Virus record (IMG/VR): IMGVR_UViG_3300033802_000252
Coordinates: 13,891 to 77,890 of that record
Length of the DNA stretch: 64,000 bases
Strand: one strand, 5' to 3'
DNA from: a virus
Both the position numbers and the translations under genes were made by a program. Shown here in pieces: positions 1 to 64,000 of this stretch (position 1 is its first letter; each line of letters begins with the position of its first letter). The notes beneath the pieces are model-generated. The model was given only the letters and a program-made list of their open reading frames with translations. It made no database searches and had not been told where the DNA came from.

Positions 1-59
1 AACACATTTGTCAATATTAATGGTAATTATTTCGTTCCTCCATTCATTGAATTTTATAT

Positions 60-1166
60 TTATGGAATTGAATTTAAACTATTCACAATTCCATTCAAAT
101 AAGAAGCATATATAATACCTCCACTTGATACCATCGCAGGTGGTGGTGTTGGTGGTGACATTGCTGATATAGCTGTAACTGCTTGGTTAAACATCGAAGC
201 TAAAAAATAATTACCTGTAGTTGCTGTAGTAAAACTAAAAGCCCCTAATCCTTTATATATCCGAAACTGATTTATTCTAGCAGTAAATGAATTCCACTCA
301 GAAGCGGTTAAGGAAAAAGGTTGACCTGATGTTTTTGGAGTAGTCCAACTATAATTATTGGGACGCGTTCCACCCACCTGAACTTGAACCACACCTTCGG
401 ATACACTTTCAAGCCAAGTGTTATTGACATAAAGCCTTGATCTCGCCTTAAAAATAAAGGACTGACCAGATTGAAGACCCGTCCAGGTTAATGTAGAAGT
501 CCCAGAACTAGCAGTTTTATTATCTATATATACATTATTATTTGTATATCTATCTACTACTACCTCGTCATAATTACCTGACATACCACTGATTGAAATA
601 GTAATGGAGTTAGATGTAGACGTTCCAGTAATATTTGGAGTTCTCGGTGCAACTGTCGCAGGTTGCTCAATTGTATAATTAGAACTACCAGCGGAATTTT
701 CCGATCTTACGGAAACATAATATGTAACACCATACTGCAAACCTGTAACCGTATAAGCGGTAGAAGATGTATTATATGTAGTAGTATAGTTATCATAACC
801 TCTTCTAACTCTCAAAGTATATGAAGTAGCACCACTAACAACAGGCCAATATAATCTATAACCACCTTCAACTCGATAATCAACGTAAGGTGGATGCCAA
901 GGAGGTGATGGTGGATTGGGGGCAGGAGGATTGTCATTGGCCAATGTGGTTTCGGTAATAGAGCCATCTAATAACCATGTTCCACTTGACCAAAAATAAC
1001 ATCTAATTGTATATGTAGTATTAGGCGTCAAATTAGTAAAAGTATGCGAACTCGAAGTTGTATATGATTCAATACCATTGATTTCCCATAAATAATTGCT
1101 TCTACCAGTATTGGTTGTACTAACTGATATACTTGTTGATGTTTTGTTAGTTACATAAACCGACAA
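60..1166 (-). CDS. Fibronectin type III repeat tail/receptor-binding protein
   Basis: FN3-like motifs (FTNLTPNTTYTI, VTGLQYGVTYYVSVRSENSAGSS); follows the tail genes. Confidence 0.7.
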   Translation of the reverse strand: MSVYVTNKTSTSISVSTTNTGRSNYLWEINGIESYTTSSSHTFTNLTPNTTYTIRCYFWSSGTWLLDGSITETTLANDNPPAPNPPSPPWHPPYVDYRVEGGYRLYWPVVSGATSYTLRVRRGYDNYTTTYNTSSTAYTVTGLQYGVTYYVSVRSENSAGSSNYTIEQPATVAPRTPNITGTSTSNSITISISGMSGNYDEVVVDRYTNNNVYIDNKTASSGTSTLTWTGLQSGQSFIFKARSRLYVNNTWLESVSEGVVQVQVGGTRPNNYSWTTPKTSGQPFSLTASEWNSFTARINQFRIYKGLGAFSFTTATTGNYFLASMFNQAVTAISAMSPPTPPPAMVSSGGIIYASYLNGIVNSLNSIP

Positions 1167-1243
1167 TTAATCCTCCACCTCTATTACAAAAATATTGATT
1201 TAATGTTAAATTTTAATTATAATATTAATAGGGGTGATAATCT

Positions 1244-1888
1244 ATGAAAAAAACTATTATTACTTTATTCATAGGTATATTAATAGGTTCTGCTTTAGGT
1301 ATTTCAGCTTTAGGCGCAACTCAAAAAATTGAAGCTGTGCTTATGGATGTTAAGTTCTTGCTCAATGGTGAGGTTGTTGAATTTGATAACAAGCCATTGG
1401 TTTATAACGAAAGAACTTACATCCCAATAAGAGAAGCAGCAGAATTACTTAATCTTGAAGTGGGCTGGGATCAAGAAAAACAAATGGTTGTGCTTAATAG
1501 CAATGAGAATTCTTCTGGTTCTAATAACACTGACCAAAACAATAATAACAACTCTAATAACAATATAAATAATTCACAGAATAGAGGGGTGAATAATATT
1601 AACAACAATATTTTTTATAACTTTTTTGAAGTTAATCGTCTTTTATCAAACAAATACACCGATGAACGTAGTGCAATTTGGGGAGATGTAAAAAACAATA
1701 CAATAGTCAAAACTTATTTAGGAATTGACTATCCTGTTAACGAATCCAATTACTTCTATGATAGAAATACCAATATTCAATATCTTGAAGAAAATTATCT
1801 ATTACAATTTCTTCAACCAGAAGATTTAGAGGGTGCTACCAAATATATTGTTGATTTTGAGCAGGGGATTGTTACTCCAATAAAATAA
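1244..1888 (+). CDS. Secreted protein with copper amine oxidase-like N-terminal (stalk) domain; moron
   Basis: Signal peptide, PLVYNERTYIPIREAAELLNLEVGWD motif, Asn-rich linker; opposite strand to the tail operon. Confidence 0.7.
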   Translation: MKKTIITLFIGILIGSALGISALGATQKIEAVLMDVKFLLNGEVVEFDNKPLVYNERTYIPIREAAELLNLEVGWDQEKQMVVLNSNENSSGSNNTDQNNNNNSNNNINNSQNRGVNNINNNIFYNFFEVNRLLSNKYTDERSAIWGDVKNNTIVKTYLGIDYPVNESNYFYDRNTNIQYLEENYLLQFLQPEDLEGATKYIVDFEQGIVTPIK

Positions 1889-1907
1889 GGGAGAAACAAT
1901 CCCTTAT

Positions 1908-4727
1908 TTATCCAAAACGCGCTATTGAATTCTGTAAAACCCAACTTCTTGTGGCTATTTTTTCATAATTTGCATAAACACTTGGATCTTCTAAAGCACC
2001 AGAATTAAGATTAATACCATTAGCAGCAGCCAATATTACTCCTGTGGGAGCAAACGTTAAGTTACCAATACCGTAAAATACAATAGTTTTTGATTCATTA
2101 GAAGAAGAACCATAACCTAATACAATGTTATTCCCCACTTCAACATCTGTTGTTACTTTAATTGTAGAATTAGATAATATTTCTCCACCAGTTATCTTAC
2201 CACCATATATTTCAGGAGCGTATATAAGCTTTCCATTAATAAATGTACCGCCTGAGTATGTACCATTTGCTATTGCCTGGGCTATAGACGTAGCATTTGA
2301 CGCTACACTCAAAGCACTATTAGCAGTAGACTGTGCGCTAGTTGCTACAGGGTCACTATTTATATTGCTCCAATTAATGCTCCCGCCAGTCATCGTTATA
2401 TTACCTGATATATTAGCATTAGTAGCTGTTAATCCATTCATTGTTGTATTCCCTTGTGAATCAACAATGAATTTATTATTTACATTTATACTCGATCCTT
2501 GAATATGTCCAGCATTAATTGATGGATCTGTTAATGTTAAAGTCGCTGCTGTAATATTACCATTAGAATCAACATAAAAACGATCCGTCCATGTAGAACC
2601 ATTCGTACTTGTCTGAATTGCTATACCCCTAGTAGCATTCATGACTATACGAACTTTTGAATCTCCCCTTGTAATAACAATTCCGTTAGATGTATCAATT
2701 ACTACACCATTATAATTCTGACCAAGATTCACCAATGAATCCTTAAAACTTGGATCTAATTGATCAGGCGGTAACCCACCTGTAATCGTTAACCTCCCCC
2801 CGTTAATGGTTACACCGTTCTGATCTACTGTAAAGATATTTACTCCACTCTCAGTTGAGGCATCTATTTTTAAATTTACACCAGCCAAAAGTGTACCCAT
2901 AATTCGTTCAGCTACTACTCGATCTGGTGTAATGACCGTCTTCCAAGTGTTCCCCCCGTCATTTGTTAAAGCAATATGACCATGCTGTAAAATAACCATT
3001 TTATCAGGATCGTTTAAATCATGTATTCGAATACCTTGACGACCAATATCAACAGTTTCATTATTTGATGCTACAATATTCCGTTTTGTAGCATCCCATG
3101 TCGAGTGTATTTCTTCATATACTTCACTAGTTTTTTCGCTTGTATCATTCCATTTCTTCACGTTATCTGACAACGTAGTAGATGAAGAAATAGTTTTATA
3201 CATATCTCTAATAAATCTCTTTTCATCGCTTAAAATATCTCTCACATTAGCTATGGTCAAATTAATATTTTTATTTTCATAATCAAAATCAACTTCCATT
3301 ATACGTGCTTGCACTCTTACACCTAAACGTTCATGTTCAACTTGAATAGCGTCTCCAAGATTTAATCTACCCCAATTTTTCTGTTCGGTAATTAGTTCAA
3401 ATAAATTCTCTATATTAATGTTAACAACAATCTTTGGCTCACGTAATTTATCAAACTCTTCAATCATTGTCTGATATAATTGTTTAGCGTCAATGATATA
3501 ATTATTTGAATATTCTTTTTCAATAATAAATTGATTCAATTCTTCTAATTGCTCAGGTGTAAAATTATTTTCTTCGGCTAAAAGCGTTCTCAAATTATTT
3601 ATATTGTTTTGAATACTAGTTATTGTTGCTTTTACTGAATTAATTTCACTTTTTTTTGCATTTATCTGAGACAACTTGTTATTTTTTTGAATAATTAAAC
3701 TGCTAGGGTCATTTCCATTCGCATTGGCAATAGAGATATTATCTTCTATCGTTGCAAGATCGTTTTCTAAGTCAAATAATTCATTCTCTAAATCAAACAA
3801 CTCTTCTGTATGTATCTCTAATTGTGATAAGTAGTTATTAAAATTTGTTTTATTATCTTCAATCTTTTTTTCATATGCTTCTATAGCTAAACATAATTCA
3901 TCGCTCATATAATCACTGGATTGAAGAACGTTACCGTTTCCATCAGACTGAAATGGATACATGAAGTAACTAAAAGATTGTATATAATTGCTTCCGGTAG
4001 GATTTACACTGTTTATAGTCAATCCATTTTGACCAAACCCTCTAAGTCTTGTACACATTTCATCTGTGTTGCTTTCTCTATTAAGGCTTTTCAATAACTT
4101 CCCATATCTAACTCTAAAACCAGAATCATGACCTATACTTTCCAATTTTCTAAACGATACCTTTTTTAAATGCGTATCCCATACAATTACTGCACCAAAT
4201 GTCTCAGCCACCTGAATAACAGCGTCTAATACAGAGCCACTTATCTCAAATGATCTATATTTAATATCAAAATCTGCATCTACATATCCCAACGTCCAAC
4301 CAGTACCTTGCAACAACTGATTTACTGTCGATGTTAAATTTAAAGAAGTCGTGGAAAAATTCTTTACGATTCTATTTTTTAATTGATACCCCAAACTAAA
4401 GCATTCGACATGTCTATATTCAGTATCTTCATCCATAATATCGTTAACTTTGGTTATAATATAATACTCTTCATAATTACCTTTAGTTAATTTAATATAA
4501 AAACGTTCTTTTATTTGATCAATATGAGGTGTTTTCTTTAATTTATGTCTTTGATCTATATAAATAGGAAGCGAAAATGATAATTCAGATATATTTCCCA
4601 CACTCAATTTATTTCTAATATTGTAAGCTGAAGATAAATTCCCAATAGGATCCCTTCTCAAATTAACCTTACATAACTGGAGTTTTGGTTTTATTATTTT
4701 TTTTGTTGTGTCTATATTTATATACAC
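1908..4727 (-). CDS. Tail endopeptidase-like / tail-associated protein (YomG/F-like)
   Basis: Prophage-tail domain (TRLRGFGQNGLTI), coiled coil, directly after Dit; GTG start at 4727 behind AGGAGG. Confidence 0.75.
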   Translation of the reverse strand: MYINIDTTKKIIKPKLQLCKVNLRRDPIGNLSSAYNIRNKLSVGNISELSFSLPIYIDQRHKLKKTPHIDQIKERFYIKLTKGNYEEYYIITKVNDIMDEDTEYRHVECFSLGYQLKNRIVKNFSTTSLNLTSTVNQLLQGTGWTLGYVDADFDIKYRSFEISGSVLDAVIQVAETFGAVIVWDTHLKKVSFRKLESIGHDSGFRVRYGKLLKSLNRESNTDEMCTRLRGFGQNGLTINSVNPTGSNYIQSFSYFMYPFQSDGNGNVLQSSDYMSDELCLAIEAYEKKIEDNKTNFNNYLSQLEIHTEELFDLENELFDLENDLATIEDNISIANANGNDPSSLIIQKNNKLSQINAKKSEINSVKATITSIQNNINNLRTLLAEENNFTPEQLEELNQFIIEKEYSNNYIIDAKQLYQTMIEEFDKLREPKIVVNINIENLFELITEQKNWGRLNLGDAIQVEHERLGVRVQARIMEVDFDYENKNINLTIANVRDILSDEKRFIRDMYKTISSSTTLSDNVKKWNDTSEKTSEVYEEIHSTWDATKRNIVASNNETVDIGRQGIRIHDLNDPDKMVILQHGHIALTNDGGNTWKTVITPDRVVAERIMGTLLAGVNLKIDASTESGVNIFTVDQNGVTINGGRLTITGGLPPDQLDPSFKDSLVNLGQNYNGVVIDTSNGIVITRGDSKVRIVMNATRGIAIQTSTNGSTWTDRFYVDSNGNITAATLTLTDPSINAGHIQGSSINVNNKFIVDSQGNTTMNGLTATNANISGNITMTGGSINWSNINSDPVATSAQSTANSALSVASNATSIAQAIANGTYSGGTFINGKLIYAPEIYGGKITGGEILSNSTIKVTTDVEVGNNIVLGYGSSSNESKTIVFYGIGNLTFAPTGVILAAANGINLNSGALEDPSVYANYEKIATRSWVLQNSIARFG

Positions 4728-4738
4728 ATCTTCGCCTC

Positions 4739-5527
4739 CTAGCCTAATAAAATGTATTGATATTTCCACTTAATTTTACATTTCCCGTATATTTTTAAAT
4801 AATTATCACCATACACCATCTCTAAAAAAACACCGTTGTGATCTTTATATCTGTTTACCATTGAGAAATTCGTTTCAATCGTTTCTAATTGGCAATCAAT
4901 CACTATATTTTCACCATCAACAAGATCAGAAATTATAAGTTCTTCCCCATGATTAGATAGATTGACGATTTTCACTTCGCCATAATCAACTTTCTCAATA
5001 TAGATAATAGGTTTGATTGGCAGATCGCCTTGATTCTCGAATACATAATCCGTACCATTAATAGTATTGTTTGAATAATCAAAAGTAGATGACTCATACA
5101 CAGGCGAATAAGAATATGGTGAATCACAGCGGAATGTTAAAGTAACATAACCTTGTTGTAATGCATTATGAATAATCCTTGGAGATTCTACAACTAAACA
5201 ATAAAATATTCGTTCTGGATCATTTTCAAAATAGAGTGGTTGATAATAAGATTGTGCTCCCAACCACCTTGCAACTTCTCTAACGCGATCCGAATCAAAA
5301 CCATCTGTAAAAAAAAATGATAATTCAAACTGTAATGGTTCTTGTTCGATTTCTTGAAAATATGGTCGATCATTACCTCTAACACTTACTTCTCTAATCG
5401 TTCTATTCGCTATAAATTGCTCTTCTAATAATCCTTTGTTGAGATTAACATTAACAACACCCATATCTCTACTGCTAATACCTGCGTAATTAAAGTCTAA
5501 AGAGTCTTTGATTGTAATTGCACTCAC
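4739..5527 (-). CDS. Distal tail protein (Dit, YomH-like)
   Basis: Follows tape measure; TLTFRCDSPYSYS motif typical of siphophage Dit. Confidence 0.75.
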   Translation of the reverse strand: MSAITIKDSLDFNYAGISSRDMGVVNVNLNKGLLEEQFIANRTIREVSVRGNDRPYFQEIEQEPLQFELSFFFTDGFDSDRVREVARWLGAQSYYQPLYFENDPERIFYCLVVESPRIIHNALQQGYVTLTFRCDSPYSYSPVYESSTFDYSNNTINGTDYVFENQGDLPIKPIIYIEKVDYGEVKIVNLSNHGEELIISDLVDGENIVIDCQLETIETNFSMVNRYKDHNGVFLEMVYGDNYLKIYGKCKIKWKYQYILLG

Positions 5528-5572
5528 CTCCTGAATACAATGAGGTGAGCCAATTTTGACTCACCTCATAAA

Positions 5573-8500
5573 TTACAAGCCTCTCTTTTGAAGTTCTTTA
5601 ACAAGCGTGTTGAATACTGTCTCTCCACCTTTTCGATCTCCAGTTATCTTTCCTATATTAATCTTGATATCATAATGCTTGGTTGTTGTTTCATTTCTTG
5701 ATGTTAAATTAGATAGTCTTGGGATTGATATTCTTTGCATAAGATCTCTAGCCAACAGCACGCTCTTTAAAACATTTGACGTGTCTAATTTATCTAATAC
5801 TAATTCTTTCTCATGTAAAAATGCCAATTTCTCTCCCTTAAATTTACCTGTATACCCGCCTGTATCGAATTTCACGACTTTGTTTTTTAATTCCTCGTAA
5901 CTGCCATCTTCGAATCCATATTTGCGTCTAAGCTCATCGTTAATCGCCTTTAAATTTAGATCCCAAACTCCCGTGGCTTTGTAATAATCCTCAGCCATCT
6001 TTTTATTTTGTAAATATTGATTCCAAGCCTCTCTTTTTTCATGGTCATACGAAGTCATATCGCCTACATTTTTCAACAACGACTGAACATTTCTGATTTC
6101 GTTAAGTATATTTTGTCTGATGGATTCTCCAACATTAAACATTGCAGAAGCAACATTGTCTGAAAAATTCGTTAGTTCTTCCTGTAAAGTTGATAAATTT
6201 CCTATTAGAGCTTGAGTACGCATTTCTTGGAATCTAGTTTCGTTCTCTATTTCATTCTCCCAATATGCTTCTGTTGCTTTTGCTTGCTCCTCTAGCCATC
6301 TTTTCGCTGCTTCGTAAGTACCTCTAAACAGTTGTTCTTTAACTCTAACCACATATTGAGCACTTTCTTTTTCTTGCTCAATCTCTTTACGTTTGGCTTC
6401 TAAATTGTCATTTAATGATTGCTTTCGTAATTCTTTTGTACGTCGAAGTTTAAATTCCTCTATTTCTTCAATAATGTTAGCCAAATCTTCTTCTAACTTA
6501 GCTCTTTCTGCTATTGCTTCAAATGAATCATCAAGAGATAGTTCATTTATCCTCTTTTGAATCTTTAATTGTTGCTCTTGTTTTTTCTTTAATTCTTTAT
6601 TAAATTCATCTTCTTCGGATGTGCGATCAATTTGTTTGATGATGGAGTTAACAATTTCTTCATATTTTTGAAGTTCCTCGTCTTTAGCTTTAATAAAATT
6701 ATTATGAAGTTCTTCTAATGCTTCTTTTTCAGTATTGATAGCATCGAGAGCATGTTTCTTTTGCATCTCATAATGTCTTTTAATAAGTTCTATAGCTGAA
6801 TCTAAAGCCGATTCCATATTCTTTTGCCATGCGTTTCTATTGTCCTGGATTAATTTTAATCGCTCTTCTAGTTGTTTCTTCTCTTCATTTAAAGATCTAT
6901 CTCTTAAATCTTTTAATGTAAGTAATAAATCTCTTTCGTCAGATAAGGACTGGCTAAGATATTTAGCGTGCTCTTTTTGTAGTTTTTCGTATGCTTCAAT
7001 CTGTTGATTAATTGACCATTCGTTATATTGTGTATTAAATCTGATAGTTGCAATCGCTTCATCATATGCTTTTTTCAGGTTCTCTAGTTCTATTTCCGCT
7101 AGGGTTTTTCCTGACGATGACGATTTCGAAGTGGAGTTTGAAACGCCATAAGTTCTATCGTTTAGTAAACCACTTAAAACTTTTTGACTTTCTCTAAGTT
7201 CTCCTAATCGAGTGAGAATATTATAAACTCTTTGCTGTTCTTTTAAGCTTGTTGCAATTCTATCATATAATTCGGGTGTATCAGACCAATCGGTAGTTAC
7301 ACCATTTACCGTAATACGTTTGTTTTCATCATCAAATAACATGTTCTTAAAAGCATCAGAACCAAAAATTTTTGAGACATTAAGTTTGTTTATCTCGCTC
7401 ATAGCGTCAGCAAGACTATGTATTGCATCAACCTCTAATTCGTATGCTTTTAAGCGGTCAGATGTGTTATCAAGAGTTGCTTTTGTTTTTTCAATCTCTG
7501 CTTGAATTGCATCATTTGCTTCTTGGATTTTTACTTGTCTTAATACTTCGAGAGCGTCAGAATTTATTTTATAACCATCGGCTGTTTTTTCTATTTGTGA
7601 TGCTAACTGAGGATATTTTAAAATCAAATCAGCTATTGTGTCTGCAGATAAAGATTGTTGTTGAATTTGCGTATCAATGATCTGATTTAATCGTTTGATT
7701 TCATCAACTGGTTCCTTAATAACTTCAGCGAGCGACTTAAATTCATCGAATTCTTCTGCGAGTTTTACTATGTATCCGATTAATCTTTCTGTTCCATCTT
7801 CTAAAATCTCTGTTTCATCACTTAAATATTTGTACCCTTTAGCAGCTATTTCCGATTTATCTTTAACAAATCCAAGTTCATTACCAGATTCGTCTATTAT
7901 CGGAATTAATGACTGGATGTCTTCTTTAGTAACATTGAGTCTGTTTATTAATGTATCAATTGTTTCAATAACTTTGGGATTTTCAGAGTAAATTCGTTTT
8001 AATCCTTCTAAGAAACCTTGTTCAGTTAATGAATCATCTTTAAGCAAATCAATTACATCGGTTGCTTTTTTATTCAATTCTTCAGCAGTTACCCCTGAAA
8101 ACTCCATTGCATCAATTACTTGATACATTTGATCTTTAAAGTTACTACCAAATTCTATTCCAGCCAGAAATGCGGATTCATCTAAAAGTGTTTTAAAATA
8201 ATCTCCTGCGCCATTGGTCATTCGTAGAAGATCTCTGTTAAGAGAAATAAGTTCGTATCTATATGTTCTAAGCTTTGACTCTCCTCTGTGAATCGCTTCT
8301 TCAACATTCGCAATATCTTTGCCTCTTGCTGCAAGCTCATCGCGACGAGAATACAAAACATCAAGACGCTTTTGTTGACCAATAATACGCTCTTCTAGTT
8401 TTTCAATTTCTTTTAGAGTGTTTAATCGACTTTCATCATTTTGCTCGAATTTATCTAAAGCTTCCTGTTTCCTTAAGTCAGCAGTTGCTTTTGCGAGTTC

Positions 8501-11500
8501 TTCTGTTAACTTAAGCTCTCTTTCTAATGCATCACCTGTAAATAAATGCACTCTACCTTTTTCATCTATATGACTTACTAAAGTAGGCAAAAGTTCGGAA
8601 AGTTCTTTTGTAATTCTATAGTACTCTTCTTCTTGTTCTATTGATAAAGTAGAATTTTGTCTTTCTTCCTCTAAATTTCGATAGGAAATAATTAATTGAT
8701 TTATTTTGTTTCTATGATTAATATATGAATCAGTTAATTGGGCATTTTCTTCTTTAATACGCTTTGTTTCTTCGTTCGCTTTGGAAATGTGACTGATTAA
8801 TTTTTCTACCGCCAAGCCAACTCCAGCAACGATTATACCAATCCCTGTCGCTATTGCTAACCCTCTAAGCGCTCCTGCTAAACCAGTTATAGCAACTGTT
8901 GCAACTCTTGAAGCGGTAGTTGCGCCCGTGATGTTTTTAGCTAGACCAAACGCAGACGTGGTAGCTAATTTTTGTGCTACATCTTGTGAACGTATAGCTT
9001 CCGTAAGTTTTAATACATTGGTTCTCGCTTTGGTAGAAAAGATACCAAATAATGTACCAACCGTACCCAAAACCGTTGGAAGTAACCCAAAACGTTCGAC
9101 TAAAGTATCGACATTGTTTGCCATATTATTAAGAAATGTAATGATACCCATTAATGTATCAGATAAAACGGCATCACCCATTGTAAGAGTGAGATTTGTC
9201 CATGCGTTTTTAAGCATGTTAATACGGGCTTCGAATGATTTGAGATATTGTTCATTTTCTCTGTATCCAGAACCTTGGGAGTTTAAAGCTGTATTTGTTG
9301 CTTTTATGGCTTCGTCATATTGTTGCATGAGGATCAAAAACCGCGATAATTGATACCGACCTGCGATTTGTAATCCTATGTTTTGTTGTTGTTCTGCGCT
9401 TAGTTCTTTCCATTTCGAGGCCAAATCAGACAGGATATTTGAAACAGGACGCACAGTTTCTACACCGTCGCGAATTTCGCGAACAGCGACTCCAACTTGT
9501 TCTAATGCTTTGATGCTGGAATCCATAGTTGTTATTCTAGAGAAAATAGTTTTTAATGAGTTGCCGATAATATTACCTGATTCACGAGAAACTTGTCCAA
9601 TAGCTGTAACGTAACCAATTAGTTCTTGAAGCGAAACACCGAAGGTGTTTGCAGCACCCACCGATTTAGTTATTGCACTTACAATGTTTTGGGAAGTGAC
9701 GCTAAAATTATTATCTACCTCATTGATTGCGTCTACTGCAACTAATATCTCTTCAGGCAACATATTAAAGCCTTTAATAATTGCAGTAAGTCCACTTCCA
9801 GCTTCTTCTGGTGTCATTTCAGATATATTCGAAAACAAAGTAGCTGCTTCTGTAAGAGATGTTAATGCTTCTCCTCTAAAGCCTTGACGAGCAAAGTCAA
9901 TAAAAGACTCATTGACACCTTTCATTTCATTCCCAAGTCTTGCTGCTAAATCTGCAGACTCTTTTAAAATCCTCACACGATCAATCTCGCCATTTGACAC
10001 TCTCATAAGAGTAGTCATCTGAGAGTCAATTTCAACAATATTCTGAATTGCAGATCTTAAACCACGAACCGTCCCAAAGAATGCTGTACTAGCTCCCATC
10101 CAGATGGGGAATTTAATCATAGCATTCTGGAAAGCGCCCAAGAAAGTGCTTGTTTTATAAGTGGCGCCCTGCATTTCAATCTGCATTCTCTTTAACTCAT
10201 TATTAACTTCATATAATCGTTTTTCAGTTGCAGCAGAAGTCAAATTCAATCTATCTAATTCATTTCGATATTGCTCTATCTGAGGTCTTGCACGTCTAAA
10301 TAATGCATTATAATCCATTCTTAATAGACGCTGATAAATTTGCTCCCTAAGCTTTGCGTTTCTCTCTTCAAGAGCCATCTCATTTCTAATCTCTTGTTCT
10401 CTTTGAGATAATCTTTGTTTAATCTGATTTAATTCTTTAATGTGATTCTTTGTTTTGGCATTAGATATCTGCTCTTCAAAATTCAACAATTCTTTTTCCG
10501 TCAGCAGCCCATTCTTTCTCATTTGTTCAAGTTGATTCATTAGTGGAATTTTCTTTTGATCAACTTCAACAATTTTTACTTGTTCAGTATATAGCCTCCC
10601 ATATTCTTTTGCCAAACTTTTTATTTGCTCAGGACTCTCGGCTTTTCTTGCTCTATTTTCAATTTGAGTAATTTCATTCTCGTCAATAACACCAGCCAAT
10701 TTCATCTTGCTTAATTTAGACAATAAACTCGTTCTAGCTGATGCTGTTTTATCTAACTTGTTAAACGTCTTTTCTAATTTGTCTAATTCTTGATTTGCTT
10801 GTTTAATATTGTTTACGTCAATTTTATTTAACGAGTGTAAAACATTATTTAATGCTCCTGTCTTACCAGCAGGAAGTTCTTTGTCTGCACGATTAAAACT
10901 AATAATAGCAGACCTTAATCTTTCTATTCGATCCCTTACGGCATCAATTTCTTTTTGTCTTCGCTTGTTAAATTGCTCATTTTCTTTGTATGCTTGATTT
11001 AATAACTTCTCAGACTGTTCTAATTTCTTTATTTCATTGGTGATTCGTGAAAAATCAGCTTTGCTTGATTCTGGTGTTAATTTTGACAATGCTAATCTAA
11101 GTTTGTTTATTTCTTCTGATCCTTCACCAAAGGTTCTGGTTAATAACTGAATTCTATGATTTGCATCATCAGTAAACAACTGCAAAGCTTTTTGTGCTTC
11201 TCTATACGCTTCTGGATTTTTAACAACAGTAAATTCATCTTCATTCGTTTTAATTTCTCCACCATCAAAACGAATACCGTGAGTCGTTTTATTCTCAAAT
11301 TTGTTCCCAACGGTGGTATAAATATCTTCTCTAATTCTTTTTTGACCATCACCCAAGTCTTCAACAGTTTGCACAATTCGTTGTCGCATAGCTAAATTTT
11401 CAGCTAATGCTTTATTGCTACTATAAATAGCATCAACTTCATTTTGTAGAGCATTACTTGCACGCTCTGTTGATTTGGCTACGTCATTTATTGCTTTATT

Positions 11501-11719
11501 TTGAAAGTGATAGCTTTGAGTAATTTTAGATAATTCATTACTCAAGCGAGTAATTTCATTTATAACATTCTTGTCAAGGGTAGCACCCAACTTTATTTTT
11601 TTGAGAGAAGGGTGTTTGGCTAATATTTTAAGGTCTTCGTTAATTTGTTTTAGTGATAATCCATAATTTAAACCAGCCGTTATTCGGAGTCCCATTTTTG
11701 TATTATCCAACGTTCTCAC
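5573..11719 (-). CDS. Phage tail tape measure protein
   Basis: 2048 aa coiled coil, TP901-type core (AINEVDNNFSV...GNSLKTIFSRI), C-terminal FDTGGYTG...LHEKELVL. Confidence 0.92.
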   Translation of the reverse strand: MRTLDNTKMGLRITAGLNYGLSLKQINEDLKILAKHPSLKKIKLGATLDKNVINEITRLSNELSKITQSYHFQNKAINDVAKSTERASNALQNEVDAIYSSNKALAENLAMRQRIVQTVEDLGDGQKRIREDIYTTVGNKFENKTTHGIRFDGGEIKTNEDEFTVVKNPEAYREAQKALQLFTDDANHRIQLLTRTFGEGSEEINKLRLALSKLTPESSKADFSRITNEIKKLEQSEKLLNQAYKENEQFNKRRQKEIDAVRDRIERLRSAIISFNRADKELPAGKTGALNNVLHSLNKIDVNNIKQANQELDKLEKTFNKLDKTASARTSLLSKLSKMKLAGVIDENEITQIENRARKAESPEQIKSLAKEYGRLYTEQVKIVEVDQKKIPLMNQLEQMRKNGLLTEKELLNFEEQISNAKTKNHIKELNQIKQRLSQREQEIRNEMALEERNAKLREQIYQRLLRMDYNALFRRARPQIEQYRNELDRLNLTSAATEKRLYEVNNELKRMQIEMQGATYKTSTFLGAFQNAMIKFPIWMGASTAFFGTVRGLRSAIQNIVEIDSQMTTLMRVSNGEIDRVRILKESADLAARLGNEMKGVNESFIDFARQGFRGEALTSLTEAATLFSNISEMTPEEAGSGLTAIIKGFNMLPEEILVAVDAINEVDNNFSVTSQNIVSAITKSVGAANTFGVSLQELIGYVTAIGQVSRESGNIIGNSLKTIFSRITTMDSSIKALEQVGVAVREIRDGVETVRPVSNILSDLASKWKELSAEQQQNIGLQIAGRYQLSRFLILMQQYDEAIKATNTALNSQGSGYRENEQYLKSFEARINMLKNAWTNLTLTMGDAVLSDTLMGIITFLNNMANNVDTLVERFGLLPTVLGTVGTLFGIFSTKARTNVLKLTEAIRSQDVAQKLATTSAFGLAKNITGATTASRVATVAITGLAGALRGLAIATGIGIIVAGVGLAVEKLISHISKANEETKRIKEENAQLTDSYINHRNKINQLIISYRNLEEERQNSTLSIEQEEEYYRITKELSELLPTLVSHIDEKGRVHLFTGDALERELKLTEELAKATADLRKQEALDKFEQNDESRLNTLKEIEKLEERIIGQQKRLDVLYSRRDELAARGKDIANVEEAIHRGESKLRTYRYELISLNRDLLRMTNGAGDYFKTLLDESAFLAGIEFGSNFKDQMYQVIDAMEFSGVTAEELNKKATDVIDLLKDDSLTEQGFLEGLKRIYSENPKVIETIDTLINRLNVTKEDIQSLIPIIDESGNELGFVKDKSEIAAKGYKYLSDETEILEDGTERLIGYIVKLAEEFDEFKSLAEVIKEPVDEIKRLNQIIDTQIQQQSLSADTIADLILKYPQLASQIEKTADGYKINSDALEVLRQVKIQEANDAIQAEIEKTKATLDNTSDRLKAYELEVDAIHSLADAMSEINKLNVSKIFGSDAFKNMLFDDENKRITVNGVTTDWSDTPELYDRIATSLKEQQRVYNILTRLGELRESQKVLSGLLNDRTYGVSNSTSKSSSSGKTLAEIELENLKKAYDEAIATIRFNTQYNEWSINQQIEAYEKLQKEHAKYLSQSLSDERDLLLTLKDLRDRSLNEEKKQLEERLKLIQDNRNAWQKNMESALDSAIELIKRHYEMQKKHALDAINTEKEALEELHNNFIKAKDEELQKYEEIVNSIIKQIDRTSEEDEFNKELKKKQEQQLKIQKRINELSLDDSFEAIAERAKLEEDLANIIEEIEEFKLRRTKELRKQSLNDNLEAKRKEIEQEKESAQYVVRVKEQLFRGTYEAAKRWLEEQAKATEAYWENEIENETRFQEMRTQALIGNLSTLQEELTNFSDNVASAMFNVGESIRQNILNEIRNVQSLLKNVGDMTSYDHEKREAWNQYLQNKKMAEDYYKATGVWDLNLKAINDELRRKYGFEDGSYEELKNKVVKFDTGGYTGKFKGEKLAFLHEKELVLDKLDTSNVLKSVLLARDLMQRISIPRLSNLTSRNETTTKHYDIKINIGKITGDRKGGETVFNTLVKELQKRGL

Positions 11720-11772
11720 TCACTCCTTTCTCTAACGATGAATAACAAAAAAAAAGGAAGTTCACCTACCTA

Positions 11773-11788
11773 TAAAAGTATAGTTTTA
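11773..11788. repeat. TAAAA-N6-TTTTA inverted site overlapping the recombinase stop codon
   Basis: TAAAA GTATAG TTTTA; same form as the junction sites in 38-59 kb. Confidence 0.5.
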
Positions 11789-12805
11789 ACTGAAGATCTG
11801 GTCGCGTTCTTCTTCAAATTCACGCAAATCATAGTGTTTAATTGTTGTTGAAACATCCTCGTGCTGTGCTATATGTTTAGACACTAATTCCAAACTAACT
11901 TTTTTTACTTCTAACAAATATGTTATACAAGATGCTTTAAACAAATGGGGATTAATTCGCCTTCCTAATATATCAGACAATACGTTTTTACAAAAATCAT
12001 CTGCCCATCCATCAGAAATTGGCTTAATTTCGCCACCATATCTTGTAGTAAAGATATATTCATGATCATACCCACGTTTTTCTACCCATAATTTCATGTA
12101 ACGCAAAGCATCCGTATTAATCATATACTTTCTTTGTTTACCATCCTCTCCCTTTCCCTTAAGCCGAATAAAATGACTGAATACATACGATTTACCATCA
12201 GGAATGGGATAAGATAAAATTTCAGTTTTAAATTGGGGAATCTCTGCTCTTCTAGCCCCCACGTTAAATGCAGTGGCAACCCAGGCTGCCCCAAGATAAT
12301 TTTCATCATCTAATAGAGTTTCCATCATTAAATCATATTCTTCTTTTGTTATCTTTACTTTATTATATACTTGGTTTTTTGGGATCGATGGTAATCCCCT
12401 AGTAAAGTTTTTAAATGACTTGTAGTTTTCATCATCATCTGCGACTATATTTTCAATATAATTATTAAAACTTGAAACGGCAGCTTTTTTTAGACTAATA
12501 CTACTAGAAGATAACCCTCGATTTTGAAGAAAGCTAATATATCTTAAAAAATCGCGCTTTGTTATTTTATTTAAGTTTTTATCATTTAAAACTTCATGAA
12601 CCCACCAAAAAAAGTGATATAACGCTGATCTATATTGAATAAGAGTCTTAGGTGAGAGACTCCCTTTACTTATATCCAAAAACTCATTAACCAATAACCG
12701 ATGTTCTTCTCTAACTTGAGCAAACATTTCCTCAGTAATGTCATCTGCTTTTTCAGCACGATCACGAAGCATGTTCATTTCAATTTTTTTAGTTATGACG
12801 ATCAC
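11786..12805 (-). CDS. Tyrosine recombinase (YomM-like)
   Basis: SAM-like N-terminus; catalytic-type motifs GARRAE, LKGKG, HLFKAS, AQHED, KHYD; syntenic with SPbeta yomM. Confidence 0.88.
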   Translation of the reverse strand: MIVITKKIEMNMLRDRAEKADDITEEMFAQVREEHRLLVNEFLDISKGSLSPKTLIQYRSALYHFFWWVHEVLNDKNLNKITKRDFLRYISFLQNRGLSSSSISLKKAAVSSFNNYIENIVADDDENYKSFKNFTRGLPSIPKNQVYNKVKITKEEYDLMMETLLDDENYLGAAWVATAFNVGARRAEIPQFKTEILSYPIPDGKSYVFSHFIRLKGKGEDGKQRKYMINTDALRYMKLWVEKRGYDHEYIFTTRYGGEIKPISDGWADDFCKNVLSDILGRRINPHLFKASCITYLLEVKKVSLELVSKHIAQHEDVSTTIKHYDLREFEEERDQIFS

Positions 12806-12826
12806 CTCATTTCTTGAGTAAATACA

Positions 12827-13330
12827 TCAATCAATCTTTTTGCCCTTGTAATATACTTCTTTACTAATGACAAAACCCCACCTATTAATTTTATTAAATT
12901 CTTCAATAGCTTTTTCTATAAAGTGAAACCCCTCATAAAATGCCAATCTATAAGGTCCAGTTTTTTTGTTCCATGTCCAACCCTCATTCAAAAGTATTGG
13001 AACAAATCCCGATTCCCCACCAAAAATTGATGGGTGCGTAGCCATATTTTTATCAAAATAAACTTCTATGTGCAATTTATCACCGTCATGCTTCACAGGT
13101 GATATTCTTATTGAATTTAAAAATTGATATGTCCTTTGATATTCTACTGGTTTATAAGAATCATAATAATCCTGTACCTTTCTTTGGAGTATTTTACTAA
13201 GTAAATCCGCAGCTTCTTTTAATGCTTTACTTATTTCGTATGAATTTTTTATTACTTGAGTTGTACCATGTGGACTACCAATATATCTTGCTAAATCATT
13301 TAAATTATTAGCCCATTTCACTCTTGTCAC
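12827..13330 (-). CDS. Phage structural/tail completion protein (YomN-like)
   Basis: Position in tail cluster; YDSYKPVEYQRT motif. Confidence 0.5.
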   Translation of the reverse strand: MTRVKWANNLNDLARYIGSPHGTTQVIKNSYEISKALKEAADLLSKILQRKVQDYYDSYKPVEYQRTYQFLNSIRISPVKHDGDKLHIEVYFDKNMATHPSIFGGESGFVPILLNEGWTWNKKTGPYRLAFYEGFHFIEKAIEEFNKINRWGFVISKEVYYKGKKID

Positions 13331-14093
13331 CGCTTTGTTGCTGTCGTTCCCTTAAAATATTTAAGCGCTCATTCAGTTTTTTCATTTCCTCTACACTAAA
13401 TTTTTGCATATAATCATCATACTTACCCTCATCTTCAAGTTGTTCCAATACCCTGATTAATTGTTCAATGTCTTCATCTTCTGTTATTTCAAAGTTTCTC
13501 GCTTCAAGTTCTGCAAAATAATTATCAATATCAATTCGTTCTTGCTCTACTTGATTTATTTCACTCATCAATCCCAGTTCTATAAACGATTTACTAATAT
13601 TATCACTAGCCTGTTGTAAAATACGATTTAGCAAACTCATGTTCGCTTCACCAAACGGGGAATTTTCACCAAAGAAATATTCGACAATGCCCAAATCAAC
13701 AAGGTTTAATGTTACTTTAACCAACTTACGTACATCATCTAACTTAGGAATAGGTAAGTTAGTAAATTCTTTCAATAACAATGTATTTAGAACATATGAT
13801 GCACCAATAATAGTTTCGTCATTTAACATATTAGAGGCTTTCATCTTTTGAAGAATTGTTATATACTCAGCGTAAACTTCACGAATTTTTGACTCTCTAA
13901 ATTTATTAGAAACAAGAATTTCAAATTGTTCTCCATCCAATTCAAAATAAACTTTCTTTTTTTCATTAAATTGTGATGCTAGTTTGTTTAAAGAAGATGT
14001 GGTTAATTTTTGAGGGGTAGTAGTGCTTCTAATGTTTTTGTTATTATCAGGGGTATACGTAGAGGAACTATTTATTTTTTTATCCGAAGTCAT
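13308..14093 (-). CDS. Hypothetical protein, possible tail assembly chaperone
   Basis: RBS GGAG; lies downstream of the major tail gene. Confidence 0.45.
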   Translation of the reverse strand: MTSDKKINSSSTYTPDNNKNIRSTTTPQKLTTSSLNKLASQFNEKKKVYFELDGEQFEILVSNKFRESKIREVYAEYITILQKMKASNMLNDETIIGASYVLNTLLLKEFTNLPIPKLDDVRKLVKVTLNLVDLGIVEYFFGENSPFGEANMSLLNRILQQASDNISKSFIELGLMSEINQVEQERIDIDNYFAELEARNFEITEDEDIEQLIRVLEQLEDEGKYDDYMQKFSVEEMKKLNERLNILRERQQQSGDKSEMG

Positions 14094-14147
14094 ATATGAT
14101 CAACTCCCTTTTTAGCCATATTAAATAATACTAAATAATAGTAAAAA

Positions 14148-14223
14148 TAGGGGTGGCGAGATTTGAACTCGCGTACTCTCGATCCCAAATCGAGTGAGAT
14201 AAACCTGACTCCTCTACACCCCT
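14148..14223 (-). tRNA. tRNA-Pro(TGG)
   Basis: Cloverleaf: acceptor AGGGGTG/CACCCCT-A, anticodon arm CTCGA-TTTGGGA-TCGAG, T-loop GTTCAAATC; no encoded CCA. Confidence 0.88.
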
Positions 14224-14263
14224 ATAATGAGCGCACGTCAAATGCGCTCAAATTTTATTAATA

Positions 14264-15019
14264 TTAACTTGAATAAGGTACTCGAACAATTTTACCAACC
14301 TTGGTTGAATTTTTAGGTTTAACAACACGAAGATTAAACACTTGGGTTTGCGCTTCTCTTGCCGAAGAAGTGTTAATAGAAAAATTACCAGTAGGAAGAG
14401 CATTGTCAAATTGATACTGAATCAAATGAGTTGGCATTTCAGTAGTCTCATCAATTTCCAACGTTTCAAGAATTACCATAACACCATCAGCAAACACTTG
14501 ATTATCAATCTCAATTGTTTGTGTCAATGGATCTGTTTGATAAGCATAAGTTCTTACTTCAAGTTGATCTCCTTCTTGGATTGTTGGATCTATAATTGTC
14601 ACTTTATTTCCAGAGACAGTGTAATCGATAGTCAATTCAAGTTTATTTCCACCTTCGTCATAAATAGCAATGCTACCATTATCAGAAGGTGTATGATCTA
14701 ATTCAATTTGTAAATCAGTAGAAACTTCTTCGACTGTATACCACTTGGGCATAGCATAAGCAATACCTGCTCCAGTTACAATGTCTTGCCCCAATTGTGT
14801 GGCAAGCCACTCATAGCGGAAATTAATATCTGTCAAATTAATAGTGATATCACGGTCACTATGCAGCACACCTAAAAGTTGATTACCCTTGCCACCACGA
14901 ACATCACTTTCTTGAACAGAAACTTCAATATTAGCATCTTGCAATGTCGTTGTTCCAATAACCTCATTAGTCTTCTTGGAAATCAAAAGTACGTCAAAAA
15001 CGTCAGCTACAACTGCCAT
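14264..15019 (-). CDS. Major tail (tube) protein (YomU-like)
   Basis: DVRGGKGNQLL motif, acidic beta-rich protein, synteny. Confidence 0.7.
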   Translation of the reverse strand: MAVVADVFDVLLISKKTNEVIGTTTLQDANIEVSVQESDVRGGKGNQLLGVLHSDRDITINLTDINFRYEWLATQLGQDIVTGAGIAYAMPKWYTVEEVSTDLQIELDHTPSDNGSIAIYDEGGNKLELTIDYTVSGNKVTIIDPTIQEGDQLEVRTYAYQTDPLTQTIEIDNQVFADGVMVILETLEIDETTEMPTHLIQYQFDNALPTGNFSINTSSAREAQTQVFNLRVVKPKNSTKVGKIVRVPYSS

Positions 15020-15064
15020 TACACAAATTCCTCCTTTTTAAATAAAAAATAGAAGTCGAAACTT

Positions 15065-15775
15065 CTATTTCAATGCTTTATCAAGTTTATTGTTTTTATT
15101 ATCCTTAAATAAATCGTCATATGGACTTTTATATAAATCTAAGTTTTCAGCAAAGTGCTCAATAGACACATCTGAACTAACAGTACTAAGAATAATTCCT
15201 TGTTCGTGTTGTTTTAGTTTAATTACTCTTTTAAAATCTGTTTCAAGTTGATAAATGGTATACTCAGCTAAGTCCCAATAATGCTTTCCTGTCGCCACAG
15301 AAACCGTCGAGATCTTATCTTCAAACTCTATTTTTATACTGTTTTTTGCCCTAGCTTGAATAACTTTATCTGCCCATTTTTGAACAACTTTGTTTTTATA
15401 TACTTTTTGTTCAAACATTAAATTTTGCTTCATGATTGTGTTTCGTAGATGATCATAATTATCTTTATTAATCAACGACTTTTCGCCTTTAAATCCAAAG
15501 TCGTAATCAGTTGTAAAAAAGGCGATATCTTTTTTTAGTACTAGACTAAATAATTTTTCAAAGTCTTGAACAATTTTTTCGTCTCTCAACCCAAAAATCA
15601 ACAGTTCGAGTAGTGAGAAATCTTTAAATTCCTCTCCAAAATGATCTTTGGAATAATACAAATGAGTGGAACACTCAACAAACTCATCATAGTTCTTTAA
15701 TTTAACTGGATATACATTTCCAATACCCTCAAGAAAATCCGGTTCCCCAAATATATATTTCGTTGTCACAGACAT
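15065..15775 (-). CDS. Phage morphogenesis protein (YomV-like)
   Basis: Synteny and size. Confidence 0.5.
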   Translation of the reverse strand: MSVTTKYIFGEPDFLEGIGNVYPVKLKNYDEFVECSTHLYYSKDHFGEEFKDFSLLELLIFGLRDEKIVQDFEKLFSLVLKKDIAFFTTDYDFGFKGEKSLINKDNYDHLRNTIMKQNLMFEQKVYKNKVVQKWADKVIQARAKNSIKIEFEDKISTVSVATGKHYWDLAEYTIYQLETDFKRVIKLKQHEQGIILSTVSSDVSIEHFAENLDLYKSPYDDLFKDNKNNKLDKALK

Positions 15776-15780
15776 CCCTA

Positions 15781-16257
15781 CTAGTTCCCATTCGATATTT
15801 CATAGCTGATTTTATATCCGGCATATTTCTCATTAACATACATATATTTTCCTTGATAAAACAGCAATTTTTTAACGCCTACAACTCGTTTGTTATTAAA
15901 AGTTTCATCAATCTCATGTAATATCGAAAGAGGTCGTATCATTCCTGTATCTTTTAACACCCATAAATCTAAATGGGATATAATATCAAATACAATCAAG
16001 CCCTCTTTCAACCCCACATTCCTGGAAAGAGTAAAATTATCAAAATAAATATTTAAATATGTTCCCATTTCAGTTGTCACTTCAGGAAATTTAGGAAGAG
16101 GAAAAACTTTTTTTAATAGTAAAGTTGAAGGGTCAATGTCAGGTTCAGAGAAGGGATTATTGGTGTTATATTCAATTAGTTTACATAATTTTTGATTTTC
16201 AAGCATTAAAGATATTATACTATTAATATTTTCATTTAAAAATTTAAATTTCGACAT
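15781..16257 (-). CDS. Tail terminator-like protein (YomW-like)
   Basis: Synteny; FDIISHLDLW...RPLSILHEIDETFN. Confidence 0.5.
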   Translation of the reverse strand: MSKFKFLNENINSIISLMLENQKLCKLIEYNTNNPFSEPDIDPSTLLLKKVFPLPKFPEVTTEMGTYLNIYFDNFTLSRNVGLKEGLIVFDIISHLDLWVLKDTGMIRPLSILHEIDETFNNKRVVGVKKLLFYQGKYMYVNEKYAGYKISYEISNGN

Positions 16258-16272
16258 TTAACCCTCCCCTTA

Positions 16273-17289
16273 CTAAAATAAGCTTTTCATTTCAATTTGC
16301 ATCCATCTTTCTATATGTGGATGATTTAGCAAATAACATCTTAGCCAAACAAAACCACTATTTGCATTATTATTTTTTATCACACATGATGTATCAGTGA
16401 ACGAAATTAAGGTAGCCAGAGTAGCATTGGACACTTTATCATCGGCATATAGTTCCCAAATAACCTTAGCGTCTGACAAAGCTTCTGTTTCATCTCTAAC
16501 TTCCACATAGTATTCTTTACTTTGGTTTCGTTTAATCTCATTTGGCTTGTCAGAAACAGATTTGATTACTAATAACCATTCATCTTTATTAAATTCACCT
16601 ACATTATTTTTGTAGGTGCTCGTATTAATATTACTTCCATAGTAATCAGCTATTCCTAAATCCAAATTATCTCTAGCAGGATCAAATTGATCATCTTTCA
16701 TATTGATGTTTACAATACCTTCATCGCTAACATAATCATGATCGATAACTTGAAATACATTGCCTCCAAATATAAAGCGGTCATTTCTTTTTATTTTCAT
16801 GGTGTGTTCGTTTTTTTGAACCACTACTTGTCTACGACCATCAGGCAACGTCATTACTCTGTCAGCATAAGTACCAAAATTCGCTTTTGCTCCATAATAA
16901 AAAACACAAGGGTACGACAGTAAATCTCCATTCTCATCAATCCATTTCAAAGTGGTATTACATTTCTCTATAAAGCCCCTTGAATAAATACTGGTTGGAT
17001 CATAACCAGTACACAACCAATACTCCTCTTCATATTTTGTTCTGAAAACGTAGTCACCTGCATGAATACTATCATTAGGATGCATCACGATAATCTTGAT
17101 ATTAGGCTGTTTTGTATCTGATATAATCTGTACCCCAGTTGGATTGATGGCATGATTAATATAAACTTCCTCATATGAAGGAGAGTCTTTAAAATAATAT
17201 CCTATTGTATGTTTCGCATGCTTTTCAATAGATCCTTTGATTCCATCATATTTGCCAACCCTTGCCTTATAATCATTTATAGATTTCAA
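16273..17289 (-). CDS. Head-closure-like protein with C-terminal Ig-like region (YomX-like)
   Basis: Synteny; CNTTLKWIDENG motif. Confidence 0.5.
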   Translation of the reverse strand: MKSINDYKARVGKYDGIKGSIEKHAKHTIGYYFKDSPSYEEVYINHAINPTGVQIISDTKQPNIKIIVMHPNDSIHAGDYVFRTKYEEEYWLCTGYDPTSIYSRGFIEKCNTTLKWIDENGDLLSYPCVFYYGAKANFGTYADRVMTLPDGRRQVVVQKNEHTMKIKRNDRFIFGGNVFQVIDHDYVSDEGIVNINMKDDQFDPARDNLDLGIADYYGSNINTSTYKNNVGEFNKDEWLLVIKSVSDKPNEIKRNQSKEYYVEVRDETEALSDAKVIWELYADDKVSNATLATLISFTDTSCVIKNNNANSGFVWLRCYLLNHPHIERWMQIEMKSLF

Positions 17290-17303
17290 CCTTCCACCTC
17301 ATT

Positions 17304-17714
17304 TCAAGTGGAAAAATAATAAAACACTAATTTTTGATTTACTTCGCTAACTAAAAGTTGCTTTAAATTAATCAATTTATCCAAAAAGTTAGCTGGACTA
17401 TAGACTCGAAAATCCTTGTTGCCTAACTCGTTTCTAATATTTTCAAGTCTTAATATGTGAGGATTCAACCAATGAATCAACATCAAATTTGCCAATATCT
17501 CTTGCTCCTGGTCATTTAGAGAGATATTAAATTGATTTAATTCATCATCTCTATTGGACAAATCTTTTGTAACATATTTAAAATCAGAGATAGCACTTTT
17601 TAAGTATTTTATAAGTTCATTTCTTAAATCGTCTGTGGTTAATTCAGCTAATTCGTAATCAGTTATTTTTGACAAGAAGCGATCAAAGATTAGATCATAC
17701 GAAGTGGTAGACAT
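17304..17714 (-). CDS. Head-tail adaptor-like protein (YomZ-like)
   Basis: Synteny; TSYDLIFDRFLSKITDY motif. Confidence 0.55.
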   Translation of the reverse strand: MSTTSYDLIFDRFLSKITDYELAELTTDDLRNELIKYLKSAISDFKYVTKDLSNRDDELNQFNISLNDQEQEILANLMLIHWLNPHILRLENIRNELGNKDFRVYSPANFLDKLINLKQLLVSEVNQKLVFYYFST

Positions 17715-17737
17715 CCTACCATCACCACTTTCAATTA

Positions 17738-18172
17738 TTATTGTTCATTATTTAACAACTGTTCAAAATTATAACCGCTCACTTCTTGTAATGCATTAAT
17801 AGCTCCTTTGGACAAATCGTCCATCTCCTTGGCAATATCTACAATCCGATCAATTACATGCTTGCCCTTTACATTTGCCAACTTGCTCTTTATAGCCGCA
17901 GAGCCTTCAGCGAGAATAGTTTTAATTTCTTCATCAGTAAGACTTGAAATATCATCTTTAAAATCAAGTCCAAGATTTTTATTCACTTTATCATCATGAA
18001 TAATCAACTTGCGCCGTTGAAAAACTGTAGACATATTGTTGATATAATAAATTTCATTTTCATCAAGCATAACAAAAGATTTTGGATGTACTACAATCTC
18101 TCGAATTCCATCCATTAATTTTAAACCTTGTCGAAATGGATATGGGTTAGAAACCTTAATTTGCTTTGCCAT
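17738..18172 (-). CDS. Hypothetical virion protein (YonA-like)
   Basis: Immediately downstream of capsid gene. Confidence 0.45.
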   Translation of the reverse strand: MAKQIKVSNPYPFRQGLKLMDGIREIVVHPKSFVMLDENEIYYINNMSTVFQRRKLIIHDDKVNKNLGLDFKDDISSLTDEEIKTILAEGSAAIKSKLANVKGKHVIDRIVDIAKEMDDLSKGAINALQEVSGYNFEQLLNNEQ

Positions 18173-18199
18173 AATATAATATTCCTCCCTTATAGATTA

Positions 18200-18234
18200 A
18201 TTGGAGAGTGTATAATATCATACACCCTCCAATA
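18200..18234 (-). terminator. Hairpin after the major capsid gene
   Basis: ttggagagtgtat...atacaccctccaa inverted repeat. Confidence 0.5.
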
Positions 18235-18261
18235 GTTTTATGTATATTTTATAACTTATAA

Positions 18262-19266
18262 TTAAAAACCAGACAGCGAATCATCTTCATAGACTGCAAG
18301 GGCATGACGTGGAGCATCAACAACGCCAGCCCCCATATGCTTATCATAACGCATTTCATAAGAACGATCATAAATATTATGTTGAGACATTGGTTGTACT
18401 TCTCCTGCAAATTGAACCTTAAGAGTTTTCCATTCGTTGTTCAAAATAGGAACAATGTAAATCAGACCCTTATCAAGAACCGTATCATACCCTGCAAAAC
18501 CAGAGTAAGGATTGTCGAGTTTTACGACAGGAGCGCCCTTGTATACACCAATAAGACCATTTCTATTTACTTCGTCTTTAATATTATCGCTAACGGAATT
18601 ATTGATGGCAGTAAGTGCAGGAAGCTTCTGTAGAGCTTCAAAGTCGCCAATAATTGCAACCCTACCACCAAAGCGTTGCATTGCAGTAAGCAATGGATCA
18701 AAGGAACCTGCAACGACACCTGTGCCGGAAGCATAGTTAGGAGTGGACATACCTTTAAAAGCCGAATACAATGTGTTTTGTACTTTTTGAGCAATCTTAG
18801 CCTCAAACTCGTTCGTAACATCACGAATAAGTTCAGCAAAATCGTAACGTCCTGCAGCAATTTCAGCCCATTCTGCTACTGGCATTGCGGAAAGCTCTTC
18901 GATTTCCAGCCCAGAATACTTGAAACCAACTTTCGATTTGTCAGGTGTGCCGTTGATTGCTTGCCAGAAAGCTTGAACACCTTCCGTTTTTGTCTTGAAT
19001 TTTGGACGCTCATCAAATCCAGTACGCTTAACATCAGCAACAAGATCAATATAATCAATCCGAGCGTCAATTGTTGTATCTACAACATATGCCACAATGT
19101 TGTTAAGTTCCCACAAGTTCATTGGGTTAGGATTTGCTGCCAATTCCCTAATCAATTTAATAGCGTCTTTATAATCCATTTTTTCCGTTTCAGTCATTTG
19201 ATGTTCATTAAAAGATGCCTTAGAAAAAATCTTGATAATAGGCGATTTCTTAGTAAGTTGAGCCAT
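18262..19266 (-). CDS. Major capsid protein (YonB-like)
   Basis: ATG behind GGAGG at 19266; 334 aa; position after scaffold/decoration genes. Confidence 0.8.
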   Translation of the reverse strand: MAQLTKKSPIIKIFSKASFNEHQMTETEKMDYKDAIKLIRELAANPNPMNLWELNNIVAYVVDTTIDARIDYIDLVADVKRTGFDERPKFKTKTEGVQAFWQAINGTPDKSKVGFKYSGLEIEELSAMPVAEWAEIAAGRYDFAELIRDVTNEFEAKIAQKVQNTLYSAFKGMSTPNYASGTGVVAGSFDPLLTAMQRFGGRVAIIGDFEALQKLPALTAINNSVSDNIKDEVNRNGLIGVYKGAPVVKLDNPYSGFAGYDTVLDKGLIYIVPILNNEWKTLKVQFAGEVQPMSQHNIYDRSYEMRYDKHMGAGVVDAPRHALAVYEDDSLSGF

Positions 19267-19300
19267 TATTAAATTCCTCCTAATATATTTTATTTTTAAA

Positions 19301-19753
19301 TTAGTCTGTAACAACAATTACTTTGAGGGCATTGTTACCATACAAAGTAACTTTATCAACAACTTTAAAAGTAATGGCAGGAGTGCGACCAGAAATATCT
19401 TCCAACTTGCCGCTTGCTCCCACAGCTAATTCGTCGCCAACATTAAAATCGGCATATGTACCTGTGAATTGATCAGTTGTATAAACGTCACCGACCTTTG
19501 GTGCTCTCAAACGAAGGAATTGTCCTTGTTTTACAACAAAATCAGCATCAGCAACAAGTTCTTGGTCAATATGTGGATTAACATTATAAACAAAAAGCAA
19601 ACCTGGCTTATCACCCGCGGTTGCATCCGCAACAGCAGCAGCAGTACCATTAGCATAGTTTGGGGTTACAAAAACACCATTCTTGATATCAGCAGCAGCC
19701 TTAAGGTTGCTGATATAAACATTATCTGTTTGTTTGTTAATAATTGCAGCCAT
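19301..19753 (-). CDS. Capsid decoration/cement-like protein (YonC-like)
   Basis: Ala/Gly-rich, between scaffold and capsid genes. Confidence 0.55.
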   Translation of the reverse strand: MAAIINKQTDNVYISNLKAAADIKNGVFVTPNYANGTAAAVADATAGDKPGLLFVYNVNPHIDQELVADADFVVKQGQFLRLRAPKVGDVYTTDQFTGTYADFNVGDELAVGASGKLEDISGRTPAITFKVVDKVTLYGNNALKVIVVTD

Positions 19754-19777
19754 TTTATAATCCTCCTATTAATTTTA

Positions 19778-21277
19778 TTATTCTTGTACTTCGTAAAGTC
19801 TTGTTTTTAGATCTTCAGGAAGCAGACTGGATTGACGAGAAGCAGTAATAATTACTTCGTCAGAATCCTTATCTTGAGTACCATCTTGTTGCTTCTTGGC
19901 TACTTCCTTTGCAACCTCATTTACAACAATTTCATTTAATCTAGCCTCATTTAACTCCTCAATAGCCTTTTTAACTTCTTCACTCTCCATCGCTTCCTTG
20001 GAAAGAAGCTTAGAATATTTTTCAGATAGCGCTGTTTGTTTTGCTTGTTTTTCAGCTAACTCAACCTTTTCCTTATACGGCTTCAATTCTTCAATTGTAG
20101 AGTTGAGTTCAGTTTCTTTGTTTTTTAATTGGACGATTTCTTCTTTTTGTGATACAACCAATTCATTCAAGTCATTAACTTGTTTTTGCAAACTTTCAAC
20201 TTGAGACTCAAGTTCTTTAATCTTTTCCTCCATTGTTTCCACTTCCTCCTTATGCTTATTATTTAAGTCTTGAATTTGATTGTTCATCTCAAGCTGCATT
20301 TTATTTTTTGCAGCAAGGAGATCATCAACCGAAAACCCTTTCGGAATAAAACCTTTATACCCCTCAATCCAATTTTCCTTTGGCTCTAGTACTACAACAT
20401 CATTTTCAATCTTATAATTAATTTTATAAAGTGTTTCATGATCATCCCAGTCTTCAACGATCACAAAATCTGTATAAAGATCAACAATGTAATAGTTGTA
20501 TTCACGATAATTATTTTTTGGATTCACTGGATTGAGTATATTATATACTTGATTACTAATATCGCTCCATTTAAGTGACGACAGTTCTAAATCACCATGA
20601 TATCGGATATTAAAACCATTGTTAAATTTCTTTTCGCTTTTATCTGACACTATTTCACCTCCCTTTAAATCCTTATCAACTGCCTCTGCAATTAATAGGT
20701 GTGCTTTTGATTTTGGCTCGGCAGGATTAGTTACAATACAACTACCAATAAGCTCATTTATTTGACCTTCATACTCATAATTTAAACTTCTAATACCAGT
20801 CTCTTCATCATAGTTATCATAGCCATAAACCAAAACTTCACAACTAAATTCAAGTTCCTCTGTTTCATATAATTCAAGAATGGCATTACATACATTAGGA
20901 TATCTTTTAAGTACCCTAGCCAATCCCATAAGAAGTAATGTACCATCTTCATCTTCCTGACTCCAAAAGTCAACAAAAGAGCCTATCGTGTCTGTTTTTA
21001 GTTGTTTAGACCTTGTATCTAATTCGTGAGTTAAATTATTGTAAAGCCCATTCTCTAGCTTCAAACGATTTACCACCAATGGAATTCCTATATATTTACT
21101 TTTATTTTCGACAACTCCATTAATGAAATCATTTGTAAATTGTAGTTTATTTAAGTTGATTTTATTAGTTAAGATACACATGGTAAGCTCCATGTAGATA
21201 TCATTTGATACATTATTTAATTCAATAATATTTGGTTTTATCTGCACTACTTCTGCTTTCTTGTTTTGATGGCTCAT
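19778..21277 (-). CDS. Prohead protease/scaffold protein (YonD-like)
   Basis: N-terminal protease-like region (FSCEV, GSCIVTNPA) plus C-terminal coiled coil. Confidence 0.7.
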   Translation of the reverse strand: MSHQNKKAEVVQIKPNIIELNNVSNDIYMELTMCILTNKINLNKLQFTNDFINGVVENKSKYIGIPLVVNRLKLENGLYNNLTHELDTRSKQLKTDTIGSFVDFWSQEDEDGTLLLMGLARVLKRYPNVCNAILELYETEELEFSCEVLVYGYDNYDEETGIRSLNYEYEGQINELIGSCIVTNPAEPKSKAHLLIAEAVDKDLKGGEIVSDKSEKKFNNGFNIRYHGDLELSSLKWSDISNQVYNILNPVNPKNNYREYNYYIVDLYTDFVIVEDWDDHETLYKINYKIENDVVVLEPKENWIEGYKGFIPKGFSVDDLLAAKNKMQLEMNNQIQDLNNKHKEEVETMEEKIKELESQVESLQKQVNDLNELVVSQKEEIVQLKNKETELNSTIEELKPYKEKVELAEKQAKQTALSEKYSKLLSKEAMESEEVKKAIEELNEARLNEIVVNEVAKEVAKKQQDGTQDKDSDEVIITASRQSSLLPEDLKTRLYEVQE

Positions 21278-21406
21278 TTTCTACATCACCCCCTTCACCT
21301 ACAAAACCTAATTCTATAAAGGGTGATATATTTTTAAAATTTAAATTAGTCCTTGATTCAACTTCAATCTTTTGAGGAATATGTCCTATTATTTTTATCA
21401 CATCCT

Positions 21407-22945
21407 TTAATCACTTGGAGATGGGGTATTATTCCCGCCAGATCCCCTTGAGAAGTCTGTGTTATCATTTTTTGAATTTTTATCTTCTGGTCTACCGCCT
21501 TTATCATTTCCGCTAGCCGTATAGCTTGTTTGATGCACAGGTAATCTTTCATTGAGTCTTAGTACTTCATTTTCAAATATAACTTGTTGTAACCAATGAT
21601 CGAAACTGTAACCAGCAGCTTCAACCATATGTTTTAAACTACCTCTGCCTTTGGTGTATAGAGATTCTGCTTGTTTAAATGAAGTTTCTCTATCAAGAAT
21701 GGTAGACCTACCTAACCAAATTCTTGCTTTAACTATTTCTCCCGTAATTAAATCTAAATACTCGTTTAAAGCATCTTCGATATCTTCAAGCACTGAAAAA
21801 ATAATAGAATATATTTTCTCAACATTTATTGTACTCGAACCATAACTTTGACCATTTCCTCCACCCATATTAAGACTCATTGAATAGCCTAACTTTTTAT
21901 AAATGTCTCTTTCGATTCTTTCCCAAACTTCCTTTGGAAAAGTATTCATATTTACCTTTAATTCCTCTATGGTAATAATGGATGGAATGGACAATACACC
22001 AGTAGATGTATTATCAGTAGCATTTCCTTCATGCTTTTTCTGAACCAAGTTTTTAAGGTTCCTATGGTAAGTATCTGCCTGTTCTTTAGGCACTGGCAAT
22101 TGAGATTTTCCATCCTGAGAGGGCATCGTCCCAATTTTTTGTATTAAAATCTGATTAATGACTCGCTCTGCAAGAGATTTTTCACTTTTCTCGAGTAAAT
22201 CTCTATGAATAATACTTGCTAAAGCAGGAATGCAATATGGAAAACCAAAAGGTTCGTTCCTTGCCCCCCTAATCTTAAAAACTTGAGTTTTGTTGATGTC
22301 TAATTTTACATATTGTTTTGTTTTATCCTTTTTATAAGCATTATATGCTGCCATTGTAACTTCGTCAGGTGCAGCGTTTATTTGCTGTTTGAGTTCTTCA
22401 CCCTTAAATTGATCGAGATATTGAAGGTTATACAACACTTCCCATTTTCCATTTCTCATGGTTTGGATGTCAATCTGATCATATTCAAGAAACTGTATAT
22501 ATTTATTTCCTCTGTTGTACCAGACGCAAAATCCTTCTTGCATAACAGAAAATATAGTGTCTCTAGCTAGTTTTTTAACTTTTATATTATTAATAAACGT
22601 ATCTACTTTTTTCTTAATGTTTTTATACGAACGATGTTCCATGTTGTTATAAAAGGTTGAGGGAGAAATGATTGGAAGTGACTTAAATATATCTAACACA
22701 TCGGTTACTATACCATCTTTAACATAATAATATTTACTTAATTGAATTAATTGCTTTCTAAATTTGTTGGGGTTTCGAAGCCAAATATAAAGATCTTTCA
22801 AGTCTACATCTGTCATCCTTACACCACCATTTGCTTGACTAAGCAAATCGTGGAATGCTGCAAGTTCATAAAATGAATGATCAAGAAACGATGGTTGTTC
22901 TACATTAGTGTCATTAATAGGAATAGTGGATATAGCTATCACCAC
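21407..22945 (-). CDS. Portal protein (YonE-like)
   Basis: 512 aa directly after terminase; GGRP C-terminal motif. Confidence 0.75.
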   Translation of the reverse strand: MVIAISTIPINDTNVEQPSFLDHSFYELAAFHDLLSQANGGVRMTDVDLKDLYIWLRNPNKFRKQLIQLSKYYYVKDGIVTDVLDIFKSLPIISPSTFYNNMEHRSYKNIKKKVDTFINNIKVKKLARDTIFSVMQEGFCVWYNRGNKYIQFLEYDQIDIQTMRNGKWEVLYNLQYLDQFKGEELKQQINAAPDEVTMAAYNAYKKDKTKQYVKLDINKTQVFKIRGARNEPFGFPYCIPALASIIHRDLLEKSEKSLAERVINQILIQKIGTMPSQDGKSQLPVPKEQADTYHRNLKNLVQKKHEGNATDNTSTGVLSIPSIITIEELKVNMNTFPKEVWERIERDIYKKLGYSMSLNMGGGNGQSYGSSTINVEKIYSIIFSVLEDIEDALNEYLDLITGEIVKARIWLGRSTILDRETSFKQAESLYTKGRGSLKHMVEAAGYSFDHWLQQVIFENEVLRLNERLPVHQTSYTASGNDKGGRPEDKNSKNDNTDFSRGSGGNNTPSPSD

Positions 22946-22957
22946 CTTACTTTTAAT

Positions 22958-24721
22958 TTAATTGTAAATAAAGAAATGATAATCGTCAGTTGAAGTACTT
23001 TTCATTAAGTCACGCTCTAATTGATTGGCAATATAGTTTCCATATGTAACAGAACTATATCGGTCTTTCCTTTTATTGTGGGGTTCTTTTAATTTAACCA
23101 AGTTAGATTCAGTAATCTCACCTTCTAAGTTAATCATTTCATTAACAAGCAAAGTAGTTTGGATATAAACTGATTCAAATTTTACTTGAAGCTCTATATC
23201 TAAACTAGAATAACCCTTTAATTTTTTAAGATACTCACGACCCTCAAGCTCACTTACCAGTAAACGAATCTTACCTCTTTTTAATGCATCTCTCATTAAT
23301 ACTGCACATTCGCTATTTAATTGAGGATTGCCTTTTATACTATAAATTACTTTGGGAGCGTCTGAATACATGCACCTTTCTTGCATTTTCTCGTCGTTAA
23401 TACAATTCCAGGGTTCATATTCTTTATTATTCTCACGGTCATGCAGGGGTTGAATAAGTTGATCATAAATACCCAATCCTAAATTTTGAGTATCCAATAC
23501 TAGATAATCACAATCAAATTCATCGAACAATTGCCGAATTCTAATAGCTTGCATTACAGTATGACCGCCATCCATACTCTCCATATAAGAGACGTATCTA
23601 TCGAATCCCCTTGTCGTTGGAATAAGTCTTAATACTGAATATACACTAGCGTCGTTTTGTTTACCCGCCATTCCAGCAATATCACAGCATAACAATCTTA
23701 TTTCTCCTGCTTTTTTGTGCTCTGGTTTAAAATTTGAATCTTTGATTAAACTATAATAATCCTTTGGATATAGAGGTACGACAATCTTTCTATTTTTATC
23801 AAGATCCTCAAATTTAAAAAAGGCTTTTTCAGATTCTCCGAAAAAAAGACACTCCATCTCCATTGACCAAGCAGTTTCATCAAAATCCTCTTCGGACATT
23901 TCATCTAATACTTGCTCTCTCATTAGTAAGCCTTCTTTAATAGCCAATTGATAAGGCAAACCACACACAAAATATTTTTTCCCTTCAGTCATAGATTTAA
24001 AGTACGTGAGCAATTTGTTCCATGACCAATGTATTTTGTACCAAGCAGAAGATAGATAGATTTCCTTATTTCTCTCTTGTAAATGAGCGTATTCAGGCTT
24101 CTCTAAATATTTTGGTTGTCTTGGAGCTGTTAAAAATTTACGCAAAACTTTGGTAATAATATTAATATCTACCATTCGGAATTCATCTACAATAAGTAGA
24201 TTAGCACGTTTAGATCTTGCATTATCATTAGAGGCAACAACTTTTATCCAGCTTCCATTGTGAAATTCAACTCTTGCATCGTTAACAGATGTGTTTAAAT
24301 CAAATATTTCTCTAGCTAAATTTGGTGAGTTTTTTCGCAAATCATCAATCTTTTCAATTACTTCACGAGCCTGATTTTTTGTTCCAGAAGCGATAACTAT
24401 TTTCGTTTCGGGATATAAAATAGCTCTTACACAACAATAAATTGCAGTCAAAAAAGTTTTCCCCTGCCCCCTACTTGCAAGGTACATAAAATAATAAAAA
24501 TGATTCATATAAAAAATTAAGATTTGTTGAAAGAGTTTTAGGTTTATCCCTAAATAATCTTTAACAAATCTATGGGGATTTGCTCTATAAAAACTAGCCC
24601 AAACAGCTATACCTTCCATTAATCTATCTGATTTATTATTCTTTGCAAAATTTCTATTTCTTTTAAAAATATTAATACCCTTGCTATATTTATTTCTGTC
24701 AACTTGAAATTTCCTCTCCAT
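22958..24721 (-). CDS. Terminase large subunit (YonF-like)
   Basis: Walker A ASRGQGKT, Walker B LLIVDE, nuclease CDIA...NDAS...KDRYSS. Confidence 0.92.
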
Positions 24722-25611
24722 TAATCATCACTCTCCTCATATTGAGGAGGTTTAATTGTATACTTTTCTAATTCAGCTTCATATGCTTCTGTATGCACAC
24801 CCTTACTACCGACTAATTTAGATAAATGTCCAAAGAACCATGTATGCATATATTTGCCAATACCATCGACATCTTTCCAAGCTTCATCTGGTTCGGGTAT
24901 TGGTCTTTCCATTTCCCACTTCTTTATCAAGGTTCCAAAAGTGGATTGTTCGGCTGCATTGGCTCCCGTCTCTTGTACCGGTTTAATGTTTGCTGACCCC
25001 AATAAATCCTGTAGTGTCTTTAATTCTTTATCAACCGATTCATTTTTTAATCTTTTTTTATTTATTGCTAAACGAAGATGTGCAACTTCTTGAAAAAGCA
25101 TTTCCATAGCATAAGTATCGCACTCATAAGAGTTTAATAATTTTTCATATTCATTCTGCAAAAAAAGTAAATCCTCGGTTGAGTAACCTCTGCCCCAAAA
25201 AGCAGTTAATTCTGCGAGATCTGCGGAATGCACCTCTTGAACAAAATCATCGGTTATATTATTTAAACGTTCTATTTGCTCGTCATATTTTAAAAAATCG
25301 CTATCTTTATAAGTTAACGAACTATATTGTGTTAATGAAGAAACGGTGCGTATATATCTATTCCAATCCACATCCATTTCAATCCACAAATCTTTAAGTA
25401 GCGGTCTATTCATTATTGCCAACATCATTTTAACTCGTTCTAAATATCCTTCAGAATTTTTCTCACCTATAAATGAATTTATACAAGGTTTACATATACT
25501 CAATTTATCAGAAGCGAATAACGGATTTGCATTAACATAAAAATTTGACGCGGCTTTTAACGAACGACACTTTAAACATTCAATTCTTTCTTTTGAGCTT
25601 TTCATTTTCAT
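24721..25611 (-). CDS. YonG-like Zn-finger protein, probable terminase small subunit
   Basis: CxxC...CxxC N-terminus, overlaps terL start. Confidence 0.6.
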
Positions 25612-25789
25612 ACACCTGCCCTTTTCCCTTATAAAAAAATGGTGCAGAAAAGCGCAGGGAGTGGACGCTTATACTGGTTTACCCAGTTCTGCACCATAAA
25701 AAATATACAAAAGAAAACGGACAAGTCATACTATTTACAACAGTAAACTCATCCGCTTGAGTTTTGTATACTTATAATTCATTTGCATC

Positions 25790-26086
25790 TTAATCATCAG
25801 AATTTAAATAATTCAATGCTTCTATTTTAGCATGGATTTCTTCAAGTAGTACTTGTTGTATTCCATACTTTACGCCTTCCATAAATAAATCATTAGCAAT
25901 CTCTTTAATCTCAACAACACTTTCGGCTCCCAATAACTCTTCATAGTAAAAGTCAACAATCTCATCAGGATCATCATCAATTTCAATATCATAATTTATT
26001 TCATGAATGTGATCGTTTGAAATATACCTTGATTTTTTCTTATTGTTTTCAAATAAGTGATCATAATAACCAGCCATCATAAACAC
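25790..26086 (-). CDS. Hypothetical acidic protein
   Basis: ORF with AGGAG RBS. Confidence 0.55.
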   Translation of the reverse strand: MFMMAGYYDHLFENNKKKSRYISNDHIHEINYDIEIDDDPDEIVDFYYEELLGAESVVEIKEIANDLFMEGVKYGIQQVLLEEIHAKIEALNYLNSDD

Positions 26087-26143
26087 TCCTTTGTCTAGAA
26101 TAGACAGAGGACTTGTATTTACAATTCATGTCTATTATTAAAC

Positions 26144-26315
26144 TTGACACTCCCCATGCCTAAAGGCAGGGGATTCTTGGGAATTCCCGTCCATCGACAG
26201 GATATTGACCAAGCTATCCCTGTGTGTCCCACAGTTCAATTTATTAAACAGCCATTTTCAATTTTGTCGCCTTATATCCCCATAGCTAAAGCTAGGGGTT
26301 TTACGGCGATTAAAC
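26144..26315 (-). mobile_element. Non-autonomous IS200/IS605 mini-element (left end plus omega-RNA-like right end)
   Basis: Left hairpin tcgccgtaaaacccctagctttagctatgggga; right end aagaatcccctgcctttaggcatggggagtgTCAA; no tnpA/tnpB. Confidence 0.8.
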
Positions 26316-27512
26316 ATAATGAATACTTTCTAGCTCATTTTCATTGTATTCAAATAGCATAAACCTTTTATGACTACCTACATAACCGTTGTTTTTGTGC
26401 CAATCATCTGTTTTATTCCTGGTTGCTAATGTTCTTATGACAGTACCAAACCAATCTTTAGCATCTTCTGTATGTAAATGTCCAATGTGTATCTCTCTAT
26501 TTGTTGCTTTAGCCCATTCCATTGGAAACTCCGCAGGGAAAATATTGTGGAGGTTTTTTCTCCCCTTGTCTCCATGAGTAATACCAATAAAATTGCGACC
26601 AAAAACATGAATTTTTCGTTCCTCGAAAGAATCATCTACTTCAACTTGAGGATAACGAGCCGAAAGAAATTTCACAAAAGACCAAGAGATTGTTTCATCG
26701 TGATTGCCTTTGGAATATATAATTTTTACTTTGTTAGACGATTTTAACGCTACTTCAATTAATGGTTCGTAAAAAGATCTGCAATCCTCCCACGCCTTAT
26801 GCATATCTACAACCTGTATTTGAGTGCCATTAGCTGTTCTTCCTCTGTGGTCATTATTATGAAACATATCCTGTCCAACGACAAAAAGAATTTCATCCCA
26901 ATGATTTTTTATTATTTTGTTGTAAATTCTATTTTGTGTTGGTTTGTAATACTCATAATCAGACACACCAAAATGAGAATCAAATATTGGGATCTCAAGC
27001 AATTTCTTATTTGAAGCTTCAATATAAGAAGCTTGAAAATAAATAGGTTGCACATTATTAATTGCTTCTATTATTCGATTAACCCCTGAATTTTTAATCG
27101 GTTTTATAGTTATTTTGCTTGCATACATCGGAAACTGACCATCTTGTTTTGAGTAACCAGTCCATTCTGATACTTTTGCGTTTATTAATTCCCATTCATC
27201 AGGATCATATCCATGTGCTTCTAACAAATATCTTGGATTCTTTTTTTGTTCGGCACTCAATTGAATTAATCTTGAATATGTATGACTTCCATCTCCGTGA
27301 TATTCAATCGTTTCTTTAAAATCATCTGGTTTGGCTTTTGGTGATTTACTGTGTTTTGTCTTTTTTGTGACTTGATTTTTAACCCAACTTCTCAAAACTT
27401 CTCCGTCGTTAAAATATTCGCCACCATATTTCTCCGCGATTTCCTGCCAAGTTAAATCAATTTCTTTATTTCTCTTTTTCAAACCTATTTCCAAAAGTCG
27501 CTCTCTGTTCAA
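26310..27512 (-). CDS. Metallophosphoesterase-fold protein (YonJ-like)
   Basis: DSHFG, GQDMFH, GNHD, THGD, GHLH motifs. Confidence 0.8.
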   Translation of the reverse strand: MNRERLLEIGLKKRNKEIDLTWQEIAEKYGGEYFNDGEVLRSWVKNQVTKKTKHSKSPKAKPDDFKETIEYHGDGSHTYSRLIQLSAEQKKNPRYLLEAHGYDPDEWELINAKVSEWTGYSKQDGQFPMYASKITIKPIKNSGVNRIIEAINNVQPIYFQASYIEASNKKLLEIPIFDSHFGVSDYEYYKPTQNRIYNKIIKNHWDEILFVVGQDMFHNNDHRGRTANGTQIQVVDMHKAWEDCRSFYEPLIEVALKSSNKVKIIYSKGNHDETISWSFVKFLSARYPQVEVDDSFEERKIHVFGRNFIGITHGDKGRKNLHNIFPAEFPMEWAKATNREIHIGHLHTEDAKDWFGTVIRTLATRNKTDDWHKNNGYVGSHKRFMLFEYNENELESIHYV

Positions 27513-27523
27513 ACAACCACCCC

Positions 27524-27724
27524 TTATTCGAAAGGCTGCTCAACAGAAGGAATTGAATCTTCTTCCTTGATCGTAATTGAAATAGTTTTTTGATCAAACT
27601 CAGCCAAAATATCTTTCAAAGAATAATAAAACCATTCCTCTGTTTTCTTGTCTTGTTCTGCAATTACTTGTTGATCATGATAGTAATCTCCTTTTAATTG
27701 ATATGAATGTGTCTTCTTAGCCAC
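27524..27724 (-). CDS. YonK-like protein
   Basis: Size, synteny, YSLKDILAEFDQKTISITIKEE motif. Confidence 0.65.
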   Translation of the reverse strand: MAKKTHSYQLKGDYYHDQQVIAEQDKKTEEWFYYSLKDILAEFDQKTISITIKEEDSIPSVEQPFE

Positions 27725-27752
27725 CTCAACACTCCCTTTTTAAACACCTATA

Positions 27753-28427
27753 TTACCAAGATAATGAATCTGCGTGATTTGCTAACTCTCCACGGAAATT
27801 TATTGTCAGTGTACAAACCTTAACGTAGGGTTCAGATTTAAAATGTTCAATATAAGGTACAAAACCACTTTTACTTGGATCTGATAAGTCATTTTGACCA
27901 TCATGCCCAATCATAATAACTTTACAATCATCATGAATTCGAGTTAGAACTTTTTTAAGTTCTCCCCTAGTAAAATTTTGGGCTTCGTCAATAATAATAG
28001 TTTTATCTTTCAAATTAATACCTCTTGCAAAAACATGAGACATAGGATAAACCCAAGCTGTTCCATTTTTCAAAAGGTCAGGTCTTTCAGGATTAGCAAT
28101 GACTCGATCTGGTTCCTCATCGATTTCTAATAAAGCATCCTTCAGAGGGGTTATATAAGCCTCTTCTTTTTCTCGCTGATCACCAGGGCGATAACCCATA
28201 GTTTTTTCTTGTACAGGAGAAAAAATATAACACAATGATTTACCAAGTAATTTAGCTGCTGCTACAGCCAAAAATGTTTTTCCTGAGCCAGCTTTCCCAT
28301 TTACAATAATCAATCTATATTTATCATCGAGGATAGCATCAACAAATTCTCTTTGTTCATTTGAAAGTTTGTCTCTGTATCCAAAGAACAAACTATCTTT
28401 AGGTAATGGCATATGTGTCTCCTCCAA
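27753..28427 (-). CDS. phoH: PhoH-family ATPase
   Basis: GKAGSGKT, RGINL, IIDEAQN, LTRI motifs. Confidence 0.9.
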   Translation of the reverse strand: MEETHMPLPKDSLFFGYRDKLSNEQREFVDAILDDKYRLIIVNGKAGSGKTFLAVAAAKLLGKSLCYIFSPVQEKTMGYRPGDQREKEEAYITPLKDALLEIDEEPDRVIANPERPDLLKNGTAWVYPMSHVFARGINLKDKTIIIDEAQNFTRGELKKVLTRIHDDCKVIMIGHDGQNDLSDPSKSGFVPYIEHFKSEPYVKVCTLTINFRGELANHADSLSW

Positions 28428-28444
28428 TGTTTGTATATTTATTC

Positions 28445-28488
28445 ATTGACGCTATGTAACAGGGGGATTATAGTTACATAGCGTCAAT
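28445..28488 (-). terminator. Long perfect hairpin after HU gene
   Basis: attgacgctatgtaac...gttacatagcgtcaat. Confidence 0.5.
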
Positions 28489-28510
28489 AGGAGGGGAAAG
28501 GAAACTCTAT

Positions 28511-28792
28511 TTAATTATTAGTTTTAACAATTTCTTTAAATCTTGAACCTGCACTAAAAGTAGGAGTTACTGTAGCAGGAATATGAATATCCTCGCCTGT
28601 TTGTGGATTTCGACCAGTTCTAGCAGCTCGTTTGCGAGTTTCGAATGTACCAAAACCAACTAATTGAACAGAATCTCCATTCTTCAAAGTCTCCATTACC
28701 GTTTCTACAAAAGCATTCACAAATACCTCAGTATCCTTCTTGGTTGCACTTGTGCGTTCTGCAATTGCAGAGATCAATTCAGCCTTATTCAT
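28511..28792 (-). CDS. hup: HU DNA-binding protein (YonN-like)
   Basis: MNKAELI...GFGTFETRKRAARTGRNPQTG signature. Confidence 0.93.
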   Translation of the reverse strand: MNKAELISAIAERTSATKKDTEVFVNAFVETVMETLKNGDSVQLVGFGTFETRKRAARTGRNPQTGEDIHIPATVTPTFSAGSRFKEIVKTNN

Positions 28793-28920
28793 AATATTAT
28801 CTACTCCCTTATAAAGTATTTTTTTTATATATCTGTTAATTATCGAAGGAGAAAATATATACCCCCTCATAAATATATACCGTCAGAAACCACTTATTCC
28901 GTCAATTTCCTAACAATTTA

Positions 28921-30504
28921 TTATTTATTACATTTTTTGCAGTATGGAAAGAACCCATCCTTGCGGCTTCTATCTAGCGAAAAATAGCGTTCTGACGCTA
29001 ATTTTACCTGCTTGCACTTACTACAAGTCTTGTATGTACCTTTTACTTTGAAAGTGAATATCCAGTCCTCTCTTTCTTGAATATATGTATCCACTATCAT
29101 TTTTGGAATGATATTATTATAAATTTCTGATACTCTTTTTTCAGTTAAATCAATCTCATATTCTCTTGATATATACTCAACTATCTCAGATGCAGGACAT
29201 CCATCAATTTTCATAATTAAAATGTCTTTTATGTATTTTTCGAATTCTGTTTTATCAATTAAGTTTTCTAAATCAGTTAATATAGCCCACATATCACTAT
29301 TGGGTTTGTCATAATATGCTTGTTTTAATAGGGCATAATGATTTAATAATTCTAAAACATGTTTTTCCTTTGATAAGTCTAGTTTATTTTCAGATACTTC
29401 TACATAATCACCATGTTCATCAAAATATCCTGTATCTGAATCATAATTAAAAACAGTAGAGTCTTTCATTATCTTTTTAAAACGTATTGTGCCGGACAAC
29501 AGGTCTTTCATCAAAATACTTTCTGTATTAAGATCTCTAAGCATCTTTTTCATTAACGATAGTTGCTTAGAATCATATTTATTAGCAATCTGTATTTGTT
29601 TCTCCTCTTTGGATGTTGAATCTAGATTCACTCCAAGGGTATCTTTAAGATATTGAATTTTCTCTACTACCTCAGCAATCTCAGGATACTTCTTTAAATC
29701 CTCTTCTTTAAGATTATTTTGTTTTGTTTTACCTTTTGTCCTAGATGCCATTAAATCGACTTCTATTTCTTTCTTATCCCCAAATAATTTTTCATTTCCA
29801 CGCCTATAATCCATATTGGCACTTGATTTTTTCTTTCTTATCGTGTGTTGATCACTAATATTTAATTCTTTTTCTTTCTGGTCGTAATATTTGGGAAATG
29901 TTAAATAATCTACAATGTAACTTAATCCAATAAGCGAAAGGTCGTTTTCAGTTAAGAAATCATTTTTGTTTTTGACTTGTTTCTTGCAAAATAGAGGTGA
30001 ACTCGTATAGTTTATTAACCATTTCATTTTTTCATCGTCTAGCAATTTATTTACGTGATTTAAACGATCTTTGGCGTACTCCAAATTATAATCCAATTGC
30101 TTCACAATACCATACAAAAACGATTGGATATCACCATCAACACCCCATGACTTCTCTTTTCGCCACTGCTCCCTTTCTTTCTCCCAAGGTCTTTTATAAA
30201 CCTCTAAATTGTATCCATATGGAAGTTCATTACTTCTGTAATAAGTGATCCAATACTCTTTTCTTTGAGGTAGCGATTCAAAATCATCAACTAGTTCTAA
30301 TACATCAAACTCAAACACTCGTTCCCTATCTTCAAGATTGTATGTCAACCAAGCGTTCTGTAATCGCTTGTTATTATGTTGATTGGCGTTTAATTTCTTA
30401 ACCAGAGTTTCTTTGTATGTATATATGTTTTTTGTAGTACTGATAAATCTTTGATTCGTCTCCAAATTTGTAATGCAATACACACCATGTTGTTGAACAA
30501 ACAT
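28921..30504 (-). CDS. Degenerate GIY-YIG domain + sigma-4/HTH-like + C-terminal Zn-finger protein
   Basis: GVYCITNLETNQRFIS..HNNKRLQNAW; ILIMKIDGCPASEIVEYI HTH-like; CSKC...CKKC. Confidence 0.6.
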   Translation of the reverse strand: MFVQQHGVYCITNLETNQRFISTTKNIYTYKETLVKKLNANQHNNKRLQNAWLTYNLEDRERVFEFDVLELVDDFESLPQRKEYWITYYRSNELPYGYNLEVYKRPWEKEREQWRKEKSWGVDGDIQSFLYGIVKQLDYNLEYAKDRLNHVNKLLDDEKMKWLINYTSSPLFCKKQVKNKNDFLTENDLSLIGLSYIVDYLTFPKYYDQKEKELNISDQHTIRKKKSSANMDYRRGNEKLFGDKKEIEVDLMASRTKGKTKQNNLKEEDLKKYPEIAEVVEKIQYLKDTLGVNLDSTSKEEKQIQIANKYDSKQLSLMKKMLRDLNTESILMKDLLSGTIRFKKIMKDSTVFNYDSDTGYFDEHGDYVEVSENKLDLSKEKHVLELLNHYALLKQAYYDKPNSDMWAILTDLENLIDKTEFEKYIKDILIMKIDGCPASEIVEYISREYEIDLTEKRVSEIYNNIIPKMIVDTYIQEREDWIFTFKVKGTYKTCSKCKQVKLASERYFSLDRSRKDGFFPYCKKCNK

Positions 30505-30564
30505 CTCTCTCTTATCACCCCCTTATTTATCTCTCTAAGTTTGAGCATTCTTCAATGCTCTACT

Positions 30565-30624
30565 TTGACACTCCCACAATTCATCCCCATACCTAAAGGC
30601 AGGGGCTTTCTTGTGGTGGTTGTG
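30565..30624 (-). mobile_element. 60-bp collapsed IS200/IS605 mini-element
   Basis: TTAC|cacaaccaccacaagaaagcccctgcctttaggtatggggatgaattgtgg-gagtgTCAA; same left end as 57062 element. Confidence 0.75.
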
Positions 30625-30632
30625 GTAATTTA

Positions 30633-30661
30633 ATTATAATACAGATAATATAAATAATCAA
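30633..30661 (-). promoter_or_regulatory. SigA-type promoter for the leftward operon
   Basis: TTGATT-17-TATAAT on minus strand. Confidence 0.55.
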
Positions 30662-30681
30662 TAAATTTATATTTCACTCCA

Positions 30682-30710
30682 TTGACGATTTGGCTTGTTT
30701 TTCTTATAAT
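30682..30710 (+). promoter_or_regulatory. SigA-type promoter of tyrosine recombinase
   Basis: TTGACG-17-TATAAT. Confidence 0.65.
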
Positions 30711-30741
30711 TTGGGTAAAATAAACGAAAAGGAGGTTTATC

Positions 30742-31833
30742 ATGAACGTTGTGCAATTACCTGTTCTTTATACAACACACTCAAAAGACCAAGACTATGT
30801 TTATGAACATATAATGCGTTTTCTAAAAGGAAAGGCTAGAAGTAGTGAAAATACCGCAAAAAAATTTAAGCGAGACATTGAAATGTTCTTTAAAGTAGTT
30901 AGAGGTAAAGAACTTCATGAATTAACCAAAAATGACTTGAAAGTAACAAATAGCGAAGTAGTAGATTATCAAGAATATTTGTCTAAAAACTATAAGAACT
31001 CAATAGTAAATAATGCTTTTACAGCAGTAAGAAGCTTATACAAATATCTAAAGCGCAATGATTTTGATGTTAATCCAGATGCAGTCATTGTAGACCGTTT
31101 ACCTGATGACACACTGTCTACAGGGTATTTGCATCATGACGAGGTTATGAAATTGGCAGAGCTTGCTCTTGAAGAAAAACACGATCCCATCATGAAAAAG
31201 GCGATTATTGAAGTTGCCTATGGGACGAGTCTGAGAATTAATGCCTTGTTGAAAATCAGATATAGAGATCTACGAGGAGACGAAATTGATCCAAACAAAT
31301 ATTGGATTGAACCTAGAGACGTAGACGAAGAAGGTCATATAACCAAAGATAAAAGCAAGATGATTAAAAAAGTCATACATGCTGAAGCTATTGAACCTAT
31401 GCTGCGCTTGAAAAAGGCATATGGTTATTCTGATGATGATTATGTCTTCCAGATTAGCCCAAGAGCATTAAATGACATGATCAAGCGTTTAGTTAAAAAA
31501 GCAGGATTAGATCCTAAAAGGGGGATCACTTTTCACAGTTTAAGAAAAGCTGGAGCCATGTCAGCGAGTAAATTATCCAACGGGAATCCTTTTGTTGTAT
31601 CTAAGCAGGGTAATTGGGAAAATCTCGAAACTGTGAATAGACATTATATTCAAAGCCAAGAAAACATAATGGGTATGGCTGCTTTTGAAAACTTTGAAGA
31701 GGATATTTATGAACAATTGACCAAGGAACAATTGATTGAGTTGCTGAATAGTTTAAACGGAGATATCTTGGAGATTAAGCTTAAACGAGAAGCAAGAAAA
31801 ATGATTGCAGAGAGCAGGAAAAGAGAATGTTAA
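30742..31833 (+). CDS. Tyrosine recombinase
   Basis: SLRINAL, KDK, FHSLRKAG, GNW, RHY catalytic set; strong RBS. Confidence 0.88.
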   Translation: MNVVQLPVLYTTHSKDQDYVYEHIMRFLKGKARSSENTAKKFKRDIEMFFKVVRGKELHELTKNDLKVTNSEVVDYQEYLSKNYKNSIVNNAFTAVRSLYKYLKRNDFDVNPDAVIVDRLPDDTLSTGYLHHDEVMKLAELALEEKHDPIMKKAIIEVAYGTSLRINALLKIRYRDLRGDEIDPNKYWIEPRDVDEEGHITKDKSKMIKKVIHAEAIEPMLRLKKAYGYSDDDYVFQISPRALNDMIKRLVKKAGLDPKRGITFHSLRKAGAMSASKLSNGNPFVVSKQGNWENLETVNRHYIQSQENIMGMAAFENFEEDIYEQLTKEQLIELLNSLNGDILEIKLKREARKMIAESRKREC

Positions 31834-31919
31834 AAACTGGTGGAATTTCCATCAGTCAATTTTTTTTGCGTTTTTTAAAGTGTGTATTTTCTGATCAAAT
31901 TTGATCAATTTCCTGCAAG

Positions 31920-31970
31920 TATATAATATATATATATAATATATATATAAAAATATATATATAAAATATA
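31920..31970. repeat. Pure A/T (TA)n tract
   Basis: tatataatatatatatataatatatatataaaaatatatatataaaatata. Confidence 0.7.
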
Positions 31971-32026
31971 AAGCAAACTCGTGTATGCACCTTTAATTTT
32001 TCGCATAATGGAGGGGAAAATTAGCA

Positions 32027-32692
32027 TTGAATAGTTGTATCTTTATTCCGAAACGTGTTTTTCCAAATAAAAAGAACGACAGATGCCTTTTTCCTGATGA
32101 GCTATATCTGTATTCTTTGCTTTACCGATGGAGAAGTATCTATGATCATTTGATTGCTATTAACGTTGATGGAATAAGTGAATTGTGTCCATACAAATTT
32201 ATGACAATTCAAGCGAAGGGGAATGACACCAGAAATAAAACCAAAATCAAACAGCTGCTAAGCAACTTATGTGAAACAAAATATCTTGAAATCAATAAAG
32301 ATATAAAAACAGCAAAAAATAATGAATTGCTACGCATTCATTTTTTAGACAGAGCAGAGTATGATTTTTATACCATTGCCTATGATTTATTTGATCAATT
32401 TCATCACCCTTTAGAATATTTTATTTATTGCTATATTGATACCAATGGCTCTGAAGGAAAAGCAATATCATATAACAAGTGGAGTGAAATTACAAATACT
32501 AGCCGTTATACATTGGATCGAGTTCTTGATAAAATGAATTCTGATTCGTTTAGACCGAGAATATGGAAAATTCCAGGAGAGTATTATCAAGAAAAAGGAG
32601 AGTATAGGCAGCATAAGAATGTGTATTATACAAGACCCAGAGAAGATATAAAAGCACAATGGTATAGGTTGTATGGAGCTAAACAAGTATAA
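32027..32692 (+). CDS. Tandem winged-helix-like DNA-binding protein (Rep-like)
   Basis: Repeated ELYLYSLL / EYFIYCYI helices, ISYNKWSEITNTSRYTL, KNVYY; TTG start after GGAGG. Confidence 0.45.
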   Translation: MNSCIFIPKRVFPNKKNDRCLFPDELYLYSLLYRWRSIYDHLIAINVDGISELCPYKFMTIQAKGNDTRNKTKIKQLLSNLCETKYLEINKDIKTAKNNELLRIHFLDRAEYDFYTIAYDLFDQFHHPLEYFIYCYIDTNGSEGKAISYNKWSEITNTSRYTLDRVLDKMNSDSFRPRIWKIPGEYYQEKGEYRQHKNVYYTRPREDIKAQWYRLYGAKQV

Positions 32693-33257
32693 GATTTTAA
32701 AAATATAATTAGCGATTATGTATTAAATTATAAATAATCAATTTAGAGGCTTTTATAGACGTTGACATTTAATTTGGGATGAAGTGTACCCTGTTGATAT
32801 GAAAACGTCTGTAAAAGCCTTATATTTTGTTTAAAATGGGTATGTGACGTTTAGGTATACTGAAGATAGAGGGTTATCATGGATGAGTTAATATGGATTT
32901 GGATCTGGAGTAATCGATAGGTGAATATGATCGAAATATTAGATTTCGCTAATTAGGGTGGCAAGATTGATTTTTTGTTGTGTTAGTAGGCTTTAGGATG
33001 ATTTTTGAGTGGGAATTTGATTTGAACGTTTCGATTTTTTGGCTTTAGGATAAGGAATATTGGGACGTATGGATTGGTTATTGGGATTTTAGTGATTTTA
33101 AGCAGGGGATGTTTTTGTTGTGTTTATTGGATTTTTGCGATTATGAGTACGATGTGATTTTGAGGTAATTTGTATAATTTTGAGGTTATTTTTGGTAAAT
33201 CGATGGTATTTTATATTTGGTGTGTGGATTTACGTGCTAACCACTCAGCTGACTGAA

Positions 33258-33271
33258 CGAACAGTTGTTCG
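33258..33271. promoter_or_regulatory. LexA (SOS) box
   Basis: CGAACAGTTGTTCG matches Bacillota CGAAC-N4-GTTCG. Confidence 0.75.
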
Positions 33272-33827
33272 CATGTTAACTATCCCCCCTGCATGGTCAA
33301 GAATGGTCAAAATATGCCGATACTATGCGATATGGGAACATAAAGGAAGAAAGTGGGAAATAGTCAACCGAGTATAAAAAGCGACTCCTGGCATGATCAA
33401 CTACGAAAAAGGAAATATAAGGAATTAATAAATATATTAAAAATACGAACAAAGAGCGAACATAAAAAATGGGAAATCCTGTAAAATCGAGTGGTAACAT
33501 TACGCCACTGCTTGAAGTCATAACTCCAATATATGAACATACATTCATACAAAATAAAAACCAAAATATCACAAACATATGAACAATTATTCATATAAAA
33601 TAAAGCAGCAGCATATAAAATAAAGCAGCAATACATGAACATCTATTCATATATACTCATATACACTCAAACATCATCGCAAACAAATAATAAACATTAT
33701 TTATCACATACTAAAAAACCGATAAAAAATAATATGCATAAAAAATAAAAAAAATCATTAAAAAAGAAGGAATCATTTCGTACAGGTCGAATATATATAC
33801 TACAGTAAAATAGAATAAACAAAGAAG

Positions 33828-34022
33828 GTGAAAAAAGTGGATAATATCTATATCGTCACGTACTACGACGAATACACCGAACAAATCGAAAAAATTGAGT
33901 GCAAAGATACAGACGAGGCAAACATGGTCTACAGTACGCTGTATAATCAAACCGGCGTAAAAGATTTGCACATCGTGGAATATGATGTAATCAACAAGAC
34001 TCATCACTTATATCAGCTTTAA
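33828..34022 (+). CDS. Small hypothetical early protein
   Basis: ORF, first of the rightward early cluster. Confidence 0.5.
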   Translation: MKKVDNIYIVTYYDEYTEQIEKIECKDTDEANMVYSTLYNQTGVKDLHIVEYDVINKTHHLYQL

Positions 34023-34090
34023 TCACTGCACAGCAAGCATGATCTTGTCATGATCATGCTTGCGATGGAGTGATTAAGACACTCTAAAAA
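34021..34090 (+). repeat. Structured intergenic repeat, copy 1
   Basis: ATCACTGCACAG-[hairpin]-GATGGAGTGATTAA..ACACTCTAAAAAA. Confidence 0.75.
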
Positions 34091-34111
34091 AAATACAGGA
34101 GGATAAAAAAA

Positions 34112-34324
34112 ATGAGAAAAAAAACATTTGAAGAAACTATAGCTTACTACAACGCAAAAAAAATTAGTAGTCGTGATGACCGCGACATTTATGTTGGAAC
34201 TTGTTTAACAGGATATGTAATTTTAGAAAAAGCGGCGTCTGGCTACTCTTTGCATCTTGTTACAAAAGATCATTTTAATGCAATACAAGCATATAATAAC
34301 ACACATAGCACAGATCAGATTTGA
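34112..34324 (+). CDS. Small hypothetical early protein
   Basis: AGGAGG RBS. Confidence 0.6.
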   Translation: MRKKTFEETIAYYNAKKISSRDDRDIYVGTCLTGYVILEKAASGYSLHLVTKDHFNAIQAYNNTHSTDQI

Positions 34325-34394
34325 TCACTGCACAGGACACATGATCATATAAGAATCATGTGTCTGATGGAGTGATTAAATACACTCTAAAAAA
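34323..34394 (+). repeat. Structured intergenic repeat, copy 2
   Basis: Same flanks as copy 1, different but still pairing inner stem. Confidence 0.75.
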
Positions 34395-34417
34395 TAAAAA
34401 GTAAAGGATGATGAAAA

Positions 34418-34963
34418 ATGTCTCAAAATCCTATCTTAGATCGCATTTTGAAAGAAGAGAAGGCAGTCAAGCGTATCATTGCTAACACAATTTTGACACG
34501 TAACATCAAGCAATCAAGCTATCTTGACATTGACGATATCTATCAAGACATCCTCGAATATACGCTCGACTATGACAGAGCATCTAAACGCTTTAAAGAC
34601 ATTGACAAATACTTTTACGGCTCGATCAAAATGCTTACAATTGACTTTATACTAAAAGAGCAGAGACGGCTTCATCGCTTCCACATGTCTGCAATCGGTC
34701 ATACTACCAAAGATAAGAGCGGCAACCGCAAATCCATCGTTGGATACGAGCATCATAAACGTTTATCACACCCGACATTTACGCACATATCTGACACAAT
34801 GATGTCGATCAAAATGACTCTTAAAAATAGCGATTATCAAATCTTTAAACTTTACCTACAGGGTTACACAATGCAAGAGATAGCAAAAAAAGTCAGTTTG
34901 TCATCCGTCCAGTATCGCCTTAACAAAATTAAATTACAAGTCGCCCAAATCCTTAATGACTAA
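34418..34963 (+). CDS. Sigma-70 family (ECF/SigH-like) sigma factor-like protein
   Basis: Region 2-like DIDDIYQD; region 4 IFKLYLQGYTMQEIAKKVSLSSVQYRLNKIK. Confidence 0.65.
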   Translation: MSQNPILDRILKEEKAVKRIIANTILTRNIKQSSYLDIDDIYQDILEYTLDYDRASKRFKDIDKYFYGSIKMLTIDFILKEQRRLHRFHMSAIGHTTKDKSGNRKSIVGYEHHKRLSHPTFTHISDTMMSIKMTLKNSDYQIFKLYLQGYTMQEIAKKVSLSSVQYRLNKIKLQVAQILND

Positions 34964-35051
34964 ATTTTACAGTCGCTATGATATTAAGTCATAGCGACAG
35001 TATTTTTTTGTTATTTTTTTATTGTGTTTTTTTTTATTTTTCCTCATTTCA

Positions 35052-35067
35052 TATCGATATATATAAC
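35052..35067 (+). promoter_or_regulatory. TATCGATATA promoter-like motif
   Basis: TATCGATATA-TATAAC, 43 nt before ATG 35095. Confidence 0.7.
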
Positions 35068-35094
35068 AAGATTGCAATAAGGAGGTTATACATA

Positions 35095-35598
35095 ATGTCT
35101 AATACTATTCCCTATACTCGTTTTCATGATATTTCATTCTTTTTATCTGATCGAGTACATGTTAACAACCTGGAAACAGCTGCAATCAAGCATGGAGGTG
35201 CAACAAAAAATCTTTTGACAGGCCAAGCTTGGTCAAACATCGCTAAAACGGATTATATAGCACTCAATAACAGTGAAAATAAAATATCGCTGTTTGTACC
35301 AGATACAACCAACATTGATACTCAAAACACAAACAAACAACAGGAAATACTTAACAATATCCTGCCAAGAATAAAAGAAAAATATAACAGATATAATATA
35401 TCAACCGCCATTGGGACGTGGTACAGTAGCGACTTGCAAAGGGTTGTATATGACAACCTAATCATTGTAACGGTTACTTTAACAACAGTATCAATAGCTG
35501 ACATTCATGAATTCATCAAAATGGCAAAGTACATAAAACGTGAAATGTCGCAAGAAGGCGTATCAATTATGATCAATGACTCTCTGGCTATAGTCTAA
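35095..35598 (+). CDS. Hypothetical protein
   Basis: ATG behind AAGGAGG; the ORF-track N-terminal extension is likely spurious. Confidence 0.65.
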   Translation: MSNTIPYTRFHDISFFLSDRVHVNNLETAAIKHGGATKNLLTGQAWSNIAKTDYIALNNSENKISLFVPDTTNIDTQNTNKQQEILNNILPRIKEKYNRYNISTAIGTWYSSDLQRVVYDNLIIVTVTLTTVSIADIHEFIKMAKYIKREMSQEGVSIMINDSLAIV

Positions 35599-35650
35599 CA
35601 GACTATAGCCAATATTTTTTTTTGTTTCTTTTTTATTTTTTCTATTCTCG

Positions 35651-35666
35651 TATCGATATATATTAT
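35651..35666 (+). promoter_or_regulatory. TATCGATATA promoter-like motif
   Basis: TATCGATATA-TATTAT. Confidence 0.7.
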
Positions 35667-35700
35667 GAAAATAAAATTTATGTAACAGGAGGTAATACAT

Positions 35701-35967
35701 ATGCAACAAAAATACACGGATGAGCAGATCAATCAAATCGTTTCTGTAGTCGCGAAGGGTTGGAGGCAATCGTATTTTCTGCGTCAACTGTTTGCTACAG
35801 GCACACTCGCATTTCGTTCGTTTGCTGCAAACGCAACTACTAATTATAACGGGAATCGCAAATCATTTTATAACATGTTGTCTCGTCTTGCTGATACAGG
35901 TGTAAAATATCAAATTACACTGGGCAAACGTGGTGGCATGTGGTCTGCTAAGGTTGTCCTGTTGTAA
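35701..35967 (+). CDS. Hypothetical protein
   Basis: AGGAGG RBS; followed by terminator hairpin. Confidence 0.65.
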   Translation: MQQKYTDEQINQIVSVVAKGWRQSYFLRQLFATGTLAFRSFAANATTNYNGNRKSFYNMLSRLADTGVKYQITLGKRGGMWSAKVVLL

Positions 35968-35975
35968 CATCCTAT

Positions 35976-36017
35976 TCCTCACGGTGCAGGTTAATCTGCG
36001 CCGTGAGGAATTTTTTT
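35976..36017 (+). terminator. Rho-independent terminator
   Basis: ttcctcacggtgcag...ctgcgccgtgaggaa + T tract. Confidence 0.75.
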
Positions 36018-36047
36018 GTTTTTTTGTTGTTATATTTTAAGACATAG

Positions 36048-36063
36048 TATCGATATATAATAT
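36048..36063 (+). promoter_or_regulatory. TATCGATATA promoter-like motif
   Basis: TATCGATATA-TAATAT. Confidence 0.7.
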
Positions 36064-36118
36064 AGATAAAATGTATAACAACGAGTCATGAGATAATCAC
36101 TAGACACATAAGGGGAAG

Positions 36119-36472
36119 GTGATAACAATGCATTCAAAATCAATCATTATTGACATTCGCCCAGTCGCTAAACGTTACTACGATCAAGAGAGAGAGCTGA
36201 CATTCGACGAAACAATACGTAAATATAAGAAGGATATTATCAATATTGTTACCCAGGAAGTTAAGAAGCCTGTTTTATTTGACAAGGATATAACAAGCAA
36301 GACTAAAATAAAATTGAACGTTAAGGATCGAGAATTGATCATTACTTATGAATGGGACGAGCTATCAAACATTAACACTTGGTTAAACAGTATGAATAAA
36401 AACCTTGCAATTATATGTAATCATCTATGCTCAAAATCGTTTAACTGTTTTTTTAAAAACGTAGATTTTTAA
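36119..36472 (+). CDS. Hypothetical protein
   Basis: ORF between motif and terminator. Confidence 0.6.
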   Translation: MITMHSKSIIIDIRPVAKRYYDQERELTFDETIRKYKKDIINIVTQEVKKPVLFDKDITSKTKIKLNVKDRELIITYEWDELSNINTWLNSMNKNLAIICNHLCSKSFNCFFKNVDF

Positions 36473-36631
36473 TGCATAATGCCTTGTGATTGATCACGTT
36501 TCAGTCACAAGGCATTTTTTTTTGTTTTTATGTAACAATAATAAAATAAGGTGAGGATGTAAAAATAAAATATTTACAAAAGCATATAATTATGATAGCA
36601 TTAAAAATAAATTAACAGCAGGAGGTTTAGC

Positions 36632-36811
36632 ATGCTTGAATATGACTACCTTTTCTCTGTCCGATACATAAACGGGAGTCAAGAATATCATGTTATTACT
36701 GCAAATAATACAGTTAATGCATACAACAAGCTTTTTAAGCTTGTGGATGTTGATAGTATCCAGACCATAACAACCGTTGAAAAGGAATCATATTTATACA
36801 GTAATTCATAA
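36632..36811 (+). CDS. Small hypothetical protein (not in ORF track)
   Basis: AGGAGG RBS, MLEYDYLFSVRY..., followed by terminator. Confidence 0.55.
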   Translation: MLEYDYLFSVRYINGSQEYHVITANNTVNAYNKLFKLVDVDSIQTITTVEKESYLYSNS

Positions 36812-36898
36812 CATAAATTAAGTCTTATTTAACCCATAACAGATCAATCGTCTGTTATGGGTTATTTTTTTTGTTTATTGTTAAATAGTCGTTTCTTA

Positions 36899-36914
36899 TA
36901 TCGATATATGTTAT
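36899..36914 (+). promoter_or_regulatory. TATCGATATA promoter-like motif
   Basis: TATCGATATA-TGTTAT. Confidence 0.7.
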
Positions 36915-36941
36915 AGAGGATTACAGAAGGGAAGTGATATA

Positions 36942-37247
36942 ATGTCCACTCCAAGGTTAACAGAACAGCAACTGCTTCAAGTGCTGCCGATCTTATCAAG
37001 AAACCTTCATAATATCTATGTAACAGAACATGCTGAACAGCGCATGAATGAACGTAATATTACATATGACGATGTTTTAACAGCACTTCATAAGCCTATG
37101 CAGCTTGTCGATGTTCGATACGACGAAGTTTTTAAGGGTTACAAATATAAAATAACAGGAGTGGATAAAAACAAGGAAGTTGTAGTTGCAATTGATGGTG
37201 TAAAGCGTCACATACATATTGTAACAGTTATTAATAAACTGCTATAA
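36942..37247 (+). CDS. DUF4258-like (RelE/BrnT-fold) protein
   Basis: TEHAEQRMNERNITYDDV...HIVTV motif. Confidence 0.65.
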   Translation: MSTPRLTEQQLLQVLPILSRNLHNIYVTEHAEQRMNERNITYDDVLTALHKPMQLVDVRYDEVFKGYKYKITGVDKNKEVVVAIDGVKRHIHIVTVINKLL

Positions 37248-37354
37248 TAAGTACAATTGAAGATTGACGTTTTGTAGTTGATGACAACATAAAATTGATA
37301 GACTTATATGTTAAATTAAATGTGGTCAAATACGAATAACAAAGGAGTGATTAA

Positions 37355-37519
37355 ATGAATCATACTGGTACACTTTGCGTTAAATGCGGCCATAGAGGGT
37401 TTACCAAAATTCAAAAACCATATGACAGCGTGCATATAACAGCACTGGAGTGTAACAATTGCAAATCAATCATCTATCCTCATGAATCAATGGTGATTAT
37501 TCAAACAAACAAAGAATAG
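37355..37519 (+). CDS. Small Zn-ribbon protein (not in ORF track)
   Basis: CVKC...CNNC, AGGAG RBS. Confidence 0.55.
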   Translation: MNHTGTLCVKCGHRGFTKIQKPYDSVHITALECNNCKSIIYPHESMVIIQTNKE

Positions 37520-37575
37520 GCGGTAACAAATTAATCATGTTGCCGTCTGTTCCTTTTTTATTTTTAAATAGCAGA

Positions 37576-37585
37576 TATCGATATA
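37576..37585 (+). promoter_or_regulatory. TATCGATATA motif (variant downstream hexamer)
   Basis: TATCGATATA after terminator. Confidence 0.6.
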
Positions 37586-37702
37586 ATATCTAGATGATAT
37601 ATTAGGAGGAGGCGACACTAAACAGCGCATTAAGCCATGAGCGTTAGACCGCTTTATATGCGGTCTAGGTTGCGATATAATCCACTTATAGGAGGTAATC
37701 AC

Positions 37703-38140
37703 ATGCAACTAACAGACAAGTTATATTACAACGGTTTAACCTTTTACCATGTAGGTAATACAAGCGACAACGATCGTATTTACGAGTCATTGGACGAATT
37801 GATACATTACACAATAACAACAGCACCAGCAGACTATGACGGTGTTTTAATTGCTGTTGTTGACGAGTCTTTTAGAGAGTCGGAGAACGATGACATGATA
37901 CGTTATTTTGACAGCGAAACAGGAAAGGAAGAAACAATAGATGATATAACGGTAATAGAAAAATTAGAAAGCGAACTAACAGAAAGGTTTAACAGTTGCA
38001 CTAATAAAGAACTGGTTTTATTCTCTTACAATGGAATAAGCATAACTAACCCGTTTTTATCTGAATGCATGCGCTATGCTGTATATCCACGATATTATGG
38101 AGTTGACAATATTAATAAAGCAATTGCAGCATTATCATAA
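37703..38140 (+). CDS. Hypothetical acidic protein
   Basis: ATG behind AGGAGG. Confidence 0.6.
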   Translation: MQLTDKLYYNGLTFYHVGNTSDNDRIYESLDELIHYTITTAPADYDGVLIAVVDESFRESENDDMIRYFDSETGKEETIDDITVIEKLESELTERFNSCTNKELVLFSYNGISITNPFLSECMRYAVYPRYYGVDNINKAIAALS

Positions 38141-38146
38141 AGCGGT

Positions 38147-38162
38147 TAAAAGCAGGATTTTA
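38147..38162. repeat. TAAAA-N6-TTTTA junction site
   Basis: TAAAA GCAGGA TTTTA just after stop 38140. Confidence 0.55.
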
Positions 38163-38196
38163 ACACGAATAAAAAATAGAACAGATGACAGACAAG

Positions 38197-38292
38197 ACAT
38201 TATTGACGCACTTGACAGAGGGGAAGACGTAAACGGTTGGGAAGACGGTGCAGGAAATACGATTTATGTCTAATAAATGATCATGCCCAGGT
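38197..38292 (+). repeat. 96-bp direct repeat, copy 1
   Basis: Identical to 39388-39483. Confidence 0.9.
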
Positions 38293-38347
38293 GAGGATAG
38301 ACAATAGTAAAGAAGTAGAGCGCAATTAAAAAGGAGTTGTAGCAAAA

Positions 38348-38551
38348 ATGAAACTTATAAAAGGCAATCAGTATAATTACGTTTCTATTGCCGGCAATAT
38401 TCCAGTTATATTTATTGCGGAAGAAAAAGACTTCATAGAACATCATTGCAATTATTGCAATAAAAAAATTAGGCATATTTATTTTTTCGAAGATGATCGA
38501 AAATCAACGTATGCTTTCGGTAGCGAATGTATCAAAAAGATTATTCGTTAA
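38348..38551 (+). CDS. Small Zn-binding protein
   Basis: CNYC..H..FGSEC motif, AGGAG RBS. Confidence 0.6.
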   Translation: MKLIKGNQYNYVSIAGNIPVIFIAEEKDFIEHHCNYCNKKIRHIYFFEDDRKSTYAFGSECIKKIIR

Positions 38552-38894
38552 AGATTGAAACAACTTTAACAGTTAAAGACACGCTAGAAACCGCCAAACG
38601 TTACGTTTTAACATTAGTCCAGCAGGAACAAGAACAAGAGCAAGAAACAGAAACTGCATAAAAAATAAATATAACAGTCTACAAACGAAAGTTAATTTGT
38701 TTGTAGACTGTTAAACAGGAGGTTATATAACAAAAATGGGAATCACTTTAACAATCGCTAATATTATGTTTGTAATATCTTTAATAAACGTTTTCGTTGT
38801 TATTGGCTTAAACGTCACTAAAATTTGCGGACTATGAAGAAATTGAACGTTCCACAATATAACTATCCCGAAACATAACAGGAGTTGAAAAATA

Positions 38895-39347
38895 ATGCTA
38901 AAATGGAAAAATCGTAAAGCTAGAGTATCGTATCATAAGGAATGGGAAAGTAAAGGCAAAAATCCATTTTTTATTGATGTTAGCGCAGAAGTATCCAAGA
39001 AAGACAAATATCATTATGTAACTCCTAATTGGGATGGAACAGTAACAACATTATGGAATCATGAATTGTCTTTTCAACGTATGCCGGATGAATTTTGGAA
39101 TATTGACGAATGGATGATCGATTTAACACCTGTTCCCTTTGAATTATGGAAAGATGCAATAAATGCAGCAAAAAAACAATTAACATTTTATCATCACAGT
39201 CACTACGCACACAAGCGATTAGAGGAGGTTTTAAGCGATTTAGTAAAATATCCGTCAATGTCTCCACAAAGAGAAAAATTAATCAATATGTCGGCACATG
39301 ATATAATTAGAAAGTTTTATGATCCTGAGTATGTAGATATACATTAA
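38895..39347 (+). CDS. Hypothetical protein
   Basis: AGGAG RBS. Confidence 0.6.
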   Translation: MLKWKNRKARVSYHKEWESKGKNPFFIDVSAEVSKKDKYHYVTPNWDGTVTTLWNHELSFQRMPDEFWNIDEWMIDLTPVPFELWKDAINAAKKQLTFYHHSHYAHKRLEEVLSDLVKYPSMSPQREKLINMSAHDIIRKFYDPEYVDIH

Positions 39348-39387
39348 CAGCATAACAGGGAAGGTTTATCCTTCTCTTAAAAAACAA

Positions 39388-39483
39388 ACATTATTGACGC
39401 ACTTGACAGAGGGGAAGACGTAAACGGTTGGGAAGACGGTGCAGGAAATACGATTTATGTCTAATAAATGATCATGCCCAGGT
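39388..39483 (+). repeat. 96-bp direct repeat, copy 2
   Basis: Identical to 38197-38292. Confidence 0.9.
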
Positions 39484-39644
39484 TTCGTACCTGGGCAATA
39501 TATTTATGTGTAAAAAAGGAGTGATACCTATAAAAATCATCGGTGTACTTTTGATCCTTGCTATTGTCTTTTATCCTTTAATCATTCGATTCCCTTATTT
39601 TTCTGACGATAAATAATAAAATATTATTAATATAATACGTTTCA

Positions 39645-39660
39645 TATCGATATATATTAT
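39645..39660 (+). promoter_or_regulatory. TATCGATATA promoter-like motif
   Basis: TATCGATATA-TATTAT. Confidence 0.7.
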
Positions 39661-39693
39661 AGGGATAACTTTATAACACTGGAGGAATAAACA

Positions 39694-40326
39694 ATGACCG
39701 TCTCTGTTAATGAAACGCTTGATTTTGTATCCGACTTGTTAGGCGAAGCAATTTTTTCGGTCGATTCAAAACACTACAAAGATTTGACCGATGAACAAAA
39801 GGATCAAGTCAAGCAAACTTTTTTCCGTATGCTTGATGCCGAAAATATCAACGTTACAAGAATATTGATTGAACAAGCTGCTTCTATCTTTGTCAATTCT
39901 CCACTGGATTCACTTCTGCAGGAATACAAAAATCTTAAAAGTGAATTTTATCCTGCGCTTCAAAGTATTCAACCAGGACAGAAAATCACTATCGTTAAAT
40001 TTTCTGAATTTGGCTTCCCAATTCATTTTCAAACAACAGTTCACAGTATAACAATCAAACCATACGCACAGTATGAAGAAACACTTTATATTCTCCATAG
40101 ACCAAAACGCAAACGATCATTATACGGAACAAGAATTTGCCCTTATGAATCATTTTTTGTTTATGATGGTTGGATTGATATTGACATGGACAATATTATG
40201 CATAACACGTCCAAAACGGATTCTGCCACTATTAAAACAACAAGATATGTCAGTTTTAATCGTGGTTTTCTTCATGATGTTTTATCCATCATTGACAAAG
40301 AGCCTCTTTACAGATATAAAATATAA
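39694..40326 (+). CDS. Hypothetical protein
   Basis: GGAGG RBS. Confidence 0.65.
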   Translation: MTVSVNETLDFVSDLLGEAIFSVDSKHYKDLTDEQKDQVKQTFFRMLDAENINVTRILIEQAASIFVNSPLDSLLQEYKNLKSEFYPALQSIQPGQKITIVKFSEFGFPIHFQTTVHSITIKPYAQYEETLYILHRPKRKRSLYGTRICPYESFFVYDGWIDIDMDNIMHNTSKTDSATIKTTRYVSFNRGFLHDVLSIIDKEPLYRYKI

Positions 40327-40347
40327 TAACACGATTAAAAGGAGGGA

Positions 40348-40668
40348 ATGTACATGACTTTGTATACACTACTGGACAGAACTGCGATTAAAACGGCGTT
40401 GAGTGCATATCTTAATGCTGAACAACAACGCGTAGCCGTTTTAGATGACCGGCAAATTCAGATGTTATTTTCCAAAGATCAAAATGAAGAAGCTAGGAAA
40501 TTAATTGATCTGCGATATCCTGAAGCCCGCAAAGTTAAAGTAAGAGCAATTGAGCTTATTAAGGTAATGACACAAAACATTGAGGAATGGAAAGGAGTTG
40601 ATCCAGAGGATGTATATTACAGTGTAGTTCAATTTAACAAACTTGTAGAACTTGCTAAACAAATATGA
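40348..40668 (+). CDS. Hypothetical protein
   Basis: AGGAGG RBS. Confidence 0.6.
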   Translation: MYMTLYTLLDRTAIKTALSAYLNAEQQRVAVLDDRQIQMLFSKDQNEEARKLIDLRYPEARKVKVRAIELIKVMTQNIEEWKGVDPEDVYYSVVQFNKLVELAKQI

Positions 40669-40716
40669 CTATCAATGTTATAATCATACATATATAACCT
40701 GGATAGGAGGGATACC

Positions 40717-40917
40717 ATGTCTAAACTAAAGGTGATTAAATCACATGTGACGTATAACCATGAAACGCTGCCCGATGGCAAATATCGTTTGTCCAAGGTT
40801 ATCAAGGAGTATGATAAAGATCAATACCAACAAATGATTGATGATACATTTAAGTTGATTCGGGGTGAGATTTCAGAAAGTAAACTTTATCAAGAGTGGA
40901 AACGGAGTGAAAAATAA
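40717..40917 (+). CDS. Small hypothetical protein
   Basis: AGGAGG RBS. Confidence 0.6.
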   Translation: MSKLKVIKSHVTYNHETLPDGKYRLSKVIKEYDKDQYQQMIDDTFKLIRGEISESKLYQEWKRSEK

Positions 40918-40998
40918 TTCTATCTTTTTCAAGTGCATAAAGAGTCAATAAATTTATGCACTTTATAAAGGGTAGAATCGTTATTATTTATCTTCTCA

Positions 40999-41014
40999 TA
41001 TCGATATATACTAT
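40999..41014 (+). promoter_or_regulatory. TATCGATATA promoter-like motif
   Basis: TATCGATATA-TACTAT. Confidence 0.7.
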
Positions 41015-41055
41015 GAAAAACTTCGTCTATAGAGTAAATTTAAACAAAGGAGTGA

Positions 41056-41376
41056 ATGCGTATGCTAAAAACGAAAATCAAGCTTGTAGAAGAAGGAAAG
41101 AGTCGAATCTTTGCTGATTGGAGTCGGCACGCAGGTGTTACGAAGGAGCAATTTATCGAGGGTTTGAAGTGGGTCTGTTCTGATCCGTGTGACGGATCGA
41201 CTGGCGGACATCCTGGGAGATTGACAAGGGAGCTTGGCTGCCACCCTGAGCGCGGTCTAGTCAAAATAAAGCGTCAATATGACGAGACTGGCGGAGTTGT
41301 ATTTTACGAGATCGAGACAGGGCAGCTATGGAGCAAATTAGGCACTGCTTCTATTAGCGCACGAGACAAAATATGA
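41056..41376 (+). CDS. Hypothetical protein
   Basis: AGGAG RBS; higher GC than neighbours. Confidence 0.6.
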   Translation: MRMLKTKIKLVEEGKSRIFADWSRHAGVTKEQFIEGLKWVCSDPCDGSTGGHPGRLTRELGCHPERGLVKIKRQYDETGGVVFYEIETGQLWSKLGTASISARDKI

Positions 41377-41747
41377 GAAAGCGCACCATGAGGTGCGCCT
41401 TAGCCCCGACAGTTCGGGGAGCAACGATCCGAAAAAGGTTGTAAGTTAATGATTAACTATGAACCAAACGGATCACCCCTGCTAATGCAAGGAATAACAA
41501 ATTTATTACAATCCACGCACTGCAAGGAGTGCGACAACCTACAAACCTATCGTACTCCTTGGCTACAAAATTGTCAAGTAAAGGAGTAGATTTTAATGGG
41601 CAAAACTGTGATACAGAGCAAATAGGGTTGTCGCTCACATTCTCCTTTTTACTCATTGTTCAAGCGCATAACATATGAGTTGTGCGCTTGCTAGAGTGAG
41701 TAAAAAAAATTTTATTTCTTTATTTTTTATTATTTTTGCCCATCTTA

Positions 41748-41763
41748 TATCGATATATATAAT
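41748..41763 (+). promoter_or_regulatory. TATCGATATA promoter-like motif
   Basis: TATCGATATA-TATAAT. Confidence 0.72.
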
Positions 41764-41789
41764 AACAAGGCATTTAGGAGGGGAAGCGA

Positions 41790-42965
41790 ATGAGTATATA
41801 TAAATGCTTGTCAACTGACTTTCACAAACTAAAAAAGCGCATCAACCGTATAACAAAAAAGCTTGACAAGCACGGCAAGTCTTGGACGTTTGAACTTATT
41901 AGCATGCATCCAGAACGCGTTAAAGTAGTAGACATGACGAATCATGACAACATACCATCATGGCAATTCCAGCCGAAGACAAAGGAAATTATTACAGAAG
42001 TTGCAACCTATCGTTTTGAAATGGAACCTTTAAAACTTGGTGATTACAAGGTAATAGCAATCATCGAGCATGGCAAAACTAAAGATGATAAAAACGTAAA
42101 TATCATACATGCGTTAGAGTATGACCATGTAGACATTGAGCAATACAGGCATGCACCAAGTCGCTGCAATCATTGCAATATTAACAGACATCGCAACAAA
42201 ACAGTTTTGCTACTTGATAATATCACAGGTGACATTATTCAAGTCGGCATGACATGCTTACATGAGTATACAGGCATTGATTGCCTGGACGTGATCCAAG
42301 CATATCAAGATGCTACTATCGTCATTAACGAAAAGCCACAAATTGATGGCTCATATATTAATAACAGTTGGCAATACGAAGAAACTTTAATTTATCTCGC
42401 CTCCTGCATCCAGGAGATCGAGATGCACGGATACGAGAAGGAAGTTACAAAAACAAGAGCATGGAACAACATTGAAAAGCGTTACTATGAGCCGTATATT
42501 AATAAGGCGCAAGAGGTTATTGACTACTTTACTAGTCGTGATTTTGACGATTATTTTTTGCGTAACATTAAGTCAACGTTATCCCATGAATACGCAAAAA
42601 GTAGCGGTCTGGTTGCTTATGCTTACATAGCGTATCAAAAGGATATGGAGCGTGAAAAACAAAGAGAGATTGAGCGTGAAATTGCAGAAGCAAGTAAGCA
42701 TGTCGGCAATGTCAAAGACAGAATAACAGTTAAGGTTGAATTGTATAATCAGTTCACTTATGAAACAAATTATAGTTATTATGGTGAACTTAATTACATT
42801 CACATCTTTATTGATGAAGAAGGCAATCAATACAAATGGAAAACTCAAAACGCGCTAATTGATTATGATATAGGCGATGAGTTAATTATTACAGGCACAA
42901 TCAAGGCGCATGGAGAATATAAAGGAGTGAAACTAACAGAACTGACACGGTGCAAAATAGTATAG
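41790..42965 (+). CDS. Phage protein with Zn-binding motif and C-terminal OB-fold-like domain
   Basis: CNHC...QVGMTCL; HVGNVKDRI...ITGTIKAHGEYKGVKLTELTRCK. Confidence 0.6.
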   Translation: MSIYKCLSTDFHKLKKRINRITKKLDKHGKSWTFELISMHPERVKVVDMTNHDNIPSWQFQPKTKEIITEVATYRFEMEPLKLGDYKVIAIIEHGKTKDDKNVNIIHALEYDHVDIEQYRHAPSRCNHCNINRHRNKTVLLLDNITGDIIQVGMTCLHEYTGIDCLDVIQAYQDATIVINEKPQIDGSYINNSWQYEETLIYLASCIQEIEMHGYEKEVTKTRAWNNIEKRYYEPYINKAQEVIDYFTSRDFDDYFLRNIKSTLSHEYAKSSGLVAYAYIAYQKDMEREKQREIEREIAEASKHVGNVKDRITVKVELYNQFTYETNYSYYGELNYIHIFIDEEGNQYKWKTQNALIDYDIGDELIITGTIKAHGEYKGVKLTELTRCKIV

Positions 42966-42998
42966 GCAGAGCCGATCTGCCTAATCTTGTTTTCTGAA

Positions 42999-43014
42999 TA
43001 AAAATAGAATTTTA
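42999..43014. repeat. TAAAA-N6-TTTTA junction site
   Basis: TAAAA ATAGAA TTTTA after terminator. Confidence 0.55.
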
Positions 43015-43085
43015 AAGTAACTTATGATGGGGGTTAGCTGATGCAAGAAAAAAAAATAAAAAAACTGTTATTTTTCCTTCGTTCA

Positions 43086-43101
43086 TATCGATATATATAA
43101 T
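43086..43101 (+). promoter_or_regulatory. TATCGATATA promoter-like motif
   Basis: TATCGATATA-TATAAT. Confidence 0.72.
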
Positions 43102-43191
43102 GAAAGTAAATTAAATCAAAGGAAAAACAAAGATGAGGCTTACATATGAGCAACATAGATATATTGAAAAGCAATATTGGAGGTTTTAAAA

Positions 43192-43347
43192 ATGAAAACT
43201 ATAAACGAACTAAAAGACGGAAAATGTGTAGTTATTGCTGAAAAGAATGGAGTTGTTAAAAAATTTGCTGGGCATTTTGTATCAAAGTATCCAGCAGTAT
43301 TTTTCACTATTCCAGCAGATTATAAAATTTTAGGTTATGAACAATAA
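43192..43347 (+). CDS. Small hypothetical protein (not in ORF track)
   Basis: GGAGG RBS, MKTINELKDGK... Confidence 0.55.
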   Translation: MKTINELKDGKCVVIAEKNGVVKKFAGHFVSKYPAVFFTIPADYKILGYEQ

Positions 43348-43368
43348 AATTTTTAGGAGGTTTAACAA

Positions 43369-43821
43369 ATGAAAAAAATCAAAGTTAAACAAATTATTTT
43401 TGAATGGACAGAAGCTTCTCATATTGTCAAAGATAATACAGTAGTTAATACATTCAAAGAAGCAGAAGAAATTATTTTCAAAATTGCAGCACATTCACAC
43501 AATGAGGGATACACAAAAACCGCCTTTATAATTGAATGGGAGGACGGCAGAATACACAAGGGAAGAATAGACGTTCAACGGAAAGACGCATGGAAGGAAA
43601 ATCCACTAGGAAAACACGTCAAGTATTTTTATGAACATTTAGCTGGTGTCAGAAAACCTTGTGGCTGGACGGACGAGCAACTCAAAGCATATTTAAAGGC
43701 GGTTTATGATATTGACGAACAAGGACAAGAAGAAATAAAAGAAATTTTGAACACATATGCATTAGAAGACATTCCAGATACACCAGAGCAACAAACAATA
43801 TGCAAAGTGGGAGAAGAATAA
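43369..43821 (+). CDS. LPD25-like (large polyvalent protein-associated) domain protein
   Basis: EWTE...TFKEAE...GYTKTAF..W..G..HKGRIDV pattern. Confidence 0.55.
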   Translation: MKKIKVKQIIFEWTEASHIVKDNTVVNTFKEAEEIIFKIAAHSHNEGYTKTAFIIEWEDGRIHKGRIDVQRKDAWKENPLGKHVKYFYEHLAGVRKPCGWTDEQLKAYLKAVYDIDEQGQEEIKEILNTYALEDIPDTPEQQTICKVGEE

Positions 43822-43859
43822 GAAAATATCATATTGAACACACTTGAGGAGGTAATATA

Positions 43860-44447
43860 ATGAGCGCATATCTTTCATATTCACCTTGGGGAAGTATTCA
43901 ACATCGAAAAACAATTCAAGATGGAATTGTTGTAGTCGATACAGCAGGTCATGGGGGAATAATGATTCGTAAGGATGTTGCAGAACAATATCTTTCAAAA
44001 CAAGCTAGAAAAAAAGGGGTGAGATATCATGATTATTTTACATATGAGGAAGATTGTGACTATGCCATTCCAGTTTATGAATTAAGACACTTATGGAATA
44101 AATTTTACAAAGACAAGACGGAAGATGAAATTGAACTTTCGCTGATGAAGTCATTGAGTTTGTGGAACCCCGATTATCTTATTGCTATTGGAGTGAAGCC
44201 ACTTGATGAACAATATCAAATTTATTTAGACAACAAAAGAGAGGAAGAAATGAGAAAGAATCAAGATCCAGATTTAATTGTGGTAGCTTGGGGGTCGTGG
44301 CATACCAAAAAAGAAGGTGTTGTTTTGGTTGGAACCGCAGACGGTAAAAAACATTATGTTACCGAGAAAAGTTATGAAAACAGAAAGGGCTTGAATTTAT
44401 TGAGTAAATGCGAAGTTATCGAATATGATGTTCAAGAATCTGCATAA
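43860..44447 (+). CDS. DUF7007-like protein
   Basis: SPWG..Q...DGI..V.TAGHGG...YEEDCD pattern seen in plasmid/phage early genes. Confidence 0.6.
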   Translation: MSAYLSYSPWGSIQHRKTIQDGIVVVDTAGHGGIMIRKDVAEQYLSKQARKKGVRYHDYFTYEEDCDYAIPVYELRHLWNKFYKDKTEDEIELSLMKSLSLWNPDYLIAIGVKPLDEQYQIYLDNKREEEMRKNQDPDLIVVAWGSWHTKKEGVVLVGTADGKKHYVTEKSYENRKGLNLLSKCEVIEYDVQESA

Positions 44448-44474
44448 GAGGGTGGATTATAATCCATCCTCTTT

Positions 44475-44735
44475 ATGTTTGTTTTTAAGGATGAATATTA
44501 TATGACAAATCTTGTTGTTGAGAAGCAATATATATTGAATTGTGAAACAGGTAAGATTGAATTACATTTTACAAAAGCAGAATATCAAGCATTGTCTGAT
44601 CAACAAAAGACTGAATTAATGAGTGCTTTTTTGTTCAGTGGTCAACGTCGAGCCTGGGCATCCAGGTTAAAGAATAATCATTTGCTGATGAATTACAGCC
44701 TGGTGCTGATTACAGGTGAATGGGATGAAATTTGA
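44475..44735 (+). pseudogene. Truncated paralog of the N-terminus of 45654..46841
   Basis: QYILNCETGKIELHFTKAEYQ vs QYILNRETGRIELRFSKEEYQ. Confidence 0.6.
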
Positions 44736-45193
44736 AGTGAAAATTTAAGTGGAAGTAACCAGTTTGCAATTTATTAGAATAGGAGTGAGTGCAATGAGCG
44801 TCATCGTCGTTGAAAATTGGAAAGGGCAAATAGTTATTACGGAATATGATTTTTCTAACGATGAAGAAAAACGACAATTCATTAAGATGTGTAGGGATCA
44901 AGGCTGTTTGGTATTTGAAAAAAGAAAGGGAAGCACTGTTTCATGAAATACAATGGGCGCAGGACGCGCCACCTAAATACGTTTGTGGTACTTCAGATTA
45001 TGAATTACTGCAGAAGGCCAATGAAAATATTATGAACGTGAACGAGAAGAAAGGAAGGGTTATTTAAATCTAGCAATTTACGTTATTCTCTTGCTTATTA
45101 TTTTCGGAGGCTGTGAATTTGGTGGATAGAGTCTAATTAAAACTATATGATTTTAATGACATTACTGAACTTTTATTATTTTTTCCATCCTCA

Positions 45194-45209
45194 TATCGAT
45201 ATATAAATT
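45194..45209 (+). promoter_or_regulatory. TATCGATATA promoter-like motif
   Basis: TATCGATATA-TAAATT. Confidence 0.7.
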
Positions 45210-45234
45210 AGACGAAAACAAGGGGGAATAAGCA

Positions 45235-45585
45235 ATGAAGATACAAGATATCGGTAATTTAGACATGAACAATATGATTTTTAAATTAAGCGACAATAGT
45301 ATAACCGCAAGGCAAAACAGTAAAACAGTTGCAGTTATAAATGACGTTAGAAGGGTCAAGGGGTTGCCTTTTAGGGATAGAGTCGATCTGAATATGAAGT
45401 TCAAAGGGAAGCTGAATCAAATTGCTGATGATTATTTTTATGTTTCTTCAGATAATAAATTTTACAGTTTTATCAGTCAAAGTTACTACGAACTTGGTAA
45501 TAAAGAGACTATTAACAGTATTGAAGAAAAGATTAAGAAATTAAATGAATATGGTGTTAACATTATTTTCGCATATATTAATTAA
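45235..45585 (+). CDS. Hypothetical protein
   Basis: RBS AGGGGG. Confidence 0.6.
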   Translation: MKIQDIGNLDMNNMIFKLSDNSITARQNSKTVAVINDVRRVKGLPFRDRVDLNMKFKGKLNQIADDYFYVSSDNKFYSFISQSYYELGNKETINSIEEKIKKLNEYGVNIIFAYIN

Positions 45586-45593
45586 TAAGTTAT

Positions 45594-45637
45594 TAAAAGT
45601 CGCCGTAAACCCTAGCTTTAGCTATGGGGAGTGTCAA
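45594..45637 (+). mobile_element. 44-bp collapsed IS200/IS605 mini-element
   Basis: TTAT|taaaagtcgccgtaaaccctagctttagctatggggagtgTCAA. Confidence 0.75.
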
Positions 45638-45653
45638 AATAGGAGGAGTGAGC

Positions 45654-46841
45654 ATGACAACAGCAACAGATAGGCAGTATATTCTCAATCGAGAAACTGG
45701 ACGTATTGAGCTACGTTTTTCAAAAGAGGAGTATCAGAATCTACCAAGCGACCAGAAAGCCGAACTAAAACGATTTTTTAATTTTAGTCGTTATGCTAGT
45801 GCTTGGGTTTCAAAAAGCAAGAATGATCACTATTCAGCTATTAGAACAGCAAAAAATTTAGGCTTTTCTGACGGTGGGAAAATTGGTAAACGTCTATCAT
45901 ATGCAGAAGAGTTAGAGAGCAAGGCTCAAAAAGCAGAAGCAAGAGCAGAGCGTTACGAGCAATATGCAGAAAACGCTGAATTAAGAGCAGTAAAATTACA
46001 AAGCGAATTTAATGAGCTACGTAAAGATTGGTCGTGGTTGACACAACCAAACATTAATAGTAGTAAAGGTAGAGCCTTTACAAGACAACGAGAGAAGGTG
46101 CTGGATCGGTATCATAAAGGATTTGAAGAATATCGAAAAAGCGAATATTTCCGTGAGCGTGCAGCGGTTGCTCAAGTCACCGCAAGTAATGTACAACTTA
46201 ATAATAGAGCATACTTGAGTAATCGGATTGAAGAATCAAGCAAGCGCATTAGAGACTTGGAAAGAGCGATCGTTAAAGCTGAAGAACGTCAAAATGAAAG
46301 ATGGCTTGATGATTTGCTTGAAAAAATGGAGTATGAAATTGACAAACTGGCATTCTTTCAAAATGCGTTAGATGAACTTGGAGGGATTCAATACAACAAA
46401 GATAATTTGAAAGTTGGTTACGAAGTAAAAATACGTGGTCGTTGGTATATTGTCGTTAAAACTAATCCAAAAACGGTTGAAGTACAATCACCTCATGCCC
46501 CATTCACTTTAAAATATTCATATGCAGAGATTCAGGAAGTTAAGGTTCCTGAAGGATGGGTAGAACCAAAGGAGGAATTAAATAATCCTTTTCGAGTTGG
46601 CGATGTCGTTGTTCAAATCTTTCATAAGGGAAGTTCGAGGGAGTTTATTTATAGAGCGTTCCAGGTGATAAAAACAACATCTAAATCAGTAAATATCAAA
46701 CAGATAAAAATTGAAGATGAAAAACCTTTGCGCGACAATTTTGTTAATGATCAGACTCTACAGCGCAGAGTAACGAAAAACAGAGATGGTGAATATGTTG
46801 TAAATTATGATAATTCATATTTGTATAAGTATAATGATTAA
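45654..46841 (+). CDS. DUF3560-like protein
   Basis: KAEARAERYEQYAENA...QP.....GRAF.RQREK...YFRERAA pattern; ATG behind AGGAGG. Confidence 0.65.
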   Translation: MTTATDRQYILNRETGRIELRFSKEEYQNLPSDQKAELKRFFNFSRYASAWVSKSKNDHYSAIRTAKNLGFSDGGKIGKRLSYAEELESKAQKAEARAERYEQYAENAELRAVKLQSEFNELRKDWSWLTQPNINSSKGRAFTRQREKVLDRYHKGFEEYRKSEYFRERAAVAQVTASNVQLNNRAYLSNRIEESSKRIRDLERAIVKAEERQNERWLDDLLEKMEYEIDKLAFFQNALDELGGIQYNKDNLKVGYEVKIRGRWYIVVKTNPKTVEVQSPHAPFTLKYSYAEIQEVKVPEGWVEPKEELNNPFRVGDVVVQIFHKGSSREFIYRAFQVIKTTSKSVNIKQIKIEDEKPLRDNFVNDQTLQRRVTKNRDGEYVVNYDNSYLYKYND

Positions 46842-46865
46842 TTAATGATTGTTTTAATGCCTACA

Positions 46866-46875
46866 TATCGATATA
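46866..46875 (+). promoter_or_regulatory. TATCGATATA motif embedded in a hairpin
   Basis: Inside inverted repeat 46852-46894. Confidence 0.6.
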
Positions 46876-47049
46876 TGGTATGTAGGCATTAAAAATAATG
46901 ATTTAAAAGAGATGATTTTTACGAATAATGATTTTTTGAAGAACTAACATTTTTGTGTTATAAACATGGACTATGGATTGAAGGAAAGGAAATGAAAGCA
47001 ATAACTAGCAATAATCAAATTGTAGCTACAATTTGGAATATGATTGTGA

Positions 47050-47649
47050 TTGTGGTGGATTATATGCAGATATAGTATGATAGAAGAATACACAGACAAA
47101 AAGGAGAGAAAATATAGAATGTGGTTGAATTTTCATCGGAGAATCAATCAAGGCAAAGTTTATGATGAGCCACAATTGGTTGTAATTCCGATTGATCCTC
47201 ATCGAAGAAATTATGATTTTGAAGTTGTCTCTGGTTCATTCTGGGATATTAAAGGTAATGAATATCTTTCTAAAGATCAAGCGTTGATTAAAGGAGTAAA
47301 GGAAAGCGATATTTTGTTTGAAGAAGATGTACTTGATGAGCATGTGTGTTTGGCTTATAGATATGAGAAGAGTTATTCAGATAAAGTAAATCATGCGAAT
47401 GCTAAAAAGGCAGGGTTTGGTGTAATTAAAATGATTAAAGGAGACCAGACAGGAACTGAATACATGTATTGCTTATATCAGACTATACGTGCATTGAATA
47501 TTCTTATTTATGGTTACTTAACACATGGTTTTGTTGATCTCAAATTACTAAACAAAATTAAGACCGACAAGAAGTTGCAGAATGAACTATCATTTATTCT
47601 CGGTAATAATCAAGATGTTTATAGTAGCATTATGAACTATGGAAAATGA
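47050..47649 (+). CDS. Hypothetical protein (true start probably ATG 47119)
   Basis: AAGGAG RBS before MWLNF. Confidence 0.55.
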   Translation: MWWIICRYSMIEEYTDKKERKYRMWLNFHRRINQGKVYDEPQLVVIPIDPHRRNYDFEVVSGSFWDIKGNEYLSKDQALIKGVKESDILFEEDVLDEHVCLAYRYEKSYSDKVNHANAKKAGFGVIKMIKGDQTGTEYMYCLYQTIRALNILIYGYLTHGFVDLKLLNKIKTDKKLQNELSFILGNNQDVYSSIMNYGK

Positions 47650-47681
47650 TTTTTATTTTGTCGTTATTTTTAAGTATGTGA

Positions 47682-47697
47682 TATCGATATATAAGAT
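47682..47697 (+). promoter_or_regulatory. TATCGATATA promoter-like motif
   Basis: TATCGATATA-TAAGAT. Confidence 0.7.
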
Positions 47698-47728
47698 GAG
47701 TTCAAAATATGACTTGGAGGTATCTTAT

Positions 47729-48079
47729 ATGAACAACAATCAAACGACCGCACATGCAAGATATGAAGCACATGTTAAAGAATCTTTACTGGCTGGAAAA
47801 CCAGTCGAGTATAGATTGAAAGACTTTTTACCAAAGGATAATAAAAGCAAGACAAAACGATCACGACCAAAAACAAAGTATGAAAAAATGGTGCTTGAAG
47901 CATTTGAAGAAGGCAAAATAATGTTTCCCAAAATGCACGAGGATGTGACTATTAGACACGCTTATATTAAAAGTACAATCATGCACTGGATGTCAGAGTG
48001 TGAATCCATTGACGAAGTGAAAGAACTATACAACACTTATAAAAGAATTACATATAACACACCAGTATTCGAGTATTAA
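47729..48079 (+). CDS. Hypothetical protein
   Basis: ATG behind GGAGG. Confidence 0.6.
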   Translation: MNNNQTTAHARYEAHVKESLLAGKPVEYRLKDFLPKDNKSKTKRSRPKTKYEKMVLEAFEEGKIMFPKMHEDVTIRHAYIKSTIMHWMSECESIDEVKELYNTYKRITYNTPVFEY

Positions 48080-48106
48080 TGTTAAGGGAAGGTTTTATAC
48101 TTCCCT

Positions 48107-48122
48107 TAAAATAAATCTTTTA
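48107..48122. repeat. TAAAA-N6-TTTTA junction site
   Basis: TAAAA TAAATC TTTTA between terminator and RBS. Confidence 0.6.
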
Positions 48123-48143
48123 AAAAGAAATGGAGGTTGTGAT

Positions 48144-48320
48144 ATGAAAGACGTTTATATTCAAGAGTGTAATTCTTGTGGAGCAGAATTTCCAGTCCAA
48201 TACACAAAAGGCGGTTATAATTATATAGGAGAAACTTGTGATTGTGAAGATTCTTTTTCTCCACGTTGGGATTCTCCTAGTATTTCAGAGTGGGAGCAAC
48301 AACAGAGCAAGAGCCAATAA
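48144..48320 (+). CDS. Small Cys-rich protein bounded by junction sites (not in ORF track)
   Basis: GGAGG RBS; CNSC...CDC; stop TAA begins TAAAA-CAAGTC-ATTTA. Confidence 0.6.
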   Translation: MKDVYIQECNSCGAEFPVQYTKGGYNYIGETCDCEDSFSPRWDSPSISEWEQQQSKSQ

Positions 48321-48566
48321 AACAAGTCATTTAAGGAGTTGAATATCATTGGCTAAAGAAGAATGGAAATCTCAAAGTTTAGAGGAAATTATTGAGGAAT
48401 TTGATCGAAAACATGGTAAAATTGATGTGTCTTTATATTGGGAGGGTTGGCGCAAAATAACAGCAGAAGATTTAAAAGATTATCAAGGGAGATATTAAAT
48501 TTTTTTATATTTTCCCTATTTTCTTGATTCTCAAATTATATATATAATGAGAGGAGGATTAAGAAA

Positions 48567-48818
48567 ATGAGAAAAAGATTAAGCGTAGCAGAAGCAATTG
48601 CTAATGTACTTGGTTAGGATATTTCCGATGTGAAAGAAAACAGATATCAATATGGCAGGACATCTAAGCCAGTATTTACGGCAGGTGATCATTATTATTG
48701 TGCAGATGATGTTCCAGCAAAATTTTATGGTGTTGAAAATCGGTGGGAGTGGGAGAAGGTAGAGCATCCAATAAATAATAAAAACGGATGGATTGTATGG
48801 AGAGCAAACATGAAATAA
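48567..48818 (+). pseudogene. Small gene with in-frame TAG
   Basis: MRKRLSVAEAIANVLG*DISDVKENRY...; TAG at 48615. Confidence 0.6.
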
Positions 48819-49086
48819 AAAAGGTGAATTTTAAGGGGTTTTATTATAATTAAGACGTTGACATAAGAATATTTTAAACTTTGGAGTGATTTCATGTATC
48901 AATATATGCCTAAGTGGAAAGAGACAAACAAAGAAACTTATATAAAAATGTTGGAGTCAAGAATAGAAGGGATTGAAAGAAAGAGGGTAAAATCAGTTAG
49001 TGATTCAAAAAGATTAGAGGGGTTAAAGCGAGAACTTGATCAGATAAAAAAATAATTTTATTCGGTCATTATTTTTTATTGTGCCG

Positions 49087-49102
49087 TATCGATATATATA
49101 AT
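49087..49102 (+). promoter_or_regulatory. TATCGATATA promoter-like motif
   Basis: TATCGATATA-TATAAT. Confidence 0.72.
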
Positions 49103-49180
49103 GGAGGTGAAAATAAGAATAAAATATATATTGAAACCTAAAAATAAAAGTGTATAATAAAACTAAAATAATACTAAGGA

Positions 49181-50251
49181 GTGAATTTAATGTCAAAAAT
49201 TGATTTGGGACAAAAATTTGAAGAAGTTATGAGACAGCTCGAGGAACTTGAAGAAAAGAAAGTAGATGTTTTGAAGAAACCAAGAGATATTGGAATTAGA
49301 GATAATAGCTTACATATTGAAGGACTTGGGCTTGTTGATTTTACAAAGACTGGTTTACAGACGTTTTGTGCCAAGTTGGATCTTCCATCCTCTTATATGT
49401 TCAAATTGATGGACAAGCAGGACAAGAGTTTGCGAGAAATTGAAAGAGATCAAGAAGTGTTCAAAATGAATATTCAAAGAGGTCTTGAAACATTGAGACC
49501 TGATACGGATATCTTTTTTAGAACATACAATGAGGGAGACAGACATATCATTAGAGGGGTGTTCAGTGACCGATATAATGTAGTGGACAATTTGCCACTC
49601 CTGGGAGAGATTCGAAACTATGATTTTAGCCAACTTAAAACTGAACACTTTAATGTAACAAGCGATTATTTGGATGTTCGCTTCACGATGCCTCATTTGA
49701 AGCGGTCGATTGGCAAATTGTCAGAACATGAAGTTAGATTTGGAGTGTCTGATGATATTGTTTTTCCTGCAATTCACCTTAGAAATTCAGAAGTCGGTCG
49801 TAGTAAAATTTCTATTCAATTCATTATTTATCGCCTGGTTTGCACAAATGGATTAATTAATCAACGTGATCAATATCGAATCGTAAATAAAAAACATGTT
49901 GGCGATTATGATTTGTCTGAAGTAAATAATCGCATTGCTGACATTGTGGGAAAGACTCCAGATATGTTTGAAGCATACATTGATACCATGATTAATTCAA
50001 AAAGCGAAAAAGTGGAGGATGCGGAAGAGATTATTTTGGGTTTAAATAAGCGACAAGGAATCACAAAACGAATGACTGAAACAGTATTGGATAATTGGAA
50101 AAGCGAGCAGCGAAGCGAAGCAACAAAGCATGGAATTATTAGTGCGATAACTGCAGGTGCTAGAGATTGGGAGCGAAAGAAGAATGACTTCACTGGTCGC
50201 TTGGCGCTTGAAGAAATCGCTGGAGAAATGCTTTTTGCAAAGAGTCTTTGA
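49181..50251 (+). CDS. DUF932/DUF945-family protein
   Basis: RGVFSDRY...DN, LRNSEVG, YRLVCTNG motifs. Confidence 0.75.
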   Translation: MNLMSKIDLGQKFEEVMRQLEELEEKKVDVLKKPRDIGIRDNSLHIEGLGLVDFTKTGLQTFCAKLDLPSSYMFKLMDKQDKSLREIERDQEVFKMNIQRGLETLRPDTDIFFRTYNEGDRHIIRGVFSDRYNVVDNLPLLGEIRNYDFSQLKTEHFNVTSDYLDVRFTMPHLKRSIGKLSEHEVRFGVSDDIVFPAIHLRNSEVGRSKISIQFIIYRLVCTNGLINQRDQYRIVNKKHVGDYDLSEVNNRIADIVGKTPDMFEAYIDTMINSKSEKVEDAEEIILGLNKRQGITKRMTETVLDNWKSEQRSEATKHGIISAITAGARDWERKKNDFTGRLALEEIAGEMLFAKSL

Positions 50252-50317
50252 TGCTATAATCAGGGGAGAGGAAAACTCTTCCCTGATTCATACATATTAT
50301 TATTTTTTGATGTGTAA

Positions 50318-50333
50318 TATCGATATATATTAT
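50318..50333 (+). promoter_or_regulatory. TATCGATATA promoter-like motif
   Basis: TATCGATATA-TATTAT. Confidence 0.7.
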
Positions 50334-50386
50334 GAGTGAGAAATTCAATAAAATGTGAGTTCAAGATATAAGGTGGTGAAAAAACA

Positions 50387-50572
50387 ATGGGTGACTTTCG
50401 TAAGGAATTTCTTGAAATGAGAAAGGACATCATTAAGGAAACAGCCGCAGAAATTGAATAAGTTAATTCTGAAATTGAAAAACTGTTCACAAAGCGGAGA
50501 GAGTGTGTCAGAATTATCATTGAAAGTATGGAAGAAATCAGACGCATTGAAGAAGAAAAAGTCAATAATTAA
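50387..50572 (+). pseudogene. Small coiled-coil gene with in-frame TAA
   Basis: MGDFRKEF...AEIE*VNSEIEKLF...; TAA at 50459. Confidence 0.5.
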
Positions 50573-50757
50573 TAAGTGGTAAAACAATAGTAGTGGAGGA
50601 AAAGTCTGGTGCTATTGTCGGAACTTCGCTTAGAGGCGTAAGGACTGGTGTTGAATACGGTGATATAAAAATAATGGAAAATCAAGTGGAAAGAGCCTGT
50701 AAAGAAAATGTAACAATTATCAGCGAAGAAGAATTTTGGAGGATTTACGACAAGAAT

Positions 50758-50773
50758 TAAAAATGACATTTTA
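50758..50773. repeat. TAAAA-N6-TTTTA junction site
   Basis: TAAAA ATGACA TTTTA before RBS. Confidence 0.6.
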
Positions 50774-51076
50774 ATGGGAGTTGATAAGATGAATAAAGCA
50801 ATCTGGAAATACACATTGTTACCACAAACAAAGCAGGAAATGATTTTACCATTGAATTCAAAAATACTGTCAGTGAAAGTGCAGCATGAAGAAATTGTTT
50901 TATATGCACTTGTTGATCCAGATGAAACAAGTATTGAAACTGTTGATATAATTATTTTAGGAACTGGTCATAAAATAGCAGATGAATCAATTCGGGATTA
51001 TGTTTTTCTTGACACAGTTAAAATGAACAATGGACATTTAATGTTCCATGTGTTTTATAGGCAATATGACTTTTGA
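50774..51076 (+). CDS. Conserved phage protein bounded by junction sites
   Basis: IWKY.L...LYALVD...GTGH...HVF motif; flanked by sites at 50758 and 51077. Confidence 0.65.
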   Translation: MGVDKMNKAIWKYTLLPQTKQEMILPLNSKILSVKVQHEEIVLYALVDPDETSIETVDIIILGTGHKIADESIRDYVFLDTVKMNNGHLMFHVFYRQYDF

Positions 51077-51111
51077 TAAATGTGGTATTTTAACGGAAAG
51101 GAGATAAAACC

Positions 51112-51282
51112 ATGTTATCTGAATTAAAAGTGTTTAAGATTGGTCAGTATGATAACTTTTCAGTTAATGGGATTTTTGAATACGATGATGAAACATATCT
51201 TATTATTCAAATATTAAAAGTAGAAACATTTAATTATACTGAAAAAATAGAAGTGACGGCACTTGTTACAAAAATAAAATGA
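51112..51282 (+). CDS. Small protein bounded by junction sites (not in ORF track)
   Basis: AAGGAG RBS; sites at 51077 and 51275. Confidence 0.5.
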   Translation: MLSELKVFKIGQYDNFSVNGIFEYDDETYLIIQILKVETFNYTEKIEVTALVTKIK

Positions 51283-51290
51283 CTGTTTTA
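51275..51290. repeat. TAAAA-N6-TTTTA junction site
   Basis: TAAAA TGACTG TTTTA containing the stop codon. Confidence 0.6.
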
Positions 51291-51376
51291 ACATGATTTA
51301 GCATCTTAAAAATAATTATGGAGAATACGTCATTATCCCAAGGAAAATAAATTATATAAAAAAAGGAGAAGTTAAA

Positions 51377-52447
51377 ATGAAAATTATCGTTAATACCAAA
51401 GAAATCCAAACAGTACTTAAAAATTTACTGAAAATTACATCTAATAAATCTAGCAATCCTATGTTAAGTAATATCAAATTAACAGTAACAGATAAAGTTG
51501 AATTAACGACTACGGATTTTACTGTAACAGCGAATATTAAGCTGAAAGATGTTCAAATTATTGAGCCTGGATCAATTGTAATAACTAAAGACACGATAAA
51601 ACTTATTTCTAAATTAACTGATAACAGAATGATTATAACAGATCATGAAGTCAATTCCGGTAATCGTAACGTAAAATACACTGGATTTGATGCAAAGTTA
51701 TATCCAATGCATGAAAATAAAAATTATAACATCCACGCCTTTACATTGAGTAAAGATAAAATGTTTGATGTTCAAAGCATTACATACGCCTGTGGGGATT
51801 TAAACGTCAATCCAACTATGAGCGCATTAAATATTAGGGGTATAATGGTAAGTGCTTGTGATAGGCATAGATTAGCTATTAAAATGTTGGAATATAACAA
51901 CTATACAAAAGACTTAAATATTCCATCGTATGCGATAGATTATGTAATTACATGTACAGATAAACAATATAATGGCGACTATGCTTTTTATGTTTCGGAT
52001 GATGATAAATATATCAAAATAATTTTTGAAAATATAACGTTTGAGGTTCGTTTAATTGACGGCGTATATCCTGATACGAAAAAAATTATTCCGCAATATT
52101 TCAAAACGGAAGCAAGGGTAAATAAAGATGAAATATTTGAAGAATTAAAATTATTAAGGGATGTAACAGATAAAAGAAAATTAGTTCAAATTGATGTAAC
52201 AGCAGATAAAATTAAACTTTTAGCAAAAACAGGGGATAAGCAAAACATTTTGATAAGTGAATTAAATGCAATTACAACAGGAGATGATATTTTTATCGGT
52301 GCAAATATTAACTATATCCTAGATGCATTAAAAAATAATAATAACGAATATGTAACATTCCGATTTCCTGGTAAAAATAGTCCATTTATGATTGATGATG
52401 ATACATTAATTTTACCGTATCGCATTAATCGAACTGATGTCGCTTAA
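51377..52447 (+). CDS. dnaN: DNA polymerase III beta sliding clamp homolog
   Basis: 356 aa; ACDRHRLA, RLIDGVYPD..KIIP, NINYILDAL, LILPYR. Confidence 0.85.
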   Translation: MKIIVNTKEIQTVLKNLLKITSNKSSNPMLSNIKLTVTDKVELTTTDFTVTANIKLKDVQIIEPGSIVITKDTIKLISKLTDNRMIITDHEVNSGNRNVKYTGFDAKLYPMHENKNYNIHAFTLSKDKMFDVQSITYACGDLNVNPTMSALNIRGIMVSACDRHRLAIKMLEYNNYTKDLNIPSYAIDYVITCTDKQYNGDYAFYVSDDDKYIKIIFENITFEVRLIDGVYPDTKKIIPQYFKTEARVNKDEIFEELKLLRDVTDKRKLVQIDVTADKIKLLAKTGDKQNILISELNAITTGDDIFIGANINYILDALKNNNNEYVTFRFPGKNSPFMIDDDTLILPYRINRTDVA

Positions 52448-52516
52448 CATAACAGCAAAGACAGGATAGCTTTAACAGTTATCCTGTCTTATTATAAATA
52501 ACAGGAGTGATTAAAA

Positions 52517-52771
52517 ATGACTGAATCCAAAGAACAAATTTTGAAGGACATTAAAGAAAATATTTGTAATGATTTTTTGAATGCTCATGATCCTTCGGTG
52601 GGTATTTATAGAGCAAGTAAAATTGATGATTGGGTTATAGAAGAAATAAATGAATCTGAAGGGATTAAAGTTGTTTCTTATACTTCAAATTCAGTATTAT
52701 TAGATTGTGACGTTTGTAAAGTTGAAGTATATTATTACTTAGATAGATGGGAAGCCCGAATTTTTGAATAA
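52517..52771 (+). CDS. Hypothetical protein
   Basis: AGGAG RBS. Confidence 0.6.
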   Translation: MTESKEQILKDIKENICNDFLNAHDPSVGIYRASKIDDWVIEEINESEGIKVVSYTSNSVLLDCDVCKVEVYYYLDRWEARIFE

Positions 52772-52784
52772 AAAAGTATTTTAA

Positions 52785-52985
52785 TTGCTTATCGAGAATG
52801 AAGCGATAACAATGAAATTTTGCTTGATTTGTGATGAAATTATTGAAGACGGGAAAGAATTTGTAAAAGTGGACGATCATTATTTTGGTAGTGATGAGTG
52901 TTGTGACAAATATTTTTTGGATATCAGGCAAAGGGAAGATGATGAGTGGGAAGAGTGGCTAGTGTTTGGGAGGGTGAATAATTAA
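52785..52985 (+). CDS. Small Zn-finger protein
   Basis: CLIC...GSDECC. Confidence 0.45.
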   Translation: MLIENEAITMKFCLICDEIIEDGKEFVKVDDHYFGSDECCDKYFLDIRQREDDEWEEWLVFGRVNN

Positions 52986-53020
52986 AAAATGGATATAATC
53001 TTTTTACGGAGGGTGAATTT

Positions 53021-53749
53021 ATGGCTAAAGCTATAGCACGTTGCACATGTACTGAATGTGGTGATACATTTACTAAGGAGAGAACTTTTCGTAGTCGTAG
53101 TGAGGCTGATTCGTGGGAAAAGTGGGCGGAAAGTAATTACACTCAATGCTCAAAATGCTATGGTAAGAAGCAGCGAGAAAAAGAATTGGCTCTACCTCCT
53201 ACAATTACTATCTCTCTTTTGCCATTTCATGCAGATAAGCCTGTATTGCTTGTATGGAGTGGTAATACAATGGACGTTAAGGATCAAATTAAAGAAATGG
53301 GTTATGTGTGGGATGAACCTCCTTCGAGTGGTGTATTAGGAGCGTTGGAATGGAGAACTCCAAGAAAGACATGGTACAAGATGATCACATTGGACAAGAT
53401 GCAAGAGTCAATGGATCAAGTAAAGACAATTGAGAATGTAGTCATTAAAAATGAAGTGCGTGACATTGATCTAATTACACTTAAGCAATTAATGTCTGAA
53501 AAAGCAAAGTACCAGGCACAAATAGATGAAGAGGTTAAGGCGCTTGGAGATAGACCAAAGAAGCCCGAATGTTATCCAGTAGGTAAATGGAATGGTCGTA
53601 TCTATGGAAAATCTGGTGCTTATCGGATATATGTTGATAATGTTGAGCAATGGATATCTGATGACGAAGTTAAACTCATTCAAGAATATCAAAAGAAACG
53701 AGACGAGTATAATAAAAAAGTTGATGAAATAAAGAAAAAATATCACTAA
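53021..53749 (+). CDS. Zn-finger-containing hypothetical protein
   Basis: CTECG...CSKC; GGAGG RBS. Confidence 0.65.
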   Translation: MAKAIARCTCTECGDTFTKERTFRSRSEADSWEKWAESNYTQCSKCYGKKQREKELALPPTITISLLPFHADKPVLLVWSGNTMDVKDQIKEMGYVWDEPPSSGVLGALEWRTPRKTWYKMITLDKMQESMDQVKTIENVVIKNEVRDIDLITLKQLMSEKAKYQAQIDEEVKALGDRPKKPECYPVGKWNGRIYGKSGAYRIYVDNVEQWISDDEVKLIQEYQKKRDEYNKKVDEIKKKYH

Positions 53750-53779
53750 TTTATTATTTTGTTATTTTCGTTACTTTCG

Positions 53780-53795
53780 TATCGATATATATTAT
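53780..53795 (+). promoter_or_regulatory. TATCGATATA promoter-like motif
   Basis: TATCGATATA-TATTAT. Confidence 0.7.
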
Positions 53796-53820
53796 AGAAG
53801 AAAAAAGGAGGTAATAAATA

Positions 53821-54828
53821 TTGATTAGGAAACCAATTAGTTGGAATGTCAAACAAGTATGTAGAATGATTGAAAAGGGATCTATCACTTTTGATAATCC
53901 AATTCAACGTCCATCGGGACAATGGAAACTTGAGGATGCTTCATTGCTTATTCACTCTTTGTTGACTATGTTTGTTCCAGATGTGTATGCGATTCAGCAT
54001 AAGGGTGAAATTGATGGAAAAGAAGCGAATATTTACGATATCATTGACGGGAAGCAACGATTAACGCTGATTAACAGTTTCCGCAACAACGAATGGTCAT
54101 TGACCAAACTTTACCCTGTGAAACTTGAAACAGGTGAAGAGTATGATATTTCTGGACTGACTTTCGAACAGCTTCCCGAAGAGGTGCAAGATGCGATTGA
54201 TAGCTATACCATTACATTTAGAGTAATTGAGCTTGAAGATGGAGACGATGAGGAAAGTATTGTAGAAGATATTTTTTATCGTCTCAATAATGGTAAGGCA
54301 GTAAGTCGTGAGCACCTTGCTCTGGTGTCTGCTCAAAAACATGTCCGTGAATTTGTGTATGACATAGTAAATAATCATCATGTTTTCAAAGTATCTGCTC
54401 ATTTTCCTGCTTCAAGTGTTAGAAAATCTGATATGGAAATGAGTGTGTTGCAATCGATTATTTTGGCTGGGGGATATGAATATAATTCATTTGCAGCCAA
54501 GGATATTGAAAAGACTATTTCTTCAAACGATATTGAGGATGAAGTTCTGCAAAAAGTACGCGCGGCTTTTGATGCTTTAGCCAATGTATTTACGGAGAAA
54601 CATAAAAAATTTGTTGTAAAGATTAATATTCCTCCAATGATTGCCTTGTTGACTAACAATGATCATGACAAAGCAGGTGAGTTTTTGAGATACTACGCTG
54701 ACAACATTAAGAAGGGAGATGAATATAAACGTTATACAGGAGCAGGTAATACTAAAAAACATATGGTTCAAGGCAGAGTGGACGGATTGCAAAAATTGTT
54801 TGATGAATGGCTGAATACTCAACAATAA
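53821..54828 (+). CDS. DUF262 (ParB/Srx-like, GmrS-type) domain protein
   Basis: IQR..W, DIIDGKQRL, IFYRLNNG motifs. Confidence 0.8.
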   Translation: MIRKPISWNVKQVCRMIEKGSITFDNPIQRPSGQWKLEDASLLIHSLLTMFVPDVYAIQHKGEIDGKEANIYDIIDGKQRLTLINSFRNNEWSLTKLYPVKLETGEEYDISGLTFEQLPEEVQDAIDSYTITFRVIELEDGDDEESIVEDIFYRLNNGKAVSREHLALVSAQKHVREFVYDIVNNHHVFKVSAHFPASSVRKSDMEMSVLQSIILAGGYEYNSFAAKDIEKTISSNDIEDEVLQKVRAAFDALANVFTEKHKKFVVKINIPPMIALLTNNDHDKAGEFLRYYADNIKKGDEYKRYTGAGNTKKHMVQGRVDGLQKLFDEWLNTQQ

Positions 54829-55243
54829 GAGAAGAGATTCTCTTATTCTCTTCTCTTATTGTGTGAAATATAATAGTAGGTGGTGACTTGGTGTATATTG
54901 TAACAACACTTGAAAAGCATGATGACAAATTGACAATCCAAGATTATATTTTAGATAGTTCAAAAGCTATGAAGTTATTTAAGAAATTATGTAGGGAAGC
55001 ACATTATTTGGTGATAAGAAGTAGGAAAGTAAGATGACAAGATTGGGGCGACAACAACATGCAAAAAAGACCTCCTACATACGTAAGAGGCAGTTCTGAT
55101 TATGATTACTATCGTGAACCTATGCATTATCTTGAGCGAGAAAGGCAACAAAGGAACGGTTGTTTGGGTGGAGTGTTGTTTATCTTGGTAATTATTTTGT
55201 TCTTGGGATTTGCTAAATTATAAAATGTATTGTGGGTGCTGTT

Positions 55244-55543
55244 TCACCATTCAGTGTATTGATCGTCAACCATTAAGCCATATTCTTCATTGTATTCAGC
55301 ATCCACAATTACATAGCCATTTTGGATACGGTATCCTTTTTCAAGTACGTATTTAACTGGCACGGGAAGTTCGTAATCATCATAGTTACCATTTGTCTCT
55401 GAAAGATGACACTCCAGAACACACATTATTGAATGTCCACAATCTCGAATATAAGCGTGATAAGGGATTAGTTCGTCTGGTATGGGATTGGGGTAAAAAC
55501 GCATTTCAACCATGTGTTTAATATCTTCTAAGCTTTTTCTCAT
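55244..55543 (-). CDS. Hypothetical protein, counter-oriented
   Basis: AAGGA RBS on minus strand; flanked by 11-bp inverted repeats. Confidence 0.65.
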   Translation of the reverse strand: MRKSLEDIKHMVEMRFYPNPIPDELIPYHAYIRDCGHSIMCVLECHLSETNGNYDDYELPVPVKYVLEKGYRIQNGYVIVDAEYNEEYGLMVDDQYTEW

Positions 55544-55616
55544 GACAACACATCCTTTCTAGGATAGTATTATAATATGTTAAAAATACATTTTAACGGA
55601 TTAGGAGGTAATAGCT

Positions 55617-56309
55617 ATGAGCAGAATTGACATTGACATGATAAAGCAAGCATATGAAAAAACGGGCTTAAAACCAGTGCGGGGATCTCATAACATTTAC
55701 AACAACGAATCATTGATTTATGCAACGGGTTTGCTTGCTCTATATGCCCATATTAATAATAACATAAATCCAGACTTAAGTGATGCAATTAAATGGGGTT
55801 TTAATGAATATGGAGAAGGCTATACAATGGGTTTCCTTTGGGGTTTTTATGGCAACGAAGAAAAAAGGAAGGAGTTTGAAGCAGTTAATGAAGCAAAAGC
55901 AATAGATCAATTTAATCAAGGATGGAATGATGGATTTGAAAGTTGGAAAGCTGTTAAAGGCTGCGGATTAGCTAAAAACTTAAATAGAGACGAAGTTGCA
56001 ATTGAAATGTATGGACACATCGTTAAAGAGGTTCTTGATAATGATTATGAATTTATTTTCGTAAAGTCTATGAAGCCAGGTGAGTCATATAATATAGGTG
56101 ATAATTGTCGTGAGGGATATGAATGGGAATGGGAAGAGGGTTATATAAGAACTATTGCGACATGGGGATTTAATACCGATGATTATTTTACAGAGTTATG
56201 TATGAAACTTGATAGAGCGGTTCTTTATCAACAATATAATTTAGAGAGCGAAGTAGTCATAATTGTTGAAGGAAAAGTAGTTTTGGTTATTGATAAGGAG
56301 GGATATTAA
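55617..56309 (+). CDS. Hypothetical protein
   Basis: AGGAGG RBS. Confidence 0.6.
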   Translation: MSRIDIDMIKQAYEKTGLKPVRGSHNIYNNESLIYATGLLALYAHINNNINPDLSDAIKWGFNEYGEGYTMGFLWGFYGNEEKRKEFEAVNEAKAIDQFNQGWNDGFESWKAVKGCGLAKNLNRDEVAIEMYGHIVKEVLDNDYEFIFVKSMKPGESYNIGDNCREGYEWEWEEGYIRTIATWGFNTDDYFTELCMKLDRAVLYQQYNLESEVVIIVEGKVVLVIDKEGY

Positions 56310-56326
56310 AAATATGAACGTATTAT

Positions 56327-56372
56327 TAAAAGTCGCCGTAAAACCCCTAGCTTTAGCTATGGGGAGTGTCAA
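56327..56372 (+). mobile_element. 46-bp collapsed IS200/IS605 mini-element
   Basis: Nearly identical to 45594-45637. Confidence 0.75.
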
Positions 56373-56515
56373 AAAATAAACCAACTCCAGGTTGGTGGTA
56401 TTTGTGGTGTTTGTGGTAAACTTGACAAAAAAGCGATATCATTAAAAGAGGACGATGGAAGGATTTTGTGTAATGTTTGCAAAGAGGATCATTAGTGAAA
56501 GGAGAATATTTATAA

Positions 56516-57007
56516 ATGAAAAAAGATATTTTTCTTATTAAAACTAATCAAGGATTAGGTGATTATGTTGTATATAATGATGAAGAGATTCAAGTATATG
56601 GTGATGTTACTTTAGTTGGTTTCAAGGACTATCATAATACACCAATATTTAGATATGATTTGTTTGATGAGAGATCTGATACAGTTTCAGTGGAAGATAG
56701 AGGATTAGCAGATTATACTCGCTATCTGCTTATTGAACGGTTAACGGATAAGATATTTATGATTAGAGTATTTGACAGTTTATTTCAACCGATAATGCAT
56801 AATTACTTTGCTAAAATGGATGCTTATAGTGATTATGCGGATCAACGCTTCGTACATGAATTTATACTTTATGATGAAAAATTAAAGGAGATAAGTGCGA
56901 GTCATACTGTAAACTTGAAACAAACACACTTGTCAGAAGATAAGTTGTTTAAATGGTGTGCAGATGTGATTAGTAGAGATTTGAAACCTAAACATCACGA
57001 AGATTAA
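56516..57007 (+). CDS. Hypothetical protein
   Basis: AAGGAG RBS. Confidence 0.6.
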   Translation: MKKDIFLIKTNQGLGDYVVYNDEEIQVYGDVTLVGFKDYHNTPIFRYDLFDERSDTVSVEDRGLADYTRYLLIERLTDKIFMIRVFDSLFQPIMHNYFAKMDAYSDYADQRFVHEFILYDEKLKEISASHTVNLKQTHLSEDKLFKWCADVISRDLKPKHHED

Positions 57008-57008
57008 T

Positions 57009-57024
57009 TAAAACTACAATTTTA
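57009..57024. repeat. TAAAA-N6-TTTTA junction site
   Basis: TAAAA CTACAA TTTTA between stop and RBS. Confidence 0.6.
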
Positions 57025-57038
57025 AAGGATGTGATGAA

Positions 57039-57461
57039 ATGAAAATAAAGATTCCCTTTACCACAACCACCACAAGAAAGCCTCTGTCTTTAGACATGGG
57101 GATGAATTGTGGTAAATATATACAAATTCGTCAAGTACAAGACGTTAAAACAAAACCTGTGGCAGATGGTGACAGTCTGCCAGCCTAAGAACCTATATGG
57201 TCTGTCTTAGGATGGGCTGATGACACAGCCCTGAACTTGGAGATTGCATGAAGCAGAAATGCATGAGTGCGCTAATCATCCAAGAATCCCCCGGATTTAT
57301 CCGTGGGGAGTGTCAAACAATGGTGCGTTGTGATTGGAGAAAGAACGCCAGAAGAACAGAAAGAGTATGAAAAGCAAAGGAATCCCATTGGATATCTTAT
57401 AGATGAAATCGATAAAATAAGCAAGGATATTGAAGAAATAAAAAAGTACTCAAAAGGATGA
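57039..57461 (+). pseudogene. 55-aa gene interrupted by a mini-element
   Basis: Removing 57062-57316 restores MKIKIPFTQWCVVIGERTPEEQKEYEK...YSKG*. Confidence 0.7.
57062..57316 (+). mobile_element. 255-bp non-autonomous IS200/IS605 element with omega-RNA-like right end
   Basis: Follows TTAC, left hairpin, structured internal sequence, aagaatcccccggatttatccgtggggagtgTCAA; no target duplication. Confidence 0.85.
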
Positions 57462-57555
57462 GTTGATGTGTTTTATAAAATGGCTGATATATTACAAGTT
57501 GGTACAGTAGGAGATTTTACACAACCATTTTAAATTAATAAGGAGGGGAATATGT

Positions 57556-57828
57556 ATGAGTTTTTCAATACGTCGTGATCAACATGGTCATGCTGTAGCA
57601 GTTGAAAGAGAAGGATATACAATATTTCATTTACAAGCTGGCACCGAAAGAAACGAAGAAGAAATTGAAAAATTTATTAAGTTTATAAATCAACAGCATG
57701 AATATCTTCATATTGCAGTTAATGCTTTAAAGAATATTAGAGATATGGATAATGGCATATTTGAGGAAGATTATTACAAAATGATAGAGATTGCAAAAGA
57801 AGCAATAGAAAGGATTGATTGTCTCTGA
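57556..57828 (+). CDS. Hypothetical protein
   Basis: AAGGAGG RBS. Confidence 0.6.
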   Translation: MSFSIRRDQHGHAVAVEREGYTIFHLQAGTERNEEEIEKFIKFINQQHEYLHIAVNALKNIRDMDNGIFEEDYYKMIEIAKEAIERIDCL

Positions 57829-58137
57829 TAAAGAGACATGCCAAAAGACTACGGAGTTGTCTTTGAAGACGTCATAAAACACTTCCGATAAGGGGCTGTC
57901 TTGGATAGCCCTTTTTCATAAACATTCAATGGAAATGGAAATGGAGGATGATTAATGAAAATTGATAAATGGAGAGCAAAAATGAGAGAATTCTATAGCA
58001 ATGTAACCAGGGATGAATTAATCAAACATTTAAATAAGTTGGTTTTAAAGTTGTAGATATTTCAAAAAAGCAAAATGAGAATAAGTTGAAAAATTAGCTA
58101 TAATTAATAATAAATAAAATATAAAAATAATATAAAA

Positions 58138-58181
58138 CGAACATTTGTTCGCTTGTTAAATTACATAAATATGGGTATAAT
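58138..58181 (+). promoter_or_regulatory. LexA box abutting SigA promoter of mazF-like gene
   Basis: CGAACATTTGTTCG then TTGTTA-17-TATAAT. Confidence 0.75.
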
Positions 58182-58207
58182 GGGTTCGAAAATAAATAAT
58201 AAAGAAG

Positions 58208-58618
58208 GTGATATTATTGGTTGTGGGAGTAGTAGAAAAACCAATAAAAAAACTGTCTAGAAATGATCTACGTATCAAAAAAAATGAAATTTGGATGGCA
58301 GAAATGCGCGAAGGAAAAGGATCAGAACAGCAGGGGACAAGACCTGTGGTTATTCTTCAAAATGACTTGGGAAATAAATTTGCGCCAACTGTAATTGTTG
58401 CGCCTATTACATCAAAAATATCAAAATCAAGGATGCCAACCCACGTATATATTAAAGCTAGAAATGGTGGATTGGATGAAGATTCGCTTATTTTGTTAGA
58501 GCAAATTGTAACACTGGACAAGTCTCGTTTAAAGTATAAAATATGTGATCTTAATGCATTTGAAAAAGAGTATGTAATGGCGGCATTAATGGTTAGTGTG
58601 GGGATACTGAGTGCATAA
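58208..58618 (+). CDS. mazF: PemK/MazF-family endoribonuclease (orphan)
   Basis: GSEQQGTRPVVILQNDLGNKFAPTVIVAPITS...DSLILLEQIVTLDKSRL. Confidence 0.9.
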   Translation: MILLVVGVVEKPIKKLSRNDLRIKKNEIWMAEMREGKGSEQQGTRPVVILQNDLGNKFAPTVIVAPITSKISKSRMPTHVYIKARNGGLDEDSLILLEQIVTLDKSRLKYKICDLNAFEKEYVMAALMVSVGILSA

Positions 58619-58719
58619 TTTTTACAGTGTCGAGATGTACTTAATTGATATGCAAAGGCATTTAATAGCAACTTGTGTTAACACAACATAAGTTTTATGA
58701 GAAATTGGAGTGAGATGAA

Positions 58720-58902
58720 GTGAATAAAATCATTGCAAATGAAGACTTAAGCGATGAATTCATTGAAGAAATGGTGCAAAGATATAGGAACATGGGGTTG
58801 ATTGTAGATGTCATTACAGAGAATGCGGATGTATATATTAAAGAAGGAAGTGGATATAGAAAAGTAACCAAGGAAAATTGTACGGTAACCAGGATAAAAT
58901 GA
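58720..58902 (+). CDS. Small hypothetical protein
   Basis: ORF whose stop lies in a TAAAA-N5-TTTTA site. Confidence 0.5.
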   Translation: MNKIIANEDLSDEFIEEMVQRYRNMGLIVDVITENADVYIKEGSGYRKVTKENCTVTRIK

Positions 58903-59159
58903 CGTTTTAAACCAACAATGGTAATTGGATTTGTAACTGTTGTTAATTGGGCTAATTCAAAAGTTCTCAAAAAAGAGAAGGGAAAAAATAAAATATGAGA
59001 ATAAACATTAGAAAAGGTGTATTCGAAACGAATTCAAGTTCAATGTCTGAATGAAGGCTTGAAAATATTAGCGTAAAATAAAATGAGCGGCAGGAACTGT
59101 CGGGAATTTGTAACATGGATTTAGCATAGAAAGACAAGTTATACGAGGGTGGTGATTTA

Positions 59160-59402
59160 ATGATAATTCCTTATGGAGTTAGTAGTTGTTTGTATTCTGG
59201 CATAATGAACAAGATTCGATTCATTGGCATGCATTTTAATAGTCCACACCTTGATTCAAATTCATCATATTTAAAAAGAGAATATACTGAATTAAAGGAG
59301 GCAATTGCTTTTTACGAAAAGCATTGTGTTGTTGGGGTAGATTATTTAATTGATGAATTTAGAAAAATCGAGTCTTTGTTTGAACACCAGAAAACGAATT
59401 AA
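59160..59402 (+). CDS. Hypothetical protein
   Basis: ORF with weak RBS. Confidence 0.45.
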   Translation: MIIPYGVSSCLYSGIMNKIRFIGMHFNSPHLDSNSSYLKREYTELKEAIAFYEKHCVVGVDYLIDEFRKIESLFEHQKTN

Positions 59403-59407
59403 ATTAT

Positions 59408-59450
59408 GATCGTGTCGCCGTAAAACCCCTAGCTTCAGCTATGGGGATAT
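59408..59450 (+). mobile_element. IS200/IS605 left-end remnant
   Basis: TTAT|gatcgtgtcgccgtaaaacccctagcttcagctatggggata; no right end seen. Confidence 0.65.
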
Positions 59451-59566
59451 GGCAGTATGATTGAGCATAAAAATCAAAATATACAATTAAAATATGTATA
59501 CAAAAAGCATCTTTGTGATATAATGAACAATAAAAAGTATGTAATATCACAAAGGGAGTTGAGTGT

Positions 59567-60901
59567 ATGAATACTTTAAGGAGCCAAGTTGAAAATCCAG
59601 CGATAACAGATTTGTTGCACACGTTGAATTCACAAATTAAAAGCAACAAAAAGATGCAGGTGGTAATCGACGCAACATTGGCGAAACATGGGGTAAAATA
59701 TGGAACCCTGAATGAAATTTTGGTTAACAATGACAAAATTGAGGATCTGAACAACGAGGAACTATGTCTTTTAGCTTATGCTGTCAGTGAGGTCGTTGAC
59801 AATGAAGATGTCTACACGTATAAAAAATACTTTGACCAAAACACACTGCAGAAAGCTCTTCAATACAATAAGAAAGATGGGGTACACTTTAAATATCCTT
59901 TTGCTCTCAATGGAGTGCTTAAAGGCTCAGATATTCTTTACAGCACCTTTGTTTCCGCAAAGTATTTGAAGATGCTGTGGGAAAATGAAGCGATCACTTA
60001 TAACATTGAAGTTCAAAGGCTTCCAAAGGAAAAGAAAAGAAAAGACGGGACAATTTATTTTCAACCAGACATTAAGCCTAAGAGTGTGAATGATATTGTA
60101 CAGTTGATGCTGAGTGGAAGATATAAGTCCAATTCATTGATTTTAAACATTCTGATGGATGGAAACGATGAAATCGAATATTCAGACGATGGTGTGTTGA
60201 CCGTATATGAAAACACGACAATCAATATTATCGATGGCGCTCACAGATTGGAAGCTGCATGTAAATCAGTTGAACAAGATCCTGATTTTGATGAGATGAT
60301 TCCAATTTTAATTTACCATCTGCCGCTCCATGAAGCTCAAGACGCTCTGAGCCAGATCAATACCTTCAATCCTTTTGATAAAACCTTGGTTAAGTATTTT
60401 GGCAATAAAAAGGTTTCTGAGCAAATTGTCAAGGATTTGATCAGTATTCCTGAATTGAATGGCAGAGTACGCATTAAAACTACGATTCCAAAAGGTTCTG
60501 TTTATTTAACAAATTTTGCTGTATTGTCTGAGGCAATTGATGTTGCTTTTGCTCCTGAGAATGCAAAGGATCGTTATACGGTTGCGGGGATCTTAAAAAG
60601 ATTTTTCGGGTATTTAATCTCTGCTTTTCCTGAATTTAATGACAAACTTGTTGAATCGCGGGAAAGCAGTTGGATAAACCACCATAATACGTTTTATGGC
60701 TATGTATTTTTGGCAAAGTCGTTGGTTGATAAATATGGTGAAAATTATCCTCTTGAGAAAATAGAGGAGGTTATTAAAAGCATCGATTTTGCTAAGAGGG
60801 ATGGTCTGCCATATAACGACATTATTTCACCACAGGGTAAGGTTAATTCCAATATCATTAAGCGCAACATTGGAGAGTTTTTTAAGGGAATCGAGGTGTA
60901 A
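59567..60901 (+). CDS. DndB/ParB-like protein (YopQ-like)
   Basis: YN..VQR, IIDGAHRL motif; adjacent to YopR-like gene. Confidence 0.7.
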   Translation: MNTLRSQVENPAITDLLHTLNSQIKSNKKMQVVIDATLAKHGVKYGTLNEILVNNDKIEDLNNEELCLLAYAVSEVVDNEDVYTYKKYFDQNTLQKALQYNKKDGVHFKYPFALNGVLKGSDILYSTFVSAKYLKMLWENEAITYNIEVQRLPKEKKRKDGTIYFQPDIKPKSVNDIVQLMLSGRYKSNSLILNILMDGNDEIEYSDDGVLTVYENTTINIIDGAHRLEAACKSVEQDPDFDEMIPILIYHLPLHEAQDALSQINTFNPFDKTLVKYFGNKKVSEQIVKDLISIPELNGRVRIKTTIPKGSVYLTNFAVLSEAIDVAFAPENAKDRYTVAGILKRFFGYLISAFPEFNDKLVESRESSWINHHNTFYGYVFLAKSLVDKYGENYPLEKIEEVIKSIDFAKRDGLPYNDIISPQGKVNSNIIKRNIGEFFKGIEV

Positions 60902-60904
60902 AAA

Positions 60905-61882
60905 GTGTCAAATATTGTGTATCAAAATGATGTATATAACAGCGATGTGAAGAATCAATATATAAGCGAAATTAAGTCAAGCTCTTCGATTTTTCGCATC
61001 TTCAAGGCAGCGGCACCACTTGAAGAATTTTTTGGTAAGGATCTATACAATTTCAACCGGGAAGAGCTAAGGAGCTTGTTTTTTGTCCTGAACCCATCGA
61101 AGATAAATGCCAGTTATCAAAACGGCGCCCTGGTTTCTGGTTATTTAGAATGGGCAATACAACATGGTTATAGAAAAGCGATTAATCCATTACTTTCGGT
61201 GGATAGAGAATATTACAAGCAGTTTGTGAACGCAGGTAAAATTTATTTTACTGAGGAAGAACTTGAAAATTTCATTAGCAAATGTAAGAACGCACAGGAT
61301 GCTGTGATAATTCGATTGAAAATGGAAGGCGTAGGGGGCGTGGCTAATTCTGAATTAATTAATCTGAAGATAGGGGATGTTAATGAAGAAAAAAGAGAAT
61401 TGCGGTTAATGAACCACGAAGGAGAAATACGTTATTTAACAGTGAGTGACAAATGTATCTCATTATGTTTGGCAGCTCAACGACAACAAACGTACTTAAA
61501 GAAAAATGGAGCGTATAAGAAAGAAACAAAAGCAACAACCACCAAGCTTGTTGAAAATGATTATATATTGAGGTCATCAATAACCAGAACTGAAAGCTAC
61601 CAAGAAGCTGAAAAACATTTGATTCATCGAAGATTAAAGGTACTTTCGGATTTCTTTAATGAGCCATATTTAACATCAACAAATATTATGTATTCCGGTA
61701 TGTTAATTATGGCTAGGGACATTTACAAGGAAACGGGAAAGTTGGACGTGGTTAATTGTAGCGCGATACTAACGAAATTTGGATTTGATGATGTTGGAGA
61801 GGGCGGTGAATTGGCTTATTACAGGTTCAAGAAAGAATTTTTGAATGTAGAAAAGGTAAAAGAACTGTATGGTTTAGATTAA
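60905..61882 (+). CDS. mrpR: Recombinase-fold master repressor (YopR/MrpR-like)
   Basis: 325 aa; YNSDVKNQY, KDLYNFN, NAQDAVII..MEG, IMYSGM; lacks catalytic HxxR/Y. Confidence 0.7.
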   Translation: MSNIVYQNDVYNSDVKNQYISEIKSSSSIFRIFKAAAPLEEFFGKDLYNFNREELRSLFFVLNPSKINASYQNGALVSGYLEWAIQHGYRKAINPLLSVDREYYKQFVNAGKIYFTEEELENFISKCKNAQDAVIIRLKMEGVGGVANSELINLKIGDVNEEKRELRLMNHEGEIRYLTVSDKCISLCLAAQRQQTYLKKNGAYKKETKATTTKLVENDYILRSSITRTESYQEAEKHLIHRRLKVLSDFFNEPYLTSTNIMYSGMLIMARDIYKETGKLDVVNCSAILTKFGFDDVGEGGELAYYRFKKEFLNVEKVKELYGLD

Positions 61883-62056
61883 GTAAAGTTTTAATATGCC
61901 ATTGGCCTTATTAGCTAAATGGCATATACATAAAAAATTATAAAAATAAAAATAGATAAATATATCATGACTCATAAGTATCAAATATTTTTGTTATTTA
62001 TGAGTGATGATATATAATATATATATGAGTTACTGGATATTGACTTCAAAATAAAG

Positions 62057-62404
62057 GTGGAACATCTTATGTTATATGGCGAAGATAAGGTAACTGGGGA
62101 TATAAAGGGGATAAAAATAAGTGATATTGGCATGATTACAATGAGAAATAAAATTCCCATAATAACAACAATTGATGGAGATCAATTTGCTTTGGTGACA
62201 AAATTTAATCAATTAAGTAAATTGTTAGGTGAAAAATATAATTTTTTATTAACGGATCGTGGAATATTAGTTAATAATATACATATTACTCAGGTGGATA
62301 AAGAAAGGAAGATATTGATAATAAACGATAACAAAGACATATATGCCACAGTATCAGAAAACAGAAGACATTTATTTTTTGAAAAACATGAAGAAGTATA
62401 TTGA
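62057..62404 (+). CDS. LytTR-type DNA-binding domain protein
   Basis: FLLTDRGILVN..HI motif. Confidence 0.65.
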   Translation: MEHLMLYGEDKVTGDIKGIKISDIGMITMRNKIPIITTIDGDQFALVTKFNQLSKLLGEKYNFLLTDRGILVNNIHITQVDKERKILIINDNKDIYATVSENRRHLFFEKHEEVY

Positions 62405-62451
62405 TTACATAATATTATATGCTTATAATAAGATACACGAACAAACGTTCG
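62401..62451 (+). promoter_or_regulatory. SigA promoter with downstream LexA box
   Basis: TTGATT-17-TATAAT then CGAACAAACGTTCG (62438-62451). Confidence 0.72.
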
Positions 62452-62692
62452 CATAAATTGTCAACTAAAATTCGGGGGGGATGATTTTTTGTTGTGATAT
62501 TACAAATAAGATAGTAATTTAAAAATTAGATTAAGGAGGTGATTTGTATGGAGCAAATAAAAACCATCAGATAATGGGGGGTCAAGTATCTGATGGTTTT
62601 TATGGACATGACAGATTATAATCGAAATTATGACCAAAGTAAAGTTAGGAATTGGATGAATGAAATTATAAATGAGAATTGAGGTGTGATAT

Positions 62693-62971
62693 TTGACTTA
62701 TAGCAATAACTATGCTGTTGTTATTATTCATACTTCAAAGAATCATGAATATTATTTTGGAAACGATATTGGGTGTGCATACAAGATATACGAAAAAAGT
62801 AAGGAGCAAATCATCAATGATAGGACAGAGTTTGTACAGTTGAGGATTTATCCAACCGAAAGTAAAATGCTGAAGTACATAGAAGCAAAAAAAGCATTTT
62901 ACAATGAATATGATTTAGATATTAAATTTAATCAGATCAACGAACCGCTTTGCAATGTGAAAATTAGTTGA
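62693..62971 (+). CDS. Hypothetical protein
   Basis: GAGG RBS, TTG start. Confidence 0.5.
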   Translation: MTYSNNYAVVIIHTSKNHEYYFGNDIGCAYKIYEKSKEQIINDRTEFVQLRIYPTESKMLKYIEAKKAFYNEYDLDIKFNQINEPLCNVKIS

Positions 62972-63048
62972 ATTAATAAAATGTCAAAGTGGAGTGGAAG
63001 CGGGTTATACCACTCCACTGTTGTTAAAACATTATAAGGTGATGTATA

Positions 63049-63744
63049 ATGGCTAAAATAATAAAAATAATAACAGCAGTAATTATTGTTTTATTGACAA
63101 GTGATTTTATCAACTACAATATAGTAAATAGCCAAGCAAATAAATCGACAATTAATGAAAAAGTTGATTTGGTTGAGTGGTATACAAATTCAACTTTAGC
63201 TCTCGTAAATAATGTAAAATATTATAATAAAAATATAGATGATAGAAGCAATATTATTGATAGTAAAGGTGAAAGACCAAAAATCAAAAATTTGAATTTA
63301 AATGATGATCTTTGTGATTATATTTGGATTAAATCAAATGAATATGATTTTTCGTATGAATTTGTGTTGGCTATAATTGGTGTCGAAAGTAATTATGGTC
63401 AGGCTAAAAAAAATAAAAATAAGAACGGAACGGTTGACGCTGGTTTAGCTCAAATTAACAGTAAAAATGTTAAGTGGTTGGCTGAAATGGCGGGAATAGA
63501 AGATGTTGATGTTTATAATGATTATCATAATGTTGATATGATGTTTGAATTGTTGAAGTATGAGCGTGATTATTTTAGAAAACTTGGTTATTCAGAAGAA
63601 GAAGTGTTTTTGTTGACTTGTCTCGCTTATAATATGGGGCGATCTGGCGCGATAAAATATGTTAAAAAGAATGGGTTTGTTGAAAATGATTATGTAAAAA
63701 AAGTATTGAGCGAAAAAGAAAAATTAGAAAGTGAAATATATTAA
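63049..63744 (+). CDS. Secreted SLT-family lytic transglycosylase
   Basis: Signal/TM; AIIGVESNY, DAGLAQIN, AYNMG motifs. Confidence 0.85.
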   Translation: MAKIIKIITAVIIVLLTSDFINYNIVNSQANKSTINEKVDLVEWYTNSTLALVNNVKYYNKNIDDRSNIIDSKGERPKIKNLNLNDDLCDYIWIKSNEYDFSYEFVLAIIGVESNYGQAKKNKNKNGTVDAGLAQINSKNVKWLAEMAGIEDVDVYNDYHNVDMMFELLKYERDYFRKLGYSEEEVFLLTCLAYNMGRSGAIKYVKKNGFVENDYVKKVLSEKEKLESEIY

Positions 63745-63755
63745 AGGAGGGTAAT

Positions 63756-64000
63756 ATGAAGATTATTGCGATTGAGGGTATTGATAAATCTGGTAAGTAT
63801 ACGCAGACAAGATTATTATGTGATAAATTAATCAATGACGGTTATCGAGTGCAGATTAGTGAATTTCATAGGTATGATCAACATACAGGAGCATTAATAA
63901 TGAAATGGTTGAAAAATGAGTGGAAAGCTTCACAGAATACTATAGAGCTAATAATGGCTGCTGATAAACAATTACAACAAGAATGGTTTGAAGAGTTGGA
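63756..64000 (+). CDS. tmk: Thymidylate kinase (partial, runs off window)
   Basis: MKIIAIEGIDKSGKYTQ P-loop; AGGAGG RBS. Confidence 0.8.
   Translation, partial: MKIIAIEGIDKSGKYTQTRLLCDKLINDGYRVQISEFHRYDQHTGALIMKWLKNEWKASQNTIELIMAADKQLQQEWFEEL

What the first reader, a model, noticed from the sequence alone, without database searches (positions are those of the whole stretch)
11761..12805. YomM-like recombinase inside the tail operon ends in its own TAAAA-N6-TTTTA site
Seen: the stop codon of the 339-aa tyrosine recombinase is the first TAA of TAAAA-CTATAC-TTTTA (minus strand, 11788-11773), directly upstream of the tape measure gene. The enzyme keeps R, K, H, H and Y, with HxxK in place of HxxR. 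Established: in SPbeta, accessory genes (yomJ-yomL, yozP) lie between yomM and the tape measure gene yomI; this phage has none there. Inference: this is an empty attI-like site, and YomM, whose role in a structural operon is unexplained, may be the cassette recombinase.
Basis: partly seen in the sequence, partly recalled or inferred. Interest (0 to 1): 0.75.

Follow-up and report, generated by a model that had tools for sequence, protein, structure and literature searches.

The report
Tail-operon recombinase ending in junction palindrome
A DNA cutting-and-rejoining enzyme gene among the tail genes of this large SPbeta-like phage does end in the reported palindrome. That palindrome is one of about 30 copies marking gene borders across the genome, so it is not the enzyme's private docking site. 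Whether the enzyme uses these marks is a testable open question.

Summary
ORF 11786-12805(-) is the ortholog of SPbeta YomM (68% identity). Its TAA stop begins TAAAA-CTATAC-TTTTA (11788-11773), 54-66 nt before the tape measure gene. In 82 distinct homologs R, K, H, H and Y are invariant, and Lys replaces the second Arg in all but one.

The site is not private. The 148.6-kb phage has 30 copies, against 0-8 for other spacings. SPbeta has 34, and four other relatives have 17-37. Control phages have almost none.

The copy after yomM is conserved in position: 36 of 86 distinct homolog loci carry it within 40 nt of the stop, where about 0.5 is expected. It sits at a border where related phages differ. 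SPbeta and phi3Ts turn from divergent to 99.7% identical 5 nt from it.

The integron-like reading fails:
- there is no IntI signature;
- the sites are simple palindromes;
- inserts lie on both sides of the site and are rarely flanked by two copies.

YomM is one of only ten proteins shared by all six palindrome-rich phages. It remains the leading named candidate for the docking protein, at odds of about 0.3. Lactococcus phage 949 has the enzyme without the motif.

Earlier reports of this scan described both the YomM family and the palindrome on this and other DNA.

The parts
11786..12805 (-). yomM ortholog: 339-aa Xer/Cre-type tyrosine recombinase with active site R185, K216, H287-x-x-K290, H315, Y325
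   Evidence: (68.5% to SPbeta YomM, 71% to Geobacillus E3 gp28). AF2 model pLDDT 82; Foldseek top hits XerA, Cre, Tn1549 Int and XerH.
11773..11788 (.). TAAAA-N6-TTTTA palindrome whose first TAA (minus strand) is the yomM stop codon. It is the only intergenic copy in the minus-strand late gene block.
   Evidence: Conserved in position in 36 of 86 homolog loci.
11767..11794 (.). Extended 11-6-11 span of the same site. The outer arms match the genome's consensus TTCCgA-TAAAA at 4 of 6 positions on each side.
   Evidence: Consensus; sequence. The match was counted by eye.
11720..11772 (-). Spacer between the site and the tape measure start, with a T9 run and the ribosome-binding site. No significant hairpin.
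   Evidence: z about 0 against shuffles; no terminator-like site on this strand.
5573..11719 (-). Tape measure protein gene (2048 aa)
   Evidence: Pfam PhageMin_Tail, E 3e-26.
12827..13330 (-). 167-aa tail-module gene directly upstream of yomM. It is in the position of yomO and overlaps the next upstream gene by 23 nt.
   Evidence: phrog_7299 virion structural protein. Synteny with SPbeta yomO and SPBc2p037.
13308..14093 (-). 261-aa tail-module gene upstream
   Evidence: phrog_7383.
12215..12230 (.). Second copy of the pattern, inside yomM. It is a by-product of the conserved codons for Q-F-K-T-E-I-L.
   Evidence: The same offset (-439 to -442) recurs in L010, L015, L016, L025 and phi116.
38147..38162 (.). 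Junction copy 7 nt after the stop of ORF 37637-38140(+)
48107..48122 (.). Junction copy between ORFs 47639-48079(+) and 48144-48320(+)
50758..50773 (.). Junction copy whose TAA is the stop of ORF 50593-50760(+), the same arrangement as at yomM
57009..57024 (.). Junction copy 2 nt after the stop of ORF 56516-57007(+) and 14 nt before the next start
30742..31833 (+). YopP-like tyrosine recombinase (363 aa), a rival candidate for binding the palindrome
   Evidence: 28% to SPbeta yopP. No homolog detected (E <= 1e-3) in palindrome-rich phi116 and Staphylococcus SPbeta-like.
60905..61882 (+). MrpR/YopR-like protein with a degenerate recombinase fold (325 aa), a rival candidate for binding the palindrome
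   Evidence: In SPbeta MrpR binds a different element, SPBRE (PMC10516654).

Best explanation
The gene is the ortholog of SPbeta YomM. This is a Xer/Cre-type tyrosine recombinase fixed between the tail genes and the tape measure gene of SPbeta-like, E3, Tsamsa-like and 949-like phages. Its active site looks usable, with Lys in place of the second Arg throughout the SPbeta branch.

The palindrome over its stop codon is one copy of a gene-junction palindrome, (A)TAAAA-N6-TTTTA(T), with weaker outer arms that differ from phage to phage. That pattern points to a docking site on double-stranded DNA for a paired, phage-encoded protein.

At this position the copy marks the border between the conserved yomM block and a variable stretch in front of the tape measure gene. 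In this phage that stretch is empty. Related phages have exchanged or gained DNA exactly at this border.

Shown: the gene, the residues, the site, its copy number, its conservation in position, and the border.

Inferred: that a protein docks there, and that exchange happens between the same junction on two genomes rather than by capture of free cassettes. Which protein docks is not shown. YomM is the best named candidate, at odds of about 0.3.
For: Identity and synteny.

Copy number and spacing specificity:
- 30 copies in the own genome against 0-8 for N0-N15;
- 34 in SPbeta against 0-4;
- top 5-N-5 palindrome de novo in phi116 (37), Tsamsa (23), E3 (30) and Staphylococcus SPbeta-like (17);
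- controls: SPO1 0, A511 0, phage K 4 against 4 for the reversed pattern.

Location: 47-77% of copies lie outside genes in the six palindrome-rich genomes (60-77% in five of them), where only 10-14% of the DNA is non-coding. The TAA of the motif is often a stop codon.

Outer arms are palindromic and phage-specific.

Conservation in position at yomM: 36 of 86 loci, about 0.5 expected.

Border:
- The SPbeta 398-bp insert ends at the left edge of the site when compared with BUCT082.
- The last SPbeta-specific marker against phi3Ts lies 5 nt from the site, followed by 18 kb of identity.
- Four of the 8 ends of the crossover intervals (stretches with no marker telling SPbeta from phi3Ts) lie within 8 nt of a copy.
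Against: No binding or cleavage data exist. Half of the homolog loci lack the copy near the stop. Staphylococcus, Mammaliicoccus and Tsamsa relatives have a strong hairpin there instead. The excess of homology break points at copies shrinks once one allows for break points favouring intergenic DNA: 7 of 62 observed against 0.55 at random, but about 3-4 expected if all break points were intergenic. A small RNA-level role cannot be excluded for every copy.
Confidence: 0.6

Rival explanations
1. YomM itself is the enzyme of the junction palindromes. A dimer would bind each 11-6-11 site and exchange strands only between copies with the same 6-bp spacer, that is, the same junction on two genome copies or on two co-infecting relatives. 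That would give module exchange, resolution of joined genomes, or closing of terminally redundant DNA into a circle. The system would work like dif modules but with the phage's own Xer-like enzyme.
For: The site has the arm-spacer-arm layout of Xer, Cre and Flp core sites. One copy is kept at the gene's own end in 42% of loci, and it is the only intergenic copy in this phage's late operon. Catalytic residues are invariant in 82 homologs. Only 10 proteins of this phage have detectable homologs in all five other palindrome-rich genomes. Of those with a recombinase fold (the only recognisable DNA-site binders among them), MrpR binds another element in SPbeta and YopP is missing from phi116 and Staphylococcus SPbeta-like; YomM remains. 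A mosaic border lies at the site.
Against: Lactococcus 949 has the enzyme in the same place but no enrichment of the palindrome (7 copies). Staphylococcus, Mammaliicoccus and Tsamsa relatives have many copies but none next to the gene. The gene is in the late operon, while most copies lie in the early and accessory regions. The palindrome tracks temperate lifestyle. Small helix-turn-helix proteins would escape my tblastn profile. The second Arg is Lys.
Confidence: 0.3
2. The palindromes are roadblock or operator sites for a protein made in the lysogen, working like the stoperators of cluster A mycobacteriophages. The copy after yomM is just one of them. YomM would have an unrelated job with a site still unknown.
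For: About 30 copies lie in short intergenic gaps. The palindrome is rich in the temperate phages and poor in 949; that 949 is virulent is from my own knowledge. The MrpR-like protein has exactly the same distribution as the palindrome among the seven genomes. Earlier scan reports leaned this way.
Against: ChAP-seq of MrpR in SPbeta gave ten peaks, all at SPBRE, which is a different sequence (PMC10516654). No other conserved lysogeny protein was found in all six genomes. The site is symmetric, whereas stoperators are oriented.
Confidence: 0.3
3. One reading: an empty attI-like site with YomM as an integron-type cassette recombinase that captures free gene cassettes between yomM and the tape measure gene.
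For: The interval is a hot spot that is empty here. In L024 two exact copies bracket two small ORFs.
Against: No match to integron-integrase models; the best match is XerC at 58 bits. The sites are 16-28 bp palindromes, not folded attC hairpins. Most inserts have one copy or none at their borders and lie on either side of the site. The right border at the tape measure gene carries no copy in the B. subtilis group.
Confidence: 0.05
4. The palindrome at the stop codon is a chance product of an AT-rich gene end, or a weak terminator.
For: The genome is 34% G+C. TAA followed by AA is a common gene end. A T9 run follows 23 nt later.
Against: The spacing is N6-specific, 30 copies against 0-8. The site is conserved at this position with at least 10 different spacers, and is kept intact even when displaced 4-25 nt from the stop. 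It does not fold better than shuffled sequence.
Confidence: 0.03

Closest known systems
SPbeta YomM (NP_046588) and the yomM-yomI interval
   Same: 68.5% identical, the same place in the tail operon, the same R-K-HxxK-H-Y pattern.
   Different: SPbeta has a 398-bp insert plus yomL, yomK and yomJ between yomM and the tape measure gene, and its palindrome copy lies 402 nt after the stop. Here the interval is empty and the copy overlaps the stop. No paper in the searchable library mentions yomM together with subtilis.
Tyrovirus gp50 / Tsamsa gp227 with its putative attP (PMC9703825)
   Same: A homolog (32%) between tail genes and the tape measure gene. The published note describes an 11-6-11 inverted repeat right after its stop, with the role stated as unknown.
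   Different: The Tsamsa enzyme has canonical HxxR. Its repeat is a single-copy sequence (TAATC-N6-GATTA core), not the TAAAA palindrome, although Tsamsa has 23 TAAAA copies elsewhere.
XerC/XerD with dif, and pdif modules of Acinetobacter plasmids
   Same: 11-6-11 layout, many copies flanking gene modules, best family match XerC. An earlier scan report named this as the closest analogue.
   Different: The score is far below the XerC and XerD cut-offs (58 against 335 bits). There is one enzyme rather than two. The sites are phage-borne, and no activity is shown.
Cre-loxP of phage P1
   Same: A phage-encoded simple recombinase of the same fold (Foldseek TM about 0.6). A symmetric arm-spacer-arm site lies near the gene.
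   Different: P1 has one loxP. Here there are about 30 sites with different spacers. The gene sits in a late tail operon.
Integron integrase IntI with attI and attC
   Same: A tyrosine recombinase next to a variable gene stretch, with sites at the 3' ends of genes.
   Different: No IntI model matches, there is no folded attC structure, and inserts are not bracketed by sites.
MrpR (YopR) and SPBRE of SPbeta (PMC10516654)
   Same: It shows that a recombinase-fold protein of these phages can act purely as a site-specific DNA binder at about 10 intergenic sites.
   Different: MrpR has lost the catalytic residues and binds a different sequence. YomM keeps its residues.

Membership tests
Tyrosine recombinase superfamily (Pfam PF00589 plus SAM-like N-domain) | Profile match over the curated cut-off and the two-domain fold | tested here: met
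   PF00589 at 28.1 bits against cut-off 27.1; PF02899 at 35.2 against 22.3. AF2 model with core-binding and catalytic domains; Foldseek E about 1e-9 to XerA, then Cre and XerH.
Tyrosine recombinase superfamily (Pfam PF00589 plus SAM-like N-domain) | Catalytic Arg I, Lys, His, His/Trp and nucleophilic Tyr | tested here: met
   R185, K216 (or K223), H287, H315 and Y325 are invariant in 80-81 of 82 homologs.
Tyrosine recombinase superfamily (Pfam PF00589 plus SAM-like N-domain) | Catalytic Arg II (HxxR) | tested here: not met
   Lys290 here and in 80 of 82 homologs. Arg occurs only in the 949 and Tsamsa branch. Whether Lys supports catalysis cannot be tested here.
YomM/gp50 tail-module recombinase family | Orthology to YomM and position directly upstream of the tape measure gene, or of its variable gap | tested here: met
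   68.5% to YomM. The synteny is seen in SPbeta, Goe11, BUCT082, E3, Staphylococcus SPbeta-like, phi116, 949 and Tsamsa.
Integron integrase (IntI) | Match to an integron-integrase model or the IntI-specific extra domain | tested here: not met
   NCBIfam lists only XerC, archaeal XerA, PRK00283 and XerD, all far below cut-off, and no bacterial integron-integrase (IntI) model.
Integron integrase (IntI) | attC-type imperfect hairpin sites following each cassette, and an attI next to the integrase | tested here: not met
   The sites are strict 16-bp palindromes with a free 6-bp centre. The fold is no better than shuffled sequence. Inserts are rarely bracketed by sites.
XerC/XerD chromosome-dimer resolvases | Score over the equivalog cut-off | tested here: not met
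   TIGR02224 at 58.2 bits against 335; TIGR02225 at 32.4 against 330.
dif-like core site (11-6-11) | Two inverted arms of about 11 bp around a 6-bp centre | tested here: met
   SPbeta consensus TYTnrA-TAAAA-N6-TTTTA-TynARA; own genome TTCCgA-TAAAA.
dif-like core site (11-6-11) | Bound and cleaved by the cognate recombinase | not testable with these tools
   Needs gel shift, ChIP-seq or an in vitro recombination assay.

The most novel reading that the evidence does not exclude
SPbeta-like phages carry their own Xer-like enzyme, YomM, made with the tail and perhaps delivered with it. It would work on about 30 junction sites that are addressed by their different 6-bp spacers. Only the same junction on two DNA copies could then recombine. 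This would let the phage swap gene modules precisely with relatives. It could also close a circularly permuted, terminally redundant genome into a circle wherever the headful cut falls.
Probability: 0.25. Interest if true: 0.85.

Novelty: new variant of a known kind. Interest (0 to 1): 0.5.

Why it matters
YomM is among the best conserved proteins of a large group of Firmicutes phages that includes the model phage SPbeta, yet no function has been published for it. The junction palindrome is equally undescribed in the papers I could search. If the two belong together, these phages would have a built-in, site-addressed way of exchanging gene modules. That would explain their mosaic genomes and give a new multi-site recombination tool. 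If they do not belong together, the palindrome is a new genome-wide control mark and YomM still needs a role. SPbeta genetics can settle either outcome with standard experiments.

Tried and rejected
1. My first look at eight phage records suggested the site is not conserved. The survey of 86 loci overturned that.

2. SPBRE, the MrpR operator, as the identity of the palindrome: rejected. SPBRE is a different sequence, and the MrpR peaks are not at yomM.

3. A YonO promoter: rejected. [quoted passage not shown]

4. An RNA hairpin or terminator in the window: no fold signal.

5. A shared TAATC-N6-GATTA site after the recombinase genes of Tsamsa and Enterococcus phage vipetofem looked like a family-wide cognate site. 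In vipetofem it is an ordinary terminator that is absent from 86%-identical relatives, so the match is a coincidence.

6. YopP as binder: no homolog detected in phi116 and Staphylococcus SPbeta-like, and present in palindrome-poor 949.

7. A host factor: unlikely, because the outer arms differ between phages and other AT-rich phages of the same hosts lack the motif.

8. Break points of homology among the 93 loci pile up at the copy after yomM (46 against 6.9 expected). This is confounded by the gene end, so I do not use it as evidence.

9. Laboratory hybrids of phi3Ts and SPbeta: three of their five crossover intervals cannot be placed. Two fall in an 18-kb stretch identical in both parents and a third spans 4.9 kb. 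One lies in a 40-nt interval without a copy, which points to ordinary homologous exchange there.

10. Supplement of PMC5467207 for yomM expression: nothing held.

Full report
What is there.

On the minus strand the ORF 11786-12805 encodes 339 aa and ends ...AGT TAA AAC TAT ACT TTT ATA. Its TAA is therefore the first three bases of TAAAA-CTATAC-TTTTA (11788-11773). The protein matches the SAM-like N-domain and the Phage_integrase catalytic domain and PHROG 1. It is 68.5% identical to SPbeta YomM and 71% identical to Geobacillus E3 gp28.

The next gene, 54-66 nt downstream, is a 2048-aa tape measure protein. An AlphaFold model built on 29 homologs (pLDDT 82) has the usual two-domain recombinase fold. 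Its nearest solved structures are XerA, Cre, Tn1549 Int, XerH and lambda Int. NCBIfam puts it nearest XerC, but at 58 bits against a cut-off of 335, and no bacterial integron-integrase (IntI) model matches.

Active site.

In 82 distinct homologs taken from 109 loci, R185, K216/K223, H287, H315 and Y325 are invariant. Position 290 is Lys in 80 of them and Arg in one, Lactococcus 949. Tsamsa gp227 also has HxxR.

Synteny.

The recombinase gene sits directly before the tape measure gene in Staphylococcus SPbeta-like, Mammaliicoccus phi116, Lactococcus 949 and Tsamsa. In B. subtilis SPbeta, Goe11 and BUCT082, and in E3, extra genes lie between. More distant homologs (26-27% identity) in Enterococcus vipetofem and Bacillus BtCS33 lie near the lysis genes instead.

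The Tyrovirus paper (PMC9703825) describes the homolog gp50, notes an 11-6-11 inverted repeat right after its stop, and leaves its role open. I found no paper that names yomM together with subtilis. The SPbeta comparative paper does not mention it either.

This phage also has a large serine recombinase and three other genes with a recombinase fold: a canonical Xer-like one, a YopP-like one and an MrpR-like one. YomM is therefore unlikely to be the integrase.

The palindrome is real but not private.

The window holds 12 copies against 1.24 expected. The whole 148.6-kb record holds 30, while spacings N0 to N15 other than N6 give 0-8.
- About 21 of the 30 copies lie outside genes, although 86% of the DNA is coding.
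- In six copies the TAA of the motif is a stop codon, exactly as at yomM.
- A ribosome-binding site usually follows within a few bases.

SPbeta has 34 copies against 0-4 for other spacings. A de novo scan of all 5-N-5 palindromes puts TAAAA-N6-TTTTA first in phi116 (37), Tsamsa (23), E3 (30) and Staphylococcus SPbeta-like (17), but not in 949, which has 7. SPO1 and A511 have none, and phage K has 4 against 4 for the reversed pattern.

Weaker outer arms make the site 11-6-11, and they differ between phages: TTCCgA here, TYTaaA in SPbeta, CTTgA in Tsamsa. This argues for a phage-encoded paired DNA-binding protein and against both a host factor and a mere RNA hairpin. The copy at yomM does not fold better than shuffled sequence.

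The palindrome is not SPBRE, the MrpR operator, which is a different sequence at ten promoters. It is not a YonO promoter either, because YonO starts the late operon once, upstream of yonK. Two earlier reports of this scan on this genome reached the same general description of the palindrome.

The copy after yomM is special in one respect.

Among 86 distinct homolog loci, 36 carry an exact copy between -6 and +40 of the stop, and 43 do so with one mismatch allowed. The background density predicts about 0.5. At least ten different spacers are seen. When the copy is displaced by 4 to 25 nt from the stop it stays intact, so the palindrome is kept, not just the stop codon. In this phage it is the only intergenic copy in the whole late block.

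The site is absent at this position in the Staphylococcus, Mammaliicoccus and Tsamsa relatives. These have a strong hairpin there instead.

Is it an empty attI?

The interval to the tape measure gene ranges from 54 nt to more than 4.6 kb. Inserts lie on both sides of the copy.
- SPbeta has 398 bp placed exactly between the stop and the left edge of the copy when compared with BUCT082.
- L070 has a different 716 bp at the same spot.
- L076 has a 370-aa ORF there, with the copy then 65 nt before the tape measure gene.
- The B. subtilis group has its variable genes after the copy and its terminator.

Only L024 shows two exact copies around two small ORFs. The side next to the tape measure gene normally has no copy. 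This is not the pattern of integron cassettes.

A recombination border.

I used the laboratory hybrids of phi3Ts and SPbeta to place diagnostic markers. The last SPbeta-specific marker lies 5 nt from the copy after yomM. From the copy onward the two natural phages are 99.7% identical for about 18-20 kb. On the tape measure side they are unrelated or 87% identical.

Four of the eight ends of the crossover intervals, stretches with no marker telling SPbeta from phi3Ts, lie within 8 nt of a copy. In a plain BLAST comparison, 7 of 62 alignment ends lie within 10 nt of a copy, against 0.55 at random. If all ends were intergenic, about 3-4 would be expected, so this genome-wide figure is only suggestive. 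Of the five laboratory crossover intervals, two fall in the 18-kb stretch identical in both parents and a third spans 4.9 kb, so they cannot be placed. One lies in a 40-nt interval without a copy.

Who binds the palindrome?

Only ten proteins of this phage have tblastn homologs in all five other palindrome-rich genomes:
- the tape measure protein;
- YomM;
- a portal-like protein;
- the terminase;
- a 296-aa protein;
- the MrpR-like protein;
- three replication proteins;
- a 556-aa protein.

MrpR binds SPBRE in SPbeta. The YopP-like protein has no detectable homolog in phi116 and Staphylococcus SPbeta-like. That leaves YomM as the only named candidate that is always present.

The evidence against is real:
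- 949 has YomM but not the palindrome;
- the MrpR-like protein matches the palindrome's distribution better;
- the palindrome follows temperate lifestyle;
- YomM is a late gene, while most copies are in early regions;
- small DNA-binding proteins would escape this profile.

I put the YomM link at about 0.3.

Verdict.

The site is not the enzyme's own, the integron analogy fails its membership tests, and the enzyme-site link is untested. The YomM family and the palindrome were both noted before by this scan on this and other genomes. New here are three results: the positional conservation of the copy after yomM, the base-level border at it, and the shared-protein profile that narrows the candidate binders.

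Noticed in passing
window 30742-31833 (+): A YopP-like tyrosine recombinase (363 aa, 28% identical to SPbeta yopP) lies far from the yopQ/yopR-like genes.
   Followed up: partly
own genome G000:C1:5216-6118 (-), outside the window: A fourth recombinase: a canonical Xer-like enzyme of 300 aa (PF00589, 128 bits) with HSLRH and LGH...Y boxes and no homolog in SPbeta.
   Followed up: partly
SPbeta NC_001884 about 40129 (-), inside the 398-bp insert between yomM and the palindrome (L113): A one-mismatch copy of the SPBRE core (MrpR operator/promoter) sits in the unannotated insert just after yomM. It may drive a short transcript toward the palindrome and terminators.
   Followed up: no
L004:5005-5075 and other B. 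subtilis-group loci: After the palindrome comes a conserved terminator. The palindrome's own bases (AAAATCCCTC) can pair with the terminator's 3' arm (GAGGGATTTT) in place of the terminator's 5' arm. This offers two alternative folds and resembles an attenuator.
   Followed up: partly
many loci, about 2.0-2.2 kb upstream of the yomM stop (for example L005 about 2948, L027, L030, L050): A second copy of the palindrome recurs at a conserved position between the major-tail-like gene and the next gene. The window has no exact copy there.
   Followed up: no
Lactococcus phage 949 (L131, L132, L164, L165): 949 lacks the TAAAA palindrome but has about 10 copies of a different one, ATTAT-N3-ATAAT (TATTA-N5-TAATA).
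   Followed up: no
Staphylococcus phage K NC_005880: 8377-8392 and 148208-148223: The exact 16-mer of the B. subtilis yomM site (TAAAATCCCTCTTTTA) occurs in each copy of the long terminal repeat of phage K, about 110 nt from the repeat's end. This is probably chance or part of a terminator.
   Followed up: no
Tsamsa KC481682 130155-130170 (L008 about 4990-5030): The published 'attP' repeat after gp227 is single-copy in Tsamsa. It is conserved, with a 9-bp duplication, in 78%-identical relatives (L125, L127) and has no T run, so it is not an ordinary terminator.
   Followed up: partly

Follow-up and report, generated by a model that had tools for sequence, protein, structure and literature searches.

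A repeated promoter-like element marks the units of one phage gene module

Fifteen copies of a 39-bp element lie at promoter positions in a large, previously unseen phage related to Bacillus phage SPbeta; they form a discrete class, are devoid of a sigma-A −35 hexamer, and stand next to an open reading frame (ORF) for a sigma-like protein. We put at about even the chance that these elements are the cognate promoters of this 181-aa phage sigma factor and drive an accessory module of 32 genes. The phage, whose genome is 148,616 bp (148.6 kb) in length, is temperate and SPbeta-like, with synteny placing it in the SPbeta lineage. Positions refer to the window, i.e., the whole 64,000-nt stretch that was analyzed.

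An earlier note had listed 15 plus-strand copies of TATCGATATA, and all were found exactly at those sites compared with 0.23 expected in the window. The window search returned 17 matches (two being the palindromic overlap on the minus strand), a number reached in 0 of 100 shuffles. No further copy was detected in the whole genome, in agreement with the claim that none precedes 35 kb and that the first falls just after the sigma-like ORF. The sequence, palindromic as had been proposed (contiguous, 8 to 10 bp), was found to be the core of a rigid bipartite element with the layout TTrTTATTTTT, a gap of 5 nt, and TcTCA-TATCGATATA-TAttAT-RR. The T-rich tract reported ahead of the motif proved to be a block fixed at −21 to −11, with the bipartite spacing rigid in 15/15 copies, and the −10-like hexamer reported 3′ of the core was recovered as T14/A12/n/n/A13/T14 of 15. 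A T-R step (14/15 and 15/15) falls at offsets 15/16. Ten consecutive positions are invariant in all copies, whereas the putative −10 varies, and conservation is asymmetric over the 39 bp. When the genome was scanned with a position weight matrix (PWM), the elements formed a discrete class, with members scoring about 25 to 47.5 bits, the next best site 8.5 bits, and no degenerate copies. The reported lack of a canonical −35 was likewise borne out, as the best TTGACA match averaged 3.2/6 (background 2.6) and never reached 5/6; a TG extension was also missing. The consensus TAttAT fits the T-A-n-n-A-T pattern of a sigma-A −10. Were TAnnAT the −10, its second position would be the essential A-11; this A is missing from three copies, in which the core is nonetheless retained and the unit behind it is intact. 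The 15 elements are as follows.

35031..35069, plus strand: element 1, core 35052; PWM 43.5 bits; after the sigma gene's terminator; gene start 35095
35630..35668, plus strand: element 2, core 35651; PWM 47.5 bits; gene start 35701
36027..36065, plus strand: element 3, core 36048; PWM 36.6 bits; gene start 36119/36128
36878..36916, plus strand: element 4, core 36899; hexamer TGTTAT without A at position 2; gene start 36942 (DUF4258)
37555..37593, plus strand: element 5, core 37576; hexamer ATATCT; Pistol ribozyme and gene 37703-38140 behind it
39624..39662, plus strand: element 6, core 39645; block 1 weak; gene start 39694
40978..41016, plus strand: element 7, core 40999; gene start 41056/41062
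41727..41765, plus strand: element 8, core 41748; gene start 41790 (391 aa, phrog_2319)
43065..43103, plus strand: element 9, core 43086; then genes 43192, 43369 (LPD25), and 43860 (DUF7007)
45173..45211, plus strand: element 10, core 45194; gene start 45235, with a DUF3560 protein next
46845..46883, plus strand: element 11, core 46866; weakest, 25 bits; no block 1; 253-nt leader; embedded in a hairpin with a 12-bp stem
47661..47699, plus strand: element 12, core 47682; gene start 47729
49066..49104, plus strand: element 13, core 49087; then a canonical sigma-A-like TTGAAA-16-TATAAT at 49131-49158; gene 49190 (DUF932)
50297..50335, plus strand: element 14, core 50318; then a 24-codon ORF ending in a stop, DUF7352, and a DnaN-like clamp
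53759..53797, plus strand: element 15, core 53780; gene start 53821 (GmrSD_N/DUF262 protein)
37604..37674, plus strand: Pistol self-cleaving ribozyme RF02679 in the leader of element 5; 42.8 bits versus a gathering threshold of 34.5

As claimed, all copies were intergenic (on a gene map guided by ribosome-binding sites) and co-oriented; given 26% intergenic sequence, the chance of such placement is about 2e-9. Eleven of the 15 lie 25 to 55 nt upstream of a start codon with a ribosome-binding site. The distance from motif start to start codon, previously given as mostly 41 to 57 nt, was 41 to 63 nt for nine copies, and long leaders follow four (37576, 46866, 49087, and 50318). The proposed arrangement of terminator then motif was seen in about six to seven of the 15 units, including the first five, and not in the rest. 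The Pistol ribozyme starts 19 nt downstream of the element 5 core; thus, transcription must start there.

The elements are confined to one 19-kb module, with no copy in the replication, late-regulator, and mrpR regions or upstream of the sigma gene. The module comprises 15 units and 32 genes (35.0 to 54.8 kb), encoding small proteins of unassigned type and DnaN-like clamp, DUF932, DUF3560, LPD25, DUF4258, and GmrSD_N-type products, which look like accessory, establishment, or counter-defense functions. The proposal of a co-regulated module defined by a single promoter-associated signal is well supported by (i) the placement, (ii) the rigid bipartite architecture, (iii) the discrete PWM class, and (iv) the ribozyme directly behind one copy.

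A divergent ECF-type sigma factor is predicted next to the elements

The following features surround the sigma-like ORF.

33258..33271, unstranded: LexA/SOS box CGAACAGTTGTTCG, upstream of the sigma operon
33532..33651, unstranded: three 18-bp palindromes TATGAACAnnnATTCATA (33533, 33579, and 33635), unique in the genome
33828..34324, plus strand: two small ORFs, 64 aa and 70 aa, ahead of the sigma gene in the same operon
34418..34963, plus strand: 181-aa predicted divergent ECF-type sigma factor (sigma2 and sigma4), proposed reader of the elements
34972..34998, plus strand: intrinsic terminator ending the sigma operon, 54 nt upstream of the element 1 core

The description of the 181-aa ORF as sigma-like was upheld by sensitive methods only, as plain Pfam and PHROGs searches returned no match. 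TIGR02937 (sigma70-ECF) matched the protein end to end at E=1e-5, below the curated threshold, and a homologue (P0011) exceeded the Pfam thresholds for Sigma70_r2 and r4_2; once the two homologues most like a sigma were left out of the profile, it detected the C-terminal HTH only. When the AlphaFold (AF2) model (pLDDT 78.6) was compared with the PDB by Foldseek, the top ~19 matches were all ECF sigmas, and sigma4 superposed with a Z of 9.0 and 1.6 Å over 59 residues. A beta-hairpin insert between sigma2 and sigma4 (~residues 91 to 111) was predicted with moderate confidence. Based on the sub-threshold TIGR02937 match, the ECF-like model, and the homologue that passes the Pfam sigma thresholds, the ORF is predicted to encode a very divergent ECF-type sigma factor. 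Homologues are rare (about 10 among 1.84 billion representatives); no match was found by tblastn against phages, and no anti-sigma was recognized. The 64-aa and 70-aa ORFs are separated by two ~85-nt hairpin-forming repeats. Judging from its upstream sequence, the sigma operon appears to have its own dedicated control region, in which the triple palindrome is a candidate operator array.

Evaluation of possible readers of the elements

The earlier note had left two interpretations, promoters of the phage sigma factor resembling the streptococcal cin-box or operators of an MrpR-like repressor overlapping sigma-A −10 elements; this pairing was supported in part, with the sigma branch gaining and the MrpR branch weakened. 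If the 181-aa protein is the reader, the host sigma-A holoenzyme would recognize the elements poorly or not at all, and the ECF-type sigma with host core RNA polymerase would do so instead. In a lysogen, LexA, a phage repressor, or both would silence the sigma operon through the LexA box and triple palindrome (33.26 to 33.65 kb); SOS induction or fresh infection would lead to synthesis of the sigma, which would then fire the 15 insulated units. The −35-equivalent would lie in the T block, the −10-equivalent inside the invariant TATCGATATA, and the transcription start at the nearly invariant T|R step, 16 nt past the core's first base.

Several lines of evidence favor this reading: (i) element 1 is directly behind the terminator of the sigma gene, with no copies further upstream, although such gene-site proximity is suggestive and not proof; (ii) a sigma-A −35 is missing, though consensus sigma-A promoters occur at other places in this phage; (iii) the three copies without the would-be A-11 retain their core and intact units; (iv) the CGA(T)A core is similar to −10 boxes recognized by alternative sigmas; (v) the motif statistics, exclusivity to one module, rigid spacing, and placement before genes with ribosome-binding sites; and (vi) the sigma-factor evidence for the ORF, together with the probable control region of its operon. 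Counter to it, many ECF sigmas autoregulate, yet no element precedes the sigma gene itself; TAttAT resembles a sigma-A −10, making a sigma-A promoter with an overlapping operator possible; and a second sigma-annotated protein (527 aa) and several early proteins without assignable function are alternative readers. Features bearing on the rival readings are as follows.

28921..30504, minus strand: 527-aa protein at the YonO position, assigned to a PHROG 'sigma factor' family, alternative candidate reader
30682..30710, plus strand: canonical sigma-A promoter TTGACG-17-TATAAT, heading the plus arm
60905..61882, plus strand: genuine MrpR (YopR) homologue, candidate reader if the elements are operators

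The elements might instead be sigma-A promoters with TAttAT as −10, a weak −35, and T-rich sequence upstream, in which the invariant palindromic ATATCGATAT in the spacer or extended −10 is the operator of a phage repressor that binds as a dimer, be it the MrpR homologue or a different protein, making it a functional analogue of SPBRE; we regard this as unlikely. SPBRE is the site at which the SPbeta repressor MrpR (YopR) binds within about 10 early promoters (PMC10516654). The two systems have in common a multi-copy conserved element that overlaps early promoters and is co-oriented with genes, an encoded MrpR homologue, and a position, as reconstructed SPBRE lies between −35 and −10 of TAGACA-17-TATAAT promoters, as the core does here; the palindromic core and sigma-A-like TAttAT also fit. 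However, SPBRE is unrelated in sequence, with recombinase-style inverted arms and a 7-bp spacer (ATACA-N7-TGTAT) rather than a contiguous palindrome, and is found in complete sigma-A promoters that retain the −35 'ACA', in contrast to the asymmetric, −35-less 39-bp element. Furthermore, SPBRE is dispersed across about 65 kb and all early operons (with replication, late-polymerase, and arbitrium promoters among its sites), whereas the element is restricted to 19 kb, without even degenerate copies near mrpR (7 kb downstream of the last copy), the 527-aa gene, or the replication genes. A master repressor limited to accessory genes makes little sense, a separate and unique operator-like array lies upstream of the sigma operon, and SPbeta has no counterpart of the sigma gene that precedes the elements here. 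The MrpR-operator reading is, thus, weaker than that of a cognate sigma.

It is quite unlikely that the reader is another phage factor, either the 527-aa protein or an early activator (a 221-aa, 64-aa, or 70-aa ORF, or a YopP-like protein) recruiting sigma-A polymerase to −35-less promoters in the style of T4 MotA/AsiA appropriation. In favor of such a factor, phrog_5767 'sigma factor' was matched by the 527-aa protein at 8e-66, a family that recurs in SPbeta-like phages of other Firmicutes and has Sundance, Geobacillus E3, and phiCD211 among its carriers; the 527-aa gene is served by a sigma-A promoter of its own in the divergent region, and several early ORFs are of no assignable function; but the 527-aa protein has no sigma domain in Pfam or NCBIfam, its gene heads a minus-strand late operon at the place of the SPbeta late polymerase YonO, the minus strand carries no element, and the other early ORFs have no link to DNA binding. 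Less probable again are plain, very strong sigma-A early promoters, conserved by selection for strength or gene conversion, like the early promoters of the SPO1 host-takeover module, T5, and T7. The TAnnAT hexamer, AT-rich upstream region, and short, insulated, terminator-bearing units with accessory or takeover-like genes would suit them; against them are the missing −35 and TG extension, the invariance of the 10-position run beside a variable putative −10, and the normal appearance of canonical sigma-A promoters elsewhere in the phage, such as that at 30682..30710, which indicates use of ordinary sigma-A promoters outside the module. We consider it very improbable that a host alternative sigma (e.g., sigma-D/sigma-28-like or ECF) reads the elements and that the phage sigma serves another purpose such as manipulating host genes. 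B. subtilis sigma-D recognizes a −10 box GCCGATAT and a −35 TAAA; the core has CGATAT in common with this box, and a conserved TTA occupies the place of the −35, but the block there is TTAT(TTTT), and AT replaces GC in the box. The 12-mer TATCGATATATA was at background (≤6 per genome, dispersed), with no host regulon seen among 429 sampled Bacillales genomes.

Comparison with known sigma-dependent systems

The SPO1 promoter consensus sequences, AGGAGA/TTTnTTT and CGTTAGA/GATATT, differ from the element. The ECF (group 4) sigma-W of B. subtilis uses TGAAAC-N16-CGTATA, with CGTATA as −10 box. ECF group 4 systems resemble that proposed here in the two-domain sigma2-sigma4 protein, the bipartite promoter with a CG-containing downstream box, and the stringent, discrete regulon; they differ in that here (i) there is no AAC-type −35, (ii) the HMM match is below the curated threshold, and (iii) no anti-sigma or autoregulatory copy was recognized and the prediction places a beta-hairpin insertion between sigma2 and sigma4. 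The SigX/ComX cin-box, TACGAATA, is also preceded by a T tract, without a −35 hexamer and near the start codon, and a small alternative sigma recognizes its 8-bp TA-CGA-ATA-type box (PMC6001120). With CGA in common, the core TACGAATA is nearly an anagram of TATCGATA; however, the cin-box T tract is at a variable distance (0 to 18 nt) rather than fixed, the downstream TAttAT-RR is conserved only here, and no homology was detected between the 181-aa protein and ComX, a competence sigma of the host. The SPO1 sigmas gp28 (middle) and gp33/gp34 (late) are small and divergent and redirect host core RNA polymerase to phage-specific, highly conserved promoters not used by sigma-A (PMC13401047). In that cascade, expression of the sigma gene precedes that of its regulon, an order that may apply here; however, SPO1 is a lytic myovirus rather than a temperate SPbeta-like phage, its sigmas are not detectably related to the 181-aa protein (tblastn), and its regulon is a whole temporal class instead of one accessory module. 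Judged by sequence, the system is most likely a new example of a known strategy, a phage sigma turning on phage genes. If the elements are indeed its cognate promoters, the accessory module of this phage would be switched on by a sigma factor that the phage itself encodes.

An element repeated 15 times downstream of a sigma-like gene

The 10-mer TATCGATATA was found on the plus strand of the window at exactly 15 positions, from 35052 to 53780, as claimed in an earlier note on this DNA. A dinucleotide-preserving shuffle predicts 0.23 copies, and the observed count was reached in none of 100 shuffles. Two minus-strand matches proved to be palindromic overlaps at copies 36899 and 41748 (each copy being named by the first base of its 10-mer). 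No further copy was found elsewhere in the genome, a single phage contig of 148,616 bp of which the window forms bases 13,891 to 77,890, and all 15 copies lie within 48.9 to 67.7 kb of that genome. With an RBS-guided gene map, the copies were found to be intergenic in 15 of 15 cases (chance about 2 × 10−9 at an intergenic fraction of 26%) and to run in the same direction as the 32 plus-strand genes of 35.0 to 54.8 kb, in agreement with the note. Its claim that the motif is absent before 35 kb was also borne out: the first copy is directly behind the terminator of a 181-aa sigma-like ORF (34418 to 34963, plus strand), with zero copies upstream. Other claims stood in part. A short distance to the start codon was found for 11 of the 15 copies, in which 25 to 55 nt separate the end of the hexamer following the core from a start codon with a strong RBS, while the other four have long leaders; intrinsic terminators that are strong were located ahead of each of the first five copies and of one or two of those further on.

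When the 15 copies were aligned, the 10-mer turned out to form just the core of a longer element, which spans 39 bp and is rigid and free of gaps. Block 1, TTrTTATTTTT, is fixed at offsets −21 to −11 relative to the first base of the core, with T or A at each position in 12 to 15 of the 15 copies; this is the upstream T-rich tract that had been noticed before, and it is distinct from the U-tails of the terminators. After a 5-nt gap of low information, block 2 reads T-c-T-C-A, the invariant TATCGATATA, T (14) A (12) n n A (13) T (14), and R (15/15) R (14/15) a. The −10-like hexamer proposed downstream of the core (TAttAT) was thereby recovered at 14, 12, 13, and 14 of 15 copies for its T, A, A, and T, with the exception of three copies (36899, 37576, and 46866) that have no A at the second position. 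The copies are not recent duplicates, because the gap and flanks have diverged. When a 39-position weight matrix was used to scan the genome, the 15 members scored 25 to 47 bits and the next-best site on either strand 8.5 bits, which is the level of shuffled sequence; no degenerate copies were detected on either strand, and the element class is thus all-or-none. Outside these elements, no intergenic word of comparable conservation was found in the genome. A-rich words (AAAAATAAAATAT and similar) at 72 to 146 kb were rejected as a second motif class, as they have no conserved flanks, are often in ORFs, and are compositional. The junction palindrome TAAAA-N6-TTTTA was set apart as independent of the 39-bp element, with 12 occurrences in the window and just 2 of the 15 copies nearby.

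Two copies have unusual surroundings. Copy 46866 is inside a perfect hairpin with a 12-bp stem (46855 to 46890; arms AATGCCTACATA ... TATGTAGGCATT), has no T block, and is followed by a leader of 253 nt; it may be a special case, e.g., a regulatory RNA or an inactive copy. Behind copy 50318, a 24-codon ORF is terminated by a stop, beyond which plausible coding sequence follows in frame (50387 to 50570); this could represent a single interrupted gene or two micro-ORFs.

The elements have promoter-like features

The position, orientation, and fixed bipartite geometry of the elements are those of a promoter. One candidate explanation is that they are plain strong sigma-A promoters, and TAttAT-RR can indeed be read as a sigma-A −10 box followed by a purine-rich discriminator. 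Their sequence, however, sets them apart from ordinary sigma-A promoters: (i) the best match to TTGACA at 16 to 18 bp upstream of TAttAT averages 3.2 of 6 bases (background 2.6), reaches 4/6 at most and never 5/6, and has the leading TT alone in common, in keeping with the claimed lack of a canonical −35; and (ii) a TG extension is absent, with offsets 7 and 8, where it would be placed, occupied by an invariant AT in the 15 copies. Normal promoters are present in the same phage, for example:

30682 to 30710, consensus sigma-A promoter TTGACG-17-TATAAT, heading the plus arm

Furthermore, copies 36899, 37576, and 46866, which are without the would-be A−11 of TAttAT, keep the core and have intact units behind them, which favors reading of the elements by the adjacent sigma-like protein. 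A transcript feature was detected behind one of these copies:

37604 to 37674, plus strand, Pistol self-cleaving ribozyme RF02679 (Rfam 42.8 bits, gathering score 34.5)

This ribozyme, which belongs to the leader of gene 37703 to 38140, starts 19 nt past the core of copy 37576; its P1 stem is poorly paired in the cmscan alignment. Its presence lends independent support to the promoter reading, explains the long leader of that copy, and means that transcription must start between 37586 and 37604. Pistol RNAs are phage-associated and frequent in Firmicutes (PMC4604425).

The adjacent ORF is predicted to encode a divergent sigma factor

The ORF at 34418 to 34963 had been described as sigma-like, and the evidence from NCBIfam, homologues, and a structure model points to a sigma factor. 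Pfam and PHROGs returned no match to the ORF itself. The NCBIfam model TIGR02937 (sigma70-ECF) aligned residues 29 to 170 with profile positions 25 to 156 of 165 (E = 9.7 × 10−6), at a score of 25.3 bits, which is under the curated cut-off of 42.9. Searched exhaustively with HMMER, 1.84 billion representative proteins yielded just 10 homologues. Among these, the full-length homologue P0011 (E = 5 × 10−4) was above the Pfam thresholds for Sigma70_r2 (52.9 bits) and Sigma70_r4_2, while P0002, at 62% identity, and P0009 matched Sigma70_r2 at E of about 0.015; other homologues gave weak Pfam sigma matches at positions equal to those of P0011, together with weak Sigma70_r4_2 and GerE matches, and P0004 is labelled 'sigma24 family protein' by one source. 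A profile that included P0011 matched sigma-H (3mzy, 8.5 × 10−6) and the ECF factor SigH of M. tuberculosis across both domains. A control profile built without P0011 and P0009 detected only the LuxR/GerE-type C-terminal HTH, and the transitive link through these two homologues therefore matters. Conserved blocks DDIYQD and YFYG..K...ID.ILKEQRR were found at the position of regions 2.1 to 2.4, in the domain that serves in core binding and −10 recognition in sigma factors.

An AlphaFold model of the ORF, built with the alignment, had a pLDDT of 78.6 overall and 85 to 91 in the region 4 domain. When compared with the PDB by Foldseek, the best ~19 matches of the model were all ECF-type sigma factors (probability 0.8 to 1.0, full-length fold). 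Model residues 123 to 181 superposed on the sigma4 domain of M. tuberculosis SigD (Z 9.0, rmsd 1.6 Å over 59 residues) and also on region 4 of SigW, SigR, SigK, and sigma-E; the predicted structure thus contains the HTH domain of region 4, which serves in −35 recognition. We conclude from the profiles and the model that the ORF encodes a putative, very divergent two-domain (sigma2-sigma4) sigma factor. Tentatively, a beta-hairpin insert (pLDDT about 65) may be present between sigma2 and sigma4.

Upstream region of the sigma operon

The sigma gene was found to be the last of an operon, preceded by ORFs of 64 and 70 aa and closed by a terminator at 34972 to 34998. Upstream of the operon is ~1.1 kb of non-coding DNA, in which no promoter could be identified with confidence. 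Candidate regulatory sites were found in this region and further downstream in the window:

33258 to 33271, near-perfect LexA/SOS box CGAACAGTTGTTCG, upstream of the sigma operon
58138 to 58151, perfect LexA box CGAAC-N4-GTTCG, before a MazF gene
62438 to 62451, perfect LexA box CGAAC-N4-GTTCG, just after mrpR
33533, 33579, and 33635 (within 33532 to 33651), three 18-bp palindromes TATGAACAnnnATTCATA, at intervals of 46 and 56 bp

The 18-bp palindromes occur nowhere else in the genome, and their half-sites are LexA-box-like with GTTC changed to ATTC. The triplet looks like a candidate operator array for a repressor of the sigma operon; combined with the LexA box, it gives the impression of a switch region dedicated to this operon. 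Two ~85-nt repeats (33993 to 34077 and 34295 to 34379; 74% identical) separate the ORFs of the operon, each with a hairpin of ~28-nt arms followed by ACACTCTAAAAAA, and may act in RNA processing or attenuation. In addition, ~430 bp of G/T-rich non-coding DNA (32820 to 33250) was found to carry short direct repeats (e.g., TTTTTGTTGTGTT... and GGCTTTAGGAT) and to be iteron-like; an origin or packaging function is conceivable.

Comparison with SPbeta and searches for relatives

SPbeta is the model large temperate Bacillus phage, and its known regulatory logic consists of MrpR acting on the SPBRE repeats, arbitrium, and the YonO polymerase. ORF-by-ORF BLASTP against SPbeta (NC_001884) revealed syntenic tail, head, terminase, and replication genes at 25 to 71% identity and homologues of YonN, YopP, YopQ, and YopR, the last being a true MrpR (60905 to 61882) with both MrpR domains by Pfam. 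No YonO was found in the phage by this comparison. Its slot (28921 to 30504, minus strand) is taken by a 527-aa protein assigned to PHROG family 5767 'sigma factor' (phrog_5767, 8 × 10−66), which has an apparent zinc-ribbon-like C-terminal tail and no sigma domain detectable by Pfam or NCBIfam. This protein family is common to the SPbeta-like phages Sundance, Geobacillus E3, and phiCD211 and to enterococcal and staphylococcal relatives. Upstream of the 527-aa gene (30520 to 30640) and of another late gene (about 27500 to 27600), minus-strand sequences of the form CCCCTGCCTTTAGG.ATGGGGA...GGGAGTGTCAA resemble omega-RNA/RAGATH-18-like scaffolds.

About 10 early promoters of SPbeta contain an SPBRE to which MrpR binds (PMC10516654). 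Reconstruction of the SPBRE region from the SPbeta promoters targeted in ChAP-seq gave ACAAATACAAAtAATATGTATA, which has no resemblance to the element described here. The SPBRE forms the conserved 17-bp spacer of full sigma-A promoters (a TAGACA-like −35 that always ends in ..ACA, then AATACAAATAATATGTA, then TATAAT), and its inverted arms, ATACA-N7-TGTAT, are recombinase-style; on these features, the SPBRE is a putative tyrosine-recombinase-style core site inside a sigma-A promoter. SPBRE promoters are spread over 64 to 130 kb of SPbeta, including those for replication and the late polymerase. The word TATCGATA occurs six times in SPbeta, unrelated to the SPBRE promoters, and no SPBRE-like element was found in the phage studied here. 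Unlike SPbeta, this phage has kept MrpR without YonO or SPBRE and has two sigma-type genes and a sharply defined, putative 15-promoter regulon.

No DNA-level relative was found among GenBank phages by megablast or blastn. The sigma factor and its homologue P0005 returned nothing by tblastn against phages and plasmids, and no related loci of the sigma factor, its alignment, P0004, P0005, or the 527-aa protein were found in the viral, genome, and metagenome collections searched. Scans for the element were also negative: (i) a 16-mer pattern gave chance single matches only; (ii) a bipartite 17-base pattern gave 22 matches in a complete IMG/VR scan, all single and at chance level, and single matches only among those listed for genomes; and (iii) BLAST of one full element against phages gave nothing. 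No literature was found that ties TATCGATA to a phage promoter.

Candidate readers of the elements

The MrpR homologue was considered as a reader, with the core as its operator and an analogue of the SPBRE. The two elements are alike in their position relative to the hexamer and in nothing else: the sequence here is unrelated to the SPBRE, its palindrome is contiguous, its conservation is asymmetric across 39 bp, it has no −35, and it is limited to one accessory module, the whole-genome weight-matrix scan having detected no elements, even degenerate, near the replication genes, the 527-aa gene, or mrpR. We regard an MrpR operator as unlikely. The 527-aa protein or an early activator is a further candidate, and no late-arm promoter motif to match the 527-aa protein was evident. 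A host alternative sigma factor is also a candidate; in 28 + 401 Bacillales genomes, TATCGATATATA was at background only (≤6 per genome, dispersed), a weak test as the host of the phage is not identified. The sigma-D/sigma-28 consensus is TAAA-N15-GCCGATAT, and the sigma-W −10 box is CGTATA. A sigma-D/sigma-28 promoter was rejected, with only CGATAT in common, a −35 position that reads TTAT, and a box that begins with AT, not GC. Also considered and set aside were readings of the core as a methylation site, ATCGAT/TCGA being about as frequent as expected by simple counts, and as a Spo0A box, TGTCGAA.

The 15 elements are probably, with a chance that we put at about even, a phage-specific promoter regulon read by the adjacent, nearly orphan ECF-like sigma factor, a link that we infer from proximity and architecture. 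This assignment is favored because (i) the first element is directly behind the terminator of the sigma gene with none upstream; (ii) a sigma-A −35 is missing from the elements; (iii) the class is sharply bounded and almost without variation, which is typical of promoters that are phage-specific or of ECF type; (iv) the core, with CGA set in AT-rich sequence, is similar to −10 boxes recognized by alternative sigma factors such as SigX, sigma-D, and sigma-W; and (v) with the T block as the −35 equivalent, canonical sigma-70-family geometry would place the −10 equivalent inside the core and the start on the T|R step at offsets 15/16, the sole conserved pyrimidine-purine step downstream. None of these five points is proof.

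Content of the proposed regulon and implications

The proposed regulon consists of 32 genes, mostly small and unannotated. Recognizable products include a DnaN-like clamp, DUF932, DUF3560, an LPD25 polyvalent-protein domain, DUF4258, DUF7007, DUF7352, and GmrSD_N/DUF262, as well as a weak S-adenosylmethionine-lyase-like match. Going by these gene names, the content is similar to that of accessory, host-takeover, or counter-defence modules, as is the layout in short insulated units. The mechanism class, a phage sigma factor with phage-specific promoters, is familiar. SPbeta, the model of the lineage, uses other logic. By analogy, the system would work in like manner to classic phage sigma cascades, e.g., SPO1 gp28 and gp33/34 (PMC13401047), and phage-encoded sigma factors are widespread and often very divergent (PMC9429907). 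The SigX cin-box, TACGAATA behind a T tract (PMC6001120), similarly combines a CGA-containing −10-type box with a T tract, as in the elements here.

If the link is confirmed, the phage would provide (i) a sigma/promoter pair that is compact and orthogonal, is defined by 39 bp of sequence, and forms an all-or-none class, which would make a clean experimental system; (ii) a new sigma family, very divergent and with its target sites known, for studies of the evolution of promoter specificity; and (iii) a case of core regulatory circuitry swapped among members of one phage lineage. In addition, 32 mostly unannotated genes are grouped into one predicted co-expressed module, and their functions, likely in host takeover or counter-defence, can be sought within narrower limits. 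A broader and rather more speculative reading, which we consider possible but doubtful as a whole, is that a nearly orphan ECF-like sigma lineage, possibly with a beta-hairpin insert, reads a new −35-less promoter type (fixed T block plus TATCGATATA), and that, within the present branch of SPbeta-like phages, a LexA/operator-gated sigma switch replaces the dispersed MrpR/SPBRE logic for a 32-gene counter-defence/establishment module that includes a ribozyme-processed transcript. If this joint reading is true, then together with the 527-aa protein in the YonO slot it would mean that the SPbeta lineage has swapped its whole transcription strategy at least once.

Follow-up and report, generated by a model that had tools for sequence, protein, structure and literature searches.

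A strict TAAAA-N6-TTTTA palindrome at gene junctions of SPbeta-like phages, a candidate protein docking site

Described systems resembling the palindrome

Integron cassettes carry attC sites, long imperfect palindromes whose single strands fold for recombination; the recombinase IntI is encoded beside attI and a common promoter (Pc), and the cassettes excise as circles. In cluster A mycobacteriophages, the stoperator, an asymmetric, degenerate and transcription-oriented site of 13-14 bp, is bound by the immunity repressor (gp71 of L5). We describe here a 16-base palindrome, TAAAA-N6-TTTTA, in a large, Bacillus-type SPbeta-like phage, of which a 64-kb stretch (the window) was analysed; a literature search found no published description of it. 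How does this element compare? As in an integron, short palindromes stand between mostly same-direction single accessory genes, and a tyrosine recombinase is encoded. A preliminary description of this DNA had read the sites as integron-like crossover points at which promoterless single-gene cassettes are inserted, excised or shuffled; the integron analogy, excision and promoterless cassettes are not supported. Unlike attC, the arms are perfect 5-mers that form duplex half-sites, and mixed half-sites are abundant. There is no attI-intI-Pc platform and no recombinase-adjacent primary site: the window encodes three proteins of the tyrosine-recombinase family (Table 1), none of them at the head of the array, and a window scan found no exact site near 30.7-31.8 kb. 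Neighbouring sites differ in their centres, which argues against excision between them, and the region has its own sigma-A-like promoters and terminators interspersed. Like stoperators, the palindrome is a short protein-binding site repeated some 25-35 times in short intergenic gaps; in contrast to them it is symmetric, strict and linked to mosaic borders.

The pdif/dif modules of Acinetobacter plasmids are built on 28-bp XerC/XerD sites with an 11-6-11 layout (Mindlin et al. 2019, PMC6449649). There, too, the accessory region of a single replicon contains many copies of a recombinase-type 11-6-11 site, which flank adaptive genes, and modules recur in different contexts. However, pdif sites present two unlike arms to the host proteins XerC and XerD and bound their modules in pairs, whereas the phage sites have mostly identical arms and nearly unique centres, whose order is kept among relatives. 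To our knowledge, the phage sites bear no resemblance to the dif sequence of B. subtilis.

The PeSL regulatory cassettes of T4-type phages are units of promoter plus terminator (Arbiol et al. 2010, PMC2839356). They are likewise a repeated intergenic element, found in those parts of a large phage genome that are plastic and made up of small genes, and exchange at the element explains insertion, deletion and replacement differences among relatives. Unlike PeSLs, which are long enough for homologous recombination and form mini-circles, the palindrome has only 10 fixed bases, is neither promoter nor terminator, and carries a locus-specific centre. From the SPbeta lineage itself comes SPBRE, the 15-bp operator of MrpR/YopR (about AAATACAAAWAATATGTATA), which is found at some ten promoters and serves lysogeny control (Kohm et al. 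2023, PMC10516654). It is again a repeated intergenic element, and its binder has a tyrosine-recombinase fold, but its sequence is another one, and the palindromes of SPbeta only occasionally adjoin an SPBRE. Identity of the two is ruled out: the regions upstream of the ten ChAP-seq targets of MrpR mostly share AAATACAAAWAATATGTATA, not the palindrome; yorM is an exception, as none was seen within 200 nt of its upstream DNA.

A strict, symmetric palindrome between genes

The 148.6-kb genome of the window's phage contains 30 exact copies of TAAAA-N6-TTTTA. Within the window there are 12, compared to 1.24 expected from dinucleotide shuffles, of which 0 of 100 reached that number. When spacers of 0 to 20 were scanned across the whole genome, spacer 6 gave the 30 matches and all others 0-8; the reversed arm arrangement occurs twice. 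Junction DNA (23.2 kb) holds 23 exact sites, where a third-order Markov model of the same DNA predicts 1.0 and other spacers yield 0-5 matches, so that the enrichment claimed earlier holds against a composition-matched intergenic background.

All seven exact sites reported between 38147 and 57009 are present. Further exact sites, absent from that list, lie in coding sequence (2988, 4498, 12215 and 52207) and at one junction (11773). The three coding matches of the late region are compatible with chance background, and that at 52207 is possibly a chance copy, because about 3 copies per genome are expected. Between 38147 and 58909, 7 of the 8 exact sites lie at gene junctions; these overlap a stop codon or begin 2-34 nt past one, and the following start codon lies at a distance of 15-22 nt for three of them and 87-186 nt for the other four.

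Table 1. Palindrome sites and candidate site-binding proteins in the window (coordinates in nt).
Feature	Position	Strand	Context
Exact site, centre GCAGGA	38147-38162		7 nt past stop of 145-aa gene; next called start +186 nt
Exact site, centre ATAGAA	42999-43014		3' of terminator-like hairpin 42963-42983, itself after 391-aa gene
Exact site, centre TAAATC	48107-48122		abuts GC hairpin (48074-48106); ATG 48144 at 22 nt
Exact site, centre AAATAA	49045-49060		includes stop of 53-aa gene; sigma-A-like promoter and DUF932 gene downstream
Exact site, centre ATGACA	50758-50773		first TAA is stop of upstream gene; start 50789 at 16 nt
Exact site, centre TGACTG	51275-51290		overlaps stop of 56-aa gene; DnaN-like gene at 87 nt
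Exact site, centre CTACAA	57009-57024		stop 2 nt before, next start 15 nt after
Exact match within DnaN-like gene	52207-52222		absent from preliminary description
Exact site, sole motif junction of late operon	11773-11788		63 nt before tape-measure gene
Exact match within 939-aa tail gene	2988-3003		coding
YomM-family tyrosine recombinase, 328 aa	11786-12772	-	68% identity to SPbeta YomM; candidate site binder
YopP-like tyrosine recombinase, 363 aa	30742-31833	+	full R..K..HxxR..W..Y set; second candidate
YopQ-like DndB-family protein, 444 aa	59567-60901	+	with MrpR in 16/17 motif-rich relatives
MrpR/YopR-family repressor	60905-61882	+	tyrosine-recombinase fold, without catalytic set

How strict is the sequence requirement? 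The variants with one mismatch or an N5/N8 spacer that had been listed do occur where they were placed, but the one-mismatch class is not enriched: in the junctions of five genomes it stays at background, with T12->A as the sole exception. Examples of open reading frames boxed by two sites are therefore weak where they rest on such variants. In the pooled junctions of these five genomes, 96 exact sites compare with 3.75 at control spacers (25-fold). The motif is concentrated in the arm of early and middle genes, scarce in the late operon and almost confined to gaps between co-directional genes, with a median distance of 20-33 nt to the next start in the five genomes. At the single late junction, the TAA of the site on the minus strand is the stop codon of the YomM-like gene.

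The top 5-N-5 palindrome has the same core in SPbeta, phi3T and the SPbeta-like phages of Staphylococcus, Mammaliicoccus and C. difficile. Five other SPbeta-like genomes (Bacillus, Staphylococcus, Mammaliicoccus, Clostridioides) carry 17-37 copies, SPbeta has 34, and 17 of 24 long IMG/VR relatives are motif-rich (22-48 sites versus 0-8 in controls). Unrelated phages of the same hosts are not enriched, with counts of 0, 0, 4 (equal to control) and 0. The collections searched contained no close relatives of the window's phage, whose centres match those of other clades at chance level only.

The flanks of the core are themselves palindromic, which extends the dyad to about 28 bp in an 11-6-11 layout. 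Flank symmetry is r = 0.69 in SPbeta, where the extended dyad reads TYTnnW-TAAAA-N6-TTTTA-WnnARA, and 0.44 in the window's phage, where it is weaker (ttC..TAAAA..TTTTA..Gaa). A strict 6-base spacer between inverted arms of about 11 bp is the geometry of a tyrosine-recombinase core site, in agreement with the preliminary description. In the relatives G002 and G017 the site takes the form T[AG]AAA-N6-TTT[CT]A (59 and 50 copies, N6 only). Mixed sites of the type TAAAA...TTTCA are the most frequent class (42/59) and occur either way round with respect to transcription (14 vs 19 and 10 vs 15). Because mixed sites are commonest in this clade, the element is read as two half-sites on duplex DNA. An RNA hairpin or other pairing mode is ruled out, since abundant mixed half-sites break the would-be base pair; no preference for G-U-type single changes was seen. 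An intrinsic terminator is equally ruled out, as the stem would consist of five A-T pairs, where a terminator has a G+C-rich stem and then a T run; separate GC hairpins stand 5' of some sites (Table 1). The palindrome is thus real, strict, lineage-specific, located at junctions and read as two half-sites, and this candidate is almost certainly a docking site for a protein on DNA.

Mosaic borders and persistent centres in relatives

Are these junctions the breakpoints of gene swaps, as first proposed? We compared motif with motif-less junctions that were co-directional and length-matched. For coinciding with a homology breakpoint, motif junctions gave odds ratios of 3.9 (p=0.03), 4.5 (p=0.006) and 6.2 (p=0.004), and the excess, 4-6 times motif-less junctions, is seen in two clades; one genome pair showed no significant excess at motif junctions, and for G002 versus G017 the break-versus-rest excess was not significant. 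Homology ends at arm edges or at the border of arm and centre, for example at SPbeta 87603 and at Mamm36 133048 versus Mamm6255 132310, but base-level clustering at motif edges is partly forced, because in tight junctions the motif occupies most of the DNA that permits a viable crossover. The enrichment in relatives supports the proposal, but the association is not exclusive: 29 of the 38 mosaic breakpoint events between SPbeta and phi3T lack the motif. Crossovers in laboratory phi3T x SPbeta hybrids fall within long identical blocks.

Nearly every copy within a genome has its own centre. Collinear identical centres with both 30-nt flanks unrelated number 6 between SPbeta and phi3T, 5-6 in two Mammaliicoccus pairs and 1 in the third, and 7 between G002 and G017, where chance would give fewer than 1. 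In three clades, single six-base centres keep their order while both flanks change. At the level of genome comparison, the breakpoint association and the centres that outlive both flanks are shown for the relatives, not for the window's own sites. The same picture would arise from short-homology exchange: an identical stretch of 16-25 bp could serve homology-driven exchange, for instance by a phage Sak4-type annealase, without a site-specific enzyme.

Candidate proteins and competing explanations

Which protein might read the site? Two tyrosine recombinases of the window have a complete or near-complete catalytic set. The YomM-like protein keeps R..K..HxxK..H..Y; conservation of R, K, H, H and Y extends to four lineages, all of which have Lys (HxxK) in place of Arg II. 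That YomM drives the exchange, one part of the earlier proposal, is contradicted by phylogenetic profiling. Judged by its presence and absence among genomes, YomM is not necessary for the motif, because it is missing from G014, G015, G020 and phiCD211, each with 26-31 sites, nor is it sufficient, because G002 has YomM but 5 pure TAAAA-N6-TTTTA among its 59 sites. MrpR and YopQ are also encoded by G002 and by G001, which is motif-poor, and in the phylogenetic profiles run no protein tracks the motif cleanly.

We tentatively favour, at a little less than an even chance, that the palindromes are addressed crossover joints, ~28-bp dyad sites on which a phage protein of the tyrosine-recombinase family acts. 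The reader of the dyad on duplex DNA would be a paired protein that only the SPbeta-like lineage has, with T-R-AAA plus outer bases that vary by lineage as its half-site. The arms would be constant, and the six central bases, different at each locus, would serve as the address. An encounter between two related phages or prophages would lead to exchange at sites with the same centre; the genes on either side would be replaced, while site, centre and gene order would be retained. A phage-encoded agent of this family is the likeliest because of the 11-6-11 geometry and the matching centres, as in dif; from these features we infer both catalysis by a site-specific recombinase and the choice of protein. 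Plausible, though slightly less probable, is the fuller proposal of 30-60 individually addressed sites genome-wide, at which a dedicated recombinase works on the fixed arms and the unique centre permits same-locus exchange only. In the lineage dominated by mixed TAAAA/TGAAA arms, such a recombinase may work as a pair of unlike subunits.

Could the sites instead be dispersed operators or roadblocks for a symmetric regulator, similar to stoperators, that tune read-through or translation starts, with swaps as a by-product of short shared sequence? This is a serious possibility, if a less probable one. About 30 strict dyad-symmetric copies, their place shortly before starts of co-directional genes and their concentration outside the late operon are all as expected of operators, and most breakpoints do without the motif. 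The lineage also offers a precedent in MrpR, a tyrosine-recombinase fold that only binds DNA at SPBRE and that, with the DndB-like YopQ, accompanies the motif in nearly all motif-rich contigs (Table 1). However, MrpR ChAP-seq in an SPbeta lysogen gave ten peaks, all assigned to SPBRE and not to the 34 sites. Operators are usually degenerate, whereas here a single mismatch ends enrichment, and no obvious regulon emerges, genes 3' of sites being as conserved as their neighbours, neither more nor less. An operator alone also leaves unexplained how centres outlive both flanks in three clades; short-homology exchange has to be added.

It is unlikely that the palindrome is the target of another sequence-specific enzyme (a nickase or endonuclease), whose breaks seed recombination, or of a factor for replication, packaging or the organisation of the genome. 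All-or-none recognition of an interrupted palindrome (10/10) is more nuclease- or partition-site-like than operator-like, breakpoints gather at site edges, and the phages encode several nucleases besides the Sak4-type annealase. But none of the profiled candidate enzymes co-varies with the motif, no sign of nicks or ends was seen, and a distributed organisation signal would have no need to keep out of coding DNA as these sites do.

Very improbable is a role as promoter of a phage-directed RNA polymerase, or as RNA hairpin in processing or in translation of the gene that follows. Many sites lie just 5' of ribosome-binding sites and are as strictly conserved as phage late promoters, but both the core and its flanks are symmetric, neither orientation prevails among mixed half-sites, which also disrupt the would-be pairing, G-U-type variants are not favoured, and a stem of five A-T pairs would be unstable. 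A YonO promoter is ruled out: YonO has one start, upstream of yonK, and the window's phage lacks YonO. Chance, from AT-rich intergenic composition and TAA stops, is a negligible explanation: the arms do contain TAA and junction DNA is full of A/T runs (240 TAAAA and 136 TTTTA in 23 kb), but the excess persists in composition-matched junction DNA, is confined to spacer 6 and one arm arrangement, and is replicated in more than 20 genomes.

If the palindromes are indeed addressed crossover joints, they would allow SPbeta-like phages to swap gene cassettes in a register-preserving manner, anti-defence genes included, without flanking homology.

A strict palindrome at gene junctions

The stretch analyzed covers bases 13891–77890 of a single virus record of 148,616 bp, and gene content and order are SPbeta-like. 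One copy of the palindrome, at 52207, lies inside the DnaN-type clamp gene. In the Mammaliicoccus phage phi127, the terminase gene (phi127 65460–68499) is interrupted by a gene annotated as an endonuclease, suggestive of an insertion resembling an intron or intein.

Features of the phage (window coordinates unless stated otherwise)
Feature	Position	Strand	Remarks
Late operon		minus	genes for portal, tape measure, tail and a terminase sharing 71% identity with YonF of SPbeta
Long arm		plus	~200 genes, small for the most part
YomM-family recombinase	11786–12772	minus	R-K-HxxK-H-Y; stop codon within the exact motif copy at 11773
527-aa protein, first of the late operon, in YonO's place	28921–30504	minus	GIY-YIG-like N-terminus; PHROG 'sigma factor' match phrog_5767
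DUF932 gene, accessory arm	49190–50251	plus	
DnaN-type sliding clamp	51377–52447	plus	closest homologues just 43–48% identical, one from Paenibacillus xylaniclasticus
GmrSD_N-domain protein gene, accessory arm	53821–54828	plus	
Fourth tyrosine recombinase, canonical Xer-like, 279 aa	genome 5216–6055, outside the window, near the record's left end	minus	full R-K-HxxR-H-Y

The site TAAAA-N6-TTTTA is real and strict. All seven exact copies reported in a preliminary description were recovered, position for position, and the window holds 12 in total, against 1.24 in shuffled sequence. Genome-wide there are 30 copies with a spacer of 6, 0–8 at each other spacer from 0 to 20, and 2 in the reversed arrangement. 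The enrichment persists over a composition-matched background, which was the refutation test set in that description: 23.2 kb of gene-junction DNA contains 23 sites, where a third-order Markov model of the same DNA predicts 1.0. About 23 of the 30 lie at junctions of co-directional genes, the next start typically 8–28 nt downstream, and at several sites the TAA of the motif is the stop codon of the upstream gene. The flanks are also symmetric, giving an 11-6-11 layout of ~28 bp. Across the junctions of five genomes we counted 96 exact sites versus 3.75 at control spacers. The one-mismatch and N5/N8 versions that had been listed alongside the exact ones do occur as described, but single mismatches in these junctions stay at background; most likely they represent noise, or sites that have decayed.

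How widely is the site distributed? In an unbiased scan, the motif is the top 5-N-5 palindrome of SPbeta (34 copies), phi3T (30), a Staphylococcus SPbeta-like phage (17) and Mammaliicoccus phi127 (37), and likewise of C. difficile phiCD211, with 26 copies over a background of ~6. The same scan found no enriched 5-N-5 palindrome in Lysinibacillus LC76P1. Copies were also counted in 24 long IMG/VR contigs that encode a related terminase: 17 have 22–48 (controls 0–8), two are intermediate and five have 0–6. Unrelated phages of the same hosts show none (SPO1, phi105, phiC2) or the control number (K, 4 copies). The motif is thus a trait of the SPbeta-like lineage, conserved from Bacillus to Clostridioides phages. 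No description of it was found in the searchable literature, and an exact SPbeta 30-mer, searched in the genome collection as host-genome background, gave no match.

A proposed link to gene exchange between related phages

Could the site be a joint at which phages trade genes? The collections contain no close relative of the window's phage itself, so swapping was tested in other phages of the lineage. Two stretches of the window, compared by megablast with the phage collection, gave no such relative, nor did related-locus scans of viral and genome collections; an exact-protein look-up returned identical contigs only, the best match in a homologue search was 48% identical, and IMG/VR contigs with the closest terminase (73–75%) share merely 3–4 kb of DNA similarity with this phage.

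The persistence of the six central bases is a stronger signal for swapping than the association with breakpoints. SPbeta and phi3T share 6 collinear sites with an identical centre, although both 30-nt flanks, neighbouring genes included, are unrelated. Two pairs of Mammaliicoccus phages share 5–6 such centres and a third pair 1, and G002 and G017, two IMG/VR contigs of a sister clade, share 7; fewer than one is expected by chance. Between the window's phage and other clades, centres match at chance level only.

Breakpoints, the points where homology between two phages ends, were compared in co-directional junctions of 20–150 nt, with median lengths matched between junctions with and without the motif. 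Breakpoints fall at motif junctions more often than at those lacking the motif in SPbeta/phi3T (OR 3.9, p=0.03), Mamm127/6255 (OR 4.5, p=0.006) and Mamm36/6255 (OR 6.2, p=0.004); the excess is not significant in Mamm127/36 (OR 2.2) or, as break versus rest, in G002/G017. Homology often breaks off either at an arm's outer edge or where arm and centre meet, a position partly forced by geometry in tight junctions. The majority of breakpoints carry no motif; of 38 events between SPbeta and phi3T, 29 are without one. Laboratory hybrids of phi3T and SPbeta crossed over within identical blocks of 1.4–18 kb, where the exact position is not placeable.

The best-supported working model, which we hold tentatively, is an addressed crossover joint that would swap gene modules between related phages and has a tyrosine-recombinase-like geometry. 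Its main rival is a dispersed operator, with exchange at the sites incidental. We regard this operator as a less likely but serious possibility. The original analogy to integrons fails on their defining features.

Half-sites and rejected identities

Contigs G002 and G017 use a half-site of the form T[AG]AAA, with 59 and 50 copies and enrichment, once more, at N6 only. Most common among these are mixed TAAAA...TTTCA sites (42/59 in G002, in excess over independent halves, p=6e-4), which are found in either orientation relative to transcription. Their frequency and their two orientations rule out both a hairpin held by base pairing and any signal with a direction, for instance a promoter; a G-U bias, too, is absent. 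This pattern shows a motif built of two half-sites, a dyad read on duplex DNA. G002 has two MrpR_C_cat matches, which, together with the excess of mixed sites, gives a hint that two distinct subunits recognize the site.

Other identities fare no better. The motif is not a terminator, since its stem would amount to five A-T pairs only; terminator-like GC hairpins lie before some sites. The ComK box, CodY box and UP element differ from it in spacing or arrangement. Sites do not mark accessory as opposed to conserved genes, as genes beside them do not differ from their neighbors. A YonO promoter is rejected as well: YonO starts from one site upstream of yonK, and the genome of the window's phage, in contrast to SPbeta, encodes no homologue of this RNA polymerase. 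The protein in YonO's place has homologues in Staphylococcus, Mammaliicoccus and C. difficile SPbeta-like phages. Nor is the motif SPBRE, the SPbeta element bound by MrpR/YopR, which differs in sequence and sits in promoters; ChAP-seq of MrpR, a repressor with tyrosine-recombinase fold, gave ten peaks, every one ascribed to SPBRE (PMC10516654). In the window, sigma-A-like promoters are repeated upstream of small genes at 48515–48545, 49077–49105 and 50300–50335, with the common core ...ATCGATATATA(T)AAT. They are distinct from the palindrome and likely the counterpart of the SPBRE-bearing promoters of SPbeta. A promoter scan gave no excess (84 hits vs 91.5 in shuffles).

Candidate proteins and implications

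Which protein might bind the site? Phylogenetic profiling of YomM, MrpR and YopQ singles out no candidate. The YomM-like protein is unusually conserved, 68% identical to SPbeta YomM while its neighbors reach 25–35%, and the family ranks second in conservation, behind terminase, among the proteins compared. In Bacillus, Staphylococcus and Mammaliicoccus phages its second catalytic Arg is replaced by Lys (HxxK). In SPbeta and phi3T, the interval from yomM to the tape-measure gene serves as a spot for variable insertions (yomJ-L; IS genes). As the sole binder, YomM does not fit the profile: it is absent from phiCD211 and contigs G014, G015 and G020, with 26–31 sites each, and present in G002, with 5 pure sites. 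Both MrpR and the DndB-like YopQ are encoded by 16 of the 17 motif-rich contigs, yet also by motif-poor G001 and by G002; Pfam does not recognize the 'MrpR-like' gene of phiCD211. The HU-like YonN is universal, even in motif-free LC76P1, and likewise does not fit. Within the window, the YopP-like recombinase has a complete catalytic set and the MrpR-like protein lacks one. The 279-aa Xer-like recombinase, with relatives in phiCD211 and LC76P1, is probably the integrase.

SPbeta has been a model phage for 50 years, and its relatives, common large prophages in Bacillus, Staphylococcus and Clostridioides, carry toxins, bacteriocins, and defence and anti-defence genes. A strict site punctuating accessory genes at mosaic borders would explain how single genes are traded while gene order is kept. 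Even if the site were no more than a dispersed operator, the lineage would possess a second, undescribed regulatory element alongside SPBRE. If a dedicated enzyme acts on the site, it would constitute a new recombination system, naturally multiplexed and orthogonally addressed.
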